Source of the DNA: Basidiobolus meristosporus CBS 931.73
Lineage: Eukaryota > Fungi > Basidiobolomycota
Direction: 5' to 3'
Assembly: GCA_002104905.1 (NCBI GenBank)
Contig: MCFE01000291.1
Coordinates: forward strand, 1 to 64,000
DNA: 64,000 nucleotides
The translations under genes were made by a program, and so were the position numbers. Shown here one piece after another: positions 1 through 64,000 of this stretch (the first letter of the stretch is position 1; each line of letters opens with the position of its first letter). The notes under the pieces are model-generated. The model saw nothing but the letters and a program-made list of their open reading frames with translations, had not been told where the DNA came from and made no database searches.

Positions 1-867
1 CTATTTGTTTGTGGCGGGTGAGGAGTTCCTGGGGGATAGGCATTAGATAGGGTGAATGCTGCTCTCATAAGACCAATCGCTACCTTAAACGTGGCGAATG
101 CATCGCTAGCTATATCGAACGTTCCGATCTCGATGTATTCAAAGAATTTGAAGACCTCTGGAGACAGCAATAAAATCTTCGCTAAAGGCTCGTATTTGAT
201 ACACTCTCGCAAGATCATTCCACAGTTTAGCGCGCCATCGTGGTTCTCGTATCTACGATGGACTTTAGTTGAATAAAAGGCAGACATTCAAATCCAGACG
301 CACTTACCCCTCAAAAAGCATAAATAGAATCCTCTCTTTTTGGCTTATGTATTCAATGGTCGGCTGTCGTGAGCCTATCTGACGCCTTAAAAGATTGTTG
401 AACACTTGAGCAACGTCCTTCTTGGCCTTCATAAAATATAAGCTTCCACCATAATACAGTTGTACCGTGGAAAATCCCACCTCGAACTCAAACTTTGCGA
501 TCTTCAATATGAATAGGTAGAGAATATCGTTGGAATACACCTCTTGAGAAAGTTGCGCTATTAGCTCCAAGTTCGGCTCAGAATCTATTTTGAGCAACGA
601 GGCGCTGATTAAAAGGCCCTACATGGGTCGGATTAGAGAGACAGACGAATACCTCCTTCCCCATAGAGAATGTTTTTCATGGCCAGCAAACTCTTGGAAA
701 CGTCCTCAGTAGCCTTGAAGCTCAATCAGTTTTGAAATAGTATATGCAATAGGCGGCAAACAACCCACTCGTCTCCATTCAGCACTGTCGAGTCTTTCCA
801 TAGCATCCTTCAATGTGCGTACCACCTCCTGTGGACTCTTTGTCTTAGACTTGAAGAAAATATTCAT
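1..867 (-). CDS. HYM1: Mo25/Hym1 (CAB39-like) scaffold protein, multi-exon; 3' end runs off the window
   Basis: Spliced exons read [107 protein letters not shown] and ELLTRHK, joined by GT-AG introns; this is the Mo25 family signature. Confidence 0.92.
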
Positions 868-2153
868 TGATTGAGGTACCAGTAATGTTGTTGGGGAAAT
901 TAGGGGCAAAGACTTCAATGAACTATATGTGACTTAACGAATAGGTTGTCGCAGTTCACCTGAGGAACGGACGGCTTTATTATTTGTCAACATTCGCAAC
1001 CAAATAACCGAAATTTTGATGGGCACCTAACAGTCAGGTGTAAGTCAGAACGTCATTGATGTGGTCTAATTCGAACGGAGAGTTAACCTTAATTCAGTGG
1101 GACTCATATGAAACCTAGGTTCGGTTTAGGGTTGCACGGGCTAGTGGTAACAGAGTTATTAGCAGCCTATGAGCATGATATTCCATCATCGCTACTTTGG
1201 CAAATTAAAGGATGCATAGATTGGGTTACTTGGATTTATCAGAGATCATGAATATCCATGGTGACTGTTGCATCCTATAATTTATGTTCCCTCACCAACC
1301 GGAGAATCCTAGCGAGGTAACCCGGACATAGCCCGATGCGAATGTGGCACAAGTATATTGGGATGTTAAAAATCAGATGCTATGTGCGCCAGAATGCATT
1401 GTCCAACAAGATGGGTAATTCGTACAGCTAATTCTGTATCAGATATATCCTCTTCCTATCGTTGTACACTGACAGCATCCTTTCAGGTGTTCACGCTACT
1501 TCTCTTCGTAAATCGAAAGCAAGCTGGTTGTTGCAAAATGGAATCTCTCGGCATATCGGTTGCTTCAGCACAAGAGTCCAAAATGGTTTCATAGCCTGTT
1601 GACTGTGGTCATAATGGACAGGATATGCGGGTTTGTAACATGGAGATTCGACCCAACAGATTTGCCTATCAAACTCTTTGAAACCAGACATTATATTTTA
1701 TTCGGCACCACTACCGTTTGTAAAAGGAGCGTCTGTTATAGAACTGTTAACAAATACCGATTTAAAGTTTGAAACATATCATAGCAGTTGAATTCGTTAA
1801 CCGTTATTACTGGTTGACCTTGAAAGTGAGTATGGGAATAGAATGTGTAAGTTCATCGATTATATATATGTGTGTGAGTGTGCGTCAATATGTGGAGAGT
1901 TGGCTGGAAGAGTATAAAAACCAAGAGTCTAGTTATAAGAATAAAGAGTCTTGTAATATGAATATAAGGTGCTACGGAATAGAAAGTTAGAGATATGAAC
2001 ACCATACACAATAATTGTGTTTGGATTTCCCCACAACTACGCGGTGGGCAAAATAGAATCGTCCTATCAGGATATTATTTATGGCATGGAAGACTGGCAT
2101 GATCAACAACCGATAGAAAGATACCGGTTGCAATTTGCACTGCTTCTGCGAGT

Positions 2154-3755
2154 CTAACAGATAACACATCCATCTGAGTTTTGTTTATCTCTGGAGATGT
2201 TTTGCTTCTGACCACCGGAGGCACCGAACTTTTTGAGCTCTGCTAGACGTTGCATTGCACGTTTATTTCCTTGAGCTGCAGCACGCATGTACCACTTTTT
2301 TGCTTCGTCAAGATCTTGTCTTACTCCAATCCCCACTTCAGAGTAATATCCTACAGCATATTCTGCTTTGGCGAGTCCTTTGTCTGCAGCTTTCCTGGCC
2401 CATAGGTAGGCCTCGGTGTCACTTTGCTTTAATATGCCTTCCGCTCCAGTGAGATACCAACCAGAAAGAGCAAGCTCAGCCTCTGGGTCCCCTTGTTCAG
2501 CGGCACGCGTATACCAGGCAATAGAGCGCCTAGGATCAACCGGACAACTAATGGTTCCATACTCATAGCATGAACCAAGTTTGAACTGTGATGGAGCATA
2601 GCCTAATTGAGCCGCCTGGGTGTAGAGCTCTCTAGCATACGTCTCATCCGGAATGATGGACGGAATCCCTTCTTTCTCGTAGCACAGACCCAGTTCGTGC
2701 AGTGCGTGTGGGTTGTCGGTATCCGCGTTGGAGGCCGCACGCTTTAGCCAAGTGATAGCTTCGCGCGGATTAGGATTCTGGTTTAGCAAGCCTTTTAACA
2801 ATGTCATCCCTAGCTTATACATTGCAGCGGTATCTCCAAGGATGGCTGCTTTGCGAAAGAATTGTACTGCTCTACTGTAGTCCCTTTTGGTACCCGCTCC
2901 AACTTCGTAGCATACGGCGGCACGATAGGTGGCTTCGGGATGATTCTGCTTGGATGCCTGTACGTAGAGGTTGAACGCCTTTTCGTGATCAACAGGAACG
3001 CCAAGTGATGCAGTACCATAGCAGTTGGCCAGGAAGAATTGCGCTTCAGGGTAAGCAGGGCGTCCAATTCCCATACCTTGAGTAGCCAGTCTCTTAATCC
3101 ATTTAAGCGCCTCTGCCATTAGAGTTTTCTTGGTCTTTTCGGCAGACTTATCGCTCGCCTCAAGATTGGACGCGGTTTCTATCAAGTATTTTGCGAAATC
3201 AAACTGTATACTAGGATCGTTACTCTTTTTGGCATTGACACGATACTGTTCAAGGGTGTTCCCTTGTGGAAGATGAGCTACCGAGGCAGTTGGGGAACCA
3301 GGAGTGCTGAGATTGCTTGTGCTGCTACTTTGGCGGTTAGCTCTACTACCATTGAAATGCGCCAATTCTGGAGTCGATTTGTTGGTAGTATATATGTGCG
3401 GAGGCTGTGTGGCCGGTGGATAGTTTTGAACCCCGTAGTTGTTTGGTTTATGCGGTGGATAGTTATGAGCACCCGTACTCTGGTTAGCTGGTGTGGAATA
3501 AGGGCTTGTTTGAACGCCATACTCTGCGATAGATTCACCCCCTCGAGGTGGATACAACGAATTGATGCTACTCTGTGTAGACTGGCGTGTGGGCGGATAG
3601 CCAGGAGCTTCCTTGAAAGAATTGGTTCTTGAATACCCTGAAACACCCTCACCAGCGGTTTCAGGGTGAGTCTCAATGGAGTCCTCAGCATATCGAGCGA
3701 CAACAGGCTGCTTCCTGGTAAATATTTCGTTATTTTCTTCGTGGGAGATATCCAT
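2154..3755 (-). CDS. CHS4: SEL1-repeat chitin synthase activator (Chs4/Skt5-like), intronless, with C-terminal CaaX
   Basis: 533 aa ORF: low-complexity N-terminus, DPSIQFDFAKYL, then tandem SEL1 repeats (YPEAQFFLANCYGTASLG, HPEATYRAAVCYEVGAG, YAPSQFKLGSCYEYG, LAKAEYAVGYYSEVGIG); ends in CVIC. Confidence 0.88.
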   Translation of the reverse strand: MDISHEENNEIFTRKQPVVARYAEDSIETHPETAGEGVSGYSRTNSFKEAPGYPPTRQSTQSSINSLYPPRGGESIAEYGVQTSPYSTPANQSTGAHNYPPHKPNNYGVQNYPPATQPPHIYTTNKSTPELAHFNGSRANRQSSSTSNLSTPGSPTASVAHLPQGNTLEQYRVNAKKSNDPSIQFDFAKYLIETASNLEASDKSAEKTKKTLMAEALKWIKRLATQGMGIGRPAYPEAQFFLANCYGTASLGVPVDHEKAFNLYVQASKQNHPEATYRAAVCYEVGAGTKRDYSRAVQFFRKAAILGDTAAMYKLGMTLLKGLLNQNPNPREAITWLKRAASNADTDNPHALHELGLCYEKEGIPSIIPDETYARELYTQAAQLGYAPSQFKLGSCYEYGTISCPVDPRRSIAWYTRAAEQGDPEAELALSGWYLTGAEGILKQSDTEAYLWARKAADKGLAKAEYAVGYYSEVGIGVRQDLDEAKKWYMRAAAQGNKRAMQRLAELKKFGASGGQKQNISRDKQNSDGCVIC

Positions 3756-5599
3756 TGGTAAATAGTCGTGTCAAAAGAAGATAGATTGAACTGTTCAAAG
3801 TGTTTAAGATTTGGATAGTGGTACAACCGTATAGGTGAAGGTTTGCTGGTTATAGAGATATACGCAGGAAGCTCGGGTGGTAGAATATATAGCAAGGGCC
3901 AAACTAAGCTTCAAACTATATGCTTCTTAAAGGACTTCAACTTGGACTGGAAAGCAAAGAGACCAACGTTTAGCAAGTAAGAGTGCACAAGCGAGCCTTT
4001 TCCAACGGATCGTAGTCAACTAAGATTGGCTCTGATTTACAAGCAATATCGATATTTATGATTCCAAAGAACGATAAAGGGATCAATCATCAAAAATAGA
4101 GCACAAGTATGCTCACACTAGTGGCTCAAGGGACCAGAGCCCAGTCCTACAGATCGCAAGCGTAAGGATGCTCACATCACTTTTGGATAAATAAAATTAC
4201 GCTTGATCACCAGAGCCTTCTCCCTCTTGATGGGGTATGATTAGTCCAAAACATATCAGGGAATCTTGATGCCACCATATCTCTCAGAAAACCACCAGAT
4301 CTATCGTTAATTATGCCCAACTGAAGATTGACCGCAGTTCATGATGCCCATATCCCTGCTTTCGTCTCAATCCCATTAGTAGTAATGAGGAAAGCGATGC
4401 ATGTTGAACCAGCTCTCAGGGATGGCTGTATTGGTTTGAGGCTTCAGCAATGCCTTGGATCAGCTTACGTACTGACGCAGGGTGATTGATGATTGTGAAA
4501 GATTATATATATATCGAAGACGAATTAGGCGCCATCAGGTTGATACAATCTCTTACCTCAGTCATATCTATGGTGGCAGATTAGCATGGCACATTACACC
4601 TAGTGATATCTACAGGCATTAAAATGCTCCTTGATTAAAAAATATAGCTCTCTGTCTCCTTAAATGCTTTCATATTATTTCTAGCGACACTCAATTCGAG
4701 CAATCTCATGTTTGCGAAGATTGCAACAATCTACCATCTGGTTTACAATCCGGGAAATAGGAATGATAGCCAACTATACTGAGCATCTTTGACTGGTACT
4801 TGATTATCCCCAAATGATGCTGGTAGCATGGTTCCTTACAGTACAGTGCGTGCTAATAGTAAGTGATGATTCCTCGTAACGATCAGTCCACCAGAGCATC
4901 TTGGTGCATGTGAAATGACCATCTTCAGTGTAGGATACCTTGGGGACTTATGCAATATAGAGGGCGGAGTCAACCTGATCCAGGTCACTGATGTACGATT
5001 TGATAAGATTAGTGAATATGCAGTCAACACTGCATTTCAATCCAATCAGCATAGTTTGCTCCTATATAAAGGGAATAGATGGAAATAGCACTAATGGGAA
5101 AATCTCTAATGATTCACAGGAGATTCTCGTAGAGTAATCAGGAACCGTATAGAGAAATTAGGGGCAGATGGAGCAACCATATGCCAGTTGATCTGTTTTG
5201 AAAATGTATTTCTAACTGGATGTACAGGTAAACCAATCAGAGAGAGGATCAGATGCTCTATCAATTCAGTGAGAATTTGTGGATTACTAATTCCTACTGC
5301 TACTTGTAGACTTGACCACATGCTTGAATTCTGTAAATAGACGACTTCATGGATACCAAAAATAACCACTTAACGCAGCCGTACCACAGCAGGGCTAAAA
5401 TCTGTAGATCCTTCTTTGACGCGGGCCTAGGTAGCTTGGCTCTAACCCGGTCACATCAACACAATTATGACCCATACTTTGGAAAAGCTGCGAACCATTA
5501 GACTCCTTTGAAAAAGTTAAACTCCACACATACCTTGATACCATCATCGCTCTCACATAGAGGATCTTCGCCAACCAACAAGTGTGGAACGATCTTAAT

Positions 5600-6180
5600 T
5601 TGGGTGAATTTTTTGTACTTTAACACGTCTTTAGTCACCATAAGCTCTAAAATAAGCAGATGACTTGATCTAAGAGTCTTTACCTGTTTTGATACTCCGC
5701 ATGCATGCACTACTGCGCCATGGTGAAGTGACAACATGCATGGAGTACCCAAGCCCAACCCCATGATTAGTAGCGAAGAGTAGCCACCAAGAGAACTCGA
5801 TCGTTGGAACATCAAAGACTCACTAACTACTTTCAGTCTTGTACCGCCTGACTTTTGCAAATCCATTATTTGTTCCTGAACTCAAGCTTTTTCCTTCATT
5901 CCCAACTATTATACAAGATTTGCTTCTCAATCCTGGACGCAGGAATAGCATAAGCTCGATAGAGGTAGCCATGTGTCAATCCAAAAAAAGAGGATTTGAG
6001 AGCCCTCGTATCTGACTGAGCACCTAATTGGCAATACGGATTACAACTAGTAATTCTCACATTTATGTTATCACCGCTACAAGCTCGGATCATCATTTGG
6101 ATTAGTAATGCACTGATATACGGACACTGGTCAATTTGATTATTTGGGTTAAAAATGGCATTAATCATTAGCACATCCAA
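5600..6180 (-). mobile_element. Possible decayed PIF/Harbinger transposase fragment
   Basis: Weak motif echoes in the expected order: GAQSDTRALKSS (cf. GSxHDARVLRNS), GYLYRAYAI (cf. YLLGDSAYPL), SGGTRLKVVSESL (cf. HSSTRxxVExAFG). No first catalytic-Asp motif or TIR was found. Confidence 0.25.
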
Positions 6181-6482
6181 TTAAAAATCGACAATCCTGT
6201 TGAGCATTCAGAATGACTTCGGGCTTTTCCTGGCCAAGTCTCTCCAATCTCAGATGATAAACCTAAATTAGAGTGTAACGTGAAGTCATGGTGGCACACC
6301 ACTTGTCTACACTTCATGATCAGATAAGTATCATGAATGCTGATTTATAATAACGCTACCGAATATAGCTGCGGCAGGACTGTCAGTCTTTGTGCTTCTT
6401 GAGCCAGGGTGCGCAATGATTATTTAAGGTCGTCACCGTTCGCTCGAATTGACCAGTATTCAACTACAACAAAGAGTAAACA

Positions 6483-7067
6483 ATGCCTGTTCAAATCCAA
6501 AAGCCTGCTCCTCAATTCCATGGTAAAGCAGTGGTTGACGGAGAATTTAAAGAGATTTCCCTTGCCGACTACAAAGGACAATACGTGGTTTTCTTCTTCT
6601 ATCCTTTGGATTTTTCATTCGTGTGCCCAACCGAGATAGTAGCATTCAGTGATAGAGTCAAGGACTTTGCTGCACTAAATTGCGCTGTTGTTGCATGCTC
6701 TACCGATTCAGAATTTTCCCACTTTGCTTGGATCAATACTCCCCGTAACCAAGGTGGCTTAGGAGAGATGAATATTCCTATTCTCTCGGATATTACTCAC
6801 GAGATCTCCAAGGATTACGGAGTCTACCTAGAGGACCAAGGTGTAGCATTACGTGGACTCTTTATTATCGACCCAAAGCAGAATGTAAGGATCATGCAAG
6901 TCAATGATTTGCCAGTTGGGCGATCAGTTGAAGAGACCCTTAGATTGTTGGAGGCCCTTCAATTCACCGATGTCCATGGTGAGGTTTGCCCTGCCAACTG
7001 GCAAAAAGGACAGCAAACCATCAAACCCGATGTGGATCAATCCAAGGAGTTCTTCTCGAAGCAGTAG
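6483..7067 (+). CDS. TSA1: Typical 2-Cys peroxiredoxin (AhpC/Prx1 family), intronless
   Basis: 194 aa ORF with [14 protein letters not shown] (peroxidatic Cys), [12 protein letters not shown] and GEVCPANW (resolving Cys). Confidence 0.96.
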
Positions 7068-8999
7068 TGTTGCAAACAGTCTTAATCTTACATATTTGAG
7101 TACTAGGCGACTTTCACCTTCATGCTCAACTTTTTTAAATCAGATATGTGTTCAAATCTTATCTGATCTGAGGTCAATATACAAATAAAAATTTCAAAAT
7201 CAGATAAGATAGACTGGTGCCATTCTTTTGCTTCAATCGCACCAGATTTCATCACTAATGGAATCCATTTTCACTTGATAATATTCTCACCACCACAAAT
7301 CCATTAAACAGCTTGAGACTTGTTTATGTAATATGAGCCTTCTGTCTTGTATCTTAATCAATAGTTAAGTTTCAAATCAGTAATTCCATTGTCGGTAATG
7401 ATTAACTGATTTCACAATGCTTGTATAGCAGTGAAGTAAAGATGTCTAAATGGTGAAATTCAAAAGGTCAAGATCCCTTGATAGTTGTTGTGATCCTGAA
7501 TAATAAAGTAATAACCAAACTTGTACACACACTTGCATATACTTTTATACATGTACATATATATCTACATACATCATTTTCCAATATATGTTCACCACTG
7601 AATCAACTCAGTATAAATAATGAACTCAGCACCTTTCAGTCAAAATTAATCTTGAATGATATCTCTACATATCAGGCGTTTAATTATTTTGATCATGACA
7701 TGCATTATATAGTAAACTTAGTGCAGACTAGCTTGACCATACAACACTATCAGGTATAATCTAAATTTTTACTTTTACACACACTGATCACGATATCTAC
7801 TTCCCATTAAAGCAGTGTAGATATCAAAAAGATAGAGAAAACTCTGGAACTAGGGCACAACTTTTAGGACATTTCTCAGCAAGCTCAGATATCCAAACTG
7901 CAGAAAATGTTATATGTACATTGGCTCAGATTTATATATAACTGAAATATATACTAATAGTCATATCATAGAGACCCTAGCTGAGCATACAAAAACTAGC
8001 GATTTGAGTCAGTACCAAGGTGCACCAAATAATAACACGCTCACCTGCAGTATTCTTTGCGACAAAGATATACCTCTATACTATCTACCACTATAAAAGA
8101 TCTCCAATGATAAATCCATATACTCAATACTCAATACTCCATCACCCCATATATTGTATATTGCTAATCAAAATGAAGAATAGATGTATTTATGCCTGAT
8201 CTAGATTTACTAACAGACTCTCTATATTCTATAATTTGATCCCAAGAATAAACTCAGCTGTAGCAATTTCAATATAGTGCTGCGACTACTAGGTAATACA
8301 CTATCCTTATTTAAACTGTCAAATGAGTACCCCTAAATCATCATTACTACCTATTGTGATATAGTAAACATGCATAAGCTGAAGATTTTGTCACTTCATT
8401 AATGAGTTACCACATAAACTATACCTGAGATGTACCTCCTCACTGATTCAGGTTAATGAAAAATTATAACAATGCAGTATTGAAGTCACTAATAGATATG
8501 CATCAAGGATTGAGGCTTATTAATAATTGAATATTAGTTTAGATTGAAGTACCTTCCTTCTGCAGCATTTTGATCATTTTTACCAGACAGCAGTGATTTT
8601 CAAGTAGCATTATTGAGGGTAGAATTGTAACTCGGAATACTGTTAATTACGATATCTATATCCATTACTCCCATTTCCGTACCTAAACAGGAGGCAATCT
8701 TATTACAGGGGAGGTGTCATTGTAATTTCTTCTAATAAGACATACAATGCGCCGAAGTCTTGGAGGGAATGGTGTCAAATTCCTTCTGATTACCTCACTC
8801 CATCGAACACAAAGCCCAAGAACAAGCCCGAAAATATTGAATAGGCGTTGATCACATCATACTACTCAAATACAACTCTGCATTCAAGAATGTATATTGT
8901 ATTCAGTGCATCATCAACCACCTAAAGGCTAGAACTGATTCACTTGAGTGTCAAAGCCAAAAATAAACCCTACATGAATAACCACAAATACTTCATGAG

Positions 9000-11900
9000 C
9001 GGTAAATAACCATTTTTCGGCGACACTACCGGAAGAGATACCCCTTCACTGTAGTGATTCCATGGCGAATCAACATCCAAGTGCAAAGAACAATGATACG
9101 AGGAATGATAGTGTCAAAGTAATAAGCGGGATACCAGTTGGCTATGTAGTTGTGTAATATGATAGAAGTCGCTTGAGACTGTTCTGCCAAATTTGCTGCA
9201 GTATTTGAAATGTAGGAATACAAATTGCCCAGATATGTCTATTGAGGTCTCAATAACCTATTTCGAAATCAGGTTGACAAATCCCTTAGGCAAGTATTAC
9301 GATATACTACACATATAGAGCACTAGACACCTAGAAACGGCATCACATGTTGACTATCCAGATATTTATCCTCTATCGTATATAAGGTAGGTTGCATGAG
9401 AAGTCCAATGAAGACTAATAATATTGAGTAGCATTCATATACTAATAATAGTGTGAGGCCTTCCAGCCATTGAATGGTTCCTAGTTGCTGAATAGGTATC
9501 GCGTATCATGGTGATTGATTGGCTGTTGAATGCTACTATACCAAGAAGGAACAAATCTTACAACAGCCAACGATGAACAACAGCAAAACCAAGCTTGATG
9601 CATTAACACGGTGTAACGATCCTGAGGTTGATAAGACCTTTTAGGTTTAATGAGAGTCGTCTAGTTCCACAATACTTGAGCAACCAAGCACGTAGATTTT
9701 AATGGCAGCTTGTCTGTAAACTGGAGACTACAAACAAATTTTCGAGCACTCAGGCTTCAGGTGGTCTATTCTATCCAGGAGTGAACAATGGTCTTAGCTG
9801 CAGTTTTCGCTCTCATGGTAAGAGCCACAACACCAAAACCCCCTGCAACCCCTATATCCCCAAGAACCACAACTTCGCTGCTTTCAAATAGGGCAGCAAT
9901 CTGTGGATTGAATAGCGTAAAGTCCTATTCAATAACGAAAGCTCTTTGTGTTTTGGCTACGTCTTGGCATCAGTCTATGTCGAATGGACTAGGAGAGTGC
10001 TGATTTGTTAGGTTATGAGATATCCATACTTGGCCACACATATTCTAGTGATTAGCTGATGTGACCATTCTGCCAAACGACATAGTAACAAGAGTTACCA
10101 CTATGGTCCTGTCATCACTATCTAGAAAATGGGTGGTCTCTTACCACTAAGGATATATCCAGACAACCCCACATCTTCCATTAACAGGTACATATGTAGC
10201 ATGAATATACGATATAGAGCAAAGCGGCCATAGGTAGTACATGGTGGTTTCTTCACTGGAGTGGTGGGATGCAGATGATGGTTACTCACCTGTAACTTCA
10301 TACAATAGAAAGGTTTTTTTCATTGTCGATCATCAATCAGATGTGTCACAACTAGCGAGCCACTCTCATATGTTGGGGAATCTGTGTTACACAGATAAAC
10401 GGGTATCTACATTCATATCGCCGAGGGTCCAGAGTTTCAGAGGCATATGGGACCACAAAATTTGCTAAATCTTGCTTTTGAATACGGATTTGTATCGCCA
10501 ACCTTGGATTCGGGTAAGATTCCAACCCATTACATCAAAACATGGCCCGCATCATACTTCCCACTTGGTCGAGTGGGTATTGGCCAGGACATACCAAGTA
10601 CCACCTACACAAGCCAAACTAGCTCCTCTTTTTAGTCATGAGCTTGAGAACCTTGTGCTCTGCTTGACGAATGCACTTGTATGTGCACCGTTTCTCAGAA
10701 AATCCGAAAGCCCAAATACGAGGTCATCTGCTACCTGCATAGATACCATCACCAATGCGTACATTACCGGCTGGCATGATGGAACCTCGCCAATGAATTG
10801 GGATCTAGCGGCTTCCTATATTTATACCGTGTCCGCTATATGGCGGCTTGAGGGCAAACTTGGTCTGAGACAAATTAGCAACTGCTTCACAACGATCAGA
10901 TCAAGTACAAGTGTCTTCTGAATTAATGAAATTCTCAGCCAATTGCTCTACGAAATCTACCATTGCCGAAAGTGGCACTCTGGTTTCCAAATGAGCCCAT
11001 TTTGGAAAATGAGATCCAAACATTAATTTCTCCCTGGACTCTCACCAGGTGGAGGACAAGCTCAGACATCGATGCACCTTCATATGCCCAAAGTTGGCGG
11101 AGGTATTCCGATCTGAATGGTGTAAGTGATGGGGGACAGAGGTGCATTGGAGATTTTCATTTTATTGAAGCGCACTAGTCACAGCAGTAGCACAATCCAA
11201 TTCGACTTGATGTGTGAGCATTATTCAGGTCTAGACTGTATGTTTCCCGGGGTACGGATTTCGCTCAGCACAACCAGAGCACACATCATACCGTAGGGTC
11301 GTGCAATGTGCGTATCCCCTCCATCTGCCCTACCTGGAATGCGCGCAATACCATATACCGCCTCCACCACGCCTTCGAAAGTTTTCTGGTAATGAATTCG
11401 TATTTGGATTTCTACTCGTCCTGAGGAATTAATCGAATTATCCGCTGTCTGATTATCTCGCACCAGACTCATATGACCCATCGAAATGTGATTTCACCGA
11501 ATCCACAGCCAAACGAGGCCACCTGATACTCCAGGCTATGTCTGCTGCAAAGGGTTTTCTCAAGGTGATTCAGAGTGGCCGTGATTGGCCTGACGATATA
11601 GTGATTTCCTGTTCTTTCCTTTATAGACACATACGCCAATTTGCTCAGCCATTCGACGAGACTTCACAATCAACGCTCATAACGATTTGGCCAATATGAG
11701 CGTGCTGTTGTCATGGAGATATCCGGTGGGCTCGTATTCGTCATGTCTCACATGCAGTCTTTCATCATGAGCCATCACGATGATTATGCGTTTCTGGAGG
11801 TGCTATCATCGACGAAGCCTCAAATAAACGATCTCGGATCGAAAGATGTCTTGTGAGCATGGATGGCTATTGAGCCCACCAAGTGATTCCAGGGGCAGGC

Positions 11901-13300
11901 GATGGGCTAGAATGCCCAGCTTCATTGCGACCGTGCTAGATCCTCATTAAGCTTCAATTCGGATGTCGCATGAAACATCGCTGTAGGAAGTTGGAAGGAG
12001 CCCGCGCGTAATAGGAATCGTCAATTAATATGGTAATTAGGTGCAGATAGTAGTATTCAGCATTCTGGGCAGAATCCGAGTATCCCTGCCCAATCCATCG
12101 CTCACACTAAAGGCTGCGATCCCACTGTTGAATGGATCCAAGATATCACCCATGAGCCCCACTGCGAATCATATCCCACCCACTTGGCGATCTGGCGTCA
12201 TCACTGAGAATCGAGAAATCCTCGAACAAACCACGGCCCTTGATGGCGAGATACCTCGCTGCCCAATGAATCGCTGGTTGCCATCATTGGTGCCAAAAAG
12301 GCACAGTTTATTAACACTGTCTCCAAATTTTTAAACTGGGCTTGGGAACCAGGCATCGCCGGACATTTATGGTGAAGATGTTAATACCCATCAGATTGCC
12401 AAATTCGGGAATGAATGCGGATTTGGATAGTTATGCCTCATTTGACATCCTGGATTGGCACAGGGAATAGTTAATTTCAAAACCAATTTGATGGCAAATT
12501 CACGGCCACAGCGCTGGTGACAAAAGGCCCGATATGTTGATTTGTGCGGTCCTTGGAGTATGCGACCAACGGGCCATTGGAGGCGCTGAGGAAAGAGACG
12601 GGTCAATTGCGTGATAGCACAATGGTCGGATTTGGTGGTCGATGTGGCACAATGTGTATTGCCATCCGAAAAGGCCATGTAGAAATTGATTCGAAAAAAT
12701 GGTCCCAAACCTCGTACCACGAGCAAAACTCAAACGCTGACATACTCACACAAACGTTCGAAGCATGCATCTGCGATTGATTTGATTCCTTCTGCTCGGC
12801 TCTGGCTGTCGAGGCCTATGATGCTCCGCAGTGAGCTCACCACAACCCTCTCGGGAAACCGTCTAGCTGCGGCAATCCAAAATCCTCGTCAGCCATAGGG
12901 CAAGCATGAGTGGTGTAGAAGGGATGTCAAGGTGAACATTGAGCAGCCATGCATTGATTTGGAGCATGCTCAAATTTACCCTCGTATAGGTAGAGTGTGG
13001 TGATAGGTGAGTCAGCAGGACAATGTATTAGTGTAGATGTGGGCCACATCTTTCCAAAATTAGTCAATAGAACATTCGATTATTCCGCACTGGACATTGG
13101 CCGGTAAACCAATCCACGCTCGGTGAGCAAATATCCGCAAACGTCGATATTGTTCTGGAATGCGAATTCATCAGCCCTTGACCAATCAACTCTCGCCAGC
13201 CTCCTATTCATTTACACTTGGTCAATGGGAGCCCAATACTTGATACATTGAGGCTACGCTAGCTGGGATACAGGTAACTGAGTCTCATTCAACTATTTCT
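9000..13300 (-). mobile_element. Highly decayed non-LTR retrotransposon (LINE-like, endonuclease + reverse transcriptase) relic; boundaries approximate
   Basis: Minus-strand motif remnants in LINE ORF2 order: RINFYMAFS...SDHCAI (about 12694-12613, APE endonuclease), VRPIT (about 11595-11581), IHYQKTFEGV (about 11397-11370, cf. DFxKAFDSV), LWAYEG (about 11090, cf. AYADD). Many stops and frameshifts. Confidence 0.5.
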
Positions 13301-13849
13301 AGTCAAACATGGTTTCTTAGGTTGTCTGACTTCACTATCATCACCACATTTTCGGTTGCTTGGCACATGCTTCACACTCCAGTGGCGTGATCCTTAAAAT
13401 GCCAATGACACCGCGAGTCGGCAGTGTGTGGGATACAATAAGGATACGTGCGAACGGCCGTGGAGGCTCTGCCGATGCCAATGGTATTTGTACAAAATTG
13501 GTTTTATTTCTTGTGAGCGGCGGGTGGTTTGGCTACTCATTAACGCAAAAGAAAGGTCTCTTTTTGGCTTACTCGCAGTGGGTAAATTCATTAAATTAAG
13601 TTAGGGATTCTCTCCTGACGACCGGATCTTTGACCAAAACAGTGTACAGTATGACTTTGAAAGATGTGGGGACCGGTGGTGAGACTTTAGCCAATCTACG
13701 ATGAATAAAAAGTATATGATTGTCTGGAAAGGTAGAGAGCGTGAATCAATGAAGGAAAAGAAACACCGAGAATGCAGAATTGATCATGTACAACGTATTT
13801 CAAAAAGAATTATTAACGTGGAAGGAGATGACAGGGTTACAGGTTAAGC

Positions 13850-15868
13850 TCACTTCGCTTGGTGTGCGATGTTGAACTGGTAATGCTGAGGTTGCATGTG
13901 ATGAGGCGGGATATGGCGTTCCGAGTCTGGATTGTATCCATTGGAATGATGGCCTTGCCATTGAAGGTTGCTTGAGTAATCCTGTTGATGGTACGAGGCG
14001 TTAAGATTGGCATTGTTCATACTCTCATGACCGTTGAAGCGATCCTGACTAATAGGCCCGCCTAGCTGTGACTTGTTCTCGGTGTCGTAGCTGTTGAAAG
14101 CGGAGCCGGCCATGTTTGCTGGATGTTGGTATCCACTAGTGTCTTCGGTGTTATATGCATTTCCAGAATGGTACGACCCGACGCTAGTTGTGGAGTTGTT
14201 CCGAGATCTGGACCAAGCGTCATCGGCTTCGGGTTGCACATTGTGTATGTTAAGTCCCACAGGAAGTTGGTTCATTCTTGGTAAAGACGCGTGCGATTGA
14301 CCTTGGGACCCAATATCGTTGGCAGTTGGCGAATTCAACCCCGAGTTCATACCATTCGAAAAGATCTCTGGAGTTGCATTGCTGCTCTCGGAGATTCCCG
14401 ACATCATATAAGGCGATGGATTCTGGAAGGTATTCCCGGTATTGGGGGTCGGTGGAGTCATCATCATCTGGGATGGTGAGTGGGTAGGGAATGGTGCATA
14501 GGGTGTGAAGTTGGAGTATGGTGATCCCAAGTCAGCAGACATCCTATGTTGAGCAAAATATCTACTGTCAGTGGCTGGCCCAGAGGCAAGAGGGTTGAAT
14601 CTCTCATGACTGTCGGCATAATGTCCTGGGCTGCGACCACGGACAACCAGTGGGGCTGACTGAGTAGATGCGACCTTGTATTGCTCGCCGTTGTCGCACT
14701 CTGCTAACAACTCTACAACAAGAACGTAATACTGCTGAGCGGCCCTTCTTTTACCGTTGTTGGCGGTGGCGGTTTTGAATTGAATGCGCTCGAAAGTCAC
14801 TATCGTCTGGTTGGAGCCTACGGAGCTGAGGTTCACGTTACCACCGGCTTTGATCGGTCTTGCCATGGGTGTGGTCTGGGGTCCTTTATCTCTCTTGGGT
14901 GTATGCTGGATCAGGTCAATTTTTTTATCACTGTTCGAAACACGTGCAGCAGCACCCAAGAAGAACTGGACAACTGTGTGTTGGACTCCATCGACCTCGA
15001 CAATACAAGGGCACTCGGGATCTGTAGGGGGGTGGTTCGACCCAATAAGTGAGAAGGCACTGCTAACTTGGAAGTAATTACGGCGATAGCATGTCCAATC
15101 GTTGTCAGCTAAGAAGAATCCCCGGTCAAATTTGGAGTCAATTCGGATGGAATAACTACGAAGTAAGGATAAGCATCAGAGTGGATATTTGATCGCTATT
15201 TTAGGCATCTCCACTTACTTATTAAGCTTGTCCATGCTGTATAAATTATGGTGCTGCTTGGTTTGGGTGAAATAAGGTCCAGCCTCGTTAGGGAAACCAA
15301 GAGAATCGGATCTACGCTTTCGAAGAGTAGGGTGGAATGAAGGAGCCCCATAGGACATGCTTGCCAGAGAACTGTCCAAAGAATATTTACGATCAAATTG
15401 GGGAGGGACAGCCAGGCGAGGCTTCGACATATCAAGAGGACGAGGAATTGAGCCGTTCATCGACATATAATTCGCGCTGGAAAAGCTGTCATTAGAATCA
15501 GATAAGGTGGAGGGGGAGGGTTAGCTAACAACCAACCTCTGGTATGCCGACCTCACTGGGTCGATATCTGGCTTCTGAGGTAGTGGAGCAAGAAACATAG
15601 GGGCACCGTTTTGGTCAGCCTGATGAGATCTAAAAGCCGAAGAAGTCACTTAGCATGCGATGAAATTGGAAAGAAAGTCCGCAGCTACATACACGTTGTT
15701 GGACGGCATATGCTGTGTTTGATCCGAATAAGGGTAGCTATCAACAAAACTCTCGTTCTGTGAGTGCATCGGTGTCATATTGTGTTGAATCGGCTGATGA
15801 GGTAGAGAAATCGGTTGAAGGTGCTGAGGTTGAACTGGCCATTTGTTTTCTTGCATCATGACGGTCAT
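13850..15868 (-). CDS. NDT80: Ndt80/PhoG-family transcription factor, 4 exons inferred
   Basis: After splicing: SIRIDSKFDRGFFLADNDWTCYRRNYFQV, LIQHTPKRDKGP, FERIQFKTATANNGKRRAAQQYY, LVVRGRSPGHY (NDT80_PhoG domain). Q/H/N-rich N- and C-terminal tails; GT-AG introns near 15690-15633, 15565-15490 and 15211-15159. Confidence 0.92.
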
Positions 15869-17929
15869 GGGTGATTAGCGAATAATAGCAGTAAGAGATG
15901 TATGAGGATCAAAGATTGAAGGGGGCGAGGTCTGAGTGCGTGGAGGTTGGTTTGACGACGTATGACAAATAGAGGCAATAGAGAAAGTGAAATCACCAAG
16001 AACAAAGTCGGCAGAAGACAAAAGTCCAGTTGGTAAGTTAACGATAGGCAAATTCATGGGGCTTGGGGCTTTAAAATAGTTGGCAACTGGCACGCGAATG
16101 AACTTGTTCCGTGGGGAATTTTTCTGAGCTGAATATGGCCAATGGTAATAACAGTGCATTTCCAATTCTGGTTTTAAGAACACTTGGTAAGAAAGACATC
16201 GGACATTGAGGATATCTAGATTTGGTCAAACTACCCCAAAACTACATCATCCATATAAAACTTATTACAATCCATTGTATCACGTACAGCATATTTGTAA
16301 TACTCATCAAAGCTTGGCCAATTTTGGAAATTTCTTAGCATCTAATTATTGGACTTGTAATGAACTGTATTAGTTCCTAATAAGTATATGTCTCTGAAAA
16401 GGCAACACTTTTTATTAGAGTCCTATTTGATAAATCGTAAGTTTGAAGCGATCATACTCTATCGCCCAAGGCTCTATTATTGCAATATCAACTATTAATG
16501 ACTTCACTCGCCAATAGGAGCCTACCAATTCCTACCAATCCTCGCATTCTTTAAGCGTCCAGGAATGCCTTTTTCGTCTTAACCTAGAGGCGCTGATGCA
16601 TGACTACAAGCCTAGATATGATTAGGATTGCCATATCCGAATGTTATCTAATATAAGAATATCGCATTATAGACTGCATGTGGCGAATGAATTAAGCATA
16701 AACTAGGGTTTGGTCATTGGGAATAGCCTATAAAGAACAGGACTGTGAAAAATCCCATAGGGATAGTAAATACTGCTAGGATCCTTCAAGTCAGCATGCA
16801 TATTCAGTTGACAAATCTGAAACGGATAGAGCATTTTGATTGCGCCGGGACTTCGGGAACTCACATGCAGGCGTGAGGGCTATCTTTCGATGGTGACTTT
16901 GAAAGCGACGCAGTACCTAGTGAAAATCCAGTGCTAGTAGTACTCACGGTAATACTGATGTGTGATGCATTCTTAAGATTGATATTCAGTAGCGTAAACG
17001 CCAGTACCCTAGGTCCCATCGACAATAGGGTGCGATCCGTTTGATTAGCCGGCGCATAACATTGCTAATGTAGGAGGCGGTTGTGGCGGTTTAATGATCT
17101 GTGGGTTGGATCGTATGTATATTCCACACCAAAGAATCGTAATCACAAAGATGCCATGGAGGGGTGACTTTTTGAACCATTTGGAAGGTTTTGGTGACCA
17201 CCGTGACTTCATAAACACCTGGTACAGTGTGCTAACCTTACAAAGTGTAGTGATGCGACCCTCAAAGCTTCAGGTTTTCTTTGTATCCCGATGGGTGCAG
17301 AAAAGTCCAACGTAGGCGGTGAAATGATATAATAAAGATAAGATTATACTAAAACAATGGCTGCTGATTTTTCTTGATTAAAACGCGTGCTCTGATGGTG
17401 GGTAGTTAGGGAATTTTTGTATAGGGTATTTAGGAGAATAACTGCACATAGCTCTAAATACTGAACTCGACGATAATGTAGATGGTTTGCTACAAAGTTG
17501 ATTTTTAGATTGAAATGGCTTGCCAACAATACCCAACTTACTGCTCAAAGCTGGATGGGATTCAGTAGATTCAACTTCACTTGAACTATCATCTTGGTAA
17601 AGCTTTTAACTATTCTCATTCTGCATTGAGGGGACTCCTGGCACTCCACTTGCTTGCAGTAGGGACTACTCTATTATTCACAACATGTGAGAACAACAGG
17701 TGGTCAGACTTCTGTTGCATAGGAATACATGTGATTTGTACTCTGTTTACCATGAGAGAGTTACATGCTATCCTGAAAATATCTTTCTTGGACTAAACTG
17801 ACAAGTATTAAAATGCAGAGTATTTCTGTAGGGCTGAACACAGAGCTCCTCAAACAACCAAAGGCATGGGTGGTGTCTGTTGCTAGTAGATTAGATATCT
17901 GGGGAGAGATTTAAGCACCAATAGTTTTA

Positions 17930-18110
17930 CAAAGCCCCCACACTTTGCACACCACTTACTAAGGCCATTTTTCATCCATTAGGCTTACATAGTTCCCCCA
18001 AGGGTATAAATCTTTACTTGGGCTCAATAAAGTAACAAATGTATGTTGTGTATATCCTCTAGTTCTTAGTATACTCCCAGTACTCTCTAAAGTATTGCAA
18101 TTACTTGCAT
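17930..18110 (-). repeat. Diverged LTR-family fragment in inverted orientation
   Basis: aagccccca-cactttgcacac...gtataaat...ctcccagtactctc resembles the reverse complement of the 350-bp LTR core (gtgtgcaaagtttggggct, tatttatac). Confidence 0.5.
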
Positions 18111-18193
18111 CCCCTGGTGTTCTGATAAGTAGTTTAGTGGCAGAGTGTGGTGTGGGAAAATTAGCCTATCTGTGGTGAGCTTGTAGCACAAAT

Positions 18194-19260
18194 TGTTGTC
18201 AGAGTCTTGGACTTATTGGAAGTGATTGGAACTGCAAGTAGACTACCTTGTTTTCACTCAATAATTTATTGAAGAAAAAAGTAGTATTTATGCTTTTACA
18301 TGGTCTTGGCATAGTAAGCATGTATAGTATGCCCAGGGAGCTCCCACAAATATCTGTGCAAAGTCTGAGACTGTTTGGACAACTTCAGAATATCTCATGT
18401 TATGGGTACCTGATACTTCTGTGAGAATAGCCTAACAGAATCCCAGAATGGTATCAGGTCAGAATTCTCTGAGATTTGTAGGTAGTGATCTAAGTGACTA
18501 AGTTAGGTGACTATATAGGTGTAATACAAAATTTATAATATTCCCACTCTACAAAAAGTTCATATCAAGAAGTTGTGAATGTGATCTAAGATATTTGATT
18601 TTTCATTTCCTCATGGTTTGGTGAGTATGCTTACTATCAGTTCATCTGTAAGACAGTCAGCTTAGTTAGCTTAGTTACTCTCTATGACTTTATGTTGCAA
18701 ATGAAGTTCAATATGTAAGTGCTGAGTTTTAGCATGAAAAGTTGGATTTCTGTCTGAATGTGTACATCTTTGATTTTCTGAAAATTATTTAGTGGGGGCT
18801 TTCTGACTTAAGCCTAGGTCTTTGAAGAGCTTTCCTAGCCATGTCACTTCTTTTCTAACCTCAAAGGCTGCCATATACTATGCCTTTGTGGTGGAAAGTG
18901 CCAAGGATGGTTGCTTGCTTGAGTTCAATGAGATTGCTCCTTTACAGTAAAGGAAGTTTTGTCCTGTGGTGGATCTTCTATCTTCCAAATTTTTCCTCCA
19001 ATCAGCATCAAACTATACAAAAAAGTATTGTAGTGAGTTGTTATTGTGGTACTTCAGGCAGATATTGGCATTTCCTTTTAAGTATCTAAAACTCCACTTA
19101 ACTTCTACAATGTCATCCAACTCATTGTTCTGATTATGTTGAATGACAGCTCCCACTGAATATAGGATATATGGATATGTTTGAAGCTTGATTTACACCA
19201 ACTGCTGACCATGGATTAGTAAGAGAAGTCTGGGCTTTCAGATGGCACCAAGCTCTTTAA
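18194..19260 (-). mobile_element. Old truncated copia copy: diverged 3' LTR (18194-18540), polypurine tract and decayed RNase H/RT
   Basis: tgttgtcagagtcttgga...ataata aligns to the LTR; followed by ttcccactc (PPT on the minus strand). 18550-19260 is colinear with 37900-38610 of the intact element and has many stops. Confidence 0.88.
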
Positions 19261-19609
19261 GACTGATATAAGGCCCTGATGCTTGTCTGCCAGGCTATTC
19301 AGGAAGGTAATTATTGTTGTAAAAGTTTGTAATTGCACCTGAACATTCACCTAACTTGGTCCCTTAGATCATGATCTACAAATTTAGAGAATTCTGATCA
19401 AATTTCTTGTCAGAATTTACTTGAAATATTTTCATTAAAACATCTGATACCCAGAACATGAAGTTTCTCAAAGTTATCCAAGCGGCCCTGAATCTTGCAC
19501 ACATACTATTTGGACCTTCCAAAACATATTCTACATGTTTGGTCTGCCAACACCATTTGGAAGTATAAATATTAATCTCACATTCAATGAATCATCAGGT
19601 GAAATCTAC

Positions 19610-19930
19610 AAGTCTGGAAGGTGAAGATGAAGACACTGCTATAGGAAAGAGGCCTTTGGGATGTTGTTGTGGGAGATGAATGCCCCACTAAAGGTGTAGG
19701 TGAAGAAGCCTTAAAGTACCACTAGAAGCAACAAAGTGCCTTTAACTGCATTCACCTTAATGTAAAAGACAAATTGCTAATTCAATACACAAGAGCAAAT
19801 ACACCAAAGAATACCTAGAAATCATAAGAAGGCATCAACTAGTTGTGTTTAACTGCCAAGAAAATGTATTGTATACAAAAGTTCTTTACTATGGAGATGC
19901 CACCAGGAGAAGAAATATGAAATCAAATAA
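19610..19930 (+). mobile_element. Decayed copia gag fragment, opposite orientation to the neighbouring RT relic
   Basis: tacaagtctggaaggtgaagatgaag...gaaagaggcctttgggat...gaagaagccttaaagtacc...agtgcctttaactgcatt matches the Gag N-terminus YQVWKVKMK..ERGLWDIV..EEALKY..SAFNCI at about 41790-41480 (reverse complement). Confidence 0.88.
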
Positions 19931-19959
19931 AAAATATTTCAAGTGAATCCTAACCAAGT

Positions 19960-20760
19960 AATTGGTGCAAATTCTCTAAGATTTGAAGGTAATGCTCCAG
20001 GTGACTAAGCTAGGTGAATGTTCAGGTGCAATTACAGATTTTTATATGTTTTGGTGAACATGCTCCAAGTAAATCCCAACAAGTATCTTGGCTAAACTCT
20101 CTAAGATTTGTAGAGTATGATCTAGGTGACAAAGTTGGGTGAGTATTTAGGTGTGATTACAAAATACACAACAAAAACAAGCATAGTGGTTTGTTTAGGA
20201 ATGTCCCAACAGCATGTGTGCAAGGCTTGGGAGCCTTTGTTGTAAGAGTCTTGGAGATATTGGAAGTGATTGGGAGGACAAGTAGATTATGTGGTTTTCA
20301 CTTAATGATTTATTGGATGTAAAAGTAGTATTTATACTTTTACATGGTCTTGGCATAACAAACACGTAGAATAGGTTAAGAAAGGTCCCAAGAACATGTG
20401 TGCAAAGCTTGGGGCTGTTTGGACAACTTATCAAATTTTCATGTTCTGGGTACCTGGTATTTTGGTGAAAATATTCAAAGTAAATCCCGACAAGGAATTT
20501 GGTCAGTATTCTCTAGGATTTGAGGGTAATGATCTAAGTGACTAAGTTAGGTGAATATTTAGGTGGAATTCCGAATTTTTACAACAGCCTTTAGCCAACT
20601 TTGAGGTTTTTCATTTCCTAGGTACCTAATGTTTTGGTAGAATATCTTCTGTAAGTCCTAACAAAGAATTTTGGCAAGATACACATATATGTAGACTATG
20701 ATCTAATTGACCAAGTCAATAGGATAATTAGGTGTATTTTTAAAATCCACAACAATAAAT
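19960..20760 (-). repeat. Cluster of old LTR pieces: two consecutive LTR 3' halves and one old LTR split by a solo LTR
   Basis: Repeated ctctaagattt...gtgactaag..taggtga..tttaggtg..tacaa motifs at about 19970-20040 and 20050-20172. Sequence at 20185-20237 joins 20592-20755 to rebuild an LTR core. Confidence 0.75.
20238..20586 (-). mobile_element. Solo LTR (349 bp) with perfect 5-bp TSD GCCTT
   Basis: Begins TGTTGTAAGAG and ends TTTTTACAACA; GCCTT at 20233-20237 and 20587-20591; highly similar to the LTRs at 37538 and 41875. Confidence 0.95.
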
Positions 20761-20985
20761 TGGTGTTAAACTAATTTGAAGAAATACCAAAGGATTCATT
20801 CAATTTGAATCATAGCTTACAATTTACCCCAAATAGTCAAGGTTAGCAAAAGACCACAATGAAAGTGCAATAGCTGGTTCTATTTTGCCTTCATTCAGGC
20901 TGATCTACTACATATATTCAATATTGAATAAGCCCGATTAATATCAAAACACTCCTGAAGCAAAACCTATATATTGCATAATCAT

Positions 20986-22344
20986 CTACAACACAGTTGT
21001 CTCGCATGTGTTCATATTAACAAAGGATATATTTCCTTGACTAGCTATAGCAAACAGAACTTCCCCACTGGGCTCTTCAAAACTGATCATACGCCTCATT
21101 GCCAAAGGGTTGGGTATTTCGTCCTCAAATCTACAAAGAAGAAAGTCAGCAAGATAATTAGCATAACTGCCATTTTAGAGAGTTACCTTTGAACAATGAT
21201 ATGAAAGCTGGCGGAACCTGGGTCTTTCTTTCTAAACGTAGGCAGGGGTTTGTAGACATCGTAATCAATCGATACTTTCTCTACCCCAGTCAGAGAGTCC
21301 CATTGGTTTGAGGCGAAGGAGGAGGACAGATACTCTGGAGACTTGGACCTCAAGTTCTTGAAAATATGCTCTATCAAGATATGCAAGTTAGATAAAAATC
21401 ATCCAAATCACATAGTCGTACTTCTACCATATGTTTGATTAGTTAGTGTTATGGGTACTTCAGAGAAGTTAGGAAGAAGCTTCAGGATTGCCTCATAAAT
21501 TGCAGAGGCATATTGTCCAAATGCAGCAAATCTAGCTGTTCCTTCATTCGACATCTCTGCAGGCATGTTATTATGACCAACATTTCGAGCGTACATATGT
21601 GAATATGTACCTGACGCGCTAGACGTTTCTTCCTCACTCCTTGATGGCTTAAGGGCAATATATCCCAATCTTTTTAGATACGCATATACCTAATAAATTT
21701 CGTTCGTTAACAAGGAAGTCACTGAGGTTTAAGGAGTAATACCAACTTGATATTTTTCAAAAGGACAGGACTGAGACAGCAGTGTGGCATAACCTTGCTG
21801 CAATGACATTGGGACGTTGTGATGCAGGATTATCAGCGCGCCTCTCTCTAATAAAAACAATGCTTCTTCCGGATGCAAGAAGATTTTGGCTTTTTCATTA
21901 TATCCCATTGTGTTAAATTGGGTTCCTTTCTTCACGGTGATTTCTACTCTATTCTCAAGAGGTAGCCATATCCCTTGACTCAGCTGACTTGTATTGCATA
22001 AAGCGGAGTCAGTAACACTCGACAAAGTTGTAATTTTGCTGAATACTAACGTATTTGGGATCCGCTCCTCTGATATCACCTCTTGTAATGCTTTCCGCGC
22101 CTCTTTGAGATTTTCCTCGTGTATATCTGAGCCGTCAGGCGCAAAATCTTTCGAACCACGCTTGGGAATGTTGGAGCTACCGCCCTTACTACAGACAGAT
22201 CAGAATCACTTACATGACGAATGAGGCTCGCACATTTCTCACTGAGAAGAAGGAACAAGTGTATGGGTCTCTTGAGATAACGTTACATTACCTTCCCTTC
22301 CCTAATAAAACTCGAAAATCAACCGACTCCTCTTCAAGCTCCAT
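20986..22344 (-). CDS. SEN54: tRNA splicing endonuclease subunit Sen54, multi-exon
   Basis: Exons read MELEEESVDFRVLL, IPKRGSKDFAPDG, GTQFNTMG...LHPEEALFLLERG...PMSLQQGY...KYQV, YAYLKRLGYIAL and VLFAIASQGNISFV; these match the Sen54 N- and C-terminal motifs. Confidence 0.85.
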
Positions 22345-22639
22345 AGTCGTGTTACAGTAGACCGAATCAAAGAAATTACAAGCATCTTCGTTGATTCTGG
22401 TGGATATTTTCATTAGTCGGTTTTTCTCGAATCATTATACATGTTACGAAACAGATGAATATTATACTCTACTTAAGCTCAATCATATTCAACTAAAGTG
22501 ATTACTCACGATTGCTTAATCATGATATTTCATGAAAATCTTTGTCGAGTAGACCAATCACAGAGCACAGCTTTTTGAATATAGCCCGAAGAAGCCTGCA
22601 TCTCTTCTTTCTTTCTATTCCAACAGTTGCCAATTTAAT
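22345..22639. promoter_or_regulatory. Candidate bidirectional promoter between SEN54 and RPS30
   Basis: Only about 295 bp separate the two divergent start codons (22344 minus, 22640 plus). Confidence 0.55.
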
Positions 22640-22969
22640 ATGGTTAGTGAGCTTTCTTTGTATCAGTAACTCATATGTGTGAACATCCATCGATACGACA
22701 TGCTCCAGATTCGAATACAACTGCCTACAAGCCCCCCCCAAAGCAACATCATACTTAGCATTATATGTATATAGGGTAAAGTACACGGTTCCCTCGCTCG
22801 TGCTGGTAAAGTAAAGTCTCAGTGCCCCAAGGTCGAAAAGCAGGAGAAGAAGAAGAAGAAGACCGGTCGTGCCAAGAAGAGAATCCAATACAACCGCCGT
22901 TTCGTCAACGTCACCAACCTCATTGGTGGCAAGCGTAGAATGAACCCTGCCCCTACTTCCGACAAATAA
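22640..22969 (+). CDS. RPS30: 40S ribosomal protein eS30 (S30); exon 1 is ATG only, intron 22643-22774
   Basis: ATG|GTTAGT...TATAG|GGTAAAGTACACGGT gives [55 protein letters not shown] (65 aa). Missed by the ORF track. Confidence 0.96.
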
Positions 22970-24741
22970 GTTGACTTCCCTTGGGTGAAATGATACCTTG
23001 TTGAAGTAACTTTTATTCAGCGGCTGTTTATATTATCTTTCGTTATCAAAACTGCGCAGTTTTCAATAAATGCCAGGTACACACTACCTGCAGGTTATTT
23101 ATATTACTATTGAATCGAAGTGTGAAGGGCAACTCCAGTCAAATACTTTATTGAAGTGGCCATATTTATCGTGTGGTAAATGCATCTTGAAATGTGAACG
23201 GCTAGTTGTCAGAATGCCTCACAAATCACAACACCGATACAATGGAGCAGTAAATATGTGAATTTTCCGGAGGCCAAAGTACGAATGGTGGTGAGGGTTG
23301 CGGAGGGTGTTGGGAAGTTTGGAGGAATTCTGGTGAGTTACATACGTTACCACTTCCTTCCTACTGACTTTTGAACGCAGTTTTTGAAAGCCTGAAATTC
23401 GGTCCCGCAAATGTCTCGACGTGTTTCGTTCAAATGATTTGAGATGCACTTGCCGTACAAAGTCATCTGAAAGTTACTGGCGTTAGTGGCTACCTCTCAG
23501 CTATAGGATCGGCGTGTGCTTACCTCAGGAACACATTTACCAATAGCACCTGTAAGCTTGGTAACTGATTGTGAAGTGGACTTTGGCAAAGTCATATTAG
23601 AATCTAGTTGGGTCAAGTCAAGAGTGGTGTGCAGATTACTCTATGATGTGACAAAATTTTCCCCATGTGGCTACCATGTAGGATTTCTTTAGCATGTATG
23701 CTCGCATAGTCGATTCGAATAAGCTGATTGGCCCCAATCTACCATTATCCTGAATGGACTGAGGAGCGGTGATTTCTGTGTAAATAGATCAGTATCTCTC
23801 GACATTGATTTCACTACAGAGGTTTCCTATGGTAGTACCAAGGCTATCGATAGCCTTAGCAACGCAGAACTGATATTAGCGCACTGCTCCCTGACGATTG
23901 ACTATTACCAGCGTCAAGGGTTTGTAGTCGTTTGCATCATTCTCACTCAAGTGATAAATGTTTGTTAGTGGCAGCTCAGTGTTTCTCTAACAATCCACAA
24001 GTATTTATGTTCAACCTCATCCATATTGAATGCCTAGGATTTGACTGATTTGGAATTGTAAGCAATCAAGAGTCACAATTTGTCGGATTCCCTGACCCAA
24101 AAGTGGCATTATTGGTCGTCGTAGTCGTTGGATATGACTAGCAAGGGCTACCAATAATACCCCAAGTATTGGCACCTTGTAACTCATCGAATCGTAAGCG
24201 TGACACAGTCACTTCACACCTTTAGAACCATTGCGTGATGCAAATAGCACCACAGCACTGGAGTCTGCATCGACTGATTTGTTGCGTTATCCTCATTGAT
24301 GCCAGCAGAGGCCCAGCAGCTTAGAATATTTAAATTGGTTACACGCATGCCGCTAACGTACTAAATCCACTTTTGCATACTCACCGGGTGGCTGCAGCGT
24401 GAGAGTGGGTAATTGGGAATTTCTTAAGCAAGCATGACCTTGCATTTAGCGGATTCATTGGAGAGGACTGGTATTTGTGATCCGATCTTGTTTGTTCTTC
24501 AATCATACCTACAACCTAGTGACTACCTTCCAATAGCTTGATCTCATAGTTGGATTCCTCAGGAGAGAATCAAGATTCCACAACAGGTCACTCTTTTTTG
24601 AAACCTGTGGGTTCAGGGTTCTCTCGAGATAAATGCTTGAGAGAACCCACTGAAGATTTGATAGTCCCTTCTCATCCATCTGTCTTCGCTAGGGGTATCA
24701 CGACGCTGCCAACAATTTACCAATCCAAAGCTTAGTATTCC

Positions 24742-26254
24742 ATGTCAACTGACGGTGTGCATTCGGTAGCTGAGGGCAGTCTCAATAATGAAGTCTCTCC
24801 ATTGATTGCCAAGGCGACCTATTCAAATGCTGTAGAGAATTTGACTCCGTATGCCTTGTTCGTCGCTGGCTCCCTGGCACTGGGCTCCTTTCAGTTCGGG
24901 TATCATATTGGTGAATTAAACACTCCTCAAGACGTAATCTCCTGTATATCGGTCCCAAAGAACCCGGAAGCCGTTTTTAGCCTTCCTCCATGTATACCCA
25001 TGTCTGAAACTCAATTTGCCTTCGCGGCTTCAATCTTCATTGTTGGTGGCCTAATAGGAAACCTTGTGGCCGCGGATCTAACTAGCTACTTCGGTAGAAA
25101 GAAAACTCTCGTATACAATACTGCTTTCCATATTGTTGGCACTCTACTACTAGGCCTATCCTACGATATTCTCTCGCTTTATACTGGCCGCTTTTTGGTC
25201 GGTATTGGGTGTGGAATTTCCATAGTGGTAGTGCCAGTTTATCTGATTGAAATTGCACCTAGCTCCTATCGAGGACTATTTGGTATGCTTTCTATCATTT
25301 TTTTCTTTGTCATCTAATTAACTTCGGATTATGTCAATAGGCGTGTTCCATCAGATTGGTGTCGTTGGGGGTATCTTAGTGTCCCAAATCCTTGGTTTGT
25401 TCTTCTCAAATGTCCCTGGATGGAGATTTATTCTTTCTTTTTGTTTGATAATCTCTGCCATACAGCTTGTTACCTTCCCGTTCATTGTATGTTCACCACG
25501 CCATTTGTTTACTCTTCCCAACGGGGCTGAGGCAGCCAGAGCTGCTTTAAGTAAACTACGTGGCACTGATGATATTGAGCATATCCTCGCAGATTGGGAA
25601 AAGGAAGATTCGAGAGTCGAAACCGGAAAAGTCTCATTCTATCAAATCTTTACTCAATCTACATACGTCCGTCCGTTACAAATTTTGTTCCTGGTTCACT
25701 TTACGCAACAATTCTCTGGCATCAACTCTGTCATGAATTATTCGACACCCATTCTTCGAGCCAGTTTTCCCGAGACGGCCAAATATATCACCGTGTTGAT
25801 TAACGTTGGTAATTTTGTTCTCACCCTTCTTTCTGGTTACATTATCGAAAGAATTCCACGTCGGCAATTATTCTTCATATCCACTGCGTTGACCGGACTA
25901 TCATGCGCTACACTCTCTTTTGCGCTGTACTTCAATTACAACTATCTTGCAGTGGTGGCAATCATTTCAGTGGTGGCTAGTTTTGCCGTTGGTTTAGGCC
26001 CGCTTCCGTTTATAATACCAATGGAAATATTCAACACTCAAGCAGCTGCCACTGCCTCCTCTTTGGGCCTGATCGCAAACAATGCTGGAAGCTTCATTGT
26101 TGTCTCAATATTCTTCACTCTGCAAAACTGGTTCGGATCCGGAGCTTTCCTTGTCTTCGCTGTTTACCTATTGTTTGCATTCATTGTTTCTTACAAGATT
26201 CTTCCCGAGACTAAGGGAAAATCCCCGGAAGCCATTGCGTCGGAGTGGTTATGA
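24742..26254 (+). CDS. MFS sugar porter, GLUT/SLC2A-like; one intron 25283-25340
   Basis: GSFQFGYHIGELNTP, FGRKKTL, GRFLVGIGCG, EIAPSSYRGLFG, QQFSGINSVMNY, GLGPLPF, PETKGKS; about 12 hydrophobic segments. Confidence 0.93.
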
Positions 26255-27786
26255 GCATTCCAAAGTTTTCGGTCAATTTCTAATCTTTAATGATTATTTT
26301 TAATAAATGAGTATAATACCGTTAATATTTAGACCAGCACTTGGTTACACTCGTTCATGATGCGGTGATGTGAAGTAGTAACGGATTTTAGGAAACAATG
26401 CACAAGTACATGGATTACTCAGTCATTCGTATTGGGATTAGAGGTTGGCCAAGTATGGGCTCAATTTAGATAAATTAAGGTTGTCATTTACCTGACAAAA
26501 CGGGTGAGCGTGGTCACGTTCGCAATGATGCACGCTTAGCTCACAGTACCTGCATAGGAAGTGGGACGCCTGTTCCTTTTGTGCATTTCAAGATGGCATG
26601 TATCGATACGTATCCCTGTATGTCTAGCTTATGTATTTATGCCTGAACTTGAGCTCAGATGATTGGATGGTGTCCCATGTGAATGCAGACCCGGTTTTCG
26701 TTGGTCAATATTCAAGTACGGTGCAGAACATGGTTGCTGTTGGCCTGGCGAAAAGGAATTTTCCCAAAGACACCAAGACTATGATCCAAGAAGGACTAAC
26801 CCCCTACTACAATTATTGTGCACCAAAGACTAGGGTCGACTTATGAATATACACAAAGGACAGGAGGAAAGATATACAGATTTAATCCTTGACTGAGAAG
26901 TGCTGATTGCATCATTCATGGCTACTATCACATTGACCATTGATAGCACCTCTAACATCTATAATAATCATTTTTAATCAAGTGGTTTATCCACAACATA
27001 CCATCAAACTGCCCACCTATGCTATATGTATTCACTAGTAGGTTGATTGCGATATCAGTCATGATCCAACCCCCAGTAGTTTCCCTTACTCATACAGCCT
27101 TTCCCTGGTATAAGCACGATCTATACAGCAGCCAAACTATAGTTGTTTATCTACCAGGAGCCTTCGAAACCTGGTATTGATGCTCTTTACTCTTCCGTTC
27201 ATCCTTATTTCTTGTATAGCAAGATAAGTACTTGCCTACATTGTACCCTCGCCGTTACTAATGCGACAGATCGCCGTTGACACACCTTCCTCTGGCTAGT
27301 TGCAAGAAGTCATGCAATACTTATTTGACGGAGTTTTTGACATCAGACAGATATCGTCATGTAATTGACCTCAATTAGGAATCAAGAAATCAATCATCGG
27401 AGATTTTCCTAGCACACATACAGTTTCATATTTTTCCCGACAACTGACTGGCTTTTTAGAAGGCTCCAATGGCAATGGTCAGGCAGCAACGTATCCTTCA
27501 ATATCTCCACCTCCTTGGCAGTACCTTTTCCAAGAGATAACCCCGGTTCTAACAACACAAGGTCTACTTTACAGAAGTCGGGCGATATTCACCAGTCTTA
27601 GATTGTCATTATTACCTCCAGTCAGGGTTTCTCGAGAGCTCCAATAAGCGAATATCACCTGCTGAGCCACATAATTCTTATCCTTGTCCATACTCATACT
27701 GGTAGGCAAAAGAAGCACAAGTTGGAAAGTTTTTCTACTCCGAAGGCTAATTAGTGTTGTTGGATTATTTATAGACGAAACGATAC

Positions 27787-28671
27787 ATGAGTACACAATA
27801 CTTGGCAGTTGCCAGCACATCCAAGGATAGCAAAGTCTTTGGGGAGAACAATGATACGCCCGAAACGTTAGGAGAACAAGAAATGGTAACTGTGTTTGCG
27901 GATCCGGTCAACTTCAATGTAAAACATCCGCTTCACAGCCAGTGGACTATGTGGTATGACAACCCGGGCAAGAAAGCCAACCAAGCTAGCTGGTCGCAAA
28001 ATCTCAAAGAAATCGTTACCTTTGATACTGTCGAGGATTTCTGGGGGTAAGCTTTTCCGCAGATACCGTAGCACCCCCAGCATGGCTTGATCTAATTTTC
28101 GTTCAACTCAATTCAGTATATACAACAATGTTGTTCGGCCAAGTGATTTATTACCAGGCTCAAACTATCACCTATTTAAGACCGGCATCAAGCCCATGTG
28201 GGAAGACCCTTCCAATGCCAACGGTGGCAAATGGGTAGTCCAGCTTCCCAAGAGGACTGGCGAGCATATCAACACACTTTGGCTGTACATTGTAAGCTTG
28301 TATCATGTCGAGTATCTGGATACAGTCACCAGTTAACGTTCATCCCTGTGTTTATCAGATGCTCGAGTGTATTGGTGAGGGATTCCAATACGAACACGAG
28401 GTATGCGGTGGAGTTGTATCCATCCGGAAAGGTTTTTATCGTATATCTCTATGGATGCGTATCGCCAACAACAAAGAAATTTGTGAGTCTATAGGGTAAC
28501 TATTCTCCGCCTTTCAATCAACGGCCGATGTTTCTAATGGACCTTTTCTGTACGTGTAGTCGTCATCTGAAATCCACACTCTCTCTCCAACCTAACCAGA
28601 CCATCGAGTTTCAATCACATTCTGACGCTGTCAAGAGCGGGTCGTGTAACAAGGATCGTTACACTTTGTAG
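27787..28671 (+). CDS. eIF4E: Cap-binding translation initiation factor eIF4E (class I), 4 exons
   Basis: KHPLHSQWTMWY, SW, TVEDFWG, YHLFKTGIKPMWEDPSNANGGKW, VCGGVVSIRKGFYRISLW; ends DRYTL*. Confidence 0.96.
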
Positions 28672-29494
28672 GCCTATTCTATCAGCAACCTCGCCCCTAA
28701 AGAATAATCTAACAAATGGGCAGAAATCACCCCTCCCGCTCGCTCACCAAAACAAGCCACAGGATCACTGTCTTTTACCCTTTTTGTGTTTTTGGAAATC
28801 TCTTTGCATTGTTCAAGCAGGAGCAAATAAAATATGTGTATTGGCAGCTCTAACACGTACCCTTTCCCCTTCATACTTCCTTCCCTAGCTGACATGCCCT
28901 AGGGTTGCTTAGTCACTGTTGGCCAGAAATTGGAAACAGCGACGACTGGCTCTACAAGTAAACACATTTTGCTCCTGTGACAATTATAAGCATTGTCTTT
29001 GGCTGTTCTTTATTGCAGAAGTTTGTACCGTCCGACCAATGGCTTTACAGATGTATTTACCACATGTATATCTCGGTCCAAGTGATTGATATGTGGCTTC
29101 GATGTTAGTGGGTAAATTTAGCCCAAGCGTGCCAGGCATTCTATGGATAATACTTGATGTCAACTATGATTAGGCCCATTCCAACCCCATATTTTCTTTC
29201 CCAAGCTGCATCCTATAAATAGTGTGATTTCCTCGGTTGAATATGTTGGGATTCAATATCGGCTTTGGCTAAAAATATCTCAATTCCTAACAACGATACC
29301 CGATTTCCCGTAGCATTTCGAATTGATCCAAACAATGTTTCGTGTGATGATAATCAACAATATACCACCCTTACACACATCCCCAATTCCAGGTTGGGCG
29401 GTTTTTTTACTCAGGAACTGAATTAATAGCACGGAAGCCTAGCGTTATCGCCAGATTCAGGTTTTTCTGCCTTTATTTTGCCCTCTTGTCTACC

Positions 29495-30355
29495 ATGTCT
29501 CTCGTGTCTGTAAGTACACCTGCCACCTGGCTTTTATCATCTTGTAGGCGCTTGGTTTCTAAACGTCTTTTTCTGGGATTCCCCCAATGTTTGCAACTGA
29601 TGTTAGGATCCTCAAATCGAATCCGCTTACGAAGATGTCAGAAATGGTACGTATTGCTCTGTGTTGTGGCAGTGAAATCATCAAGTTAATCATCCTTTTA
29701 TATAGATAAATCTGATACCAACTGGTTGACATAGGCTTCTATGTGTCGGTTATTTTTGAAGCTTACTAACTTCAAGCTTGATGTAGGCTTCTTCTGACCT
29801 ACGCTGCGGATAAGCGTGATGTACTTGAAGTCAAGGCTACAGGTATGCTAAAAGGCAGATGTAGCACCTCTTGCATTCTTTTCAACATGCTTACCTCTAG
29901 TGCTCAAACAGGAACTGGTGGTCTCTCCGAATTCGTTGACAACCTGGAGCCTGATCAGGCTGCCTTTGGTTATCTTCGGTAAATATTCTGACAGCAATAA
30001 TTTGATGTGAGCATCAACTGACATCTTCGTCCGTACCCTTTAGTATGGTCATTTCCAATGATGAATTATCTCAACGCGTCAAATTTGTATTCGTCTCCTG
30101 GTGCGGACCTGCCGTAAAGGTTATGCGTAAGGCTAAACTGAGCGTAAGCATGCTGCCTAGATATCCATAGTGCATGTTCCACCAGGTCTAATATCAACCA
30201 TCTAGGTTCACGTCTCTGGAGTTCGACAAGTACTCAGAAGCTACGCCATTGAGATTTCTGCCTCCGATCTTCACGATCTCGAGGAAAAGGAGGTTACCCT
30301 CTTGTTGAGAAAGGCATCTGGGGCCAACTACGATAGACAAAAGAGCGACTACTAG
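29495..30355 (+). CDS. Single ADF-H domain actin-binding protein (coactosin/drebrin-like), 7 exons including 15- and 19-nt microexons
   Basis: Spliced product MSLVS|DPQIESAYEDVRN|DKSDTNW|LLLTY..LEVKATG|TGGLSEFVDNL..QAAFGYLR|..SQRVKFVFVSWCGPAVKVMRKAKLS|VH..YAIEISASDLHDL..KASGANYD; intron phases are consistent. Confidence 0.85.
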
Positions 30356-30799
30356 ACCAAATACCTAGAGAATAGAGGCACATCTGTATATCGTCTGTCG
30401 AGTATTCTTTTGATTTCCCTTTAATTTCTTTCTTGGTTAATTAACATGGAAAGTGCTTGGCTAAGGAGTTCCATTTGTCGTAAAAGGGCATCTACCCGCT
30501 GAATTTAAATAAAATCCAGAGTGAAATTTATTCTTGATGGAGTGTTCGGCAATGCCGGTATTGCTCGCATTGCCAGGAAGAGAATCCTCGCCTTGACTCC
30601 GTACAAGATTAGGTATGAATGTTGACTAGCTCGCACAGCGTCAATGTGCCATTATATTGCATTCATCCAGTCAAAACAAATCAATTTATTGTACATTTGT
30701 ATCGGCTCGAACTGCATTGGAAGAGATGCATCCGACTTGCCTATATTTAACATAAACACCAGAGTTTGCTTGGTAGCTTCACATGAGATTGTTGAAATG

Positions 30800-31775
30800 T
30801 CATTCATTTGCGTTTGAAATCAGTCTTGGTTGACGATTTAATTTAAACTTCTCCTGTGTGACCCTCGTGGTCAAGTCCATCACTTTGGGACAATGGTAGG
30901 GCCTGATGCAATTGTGGCGCCTCTTTCTTCCTGACTGATGAAACCTTGACCATTGTTCAATACTCTTCGCCCTGTTGACTCCCTTTGAGGGCACATATGT
31001 GAGCAGCAAGGACCGTGCTTTTACTATGGGGTGATCATATAGCGACCTGTAGCCTCCATACAGAATGTACACTTGAGGAAATGTCAGCTGCGGGTAGACA
31101 GCAAGGTTGTGGACACGATCCAACGACCGGAGACGGGATGCCCTGGATTAAGTGAGTGGGTGAGTGCTGAGAGCGAGGCATGAGCAACATGAGCAGTTAC
31201 ATTTTGGGTGCTCGAAACTGAGAGTGCTCGCAGTGTAGTATTAATATAGGAGCTGTGGATCGGGCCAAGGCGTGACACTCCGCGAACCAAGTTTCCAGCT
31301 GCTCCAAATTACTTAGATTGATGGCGCCCGGTATGTGCCCACCATGATACTCGTATTCAAACCGACAATCAATGATCAAGAATTCGGAGTCGTAGCCTCC
31401 ATGATAAAGTTGGATAAACTACAATTGGATCAGGTACCGAATCAATGCGGAGTTCAATTTACACAACACTTACGGTTTCTGTTGAAATTCGAGGAAACGT
31501 ATCGTCGGCATGTGGGAACCACGGCAGTGTCAGTTGGGTTGTCTCTGCTGTCGGTAGCTCCGATGTGCGCGGGCTCGGTGTAGAGCTCTCTGGTGGTCGC
31601 GCAGATGGGCTAGGCGTTTCTTGACTACTCAATGTTAGCATGCAAGTTGTTCTCTTCACCGGACTGTGTCAACGTACCCATTGCTAGACGGCAGAGAGCT
31701 TAGCGCTAATGGCCCAGTAGGGGAATGATAGGGGCTTAGCGGAGTAGCAGACACCACTATGGAATGAAATGCCAT
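30800..31775 (-). CDS. Cdc25/Mih1-type rhodanese-fold tyrosine phosphatase, 4 exons
   Basis: FPRISTET|FIQLYHGGY..LIIDCRFEYEYHGGHIPGAIN...ILHCEHSQFRAPK|MASRLRSLDR..N..YPQLTFPQVYILYGGY; the HCX5R active site is present. Confidence 0.88.
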
Positions 31776-33452
31776 TTTGGATAACTCTTGAGCGCTCAGC
31801 AAAGTCCTCGATTTATATATGGATCCTGGTAAAACAAATGATGTATGTAAACTGGCTATCGATATGGGAATTTTTTGTTGTATAACACGCATCTTTTAAT
31901 ACATCTAGAGTAATGATAGCAGCTGAACTGTGCCGATAGAGGGGAGTATCTCTTGAAATATCATCGCTTCGTTTCTAGTTTCAATATCCTGGGATTCAGG
32001 TGCACATCAAGATACTACTTGATTGATTGCCCTCCCCATGAGGCAAATACCAATAGAATAAAATCCATGCTTTCTCTCAATTGACATCTCTATTTTGACG
32101 CGCCTCAATCCCTTTTTTCAATAGTCATGGTCACGTAGATCAATTTATGTTTATAGGAATCTATTGACGTTGGACTCAAAGAACGCAGCAAACTTGCCAT
32201 TTTAATAGCACGTCAATCATTTCAGTTTATTGACCACAAGAACAGGACTGTGGAATCCAAGTCCGATTCGGACTCCAATTCGATCACGGTTAATCGAAAT
32301 CGCACCCAGGAACCGTATCACAACTATCATTCTGGTATTGGCAGGCCAACTTGGAGGGTTTCGGTAGTTCGTGCATTCAACGAGATTACTGCATTCGTAA
32401 TACTTGAGTAGGGCGATCACGGGGCGTTTTTGGAAGAATTTTGTATGCACAACTGGTTGGCGAAATTCCTGATCCCTTAATAAATATCGGAAATCCGATC
32501 CCGGATTGATTGCGAGACTGGCGGGTTTTCCGAGGCTCATTCCGGATCACTTCGCCCCGCTTCATTCTGGAATTTTGATGCCTAAGCGGGATTGGTGTCA
32601 TGAAAAGCCAACGTATCGGAATGGAAATGGTCAACTAATGAGTCGGTAATGAATAGCCTATAAAAATCTCACAAAATGCGGAGAAGTTGACAAATTGGGA
32701 TTCGGTCCTCGAGGGTCCGGATTGAGCACAATTCTGAACTTTTATTTGTTCGGTTGATGGTTGCTGCATCCTAATATCCATACCAAAGGGCAGTTGTGCC
32801 ACCTGGGCTACTCCAATTCTCACCTGATATATCTCGAGTCGATGGAACACCCGAGACCTGCGTAACGGTCAGCATATCCATTTGACAGAAGTAATTTCCT
32901 GCAGATTCGGGGTGGACAACTCTACAGCATTCAAAGGTCATGTTACGTGGCCCAAAATGATAATCTCCTATTTGTCGACTCGACAGCCAAGCACAGCGGA
33001 GCCAAACAATCCGGCTAGCTAGGCTGATCAGGGATACTTGCTAGGCAAGGCAGATACTATTCGCTCCAGTATGGATTTCTTCCGTGCCCATCAGTTATTG
33101 CAGCTCTATCGGCTGGAGTTTGGCGGGTTGTGGGAATTCTGATTTCTGGATGACGTCGTTGCTGCCGAATATCTATGGGGGATCCCATTGCAGAATGATA
33201 TTAGAGTTCTACATGGATAAATTCTCAACTTTGAAACAGGTATAGCGCGAAAGGAAATTCATAATATACACATTCCGGATAATCAACCACCAATTCATCC
33301 CCACGACCAGTATCACCGAATAGCTGCTACGATATTATCTTCTATACACATGCGTAGTACCAATGGCAGGCGAACCACAACGGTCAATATAAATTACGTG
33401 CCAACGTTTCCTTGTTGACCAACGCACCCGTTCTCTTCTCATTTGGACCGAC

Positions 33453-34895
33453 ATGAGCCTATTCAGACAACCCGTCCTTCGCACTGCCTCCTTAAACAGA
33501 GCCTTGTTCAGAAGCTCTCGTAGAACACTCTTCACAAAGAAGACTCCCAAAGTGGTAACTGCCGATGAAGCCGTCACTGTGGTAAAGGACAACGACCGCA
33601 TCTATTTGCATGGTGTCGCTGCTTTCCCCCGCGCTTTGTCTCTGGCTCTTGCCAAGCGTTACGCAGAGCTCAAGAACGTGGAATGTATCCATATCCACAT
33701 CGAATCCCCAAATCCCATGTGTGCGTTGACCGCTACTACCCAGATGGCCGACCAATTCCCCGTTCCCCCAACTGTCGAGGACATGAGAAAGGCTTTCTTC
33801 GTCAACAATTTCTTTGTTGGTCCCAACCAAAGAGCCGCCGTTCGTGAAGGCTACTCCAGCTACGTCCCATGCTTCTTGAGCGAATTGCCCAAACTGATGC
33901 GCAAGGACATTACTCGTCCCAATGTTGCCATGTTGAACGTCTCGCCTCCTAACAAGCATGGCTTCGTGTCGCTCGGTGTCGAAGCCTGTACTTCCATCGC
34001 TGCCATCGAGACTGCCGATATTGTAATTGCTCAAATCAATCCCAATATGCCACGCACCCACGGTGATGCATTGGTGAATATCAACCATTTCGATTACATT
34101 GTTCCTGATGTGGATGAGAAGCTGCCAGAGCATTTCAGCGGCTCGATGACCAACGCCGATCGTGAGATTGGAAGAATCATTGCTGGGTTGATTGATGATG
34201 GCTCCACACTTCAAATGGGTATCGGTGCCATCCCTAACGCGGTTCTCTCCTCGTTGACCAACCACAAGAACCTTGGTGTCCACACTGAGATGTTCCAAGA
34301 GGGTTTGATTCCTCTTATGGAGAAGGGCATCATCACCAACAGAAACAAGAAGTTCCTTCCAGGAAAGGTTGTCACCTCCTTTGTTGTTGGCAGCAAGCGC
34401 CTTTATGACTTCATTGATGACAACCCAGAGGTTGCTTTTGTTGACGTTAGTGTCACCAACGACCCAGTTGTTATCGCCAGTAATCCCAAGGTAGCCGCCA
34501 TTAACGCTGCTATTGAGGTTGACATTACCGGTCAAGTATGTGCTGACTCTGTAGGAACCAGACATATCTCCGGTGTTGGTGGCCAAGTTGACTTTGAACG
34601 TGGTGCTGCCATGAGCGAAGGTGGTGTTCCCATCATCTGCCTTCCTTCAACCACCAAGGTAAAGGGCAACCCCGAGGCTGTTGGTGAATCCAAGATCGTT
34701 TCCACCTTGAAATTGGGAGCTGGTGTAGTTACCTCCAGATACCATGCTCATTACATCGTCACTGAGTACGGCTATGCTTACCTATTCGGCAAGAACTTGA
34801 TGCAACGTGCCAGAGCAATGATCGACATTGCTCATCCTGATCACCGTGAGGAACTTCACAAGGCTGCATATGAACGCTTCAAGGTCCTCGTTTAA
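33453..34895 (+). CDS. Acetyl-CoA hydrolase/CoA-transferase (family I, 4-hydroxybutyrate CoA-transferase/ASCT-like) with probable mitochondrial presequence, intronless
   Basis: 480 aa; Arg/Ser-rich, acid-free N-terminus (MSLFRQPVLRTASLNRALFRSSRR); LQMGIGAIP, LGVHTEMF, AAIEVDITGQVCADS, SGVGGQVDFERGA, VTEYG. Confidence 0.92.
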   Translation: MSLFRQPVLRTASLNRALFRSSRRTLFTKKTPKVVTADEAVTVVKDNDRIYLHGVAAFPRALSLALAKRYAELKNVECIHIHIESPNPMCALTATTQMADQFPVPPTVEDMRKAFFVNNFFVGPNQRAAVREGYSSYVPCFLSELPKLMRKDITRPNVAMLNVSPPNKHGFVSLGVEACTSIAAIETADIVIAQINPNMPRTHGDALVNINHFDYIVPDVDEKLPEHFSGSMTNADREIGRIIAGLIDDGSTLQMGIGAIPNAVLSSLTNHKNLGVHTEMFQEGLIPLMEKGIITNRNKKFLPGKVVTSFVVGSKRLYDFIDDNPEVAFVDVSVTNDPVVIASNPKVAAINAAIEVDITGQVCADSVGTRHISGVGGQVDFERGAAMSEGGVPIICLPSTTKVKGNPEAVGESKIVSTLKLGAGVVTSRYHAHYIVTEYGYAYLFGKNLMQRARAMIDIAHPDHREELHKAAYERFKVLV

Positions 34896-36199
34896 AGAGA
34901 ACCCCTTCCCCTACCACGAGTCAATCTATCACCAATCCCTTGCATTCATTCATTGAAGTCAACCATCATATTGTAAAAAACACAGTCATTAAATCAATGA
35001 TCCCACAATACAACCATTGACACTCCTGATCGGAGTTAAGAAACTTGGATATATATAGATATGGATATAGCGATGTTGGAGCTCGTATGTTTAATCATTG
35101 GGGCATTGAGTGACTTCCGTAATACCTCAAACCTTACACAGGTAGTTTGCTTCGGGTAAGCTCACCGAAGTCCAGCAACATCCCTTTGGATCTCACACTC
35201 AAATTGTTGCAACGAGTGCAATCCACATACATCACACAAGGCTCTCCGAACAATAAAGGGGAAGAGCCCAGAAACCCTACAGTAGGCTCATCATGGTTCT
35301 GCCGTACACCACTCCAAGTGGATATTAAGCGCCTTTCCAGGAGGCTGATTCTTTCTATTGTATAGGATAGGGCAGGGAGAGTCGTTGCACATGTAGTTGA
35401 CTTGTTGGAATTTGAAAGATCAAAGATGATTTGTTGTGCTAGATGAACCGATCTCGAAACTTTTGGGTTCTGTATTGCACTTTTGCACCTCAGCTTATAT
35501 TTCTATGTACACTAGATGCCAACGTGCTTACATGAAATGTGGCACCGATATCGTTGGCCTGAAACATCTACTAATCAGTTTGGGGGCGAGGTGTGCATAC
35601 TCCATGCATTCATCCACAGTAGTCACCTATCAATATGGTAACAATTTCATCTAGACACCCCTAGTAGTAGTTTCAACCCGGGGTTTCTGCTGATCTTGTT
35701 GGTAATATAGTCATATGGTGTTGTGTTGATATTTCAACACACTTACCAGTAACTGTATAGCATTGCTCATACTGTTCAAAAAGTTTGGCTATGGTTCATG
35801 ATTTTATTCATGGGTTCAAAATCAGATTCCTTGATTCTGGTACGCCTGCCTTAAGGTTTCGTTAAATAGCCTCCCACTTTCCACCTCCACTACATATACT
35901 TCTAAAGTAGATGCATTCATATTTGCGTCATATTTTTGAGCTACAATATATGCCTCATTTACATGTAAATAACTGGCATCCCATATACCATTTGTAGTTA
36001 CTAGTTTTCCACCTAAATAATTTGTGTACCAGAACTCTTCCTTTATAATTGCACAAATCTTGCATATTATTGTAGACCTCAGTTTGTATAATGTATACAA
36101 ATTCCCCGAATATTCCGGGGATTACCAGTAATTTCTGAATCATCCTAAAGATACCCAAACCTCACAGCTTTGGGGGCTTCACTCAATAACTATATGCTT

Positions 36200-36900
36200 A
36201 AATTCGACTCAAGAGCACAAAAAGCAAGAATCACACTTTCTAACCATAATTTCAACCACATCCATTATCATAACATTCCACCAGCAGAGCTTGCTCAGTG
36301 TACATTCTAGAACTGCAGCCTGAAAATCTGGTTTCTCTCTGCGTGATGGTATTCCAAGTACTAAATTCTAGACTTTTGGTGGGGTCATCAACTAGCACAT
36401 TAAATACATGGAAGTCTTGGCCAGCATTTTTACAAAAATTCTGATTCTTATTACTGCTTACCAGCTCAATCAATCTACTGATAAAAGCCACATGATTGCA
36501 CGGCTCACAATCACTCCCATATCTCTTAGCCATGATGCTACACTAACAGCCATAAACTATAGTCTGGCTATTGCATCAGAGAGCAGGAGCAGCTTATCTT
36601 CAAATATTGGAGATAAAACATAATTACACAAGCTATTGATTGCATTGTTGACAAGTTTTGCCAATATTACAGGTAATTGGACAAATAGTTGAGTAAGTAG
36701 TTTTCACTTAATAACTCATAATGTGTAAAAGTGAAGCTTATACTTCTTCAAGGTCTTGGCAGAACAAACACAGAGAATATGCGGAGAAAATGCTTAGGAT
36801 TATGTGTGCAGTGTTTGGGGGCTTTTGGTGAGCTTTGATGTCTATGACACCTACAATGTTAGCAAAAATATTCCATGTGCATTTCAATATATATTTGGGC
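36200..36900 (-). mobile_element. Decayed PIF/Harbinger-like DDE transposase fragment
   Basis: FANIVGVIDIKAHQKPP (36867-36815, cf. FPNCVGAIDGTHI), LMTPP (36391-36377), VLECTLSKLCWW (36313-36278, cf. VECAFGxLKxRW); CpG-poor and interrupted by stops. Confidence 0.45.
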
Positions 36901-37887
36901 TGGAAATGGTATATTTCATTAGCTTTAGTCCAAATGGTCATGCTAATGTATGCTTTTATGTATTGATACAAACCTAGCAATAAATCACACAATATCACTT
37001 CCCTGCTGAAAACTCTCAGTACTTAATAGCAAATATCCTGAGTGCTTTCATATATCTGAGAATTTTGAGTTTACACCCAGATCTTCCATTAACTTTTTTG
37101 GTCAGATTCTTGGAGATATTGAAATTGGTTGGGAGAATAGGTAGACTATGTGGTTTTCACTTGGTAACTTACTGAATGTAAATGTAGTATATATGTTATT
37201 ACATGGTTTTGGCAAAATAAGTATGTAGAATATGCTTGGGAAGGTCCCAAGAGCATATTTGCAAAGCTTGGGGCTGTTTGAGCAACTCTGAGAAATCTCA
37301 TGTTCTGGGTACCTGATATTTTGGCAAAAACATTTCAAGTAAGTCTAACAAGGAATTTGATCAGAATTCTCTAAGATATGTATGTTATAAGAGTCTTGGA
37401 GATATTGGAAGTGATTGGGAGGACAAGTAGATTATGTGGTTTTCACTTAATGATTTATTGAATGTAAAAGTAGTATTTATACTTTTACCTGATCTTGGCA
37501 TTACAAACACGTATAATAGGTTAAGGAAGGTCCCAAGTGTTGTAAGAGTCTTGGAGATATTGGAAGTGATTTGGAGAACAAGTAGATTATGTGGTTTTCA
37601 CTTAATGATTTATTGAATGTAAAAGTAGTATTTATACTTTTACATGGTCTTGGCATTACAAACATGTAGAATAGGCTAAGGAAGGTCCCAAGAACATGTG
37701 TACAAAGTTTGGGGCTGTTTGGACAACTTTGAGAATTTTCATGTTCTGGGTACCTGGTATTTTGGTGAAAATATTCTAAGTAAATCCCGACAAGGAATTT
37801 GGTCAGTATTCTCTAGGATTTGAAGGTGATGATCTAAGTGACTAAGTTAGGTGAATATTTAGGTGGAAAATACGAATTTTTACAACA

Positions 37888-37897
37888 CTCCCACTCA
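37888..37897 (-). other. Polypurine tract (TGAGTGGGAG) preceding the 3' LTR
   Basis: Plus strand ctcccactca lies directly beside the LTR; a similar ttcccactc follows the old LTR at 18541. Confidence 0.85.
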
Positions 37898-37898
37898 G

Positions 37899-40800
37899 CT
37901 AAATGTTCATACTGACTAGTCCTAATTTTGACCTAAAATATTCAAACTTGTCTCTAGCTAATGGTTTGGTAAATATGTCTGCAATCATTTCATCTGTAGG
38001 ACAGTAAACTAAGCTAACTAAGTTATTCTCTATAGCTTCACGTATGAAATGATGTCTAATATCTATGTGCTTGGTTCTAGCATGAAAAGTTGGATTTCTA
38101 CCTAATTGTATACATCCTTGATTATCTTGAAATAAAGTAATAGGCGTTTTTTGACACAGGCCTAAATCTGTAAAGAGCTTTCTTAACCACATTGCTTCTT
38201 TTGTAGCTTCACAGGCTGCCATATACTCTGCCTCTGTAGTAGAAAGTGCTACGGTTGGTTGCTTTCTTGAATTCCATGAAATGGCTCCTTTACAGTAAAG
38301 AAAGGTGTATCCTGTGGTGGATCTTCTGTCTTCTAAATTTTGTCCCCAATCAGCATCAGAGTATCCCACAAGATCCTGTTCTGAATCCTTATAAGTGTAT
38401 CTTAAGCAGATATCAGCAGTTCCTTTTAGGTATCTAAAAATCCGCTTAACTGCTGCAATATGATCAGATCCATAATTCTGATTATGTTGGCTGACAACTC
38501 CCACTGAATATGAGATATCTGGACGTGTTCCAAGCATGATATACATCAGACTGCCGACCATAGATTGATAAGGAAAGTCAGGGCTTTCAGATGGCACCAA
38601 GCTCTCTTGATTTGGTTGAGTTTTGACCAAGTTAAGGTTTGTCTCCATTGGGGTAGCTGCTGGTTTACAGTCTTCCATTTTGTACTTCTTTAGTATATCT
38701 TGAATATACTTGGATTGACTTAGGGTAATAGTCTGGGTACTTCTGTCTATGGAGAACTTAATCCCTAAGTAGTAACTAAGTTCTCCTAGATCGGACATCT
38801 TGAACTCCTTAGATAGGCTGGATTTAGTCTCTTCCAATGTTTCTAGGTTATTGGCGGCTATAATAAGATCATCCACATATAGAGCTAATAGAACTGGATT
38901 TGCTCTATCTGGCTTATAGTATATACTATAGTCAGCATTACTCCTTTTGAAACTCAAAGATTCCAAATAAGAATCTATCTTGCAATTCCAGGCTCTCAGG
39001 GATTGTTTGAGACCATATAGTGACTTTTTAAGCTTGCAGACCAAATGGGGGTTATCTTGGTCAACAAACCCATCAGGCTGGTCCATATACACGTCCTCAT
39101 CAAGTTCTCCATTCAAAAATGCAGTTTTTACATCCATTTGATGAATAAAAAACTTATATTTGGCTGCAATAGCCAATATTAATCTGATGGAATTAAACTT
39201 GGCTACCGGTGCAAAGGTCTCAGTATAGTCAAGTCCTTTTGTTTGAGAGTATCCTTTGGCTACAAGTCTTGCTTTGTATCTTTCAATTGTACCATCAGCC
39301 TTGTATTTTGTCTTGAAGACCCATCTGCATCCAATTGATTTTTGGTTGATTGGTAATTTGACTAAGTCCCAAGTTTGATTTTCCATCAGTGCCTGATATT
39401 CCTCAGTCATTGCAGATCTCCAAAACTTCATCTGAGGGCTATTTAGGGCCTCCTTTACAGTCTGTGGCTCATCAACATGGACTGAATAGGCATAGGCTAA
39501 GTTTGTACCCTCATTGATATAGTAATTTGGGCTATTTCTTGTCTGATTGGATCTCCGGGCATTTGGTACTGGAATGATCACTTCTGGGATATTCCTGGGC
39601 ACTGATTCTGGCTGAACCACGGTTGTAGAGTCCTCTGGAGTGAAAAAATTTTCATTGTTTTGCTCTGATTCAATCCTGACAATTGGTGGACTTGAGATCA
39701 GATTTTTATCATCATCTGATGTCATTTTTTGTGAAAATTTTGAATTTTCATCAAACAACACATCCCTGGACTTGATCAGCTTCTTTGCTTTGGTATTGTA
39801 GAGTCTGTATGCCTTACTCTCATTGCAGTAGCCCAAAAATATGCATTTTACACTTTTTGGCTCAAATTTTGACTGATTTCCGGCCAGTTTTTTGGCATAT
39901 GCTGTACACCCAAATATTCTTAGATGTTCTGCACTTGGTCTGTATCCATACCATGCTTCAAATGGAGTAGAATCACAAAGTATTCTGTTATAACTCCTAT
40001 TTTTAAGATATACAGCAGTGGCAACTGATTCCGCCCAAAAATCATAGGATAATTTTTGATCATGGATCATAGATCTTGCCATATCAATTATTGATCTGTT
40101 AGCTTGTTCTGCTACTCCATTTTGCTGTGGGGAGTATGGTACAGTAGTCTCTTGCTTTATCCCATGAATTTTGCAGAAGTGGATGAAGAGTTTTGAGGTA
40201 TATTCTCCACCATTGTCAGAGCGTATTTTCTTGATTTTTTCACCAGTTTCTCTCTCCACCATGGCTTTAAACTCCCTGAGCTTAGACAGAGCTTCTTCCT
40301 TTCTCTCCATGAAGTAGACCCATGTGTATCTTGTATAATCATCAATAAAAGTGATTAAATACTTCATCCCGCCTAAGGATAAATTTTGCATAGGTTCACA
40401 CAGATCTGAGTGAATTAGATCTAATTTTTTCTTAGTTTTGATTAACCCAGAGCTCTTGAACGGTTGTCTGGCTTGTTTCCCATATATGCAGGCTTCACAG
40501 TGCTCCAAAATAGCTGGGGGATCAATTTTCACTCCAGAAATTAGCTGATCTTTGATCATTTTACGCAAATAATCAAAATTGATGTGTCCAAATCTCCTGT
40601 GCCAAAGCATTGGTGTTTCTTCATTTAAGTTACTTATATTGGCTTCCAGATATGATGGAATATAAGTCAACTTGTATAGGTTCTGATCTCTGATGCCCGA
40701 AGCAATATGAGCACCATTTTGATCAGTGATCCTGCATCCAGAATTGTCAAAACTGAAACTGAGTCCTTCTGCTGTGGCCTTGCTTACAGAGAGTAGGTTC

Positions 40801-41870
40801 TTGGCTATTTCTGGTACATAGAGTACTTCTTTAAAGGTCAGTGTATGGCTTCCTTCACTGCTTCTAAGGTTTACTTGGATAGTTCCTTCTCCCACTGCAT
40901 CAAGTGTTCTATCGTCACCCATGAAAACCTTCTTAATTGGAATTTCTTGATATTGGGTAAAAAGTTCTTTTTGGTGTGTAAAGTGTTGAGAACCTCCAGA
41001 GTCAATATACCACGTCTGAGAATCCTTGTTTGTGGTCATATTTAGTGCAGATATGAATAGTCTATCTTCAGTTGTTGCAGCATTTCCATATTCAGGCTTC
41101 TTTTGCTGATAATCTCTCTTTTTGAAACACCGGTCTGATGTGTGTCCTTTCCTTTCACAGTAGTTGCAAAATAGGTTGCTGTTGCCTTTGTAGGGTCTTG
41201 GGTACCTCCTTTGTTGGTTATCATTGCTTATTAAAGCATTTTCTTCTTCCTTCTTATTGGTGCTTGATTTTCTTAATTCTTCATCCAGGAGCCTTCCATA
41301 TATGTAATTTAAGGTCAAATCTTCAGTTCTGGACTCTAGGGCTGATACAAGGCCCTGAAACTCATCTGTCAGGCTATTCAGGATGGTAACTATCACATCC
41401 TCATCAGTAGTTGGTACGCCCACAGATTTCATCTCATCTACCAGCAGGGTAATTCTGTTAATTAGATTTTTCATTTCTTCTCCTGGCAGCATCTTTGTAG
41501 TAAAGAATTTTCTTCTCAGATACATTTTCTTGGCAGCTGAACATGACTGGTAGGTGTCTTCTAATGCCTTCCAGGCATTCTTTGCCGTTTTTGCTCTTGC
41601 GCATTGAATTAGCAATTTGTCCTTGACATTAAGGCAAATGCAGTTAAAGGCACTTTGTTCTTTCTTCTGGTACTTTAAGGCTTCCTCTCCCACGTTTTTA
41701 GCAGGGCATTCTTCTCCCATGACAATATCCCAAAGGCCTCTTTCTTGCAGCAGCATCTTCATCTTCACCTTCCACACTTGGTAGTTAGATCCATCCAACT
41801 TTTCAGCAGAGGGAAAAATTCCAGTAATAGCAGTAGTAGACATTGCAGAGAGTGACAGCTTGGGGCTCAT
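37899..41870 (-). CDS. Copia Gag-Pol polyprotein (Gag, Zn knuckle, protease, integrase, RT, RNase H) in a single ORF; start probably 41870 or 41843 rather than 42002
   Basis: NYQVWKVKMK..GLWDIV; CNYCERKGHTSDRC; WYIDSGGSQH; WHRRFGH..CEAC; LIHSD..FIDD..SDNGGEY..QNGVAE; HQMDVKTAFLNG..YGLKQ..LYVDDL; YSDADW..STTEAEY..TKHIDIRHHF..ADIFTK. Copia domain order (integrase before RT). Confidence 0.97.
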   Translation of the reverse strand: MSPKLSLSAMSTTAITGIFPSAEKLDGSNYQVWKVKMKMLLQERGLWDIVMGEECPAKNVGEEALKYQKKEQSAFNCICLNVKDKLLIQCARAKTAKNAWKALEDTYQSCSAAKKMYLRRKFFTTKMLPGEEMKNLINRITLLVDEMKSVGVPTTDEDVIVTILNSLTDEFQGLVSALESRTEDLTLNYIYGRLLDEELRKSSTNKKEEENALISNDNQQRRYPRPYKGNSNLFCNYCERKGHTSDRCFKKRDYQQKKPEYGNAATTEDRLFISALNMTTNKDSQTWYIDSGGSQHFTHQKELFTQYQEIPIKKVFMGDDRTLDAVGEGTIQVNLRSSEGSHTLTFKEVLYVPEIAKNLLSVSKATAEGLSFSFDNSGCRITDQNGAHIASGIRDQNLYKLTYIPSYLEANISNLNEETPMLWHRRFGHINFDYLRKMIKDQLISGVKIDPPAILEHCEACIYGKQARQPFKSSGLIKTKKKLDLIHSDLCEPMQNLSLGGMKYLITFIDDYTRYTWVYFMERKEEALSKLREFKAMVERETGEKIKKIRSDNGGEYTSKLFIHFCKIHGIKQETTVPYSPQQNGVAEQANRSIIDMARSMIHDQKLSYDFWAESVATAVYLKNRSYNRILCDSTPFEAWYGYRPSAEHLRIFGCTAYAKKLAGNQSKFEPKSVKCIFLGYCNESKAYRLYNTKAKKLIKSRDVLFDENSKFSQKMTSDDDKNLISSPPIVRIESEQNNENFFTPEDSTTVVQPESVPRNIPEVIIPVPNARRSNQTRNSPNYYINEGTNLAYAYSVHVDEPQTVKEALNSPQMKFWRSAMTEEYQALMENQTWDLVKLPINQKSIGCRWVFKTKYKADGTIERYKARLVAKGYSQTKGLDYTETFAPVAKFNSIRLILAIAAKYKFFIHQMDVKTAFLNGELDEDVYMDQPDGFVDQDNPHLVCKLKKSLYGLKQSLRAWNCKIDSYLESLSFKRSNADYSIYYKPDRANPVLLALYVDDLIIAANNLETLEETKSSLSKEFKMSDLGELSYYLGIKFSIDRSTQTITLSQSKYIQDILKKYKMEDCKPAATPMETNLNLVKTQPNQESLVPSESPDFPYQSMVGSLMYIMLGTRPDISYSVGVVSQHNQNYGSDHIAAVKRIFRYLKGTADICLRYTYKDSEQDLVGYSDADWGQNLEDRRSTTGYTFLYCKGAISWNSRKQPTVALSTTEAEYMAACEATKEAMWLRKLFTDLGLCQKTPITLFQDNQGCIQLGRNPTFHARTKHIDIRHHFIREAIENNLVSLVYCPTDEMIADIFTKPLARDKFEYFRSKLGLVSMNI

Positions 41871-41874
41871 AACC
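41863..41874 (-). other. Primer-binding site GGTTATGAGCCC, complementary to the anticodon arm of initiator tRNA-Met (half-tRNA priming type)
   Basis: It directly abuts the 5' LTR; the plus strand reads GGGCTCATAACC, the conserved tRNA-iMet anticodon stem-loop sequence. Confidence 0.9.
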
Positions 41875-41965
41875 TGTTGTAAGAGTCTTGGAGATATTGG
41901 AAGTGACTTGGAGAATAAGTAGATTATGTGGTTTTCACTTAATGATTTATTGAATGTAAAAGTAG

Positions 41966-41973
41966 TATTTATA
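41966..41973 (-). promoter_or_regulatory. Candidate LTR TATA box (TATAAATA), with AATAAA at 41951-41946
   Basis: The motifs are conserved in the young LTR copies and lie downstream of the 42002 ATG on the coding strand. Confidence 0.5.
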
Positions 41974-43225
41974 CTTTTACATGGTCTTGGCATTACAAAC
42001 ATGTAGAATAGATTAAGGAAGGTCCCAAGAACATGTGTGCAAAGTTTGGGGCTGTTTGGACAACTTTGAGAATTTTCATGTTCTGGGTACCTGGTATTTT
42101 GGTGAAAATATTCTAAGTAAATCCCGACAAGGAATTTGGTCAGTATTCTCTAGGATTTGAAGGTGATGATCTAAGTGACTAAGTTAGGTGAATATTTAGG
42201 TGGAAAATACGAATTTTTACAACACCAAAAACATGTGTGCAAAGTTTGGGGCTGTTTGAACAACTTATCAAATTTTCATGTTCTGGGTAAATATTCTGAG
42301 TAAATCCCGACAAGGAATTTGGTCAGTATTCTCTAGGATTTGAAGGTAGTGATCTAAGTGACTAAGTTAGGTGAATATTTAGGTGGAAATATGAATTTTT
42401 ACAACAATGTAGACTACAATTTAAGTAACTAAGTTGGTGGAATATTTAGGTGTAATTATAAGACATACAACTTTGTCACTTATATCATTTTCTGTGAACT
42501 TCACTACTGGTCAAATTCCTTTGTTGTTTGATTTTCCATAGTTTGGTCAAAATGTCAAGCACATAGTGCACGTAGGTTAAATACAATGCCTAATAGACAC
42601 CAAAATCTGTACATGTACTTCTGCAACCTCTAAAGCATACCATACAGGCTTATTTTGCCAAGATCATGGAGAAGTATGGAGACCACTTTTTATTCCAAAG
42701 ATCATCAAGTGAGAGCCACATCACCTTGTTACTTCTGTTACTTGGGATATCTCCATGGCTGTGATATCACCATGATATTTTATTTATAGTTGTCAAGATA
42801 CTGTCAATATTTGGCAGAGCTTGTAGAGTATATCAATTTTGTTGTAATCATTTAACTTTCACCTAAACCACTCAAATATTCCCTAAGAAACAAAATCAAG
42901 AAAAGGCCAGCAGAGTACCATCATAATGATAGCTAAATTCCCAGTATCGCAAATATGACAACTCTCCATATCTCAGGTACCAGCTGTTGGGCACACCAGC
43001 AGATAAATTCTCTTGAAGGAGACTATGCCAACTTGCAATCAGACCAAACTTGGCAATCAGCTGATTACAACTTATGCCAAAAATTGCAACTAAAAGTTTA
43101 AGGACAAAACACCAGCTAAATACCAGCAAAATATCATTGGAATACCAGCTGAAAAGCAGATGAGTTGCAAGTTTGAGAGTCTTCATTAGGATTGTAATAT
43201 TATACTGGGCTTATTACTAAGTTTT

Positions 43226-43306
43226 TGTTGTAAAAAAGTTGTAATTCCACCTAAATATTCACCTAACTTAGTCAATATTTAGGTGGAATTCCAAATTTTT
43301 AAAACA
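43226..43306. repeat. Fold-back (inverted) junction of LTR terminal sequence
   Basis: AATTCCACCTAAATATT-cacctaacttagtc-AATATTTAGGTGGAATT is a perfect 17-bp inverted repeat, flanked by TGTTGTAAAA...TTTTAAAACA. Confidence 0.8.
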
Positions 43307-44166
43307 CTACTTATAGATTAAGTTTGTAATATACATAGCTAATTCACAATTTGTGAAGGTCTGCAAGGTATCAATATGTTCAAGCTTGTCCAAATGCCCC
43401 CTAACTTGGCATACAGCTTCCTGTGACCTTACCTATAACATTCTTATGATCAGCTTTGCAAAGCCCCCCTAAAAGTGTAAATACTCTATCTTAACTAACT
43501 GAAACAACAAGTGAATGGCATGCAACTCTTCTAGTTCACCTAGTCACTTCCAATACTCCCTGTAATCTGACAATGATTTTTTATTGACTAATGTTGTAAG
43601 ACCATTATATTCTTAGCAATACTCTTGAAAAGAACTTAATGATAAAGCTTTACTTTTTTGGTATTATTTGAGGACTTAGAAGCTGTCTATTCATTTGGGA
43701 TTGTTTAATCATCATCAGATGTTGTATGTAACTTTCTGGAAATTCCAAGCTTTTATTGAGATCATTGCAAAGCTCAACTTGCAGGATTAATTTTATATAG
43801 TATCATGGAGTTCCTTCAGCTTCCTTATGTTGTAAACATTTACTTTACACCTAAATCACTCATACAGTGCAAGACCTTACTCACCTTAACGCAAAGTTAC
43901 AAATTATTTAAGATTCAGCTTGTAAGATATTAGATTAGAATTAGTGAAAGCCTGGAAGTTATCAATATTCTGAAACTTGTCCAAAAGCCCCCAAACTTTG
44001 CACACAGCTTCCTGAGACCTTCCTTGCGGCATTCTTATTATTAGTTTTACCAAGTTCTCTGAAAGTATAAATAGTTTATTTGAACTCAGTAAAACAACAG
44101 CTGAGTATCGTGCAATTCTTCTAGTTCTCCAAATCACTTCCAATACTCCCTGAAATCTTACAACAC
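43307..44166 (+). repeat. Two diverged LTR-family copies in inverted orientation (about 43307-43575 and about 43860-44166)
   Basis: cttgtccaaa..ccccc..aacttt/ggca.acagcttcc and tcacttccaatactccctg.aatct occur in both copies; the second ends tcttacaaca. Confidence 0.7.
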
Positions 44167-44917
44167 CTTAATCACTTGCCATACTTGCTACAGTCCGACG
44201 GCATGCATTCATTGATAATAGTGTTATCGGAAAGGCAAAAAATGAAAGCTGCTTCAGAAATTATAACAAGTGGGCTGGGATATTTCAAGACTCAAAACCA
44301 CACTTCAAGTTTATGGTTACACGAAAGGACCAAGTAACTATATCAATATGCTTTAGTATTAGTAGTAGTATGGTGTTATAAATCAATAACCCTGTCAGCA
44401 TAGGCAGAGGAGGTGAGTGATGGTATTTAGAGAGTAGCCACTACCTAGCACTAAATCATCCAGTCCATTATTTCTGCATGTGTAGTATACTGCAATAATT
44501 CAATCACCTCCAGCAAAATATAACAGCGATCAGATCCCAACAGACCTTGTCTCCTCTGCAAACATGAATACATATCCAGGAATATATGTGGGAAAGAAGG
44601 GATACTCAGCAATAATATATAGTATTGCAACTTGAAAGCTCAATGATCATTATGTCATACAAAGGGTGCTCTCATATTAATGTTTATCCCTTTTCCTCAG
44701 ACACCTACTCATGTACATAAATACAGATCATATGAATGGGTGATGCAAGGATGTCAATTGATACCAATGTTACGGATCATCGAAAAATAGAATATACAAA
44801 ATGGGATTGAGCCCCTGCACAAAATTCTCATGTCTAATTCAATACCTTTGGAGTGAAATGGCCTGTTTCGAAATCGTCGCAAATACTGTGCTCTTCTGAA
44901 TAAACATAATATCTACC

Positions 44918-45470
44918 ATGCTGGAAAAATTAAACGAACTTGACCAAGACTTCTTGAATACGTTGCAGCAAATCTCAACCGCAAGCGACCAGAATTCTAC
45001 AGATCAAACGATACATTGTTCGTTGTCTAATTGTCGCCTACTCTCACGATCAACTGCTCCTAACACACTAAAAAACTTATGTAGCACTAGAAACAAGCAT
45101 ATCAAAGTTCATTCAACTATCTAAAGATCTAGAAACTCAGCTAACAGCACTGAAAGATAAGGAATTTTCAGATGAAGCAGCTACCTTGGAAGAGGTAGAT
45201 TGATAACAAAACTGAAATGAAATTTATATACTTACATTCTCGGCCTTCACTATTTTATAGGAAATTAAGATCTTGAAAGAAGACATTCGTACAAAAGACC
45301 AAGTCATCGACAAGTATGTCGATCAAATCAAAGAGTGGGAGAAAGAGCTAGGTTCCCTGGAAAAACGCGATGCTGAGATAATGCTCAAAGGCAGTGAAGG
45401 CAGCTCGGACATGTCACTTACACAGACGAAATCCGAATTGAGGCCAGTAGTTGAATTTGAAGAGTTTTGA
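44918..45470 (+). CDS. Small coiled-coil protein resembling Mediator subunit Med28, 3 exons
   Basis: Spliced MLEKLNELDQDFLNTLQQI..TDQTIH|SLETSISKFIQLSKDLETQL..TLEE|EIKILKEDIRTKDQVIDKYVDQIKEWEKEL parallels, from memory, the Med28 pattern (..IQKFLDIAR..E..ELRNELQRKDALVQKH..KL..WQ..L). Confidence 0.55.
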
Positions 45471-46334
45471 GCGTTAAGCTCAACATTTAGTCAACAAGTA
45501 TTATGTATGCACTAGTCTTTCTGCTCATACCATCACGACTGTCACTGAATGGGAAGTCTCAACTATGAATGACGTAAATAGAACCCAGATTCTACTACAA
45601 GTCGAGATGCGAATTAGCAGCACTTCAGATGATTGGCGAGTGCATGAAACCAATATTTACGACCAATAAATCCACTGGGCACGTAGAGTAACTTCTAATT
45701 TCCAGCTTTTGTCAGTTGAAATCCCTAAAATATGCCGTGGTGAATGCTAGCAATATATGCTAATGCATGTAATGACTGATCTTTCAAGAGAGGCCAAGTG
45801 ACCAACCACGTTCTACCAGACAGCTCTTGGTGAGCCCCGAATGTGATTTTTATGATATTCCACATTTCCTGGGATCAGGCTGAATTAACGAAGGGAATAT
45901 ACTTGATTTATCTCTGAACAAGGCTAATTTAATTGTCGCGTTGGATGTCGATCCAAAAGCTGTATATGACCCAAGCCGTGATATATTTAATCATGCCAAT
46001 TGCCTGTCCCTCTTATTTACAGACAGCCTGAAGCTTGACACGTGTTGGCCACTTGGAAGTACTTCTCCGCTTGCAGCGTACTATTTATCAACCTTTACAG
46101 TACAGCTACTTATTTTAGATAGTTATTTGTTGCTCCATACTTGAAACACTCCAACCATAACTCCGCCGCTCTATTGCTCTTGAAGTTGTCACTGGAAATA
46201 TCTTCAAGGCTAAGGTAGGGTCCTATTGTCGTTTGTTTCCTTACTCCTCATCCTTACTAATCGCTGCCTTAGCCAAAGTAACATCAGGCTTTTGTCAAGT
46301 AATTACAAGCCTTGATACTAATAATAAATACAAT

Positions 46335-48028
46335 ATGGCCTCTTTATTAACTAATCGCCAAAGAGAAGAATTGTACGTAGCCAACTTGATACCTCGCTTG
46401 GATATGGAAAATGTAAACTAATATTCAACAAGACAACGGGCTATTCTAGATTTTTTGCATGTAAATGGCTATACAGATTCCTACGAAACACTAAAACGTG
46501 AAAGTCATAATGAGGAGTTCAATCCGGACCCAATGCAGAAATATACTGGATTATTGGAAAAAAAGTGGACTTCGGTTATTAGATTACAAAAAAAGGTAAC
46601 CAGACGCTGGACCATTGCTGTTTCCATTGGTATCTTAAACTCAACCTTCGGAACACACTGTTAACGTGATTTTGTATAAAACAATAGATCATGGACTTAG
46701 AAAAGCAGATGTCACAGATTAAAGAGGAATTAAGCTCTGCACCTATTCGTAAGGCCGCCAACTCCGTCGATTGGATTCCTAAAGCGCCAGAAAAATATAA
46801 TCTAACTGGACATCGCAACCCCATCACTCGAATCGCTTTTCATCCCGTCTTTTCGATCGTGGGCTCTGCGTCAGAGGATACTACCATTAAAATCTGGGAT
46901 TACGAAACTGGCGAATTTGAGCGTACTCTGAAAGGCCATACTAAGGCTGTAACGGATATCGTTTTTGATGTCAAAGGCAACTACCTTGGTAAGCATAGAC
47001 CACGCCAGCATTCGCAGCTACAAGGCCTTAAATTCAACTAAAACTCCATGTTGCAGTTTCTTGCTCCGCCGATTTAACCATTAAAGTATGGGATCTGACT
47101 AATGACTACAAATGCATCAAAACCCTGTTTGGACACGACCACAGTATCTCCTCCGTTGTTTTCTTCCCTGCTGGAGATAAGATTGTTTCAGCCTCAAGAG
47201 ACAAAACCATTCGTATATGGGATTTCGCATCTGGGTATGCTCACTTAAATGCCAGATGTTTACTGAGCTTTCTTCTGAGAAATACCCGATAGATACTGCG
47301 TCAAAACCCTCACTGGACATACCGAATGGGTGCGGAGTATCTCCATTTCCGAAGACAACCTACTTTTTGTATCAGCTTCTAACGACCAAGTAAGTGGTGG
47401 CTTAGCTTTTGCTACATATAGTTCACACCTCATATGTCGACATGTTTTAGAGTGTGAAGGTTTGGGATGTTGAGACCGGGGAGTGTAAGCTGGATCTGAG
47501 AGGCCATGAACACGTTGTTGAATGCGCCATCTTCGCCCCCGTCCTATCATATCCTTACATTAGAGAACTGGTCGGGATAAATGTAAGGTCGCCCGCTCAT
47601 ACCCGTCGTGTATTCACTTACAAACTTGTCGGTTTTTAGGGAAATTCCAAAGATCAACCGATACCTGGGCAATTCATCGCGTCAGGATCCAGGGATAAAA
47701 CTATTAAATTATGGGACGCCACAGGACAATGTATTCGTACTTTTGTAAGTGTCCCAACATTCATTGAGTTGTTGCAATATCTCATGATCTTCTCCAGGTT
47801 GGGCATGATAACTGGGTTCGCGGCTTGGTATTCCACCCTAGTGGCAAATTCCTGCTAAGCGCCTCTGACGACAAAACCATCAAAATATGGGAAATCAAAA
47901 CTGGTCGCTGCATGAAGACTTTCGAGGCACACAGTCATTTCGTAACATGTATAGCCTTTAATATGTCGAGCCCAGTGGTTGCTACTGGAAGCGTTGACCA
48001 GATCTTAAAAATATGGGAGTGTTGCTAA
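46335..48028 (+). CDS. nudF: LIS1/NudF/Pac1 dynein regulator (LisH, coiled coil, WD40), multi-exon
   Basis: [36 protein letters not shown]|[57 protein letters not shown] and further WD repeats. Confidence 0.96.
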
Positions 48029-48561
48029 ATGGAGAACCGTTCACAATGTACGATATACGATACTCCTTTGTGAGGTTCTAATGGTTTTACGTTCTAGCTG
48101 CCATGGCAATTTGCTGGTCAGCTCTTCTCAGACGCTTTATTCCCTGAGCAAATGATATACAGAGTATTCCCTGGTCAAACATCTTCAACAATGCCTTATG
48201 GGCGAATGATGGTGTTTTTATCTTTATTTGCATACTGTTTACGCATCGATCTCTATTTTTTTCGTATTCTTAGCTGCTCACATATATACCCGCTATATCA
48301 CAATACTCTTTTGTATTACCCTATCTTTTAATGAATTCAAACTAATTATCCTAGCAATAGGAGTTGAAAACCGAATACCTGTAAGAAACACAAGATATCT
48401 AAAGACTAACACTTTAATTTATGGAATATTTAGTGACTATATGGATAATTTGCTGATACATGGCATCAAATAACTAGCAGGGCAAACACGATGCAAGCAT
48501 ATTGACTTTCAAAATCCAATCACACAATAAGATTAAGTAGTAAAGTATCCAGATGGCCGTC

Positions 48562-50783
48562 TCATGAAGATTTGATGTTTCGCAAGTCGACAATATCAAA
48601 GTCTTGTTTTAACGTTTTGACATGGCTACTTTCCCCAATATTCGCATCCTTGAGAAGTATGCATTTTAGCAAATGCCGCGCACGCATCCTAGACAATAGT
48701 CACTCGAAAACATACCGTGTAAATTGTGCCACCTTCGTGCGGATGAAACAGGCGCGAGTCACGACATTGGGAAATGATGCCCAAGCCTGGAGGGTCGGTC
48801 AACCGGAAAATACCAGTACTTCAGAGAAATAGGGATTTAGTTTATGGACAAACATCAGTCATTGTATGTTTCGAACCTTGGCTCGTGCTTGGGTGCGCAT
48901 ACTACGGCAATCGCTTCAGGCAACATTAGTTGATAGGAACAATGTGTATGAACGTCAACAGAGCTCATGAAGCAGGTTTGCGTGGGGTGTGTCTACATCA
49001 TGAAAGCAAATGTTACGGATCTGTGCTACGAGCTGTAGTCTGATTTGCATACATGAATCCATCCAAGAGTCATTAAATCGTTCTCATCTTGATAAGAAAA
49101 GAGCTCTTCTTCATTGGTCGTGGTGCAAGTATCAGAAGTCGAGGTTTGCTTGGGAATGATCAAGGTAGTAATAAAAAAGGCGTTTTGTTTCTTTGCGTGC
49201 AAAATGTAGATGATGAATATATGGTGGGAGCATGGTAGCAAGATTCAAGTAAATACCAGTGTCCCCGACAAAATGCCGCATGTCTCCAGATTGGCGGCGG
49301 TGTTCTTCTGGGCTATTAGTAAAAACCGCTCCATTAGGTTTGAGGGAAGATGCATCATCCGAAGCGGAGATCCACATTCAGTGGTGGCTATTGGCTCGAA
49401 TGTTAGAGATTGACGCTCATAAAAATCATCGACGATTTCCCCTACCAGTGGACACAATGTTTGGAAGCGACGCCACTTCAGAATAAACGCTAGGCTTTGG
49501 AGGGAGTGAAGGTGCAATACTGTCTGGTATGATAAATGAGCCCATATCCGGCACTGGATTCGAGCAATAATCGAGTGGTTTGGGCGGAAGTTTCTGGTAG
49601 TCTTGCTTGGAAATGGGCTGTGTAGAGGAATAGTCGAACGATAGTGGGCGGTGATTCAAAGACACGTGATAATCTTCGTTTCTTGGATGGTTGAAGTATT
49701 CTTGCTGAGGCTTCGCTGGGAGAACAGGTGGCGCTCGTGAGTTATGATAATCGGTAGGCGTGTAGTTAAACCTGGTCCGTTATTAGTAAACCGAGCTGCA
49801 TATTATTCTTATCGAAATGAGGATGTACCCATCGCTTTTGTTGTGGTTCATAACGTTCGGGTAAGCCTAAAAGTAATCGTGTGCACGTGAGTATTTAGTA
49901 TTGGAGCAATAGGATTTGGCTGCCCGCTGATTCATCTCATACCTCGTGAATATTAGTATAATCACTATGCCTACAGCAGCCACACCGACAATAGTTAGTG
50001 AAAGCAGCGCAACAGCTATTAGCTCAAATCAAGAATGTACCTATTACTCTGACTTTTCTTGCTCAGATCAACCCCCTCTAAAGCCTTTGCCAAGGACCAG
50101 TTAGGGTCAACTTGAGGAATTTCGTTATTTGATACCGATGGGCTAGGTAACTCAGCTCTGGCCGGTGTTGCAACTTCTGCCTGCCTGTTATGATTTGCCA
50201 CAGCTTCTAGGTATTTTTCTTTTGCCTCTATGTATTTCTTTCGGCGCTCTTCAAGGAGTGGCTTGATCTTTTCAAGAATATCCAGTGCAGCGAGACATTT
50301 CTGTACCCGAGCAGAAAGATTGTCGGGGGTGAATGAGATGTGGTAACGTACATAGAAATGGAGGTCCCTTACTTTCTTTAGATCTGTCAAAAGTTTTCGG
50401 TTTTCGGGTTGCTTGTACCCAGGATGCTTCGGCATTTCATGAATAACAAGACTAGTATCAAAATATTGATAAGAATCCAATAGCATCTAGATATACAATC
50501 ACTCGAGACGGAAACATACTTGCTGAATTTGAAATATAACAGATATGCCTTCTGATAGTCACGTTCTTCATAGTAAATTCGAGCCTAATATCAGGACTCG
50601 ATGAGCATTTCATAAAATACGAATGATGAACAGAATGAGGTCATCAACCTGTCGATAGAGTAACTCTGTAGAGCGACAATACAATTTCAAAGATGTGTTC
50701 AAATCGATTACAATCTGTGCTCTTGAATTGAGCTCTTTGATCGATAAGTATTCTTCATCTGTGGGTAGTATTTGGGTATTCAT
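48562..50783 (-). CDS. AMSH/STAMBP-like JAMM (MPN+) deubiquitinase with N-terminal MIT-like domain, multi-exon
   Basis: N-terminal [25 protein letters not shown]; C-terminal [22 protein letters not shown]|[48 protein letters not shown]. Confidence 0.94.
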
Positions 50784-51857
50784 AAGGAAAAGCTCTCTAA
50801 AATAGACGGTGTGTTAGAGTCTCTATCTAAACATAGCAATTAGAGCACCGTTCAATTACTTACCTAGGTGAGTAGAAACAAACCTCGCAGTGGGCCGTAC
50901 AAAAGCACAATGTTTTGCTACCAAATACTACGGAATTCTGTAACCAATTCAATGATGGACATACAAAATCGACAATTTCTAGATTCATATTATAAATCAC
51001 CGGCGAAAAGTGGAAGTCAATCGGCTTTCCTTTTTAGAACTGGGTCAGATCAAGCTTAATTATTAAACCACTGGAGTAACCTTTGTTCATGCAAATAGTC
51101 ACTTGCGACCATTTGGGATGTTGCAGACCAGAAACGCCTTGTATATAACACCAAGACACGCCGTATTGCATTCTATTTCTATAGCACTTGTACATTTGCG
51201 AACGATAAATGGATGTGAAATAGCTGTTTTTGACAAAGCACCAACCCTATTGCAGCAGCCGGATACTGCAGAACGTTTGGTATACGGATTTCTCCCTTCG
51301 ATTGACAATTATACTCTTTCGGGTTGGGAGAAATATGGAGACGAGTAAAGACTTGCACTCCTATTATGGTCGCCACTTCTACATTGATATATATGCGATT
51401 CAGTGCCAAGCACCTAAAATACTCCACTAAATTTCAGCAGTATTGAATCGAGTTGGCTACCGGTTGAGTTGTGCAGTAGTAATATCACTTGATGTTGTGA
51501 TCAAGAATTCATATTCATTCGAGCAACATTCCTATGGTGCACTCATTTTCGCGTATCAACTGGTTTTAATCATTTTTTTAGTTTCGCGGTGGAAATTGAT
51601 TATACTTTGATCAAGTTTGTGCTACCCTGCATTACTTTTCAACCAATACCCCTGTTTACCTTACGTCCTTCGTGGCCATGAATGTCGCCAAAATTTCGTT
51701 TCTTCCTCACCCTAAGATTTTGTACTCTTGGTAGTAAAACACGACTTGTGTATGCTTAATTATTTTATTAAGACATAATTTGTGACAGCATTTGATTTGA
51801 TCGTTTTCTTTTTTGCTTCAAGCTTTGTATCTGCTTACACGTACACCGAAGTATACG

Positions 51858-54800
51858 ATGTTCTGGCGTTTTGGTTTTCATACGGTTTCACCTATCGATA
51901 CTCTGCTCGAAAAGGATGACCTTGCTGTGGAGGAATTGATGGATCAGGACGACATTCTACAAGAATTAAGAGCTGCCAACAGCAAGCTAATAGATTTGTA
52001 ATAATAATTTTCCTTATGATCTATTGAGAGGACGAGTTTTTCACACTCATCGCGCGTATTTTGTATTCGCGTACTTGAAACTCGAAATGTTCTTACGGCG
52101 ACCTAACCTGTGCTTCTTGAACATGTTTTAGTTTATGTCAACCGGAGGTGCTTAGCCAGCTTTTTGGTTACTTGACCTGCACTATTGAAGATAATGAAGT
52201 GAATATGAAGTAACGATTCTTCACCTTGCGTGTTATATTGTTAGAGTACTAATCTGCCTTTTTCTGATCATTCATTAGATATCCTTATATAGCTGGAGAA
52301 ATCCTTTCTTGCGAAGAGGTATGGGGTCTTAGCAAGGCTATATTAGAAAATAAAGAGCTCCTGTCGTCCTTTTGGGAAATCCTCGATAAACCGGCTCCCC
52401 TCCCTTCCATACAAGCGGCATATTTCAGTAAAATCATTTGCACTCTCTTGGTGAAAAAGAGCGAAGAGGTTTGTTTTCAACCATATTGGCAGATGTCTTG
52501 TATTTCATCCACTAAAACGGAATCCCGCAAGATGGTCCTTTTTATCCGAGAGCAACCTGATGCTATAGACAAATTTCTGAGTCATTTGGAGACTCCTGCT
52601 ATCATGGATATTGTTTTGAAGCTTATCAGCCTTGATGAATTGCCTAATGGCGCTGGTGTCGTTGAGGTAGGTATTCGCATGTTAATGTTTCGTTGTATCC
52701 ATACTCATAGCTGTTGTTAGTGGCTTTCATCGGAAGGACTTATGAGTAAGCTTATAGATCGTTTGAGCCCAAAGTGCGATACGGAGGTAGCGTTTAGTTA
52801 CGGGAGCGCGCACGATACTATATACTTAAACCATATTGCTCGTAGACATATTCAGTGGTCGCCCCTATGATTTTGGATATCATAACTATTTCCAAATCGA
52901 CTAGCAATCAACAGCCAAACGCAGGCCCGAATAAGTTGATAAGTCAGCTCAAAAGGTTTTATTCTTGAGAATCTATCAACTTGAAGGAGCGAACTAACCT
53001 TTATTCTTCAGCAAAGAAACAGTCGCCCGGCTAGTAAATTATATGCTGGATAGCACATCTGCCAATGCAGCCTCAGTGTTGGTTAATGGTGTAGGGATCT
53101 TCATTGAATTGATTAGACGAAATTACAGGTTAGTATAGCTTCTCATGTTGCAGTATTCTCTAGACACTAACCTGTATGCCATATAGTGATGATGAGCCAG
53201 CCGGTCTATTTCAATACACCGAGCCTATTGTCCCCATCGATTTAAGCGATATGTTGGAGGTTCTGAGTGATCGTCTTGGTGACTTCCAGCAAGTTCTAAA
53301 ATGTCCTCGTAACGTAGTAAGTAGTGCGCTACCCCCTACTCGGATCTAAATAGTGTTTCTGATGAAATTGCAGGCAGAGTCTATTGAGAGTACAGTTGGA
53401 AAAGTAAAACCATTAGGATTTGAGCGCCTTAAGGTGTGCGAGCTATATGCTGAGTTGCTCCATTGCGCCAACATCAACGTTCCAGAAAGTGAGTCTGGTG
53501 ATGAAGCTCATAAGACCACGCTTGGGAGTGATGGTATTGATAAACGTCGCGATCGATCTCTCGGTAGCTTGCTCTAATTGTTGTCAAAATTAGTTCGTGT
53601 CAACTTGAAGCAGAAATATGTCGATCTCGGAATCGTCACTACTTGCTTGGTACTACAGTTTGACTACGCTGCCTTTTGATAACGAATCCTAAAATCTCTT
53701 GTCTAATAGGACTTGTTCTTCGAATATCCTTGGAATAATTTCCTACACACGATCGTATACGATATATTGCATCAGATCCTGAATCTCCCTTACGAAGTGG
53801 ATGCAAACAAAGCTCTAATCCTATCGGTATGCTATTTTACACTCTCACATGAAAAATCCGTAGCAACGTGCTTACATGATGCCTAGGTTTTCAATGATGC
53901 AGATATCACCTCTAGAATTACTGATGCTCAAAAACAGTGTGATATAGAGATGTAAGTGCTTTAAAGTGTTGATTGCTCAATCGCAGGGACCGTAGTGACA
54001 TATATAAACAACAGTAACGATACCAAGAATATCCGCCCTGGCTATATGGGTCACTTGACCTTCATTGCTGAAGAAGTAGTACGCTTAATTGAACGCTCGC
54101 CCGAGGTTGCTGCAGATGTGAACGGTAAAAGCTTCCTGTTGAATCGGTGAGGTTTCCGTATTAACTTCAATTGTTATTTATTTAGATAAAGTTCAAGCCG
54201 AACCCTGGAAAGAATACGTGTCCAAGACTCTGCGTGAAATCAAGGAGAGGGATCAGCAACCACTTGGCGGTCAACGGCCCAATCTCTTGAATGGTTTCAA
54301 TGACACGGATGACGATGATGATGATTACGAAGATGAAGATGACCTTGATCGTGAACAGCTTGCGAGATATCTAACACCTAGTGGTGAGCTTAGAAGCCAA
54401 TTTGTCACTTCCTTCGACGATGACGATGAAAGCGATGATGACGACCCTGACTGGTTAAGGTAACTATATATTCAATATTCACTGTGGAGTTGACGTAGTC
54501 TCATACGCCCTACTATGCATAGCAAGTTAGCACCAGCTGATGGCTCGTACACTATGAATCTGGTACGTACATTTGATCCTTTTGTTGCTGATCCAATATT
54601 CAAATATTCATACAACATTAGGAAAACATGGAATATGACGGCGATGATCAGGTGGATATTTTCGTGTTAGCATATTGTTGCCAAAAGTATATTGACCCGA
54701 TACCCGATACCTTGAAATAGCTGCATGCGCTCCCCGATGCCACCTCCGAAGAAGATCAATCTCAACGAATCCTCACCATAGCGGATTGGTCTGCTGAATT

Positions 54801-55005
54801 CCAAGAAAACTTTGAATCACCTCAAGGTTTAGGTGACGATGATGAATCAACGGTAAGACCCGCCGAGACAGTGGCAAGTTTGCACCATACTAATATCATT
54901 TTCGGACTACAGTCGAAAGCGAACAATAGAAATTCCGTTGAAGACAGCACTAGCGATCAAATAGAAGTAGCGCCACTGCCTGAGACAGAGAAAGATTCGC
55001 AGTAG
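51858..55005 (+). CDS. SIT4-associated protein / PP6 regulatory subunit (SAPS domain), many exons
   Basis: MFWRFGFHTVSPIDTLLEK..EELMDQDDILQELRAANSKLID, FLSHLETPAIMDIVLKLI, PLGFERLKVCELYAELLHC, YPWNNFLH, GYMGHLTFIAE, acidic tail. Confidence 0.92.
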
Positions 55006-56282
55006 TTCAACGAAATTCGAAATCCTTACATGTGCGGTAACTAGCACAGATGCGCTATCACAACGGAGCAAAAGCAACTCAGATTTATCCACTTGCACTC
55101 AATATTTCTACGTTATACAGGATTTTGTCGTTTACATGTAACTTTTTTCTTTTTTACATTCGCTTGGGTTCGTCGTTTTTGGTCGATCTTTAGAATCTTC
55201 TATCAATCATACAAACAGAATTCCTCAAGTGTTCATTTCATCTCACGAAATTCTTGTTGTCACGTTGGGTCGGCAGAATCCTGTCATTCAGTCGATCTAA
55301 CCTAAAATCGAAATCCAAGGCCACTCTGTTTATTGTACGATTAAAGAGTTCATTTTCTATTTGATTCCAACGATGCTCTTCATCCATTCAACGCATTGAA
55401 TAGAGGATGAACCTGGTCCTGTATATAGTCAACACCTCTGGCAAAGCATCTCTCATGTCCTTGGGCTCCCGTATACAATGCCTGACCTAGGTTTTATTGG
55501 CTGCCATCACAAGGGCACCTTGAATTGGAAGTGATTGCTCTCGAGCAAAACAATCACATACCTCACAGCATTGTGATGTCATTGAGATGTGTAAGAGATA
55601 GCTAAAAACGAACATGAATGTTCTATGGCATATTTGGTAACTCATCATCATGATGTATTGGATAAGAAATGACTGGCAAATTAGCCGAAATATGACGTAA
55701 TTCAATCGAGAATGGTTAACTCGACCGAAGCATATAGCTAATGCAGAACATGCGGTTGCTTGTGTCACTACAGAGTGCCAATTGTCACCAAATAGCAGTT
55801 GCGCTACATCAGGACTGTGAAGACAAGGATTTAGGACAGGCAAATTCCAGTTTAAATTCCAAGAATGCGTCACGTTTAAAAACCAAAGTCGCTATAGAGC
55901 TAATGATGATCGTATCACCTTGTTACTCGGTTAGAGAAATGAGTGGCTGATGGGATGATGTACGTATTGTTTCGAGGTCACTGGATACATCTAAAGATCA
56001 AGACCTCTGGACGGTGCTAGCTTGGATGGTAAAGTGTTTATTGATAAAATCGGGATGGAGGTACAGGATATGTCTCCAGGAAGTGAAGCTTGTCACCCTA
56101 TTTTACATACATACTTTCTGCCAAGTTGGGAAGCAGAGTTAAGCGAGAGTATTTAGTGTCTAGAAAGATTGGTTAATCTAAACACAGCAATGAAAAGCAG
56201 AGTGCACGAGAATGTAGGTCCTAACTCGCTTCCTTGTTGATATTCGCTATTCTTATATGATTAGACCTTGACAGCAGAGGCT

Positions 56283-57222
56283 TTATGAGCTGTGAAGCTT
56301 GTCTGTAGGCGTCATCTGAATCCAGAGACCCTCTTCGTGACTCGGTACAAAGGGATCCCTTTTGGATCGTCGTAGAGTAGCATTATTCATCACACTCCAT
56401 GCATGACTCTGCTTTAGTGGTCGAGAAATAGAATCGACTGCACGGGATACCAAGTTTGTCAGTGGTTCAAGTATTTCACGAGAGTCTTCGAGAACACTAC
56501 TAGATGAGCTGAAAGTAAAGTTAAGAAAGGGTCTTTGAAGAATCGGGATTAAAAAAGCCTACCTCCAGCTCGAAGATGATCTGGGGGAGTACGAGTCCAC
56601 CTCCAATCTGCTTTCCACGTTCTTCCGGCTTTCCGAACTTTCGATGTCTTCTTTAGAAACAATCCGAGCGTCCAGTGTCTTTATCTCCGCATCTGTTATC
56701 GTGCAATGCAGAATGGGGATTTTCAATTCGCTTCGTAGTTGAAGAGGATCGCCCGACCATAGTTTATTTACACGCCGAAGCACCCCAACCTTTGCAAATA
56801 GGATTGGTACGTGAAAGATAGGTTAAAAGGGAGCAGGGCGGTTCGTAACTTACCTCTATACCATATTTCAAGGAAAGTCCAGCAAAAGTATCGGCGGGTT
56901 GAACCTTGTGAAGTAAGATTGCTTTGGCTCTTGGGATCTCAGAGAGATCAACTTGTGGCGAAGGGGCCTCTTCTATCGCTTTGACATTACTAGCGGTAGG
57001 CTTGATCGTCGAAATGCTAGAGGCGTCGAAAAAGCGTATCGAAGTTGGTTGTGGGGCTGTGGAAAAACGCTGGGCAACGCGGGGGGTTACGTTGTGCTCT
57101 TCAGTGATCTCCGTTGTCGTGGGTTCAGCTTCTTCTTGTCCCCGAGCAAACCATTGGTTAGCAGTTGAGTAGGTCGTTTCAGGAATAATACGTTGACGTC
57201 GATTTACTAAGTTGGAGCTCAT
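56283..57222 (-). CDS. Intracellular LysM-domain protein, 3 exons
   Basis: HKVQPADTFAGLSLKYGIE|VGVLRRVNKLWSGDPLQLRSELKIP (one LysM split by an intron); no signal peptide; the third exon 56508-56283 ends LHSS*. Confidence 0.85.
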
Positions 57223-58473
57223 CGCTGGCCGAGTAACACTCAATACTATTGCAGCTGTATGTGATATATTAAGAAATGCGTAGGGACCTCGCGGAGGTGA
57301 TGTAGGCTCAAAATGCGGAAGAATGCGCTCTCAAAAGGTAAAGCTCGCTTTCGATGTGGATATTTCGCTTGAAATAGACTCTCGATGGTGCAAAGAATCA
57401 AAGAAAAACAGCTTGTGTAAAAATAAGATGCAGGAGTGATAGGGATGAAAGAAATAGAATAATTGGTGTACACCGGCCTCGCTTCCACTGCTAATACTAC
57501 AAACTGAATACGGATATTATTTATGGAATATTATTAGGATCTAGTTATGGCAGAAATTACCCAAAAGGGCTGATTAAGCTCAACGGGTGATGGTTCGATT
57601 GAAAGCCGATCAGATTTCCCATGTTTCAGGATGGTTGTGGAAGTGCCAAGAACGAAACATCTAACACTTCATTAAAATAACTTGGGATCCCTAGCATCCT
57701 GATACCACCGAGTTTTCGATGTGGAAGTATATTGTAGTGCATTTTGGTAAGCCGTCAAGGTGGATGCGGCTATCACTGCACTCTGATGAGTAGAAAGATT
57801 GCCGTTCCAGATGAGATGGGGATGCGGTTTCGTTGTGGTTGGCGCAGCTTTTCGGATCCCCAGCCATGGTGACCAAGTGCTGCCCACGTGTGAAGCTTGT
57901 TGAGGATGGTTTCTCTCACTCATACTAGGGATGGAGCAGGCAGATGTGACCTCATCATGGGCTGGTCACTGTGTTGGCCAATACGTCTGGCGTACATATT
58001 GGCCAACCTCAAAACTGGTTGTGTTTTGTTGACTTGCGAGGCAGGAGTTCACATACATGCAACGAATTGTAAGGGTGGTGCTTCCATGATTGGTACGAAT
58101 GTAGGCTCGGAAATTTCGACATCCTTTAACTATCCAAGGCTTAACTTGTATTGCGGTGTCGTAGCTGTGGAAGAATATGATTGATTGATTTACTCCGTTG
58201 ATTCGTGCAAATTATCTGATGCCAAATATAGCCGGTAATTACATCTTGTCAACTAAAATATCAACCTTTGGCCAATGATATGGGTCCACGCTCCCAGTCC
58301 TAGACACGTGATTTCAGAATCGATCTTTTATATTTCCCTCCCGACTCTGTTTGCAGCTGAGGAATCCCAAGTTTTATCTATTGATTAATTACTCTTTGGC
58401 CTGATTATTGTTTACTCTTCACTCCTATACTTGGTTTAAACCTGATTTTGACTAGCGGTATCCATAGAGCCAA

Positions 58474-60270
58474 ATGAAGCTGTACTTATACCTTTCGCCA
58501 GTTTTATCTCTCATACTCCCTTATGCAATCGGTGCCGAACATGAAAAGACCACTCAGCAATACCTTGACGAAGCGAATCGCATGTTGGCCGCTGGACGAT
58601 TCAATGAGGCGCTCTCCAGCTACGACTCAGCAATAGGTAATTCCTTATGCGGCATATTTGCAGAGTAATACTAACTTGACTCTCTGATGTAGAAAGAGAC
58701 CCTTCGAACTACCTAACCTATTTCAAGCGTGCTACAACGTACCTGTCGCTTGGTCGCAGCAATGCCGCCCTAGAGGATTTTAATAAAATTTTGGATATCA
58801 AACCCGATTTTGAACAGGTACTTCTCTTGGACGCCTTCGCGATAGACAACCTATTAACCTTCGTTTAGGCTCTATTTCAACGGGCGAAAATTAATCTCAA
58901 AGAAGGCTTCCTTTCCAAAGCAAAGTCTGATATTAAGGAATATATGCAGAAAAACCCGACGAGCTCTGAAGGGAAGAAATACGTAAGTCGGTCCTGAGTA
59001 TCGTTCTGCACAGTTTGGATTTTAACAGTTTTGATAAAGCTTGACGACGTTCAAGAAGCTGAAACGTCCATTGATTTAGGCGAGAATGCCCTCAAATCCA
59101 AGAATTATGACGACTGCATTAAGCATTATACGAAAGCCATCACAATTGCCTCCACCATGTCCAGTTTACGGCTCAAGAGAGCGGACTGCTATCTAAGGAA
59201 AGGAGAGATTGAAGCAGCAGTTGGCGATTTCTCGTAAGTGCTACTCTATCACAATATATTAAAGCCAGTCATCTCATTACTTCTTAAGTCGTGCAGCCAC
59301 TCTCAATCCAGCCGATGCCTCCAACTTGTACAAACTTTCCAACCTTCAATATTTCATTCTGTATGACCCACAACACGCCCTCAATTCAGTCAAACAATGC
59401 CTCACCTATGATCCCGATGACAAATTATGCAAGCCTATGTTCCGGAAAATCAAAAAGCTTGAGAAGGATATCAAAAAAGCTGAAACAGACGTGGAAAAGA
59501 AGCTCTACCTTGCTGCTGTCAACAAACTCATAGGCCCGAACTCAGATGATGGGTTAATTCACAAGGCAGAAGAAGAAGTCCGCCAAGCTCTGGAGTCTAT
59601 AGGAATATCGTCTAGCCCGAAGTCATTATTATACATCAAGCTCGCACAACTGTCCTGTAAAGCATATGTTGGCAGAAAGAACGGTGCGGCATCCAAACGT
59701 TGGTGCACAGAGGTTCTCAACTCCGACGAAAACAATGTGGAGGCGCTTGTGGGTCGCGGTGAAGCACATATGTTAAACGATGAATTCGAGGAAGCAGTTC
59801 GTGACTTCACCAAAGCCAACGAGCTAAATGGTCATGATCAAGAAATCCAAGAAAAGTTGATGCGAGCGCAAAGACTTTTGAAGCAGTCACAAACTAAGGA
59901 TTACTACAAGGTACTTGGCGTCAATAGATCAGCAACAAAACGCGAGATCAAGAAGGCATATCGCAAGTTGGCAGGCCAGTGGCATCCTGACAAGTACAAG
60001 GGTGACCTTTCACCCGACGCGGTCGCCAAAAAGATGAGTGAAATCAATGAGGCGTACGAAGTTCTAAGTGATGATGAACTCCGTGCCCGGTTCGACCATG
60101 GCGACGACCCTAATGACCCCACTGGTGGCCAGCAGCATCATGGCAATCCATTTGGACAAGGGAATCCTATGCAGTTCTTCTTCCAGAATGGTGGATCGGG
60201 CGGATTTGGAGGATTTCCATTTGGTGCTGGAGGAGATCAAGGCGGTTTCCAATTCAAGTATCATTATTAA
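58474..60270 (+). CDS. ER co-chaperone DNAJC3/P58IPK/Jem1-like (signal peptide, TPR repeats, J domain)
   Basis: Hydrophobic leader [21 protein letters not shown]; TPR exons ([16 protein letters not shown]); [35 protein letters not shown]; G/F-rich tail. Confidence 0.93.
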
Positions 60271-61504
60271 TTTGATATCTTTTGCCTTAGCGGCATGTTA
60301 CTCGGGCTTACTTCAGCTGGTCCAGTCTAAAGTAAATTGTGTGGAACATATTCATGAGATTTTGTAGGTTCTGTACCATTACACTTTATACATTTCTGTC
60401 TTTGAGCCATGTAATAAATACGTCCCGCTGGCAAATATAGCAATGGTGACTTTTCCCATCTACCGTCACTCATATAATGTAGCCTACTCGAGAGCAGAGT
60501 GATCCTCCCAGAGTAACATGAATGGCTTCAATAAAATCCAGGTGTGTATGAACTCGTTACCGCACTGGCTTGTTGATAATGAAGCAGCTGATTCAGATGG
60601 TCATCGCTGTCTAACATGAATCCAACGTTTGCTATATTATCATCTAGGTCCTGGCTTTTCTCAATTCCTAATTATCTACTAGTGTCTCGGGAGCGCAGGT
60701 TTTATGCTGTTATGCGCATCATTATCAAAGCATCATTCATTAGGGGACATGGTGTCTAAGACAGTTATAGCCACTGCTAATGCCCCTTCTAACTACTTCC
60801 GGATCCAGTAATGGCTTCGTTAAACGTTCTTGATTCCAGATCAAGAAGTAATTTCGTAAGGTTCATATTTGAAGTGTATCATGTGTTTAGCGCTTTCTAT
60901 ATTTCCAAATTACAAGTGACCTCACCACCTGAATGAAATGGACTTGTATCAGCGAGTACTTGCATGGGCCAAAAATCAGCAGTTGCTTCACTACGGTTGT
61001 GTGTGGTATGTACGGAACAATACACATGGACATTTTACTATTCAAAATAGATCACAGCGTAGAGCATTGCCAACTAGAGGTGCGGGTGCATTATCTTTCT
61101 ACTTGACAGCATGCAGCACAGGTGGAGCAATGACTGATTTTTGTGGTTGCATGTATTTTCTGTTCCAACGTCATTATTACACAAATATAAAACATCGTGA
61201 AAGCCTAACTTATCGAATTGCGATCACACCGCTTGTATATTTAATCCGCTGACTATGTGGTTGTCGTCTAATTCTGCAGCTCAGGCAAACTAACTCAATT
61301 TAGGGCCAATCTGTTATATATAATTGATGAATTTCCCATAAGGAGGCGATGAGAATACAAGCTGTGCTAGAATAAATTCCATCGATCGGGACACCCTGTG
61401 CTCAGCCCAATATAGCTAATCAACATATTTAAATAATCACCTTACTGCACTCCTGAGCTTTCAGAGGGGCTTGTTTGTGAAGCTTTCGGAGGACAGCCAT
61501 TTCA

Positions 61505-62869
61505 ATGTCTTTACCGCCGGAGATACTTACTGAAATCTTCTCTTACCTTGACAGCCCTGGCCAACTCTATTCATGTATCCGTGTTTGTACAATATGGAGC
61601 TGTATCGCTAGCTCCATGTTATGGTATTCTCCAAAGCCTTCAGGCCATGCAGTGAAAAGTATAACTCGTTTGCTGGTTTCCTTGCAAAGCGTGCAGTCTA
61701 GAAATGCGGAACATGAGGTCATGGAAAAGACGGCGCTCAACCCCGGGGTCTCCGTTGGCCCTCGCTCCTTCTTCACGTGTAACTATAGTCTGTTTGTCGA
61801 AGAGCTTAATTTCTCGTCTCAAAAATCCACTCAGCTGTACATTCAAGACCCCTTTATTCAAGCCATTGCCTCAAACTGTCCAAATATCAAGAAAGTCGAT
61901 CTTACAAACTGTTACAAGCTTACCGACATAGCCATTAAAGCCTTGAGCGCAAATTGCAGGAAGATAAGGCATTTCTCGATTGCTGGCTGCACCTCAATTT
62001 CTGATGCGGCCATCGCTACTATGGCTGATTGTTTCCCGCAGTTGCAAGTGTTATCCGTCAAGCATTGCTTTATAGGCGGATCCTCGCTAGCGTCAGTAGT
62101 TAAAGGATGCCCAAATTTAACTTCGCTTGACGTAAGCCATTGCCAGAATATAAGCAGACCAACTCTTGAATGTATATTCGGTACTGGCAGAAAATTTGAA
62201 TCACTCCAACTTGAATACTGTGGGGCTACTCACTCTGTTGTTCAAAAAATCGCAACCTATAGCGGAAGACTTAAGCACCTAAACCTCAACAACGTATACA
62301 TCTTGACTGATAGCACAATCATTGAGCTGGCCCATCGCTCATCTGCTCTGACTCACCTAGGCGTGGCTTCCAGCTCCATCTCGGACTCTGGAATATTGGC
62401 TCTGGCCCAAAACTGCCGTAAGCTGAAGTCAGTCGACATTTCTTACTGTGGTGCAGTTACTGATCAATCAATCCTGGCACTTGCTACACAATGCCCAGAG
62501 TTGGAACATTTATCAATGGGCTACTGTGACAAGATCTCGGATGTGGGCGTTATTACTCTCGCGAACTGTCTGCCGTATATTCGAAGTATTGACATCACAT
62601 TTTGTGGGCAAATTTCAGACGTTTCGGTCAAGGCTCTTCTTGGTAAATGTCTTAGATTGGAAAGCTTGAAAATGGGCTATTGCGTTCATGTAACCAAGGA
62701 GGCGATACACAGCATACCCGAAGGCCTAGTAACCCTACGCCATCTTAATGTATCTGGTATGCAGGACCTAAGAGATGATGACATAAGAACAATTATGAAG
62801 AAACATCCTCGCCTAAAGAACTTGGGGCTTAAAGGCTGTATGGATATATCTGATGAATTCTGGGGCTAG
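61505..62869 (+). CDS. F-box / leucine-rich repeat protein (FBXL/Grr1-like), intronless
   Basis: N-terminal F-box LPPEILTEIFSYL..CIRVCTIW followed by about 10 cysteine-containing LRRs (LxxLxLxxCxxITDxxI). Confidence 0.92.
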   Translation: MSLPPEILTEIFSYLDSPGQLYSCIRVCTIWSCIASSMLWYSPKPSGHAVKSITRLLVSLQSVQSRNAEHEVMEKTALNPGVSVGPRSFFTCNYSLFVEELNFSSQKSTQLYIQDPFIQAIASNCPNIKKVDLTNCYKLTDIAIKALSANCRKIRHFSIAGCTSISDAAIATMADCFPQLQVLSVKHCFIGGSSLASVVKGCPNLTSLDVSHCQNISRPTLECIFGTGRKFESLQLEYCGATHSVVQKIATYSGRLKHLNLNNVYILTDSTIIELAHRSSALTHLGVASSSISDSGILALAQNCRKLKSVDISYCGAVTDQSILALATQCPELEHLSMGYCDKISDVGVITLANCLPYIRSIDITFCGQISDVSVKALLGKCLRLESLKMGYCVHVTKEAIHSIPEGLVTLRHLNVSGMQDLRDDDIRTIMKKHPRLKNLGLKGCMDISDEFWG

Positions 62870-63577
62870 GTGGGCTTTCACGGGATATCTACTTGGTTCC
62901 GTGGGAAATGCCTAAAACCAGTCTTTTTGATTTTCTTCTACACATATGTATGCTATTGCTTAAAGCGTTACTTTGCATCGCTTCTCATCCGCCGTAGTAT
63001 AAACACGCAACCCATATTCAGAATAATTCTTAAAATAACAGTCGCATTCATTTGCCCTAATCCGATCTGTCCTTCAAGAGATCCAACAGTGGGAGGTGCT
63101 AACCTGAAAATCTGGACTGCATCATGTCACAACTATTTCACCAGCGATCATAAACAAGAACATCCTCTAAATGTACATTGATTCCATGAGTTGAATTCGA
63201 GTAGGCCAAGCGAATGATGCCTCCGAGTGAACATCAAGAAAATAAACGAAGTCCGCTCTTTGGCGATCCACAATTGTAGCAAACCTCTCGGAGCCGCCAC
63301 TGGACAAACAAGAGATATTGCCAAGCCAAGTGTGATGGTTAGTTTATTGATTCCTTGGTAAACTGGTTGACACATTTGTCCATATGGGCTCAACTGAGAG
63401 GGCCAGGGTCGACATAAAATATTCAGTTAAAGATATTTAGTGTGGATTAAGGTTTGTTGTGTATCAAATGTGATCAAGTGCCGAAAACAGGGGTTATGAC
63501 TAATTATAAATAGCGATATATTAAATATACACGTATTAAGTATCAGGGGTTATTCACAAGAAGTCTTGGTGCCAAGC

Positions 63578-64000
63578 TTAAGGAGTTTCGTACTCTTCCC
63601 GGATCCTTTCAATTCGCTTATTCATATCGTCTCGTTGCTGACTCAAGGCTCTGTACGCTTCGTGATCAAAGCCGTGTTTTGAATACAGCTTCAGTTGACG
63701 TCGGTTGACCGCATACTTCGTCAGAGACTCATAGGTATAATCTCTCTTGGTGATTAGGAAATAAAGATATCCAAATATTCCCACTCCAACTCCTGTGAAA
63801 TACGTAAACGGCTCCATGACTTGTGTAAAAGTGTGTGAGCACTTGAGCACATTGAATATCAAACTTCAACCAAGCTTACCATCCCAGCCGTAGTCCCACC
63901 ATGTAAGCTTCGCCATGACACCGAAGTAAGTGCACAAACCTGCCATGCCGCCGGCAACAAGTTTCTTGTGAGAGTTGGAGGCGTACGAGTCACATCTCTC
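63578..64000 (-). CDS. MCU: Mitochondrial calcium uniporter MCU, C-terminal part (5' end outside the window); intron 63879-63820
   Basis: TM1 LVAGGMAGLCTYFGVMAKLTW, pore loop WDYGWD|VMEPFTYF (the W-D-x-x-E-P selectivity motif), TM2, then RDYTY..RQLKLY coiled coil. Confidence 0.93.

Follow-up and report, generated by a model that had tools for sequence, protein, structure and literature searches.

Nested insertions of a Ty1/copia retrotransposon family are confined to two CpG-depleted islands in a 64-kb window of Basidiobolus meristosporus

The window and its two islands

The window analysed here is a single 64-kb stretch of Basidiobolus meristosporus CBS 931.73 (contig MCFE01000291.1, positions 1-64,000). 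It is rich in genes, among them Sel1, peroxiredoxin, NDT80, sugar transporter, Sen54, acetyl-CoA hydrolase, WD40, SAPS, DnaJ/TPR and F-box genes. Outside two short islands (A and B; Table 1) the excess of long open reading frames amounts to 30-40%, a minimum for coding DNA, and these ordinary genes are accompanied by at least several kb of ORF-free DNA; this outer part of the window holds no copia copies. LTR-like DNA totals 4.3 kb (6.7% of the window), in agreement with the sequence-only reading, which had described it as a small part, and all 20 significant LTR pieces are confined to the islands, where at least 15 insertion events fall within ~7 kb, compared with no LTR fragment in the ~51 kb outside. 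Exact terminal octamers are distributed in the same way, with 13 of 14 lying inside the two islands (3.65 expected by chance).

Strong CpG depletion within the window coincides exactly with the islands, where observed/expected ratios are about 0.05-0.18 versus 0.7-0.9 elsewhere; within them GpC is normal and TpG/CpA is raised. Neurospora-type RIP was rejected as the cause of the CpG loss, its signature being absent. Depletion of this kind is what CpG methylation and silencing would be expected to leave, and we infer the methylation state from it. All copies of the family lie in the CpG-depleted islands; the depletion may, though, simply result from this DNA being of transposon origin, with no attraction by silent chromatin implied.

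Table 1. Features of the two islands (window positions; LTR positions in the sense direction of the element)
Feature	Position	Strand	Description
Island A	17400..21000	.	CpG-depleted; CpG observed/expected 0.00-0.18
A0	17931-18086	+	LTR fragment; older debris (17931..19938)
A1	18178-18542; 18543-19256; 19255-19314	-	older debris: LTR; pol 3' end; gag fragment
A2	19315-19610; 19609-19938	+	older debris: LTR; gag 5' end
A3	19931-20044	-	LTR 5' portion (positions 1-120)
A4	20046-20173	-	LTR 5' portion (positions 1-130)
A5	20174-20237 + 20592-20757	-	old LTR, ~72% identical, split by A6
A6	20238..20586	-	young solo LTR, 349 bp, TGTTGTAA...TTACAACA; 94.6% identical to B3 LTR
Island B	36000..44700	.	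CpG-depleted; CpG observed/expected 0.00-0.28 (B3, 0.18)
B0	36655..36899	-	very old LTR fragment, ~69% identical
B4	37047..37096 + 42475..42769	+	oldest LTR layer, ~65% identical, opposite orientation; joined alignment crosses junction
B1	37097..37382 + 42412..42469	-	older LTR, ~80% identical, split by B2; 42412-42469 is the LTR 5' end
B2	37383..37537 + 42230..42406	-	solo LTR split by B3; 94-95% identical to B3 LTR
B3	37538..42224	-	intact young Ty1/copia element, 4687 bp (Pfam domains, LTR pair, TSD)
B3 3' LTR	37538-37887		350 bp
B3 PPT	37888-37899		GCTGAGTGGGAG
B3 ORF	37899-42002		gag-PR-IN-RT, intact; likely start codon 41870 or 41843
B3 PBS	41863-41874		GGTTATGAGCCC
B3 5' LTR	41875-42224		350 bp
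B7	42840	+	LTR terminus (block of older LTRs and termini, 42840..44165)
B5	43226-43573	+	old LTR (same block)
B8	43271-43306		36-bp inverted LTR terminus within B5 at ~position 48
Further terminus	43592		TGTTGTAA terminus (same block)
B6	43828-44165	+	old LTR (same block)

The intact element B3

The young element B3 has the gag - protease - integrase - RT/RNase H order and the copia-type RT of Ty1/copia elements (Pseudoviridae), together with direct LTRs, a PBS and PPT adjoining them, and 5-bp target site duplications (TSDs), of which four were found for the family. In its polyprotein Pfam assigns Retrotran_gag_2 (residues 81-249), Pol_BBD (331-413), gag_pre-integrs (442-510), rve (530-625), SH3_retrovirus (685-755) and RVT_2 (875-1120); the same search returned no chromodomain (PF00385) and no other chromatin-reader domain. 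The LTRs are direct repeats of the TG...CA type (TGTTG...CAACA) and are 98.6% identical, their five differences being transitions in every case. The PBS is complementary to the anticodon stem-loop of initiator tRNA-Met.

An exact look-up of the polyprotein in the protein collection, with four alternative start codons, gave zero matches, and the best match in a word search with the full polyprotein was 47% identical. A search with the RT-RNase H piece gave one 78% match, on a 1.9-kb ENA contig, all others being at or below 56%, and conserved 23- and 24-mers of the LTR had no match in two metagenome scans. The copia family has evidently not been gene-called in the public annotation, although the host genes of the window are present.

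Nested insertions

Three TSD-bearing insertions, each interrupting an LTR of the family, had been proposed from the letters of the window, and self-BLAST, direct sequence reading and a script bore out all three. In island A, the solo LTR A6 lies at LTR sense positions 169-173 of A5 and has an exact TSD (GCCTT at 20233-20237 and 20587-20591). In island B, the intact element B3 lies at positions 196-200 of the solo LTR B2, with a TSD that has one mismatch (CCAAG at 37533-37537, CCAAA at 42225-42229); the left half of B2 corresponds to positions 196-350 and the right half, which carries an 18-bp deletion, to 1-195. B2 itself, with an exact TSD (ATGTA at 37378-37382 and 42407-42411), interrupts B1 at positions 64-68. 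The insertion positions do differ, as proposed, when numbered on the young LTR in the sense direction of the element. The accompanying description of the targets as LTRs of the same family holds for B2 (94%); the other two targets are older related lineages (72-80%).

A fourth TSD-bearing layer is formed by the insertion of B1 into B4 at sense positions 41-45 (TSD ACTTT, 37092-37096 and 42470-42474). The left piece of B4 is 50 bp long and was recovered by nhmmer with E = 9e-5, and the right piece covers positions about 46-350. In island A, the 3' part of A5 is cut off at ~position 232, where the A4 terminus adjoins it, and the A3 terminus adjoins A4 at ~130; these termini are half junctions of further LTR-into-LTR insertions whose partner junctions have been lost.

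In total there are seven LTR-into-LTR junctions, four with a TSD pair and three without. The four TSDs (GCCTT, ATGTA, CCAAG, ACTTT) have no consensus in common, and each occupies a different position of the LTR; no insertion site is reused among the LTR junctions of the window, and the landing areas are exactly its CpG-depleted DNA. On this evidence the sequence-only reading was right to call the preference regional and not sequence-specific.

Own LTR or whole island

The narrower suggestion, that insertions are specific to the family's own LTRs, is not supported. About 14 insertion events could be resolved: seven adjoin LTR, one internal copia sequence, and six unidentified island DNA. LTR-derived sequence makes up ~42% of the islands and about half of the resolved events struck LTR; measured against their LTR content, the islands show no surplus of hits in LTR. 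That all three young events lie in LTR-like DNA has P ~1.5e-4 for uniform insertion across the window and ~0.09 within the islands, the events being mutually non-independent. With LTR debris forming so much of the islands, it is inevitable that the majority of young insertions fall within LTRs. A second transposon family, sought within the 64-kb window as an unhit control, was not found, and with only one family present a preference for its own LTRs cannot be separated from one for any silenced transposon.

Clustering was assessed by simulating neutral insertion, uniform into 8-25 kb of neutral space, with target growth allowed and insertions at <=500 bp of an island counted as inside; the amount of truly neutral intergenic DNA in the window is a rough estimate. 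The simulation expects 5-11 islands, with P <= 0.002 for two or fewer. The two-island clustering is far beyond neutral insertion into non-genic DNA.

Explanations for the clustering

We favour, at about an even chance, a bias of the family for the silenced-looking islands, whether in landing or in retention, and not for LTR sequence, with tethering to silent chromatin as its cause. On this reading, integrase-mediated insertion of the usual kind, leaving 5-bp TSDs, has brought a single Ty1/copia lineage into the two small islands some 15 times or more, new copies landing in, or surviving in, existing CpG-depleted transposon debris. As Ty5 does with Sir4 and chromoviruses with H3K9me, the integrase would be held at a feature of silent chromatin, probably through the disordered tail at its C-terminus, and with each new copy the safe harbour open to later ones would grow. 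Retrotransposons of compact genomes generally evolve active targeting (PMC5006619).

The best-surviving alternative, already named in the sequence-only reading, is one that we regard as possible though the less probable: random integration followed by purifying selection or survivorship, such that the only copies to remain are those in dead transposon debris, where they do little enough harm, and LTRs are interrupted through composition. The gene-rich, compact window and the proportion of LTR hits within the islands are in keeping with it, as is the age of the youngest element, whose five LTR differences show that it is not brand new; at 1.4% LTR divergence, selection has had time to purge insertions elsewhere. 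However, selection would have to act in essentially the whole of the remaining intergenic DNA against insertions as short as 350-bp solo LTRs, which is difficult to square with the complete absence of LTR fragments outside the islands, and the clustering retains P <= 0.002 even with just 8 kb of neutral space. If selection alone is responsible, the window presents an ordinary nested-transposon picture, familiar from many genomes.

We are doubtful that the family truly homes on its own LTR, by way of a U3-bound host factor or a favoured zone at ~40-70 that draws the integrase. Each of the seven LTR-into-LTR junctions falls within U3, on the upstream side of TATAAA (position 252), although U3 is ~71% of the LTR and the observation is not significant (P ~0.09); three of them (41-45, ~48 and 64-68) flank AGATC at positions 53-57, and all four TSD-bearing events are in LTRs. 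There is also a precedent in Tf1/Tf2 of Schizosaccharomyces pombe, where Sap1 guides integration and has a conserved binding site in the elements' own LTR (PMC5371812), a documented route by which LTRs may draw new copies. Unlike the copia element described here, Tf1 is a Ty3/gypsy element and targets Pol II promoters, and the LTR insertion positions in the window are scattered. The lack of site reuse argues against such homing, as do the roughly half of resolved events that adjoin non-LTR island DNA, the within-island probability for the young events, and the mixed orientation of nested copies (five same, two opposite, with no significant bias). A fuller version, which we likewise think improbable, is that the family homes on the U3 of its own methylated LTRs, perhaps with a hot zone at ~40-70, via an integrase-tail motif that binds a silent-chromatin protein. 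Were this version true, an early-diverging fungus would possess a self-reinforcing safe harbour, a first for Ty1/copia elements outside budding yeast.

It is very improbable that cDNA entered resident LTRs without integrase, by recombination or gene conversion, or through a DIRS-like recombinase. Homology between cDNA and resident LTRs does exist, and Ty and Tf elements (PMC5371812) and DIRS-1 (PMC5006619) are known to use such routes, but the four 5-bp TSDs lie at non-homologous positions, complete LTR ends abut sites in the interior of LTRs, and the element encodes a DDE integrase and no tyrosine recombinase; for the four TSD-bearing events this explanation is refuted. Stacking of LTRs at one tRNA gene as a by-product of Pol III-gene targeting, in the style of Ty1, Ty3, DGLT-A or Tj1, has almost nothing to commend it and is refuted for this window, in which ARAGORN found no tRNA and Rfam nothing at gathering scores, and in which a search of both islands and their surroundings gave no relic of a tRNA, 5S or U6 gene at E <= 1.

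The integrase tail and known targeting systems

The integrase tail of B3 contains LISSPP (ORF residues 768-773; window 39684-39701), 13 residues past the SH3-like domain, which fits the Ty5 targeting pattern LxSSxP. L.SS.P was found anywhere in 0 of the 107 full-length relatives retrieved. One might speculate that the longer LISSPPIVRI combines a Ty5-like LxSSxP with a PxVx[LI] of the kind bound by the HP1 chromoshadow domain. Outside budding yeasts Sir4 is not known, and this fungal lineage has no known Sir4 partner.

In Ty5, a Ty1/copia element of Saccharomyces, targeting to silent chromatin occurs via a C-terminal integrase hexapeptide that binds Sir4 (PMC7459421). Unlike in Ty5, LISSPP is here a candidate motif that occurs in none of the retrieved relatives, and the targets are small interstitial transposon islands as opposed to telomeres or mating loci. 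The likenesses are the copia superfamily, a PBS matching initiator tRNA-Met, copies in silenced-looking DNA, and LISSPP in the integrase tail.

Same-family nesting above random frequency is shared with Tp1 of Physarum, which Rothnie et al. reportedly described in 1991 as lying in hypermethylated DNA and nesting in methylated repeat blocks. It is shared, too, with the 'autoinsertions' of nested plant LTR retrotransposons, in which LTRs are reported to be uncommon targets and 3' UTRs the favoured ones (PMC6911290); unlike these, most of the resolved junctions here fall within LTR U3, and the genome concerned is a compact one. The Dictyostelium chromovirus Skipper and DIRS-1 accumulate in heterochromatic transposon clusters, DIRS-1 preferring its own copies (PMC5006619), and copies of the present family likewise build up in pre-existing, silenced-looking clusters. 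Unlike in chromoviruses, a chromodomain is absent, and the islands are only a few kb long and lie between genes, not at centromeres; unlike DIRS-1, which uses a tyrosine recombinase without TSDs, the family has a DDE integrase and 5-bp TSDs.

Implications

To our knowledge, nothing has been established on integration targeting in Zoopagomycota. Should silenced transposon islands prove to be the true targets of integration, the present copia family, which is abundant and apparently still intact, would offer a tractable case, a second copia example beside Ty5, and would show how a retrotransposon may persist in a compact fungal genome without striking genes.

LTR insertions nested within LTRs

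The three young insertions that the sequence-only reading had placed inside same-family LTRs are all real: the events at 20238, 37383 and 37538 each split an LTR and, as was also claimed, they do so at different positions within it. The LTR hit at 37383 (B1) itself sits inside an older LTR (B4), making the island B locus a four-layer nest. The flanks of B4, once joined, give a continuous LTR alignment, and its left piece (43 bp) is significant alone against the LTR profile (E = 9e-5). Three more junctions set a complete LTR terminus against an internal LTR position, with the partner junction gone; such half-junctions would be the expected leftover of recombination between nested, like-oriented LTRs. 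One of the inserted termini, B8, makes a small palindrome with the first 48 bp of its target and is probably the remnant of a mostly deleted inverted insertion.

Copia features and insertion junctions (LTR positions in the sense direction of the 350-bp young LTR)
Feature	Window position	Target	Duplication	LTR position
Ty1/copia element (B3), minus, 4687 bp	37538-42224	solo LTR B2	CCAAG/CCAAA	196-200
Solo LTR A6	20238-20586	older LTR A5	GCCTT, exact	169-173
Solo LTR B2	37383-37537 + 42230-42406	older LTR B1	ATGTA, exact	64-68
LTR B1	37097-37382 + 42412-42469	LTR B4	ACTTT, exact	41-45
Older LTR B4, opposite to B1	37047-37096 + 42475-42769			
A3, half-junction		A4		~130
A4, half-junction		A5		~232
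B8, 36-bp inverted LTR 5′ terminus	43271-43306	old LTR B5		~48
A2 terminus	19315	A1 gag fragment (internal copia)		

The seven LTR-into-LTR junctions are all located 5′ of the TATAAA (LTR position 252), a U3 bias that is not significant, since U3 makes up ~71% of the LTR. Insert and target share orientation in five and are opposed in two, and the target-site duplications (TSDs) have no common consensus. Three junctions (41-45, ~48 and 64-68) flank an AGATC at LTR 53-57, a grouping that is suggestive only. At 19255-19938, the minus-strand fragment A1 stops in gag (positions 832-891) exactly where the plus-strand A2 starts with a complete LTR terminus; the gag of A2 extends to position 774, and the opposite-strand halves are nearly contiguous in element coordinates, an arrangement that an insertion within gag, or alternatively an old inversion, could have produced.

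Clustering in two CpG-depleted islands

LTR sequence is, as had been stated, a small part of the window: the LTR profile gives 20 significant pieces (4.3 kb in total; 6.7%), all within 17931-20757 or 36655-44165, and no significant match in the rest of the window. Exact LTR terminal octamers number 14 (3.65 expected by chance), 13 of them in these two stretches, and no further copia remnants or other transposon proteins were detected in the window. If insertion were uniform over the window, the chance that LTR-like DNA would receive all three young events is P ~1.5e-4. Outside the islands, the excess of ORFs of at least 80-100 codons over the shuffled expectation corresponds to 30-40% of sequence, which leaves perhaps 15-25 kb that is neither genic nor part of an island; relative to that space, P is ~1e-3 to 3e-3.

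The window is gene-rich (Sel1-repeat, peroxiredoxin, NDT80, sugar transporter, Sen54, acetyl-CoA hydrolase, WD40, SAPS, DnaJ/TPR and F-box/LRR; the acetyl-CoA hydrolase clusters at 90% identity with a protein of Basidiobolus ranarum), and selection against insertions in genes could by itself account for the pattern, a reading we consider less likely than targeting. When 10-15 simulated events were drawn from a uniform distribution over 8-25 kb of neutral sequence, each insertion enlarging the target and anything within 500 bp counting as one island, a mean of 5-11 islands was obtained, with two or fewer at P <= 0.002. Clustering at the island level is robust.

CpG observed/expected is 0.05-0.11 in old debris, 0.18 in the young element and 0.7-0.9 in genes and other non-coding DNA; in 600-bp windows, strong depletion is found only at 17400-21000 and 36000-44700. 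Island GpC is normal, TpG/CpA is elevated and RIP indices are normal. CpG methylation would be expected to leave such a depletion, and the islands are thus predicted to be methylated; B. meristosporus has a CDCA7-family protein, a family that the authors of one study link to DNA methyltransferases (10.1101/2023.01.30.526367). Depletion reaches several hundred bases past the outermost recognisable LTRs (17400-17930, 36000-36650 and 44170-44700), where either unrecognised older transposon debris or outward-spreading methylation may be responsible. Downstream of the peroxiredoxin gene, 6900-8700 is AT-rich (32-33% GC) and mildly depleted (0.25-0.34), and is without LTR or copia similarity.

The copia element and its integrase tail

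The full element has TGTTG...CAACA ends and LTRs of 98.6% identity, whose five differences are all transitions. Its single ORF is intact (gag, protease barrel, integrase, SH3-like and RVT_2 domains), and no member of the family was found in the protein collection or the metagenome contigs searched. The PBS, GGTTATGAGCCC, is complementary to the initiator tRNA-Met anticodon stem-loop; the PPT is GCTGAGTGGGAG. In sense coordinates, the LTR at 41875-42224 (minus) has a TATAAA at 252 and an AATAAA at 274. An ATG at 41870 or 41843 is more likely the true gag start than the beginning of the longest ORF (42002), which falls within the 5′ LTR.

The integrase tail, KNLISSPPIVRIE, contains LISSPPIVRI (ORF residues 768-777; 39672-39701, minus strand). 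Its LISSPP matches the LxSSxP pattern of Ty5, and a motif of this type is present in none of 107 full-length relatives. HP1 chromoshadow domains bind motifs of the kind PxVx[LI]; that the overlapping PIVRI resembles one is speculation from sequence, such pentapeptides being expected by chance in an estimated ~9% of 120-residue tails. The polyprotein has no chromodomain. Protein P0236, a copia-type RT (RVT_2) on a JGI metagenome contig, is listed with a chromodomain (PF00385), a combination unusual for Ty1/copia elements.

Possible modes of targeting

Preference for the family's own LTRs, the proposed self-targeting, is not demonstrated inside the islands: of ~14 resolved events, seven adjoin an LTR, one internal copia sequence and six unassigned island DNA, against an LTR-like content of ~42% of pre-insertion island sequence, and the within-island P for the three young events alone is ~0.09. 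True homing on the LTR, by analogy with Tf1/Sap1 (PMC5371812), seems unlikely. No tRNA genes or Rfam families at gathering score occur in the window, nor any tRNA, 5S or U6 relics at E <= 1 in or around either island, so Pol III targeting is ruled out as the source of the LTR stacking. The TSDs and complete termini indicate integrase-mediated insertion and rule out both cDNA recombination and a DIRS-like pathway.

We favour, at roughly even odds, a mechanism in which the integrase would be tethered to some feature of the islands' silent chromatin, because clustering is extreme, other non-coding DNA holds no solo LTRs and retrotransposons in compact genomes generally evolve targeting (PMC5006619, PMC7459421). 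The locus is of the same known kind as plant autoinsertion, or same-family nesting, in which LTRs are reportedly not common targets (PMC6911290), the accumulation of DIRS-1 and Skipper in their own heterochromatic clusters (PMC5006619) and the targeting of silent chromatin by Ty5 (PMC7459421); particular to this Basidiobolus locus are its U3-rich junctions and its small interstitial islands.
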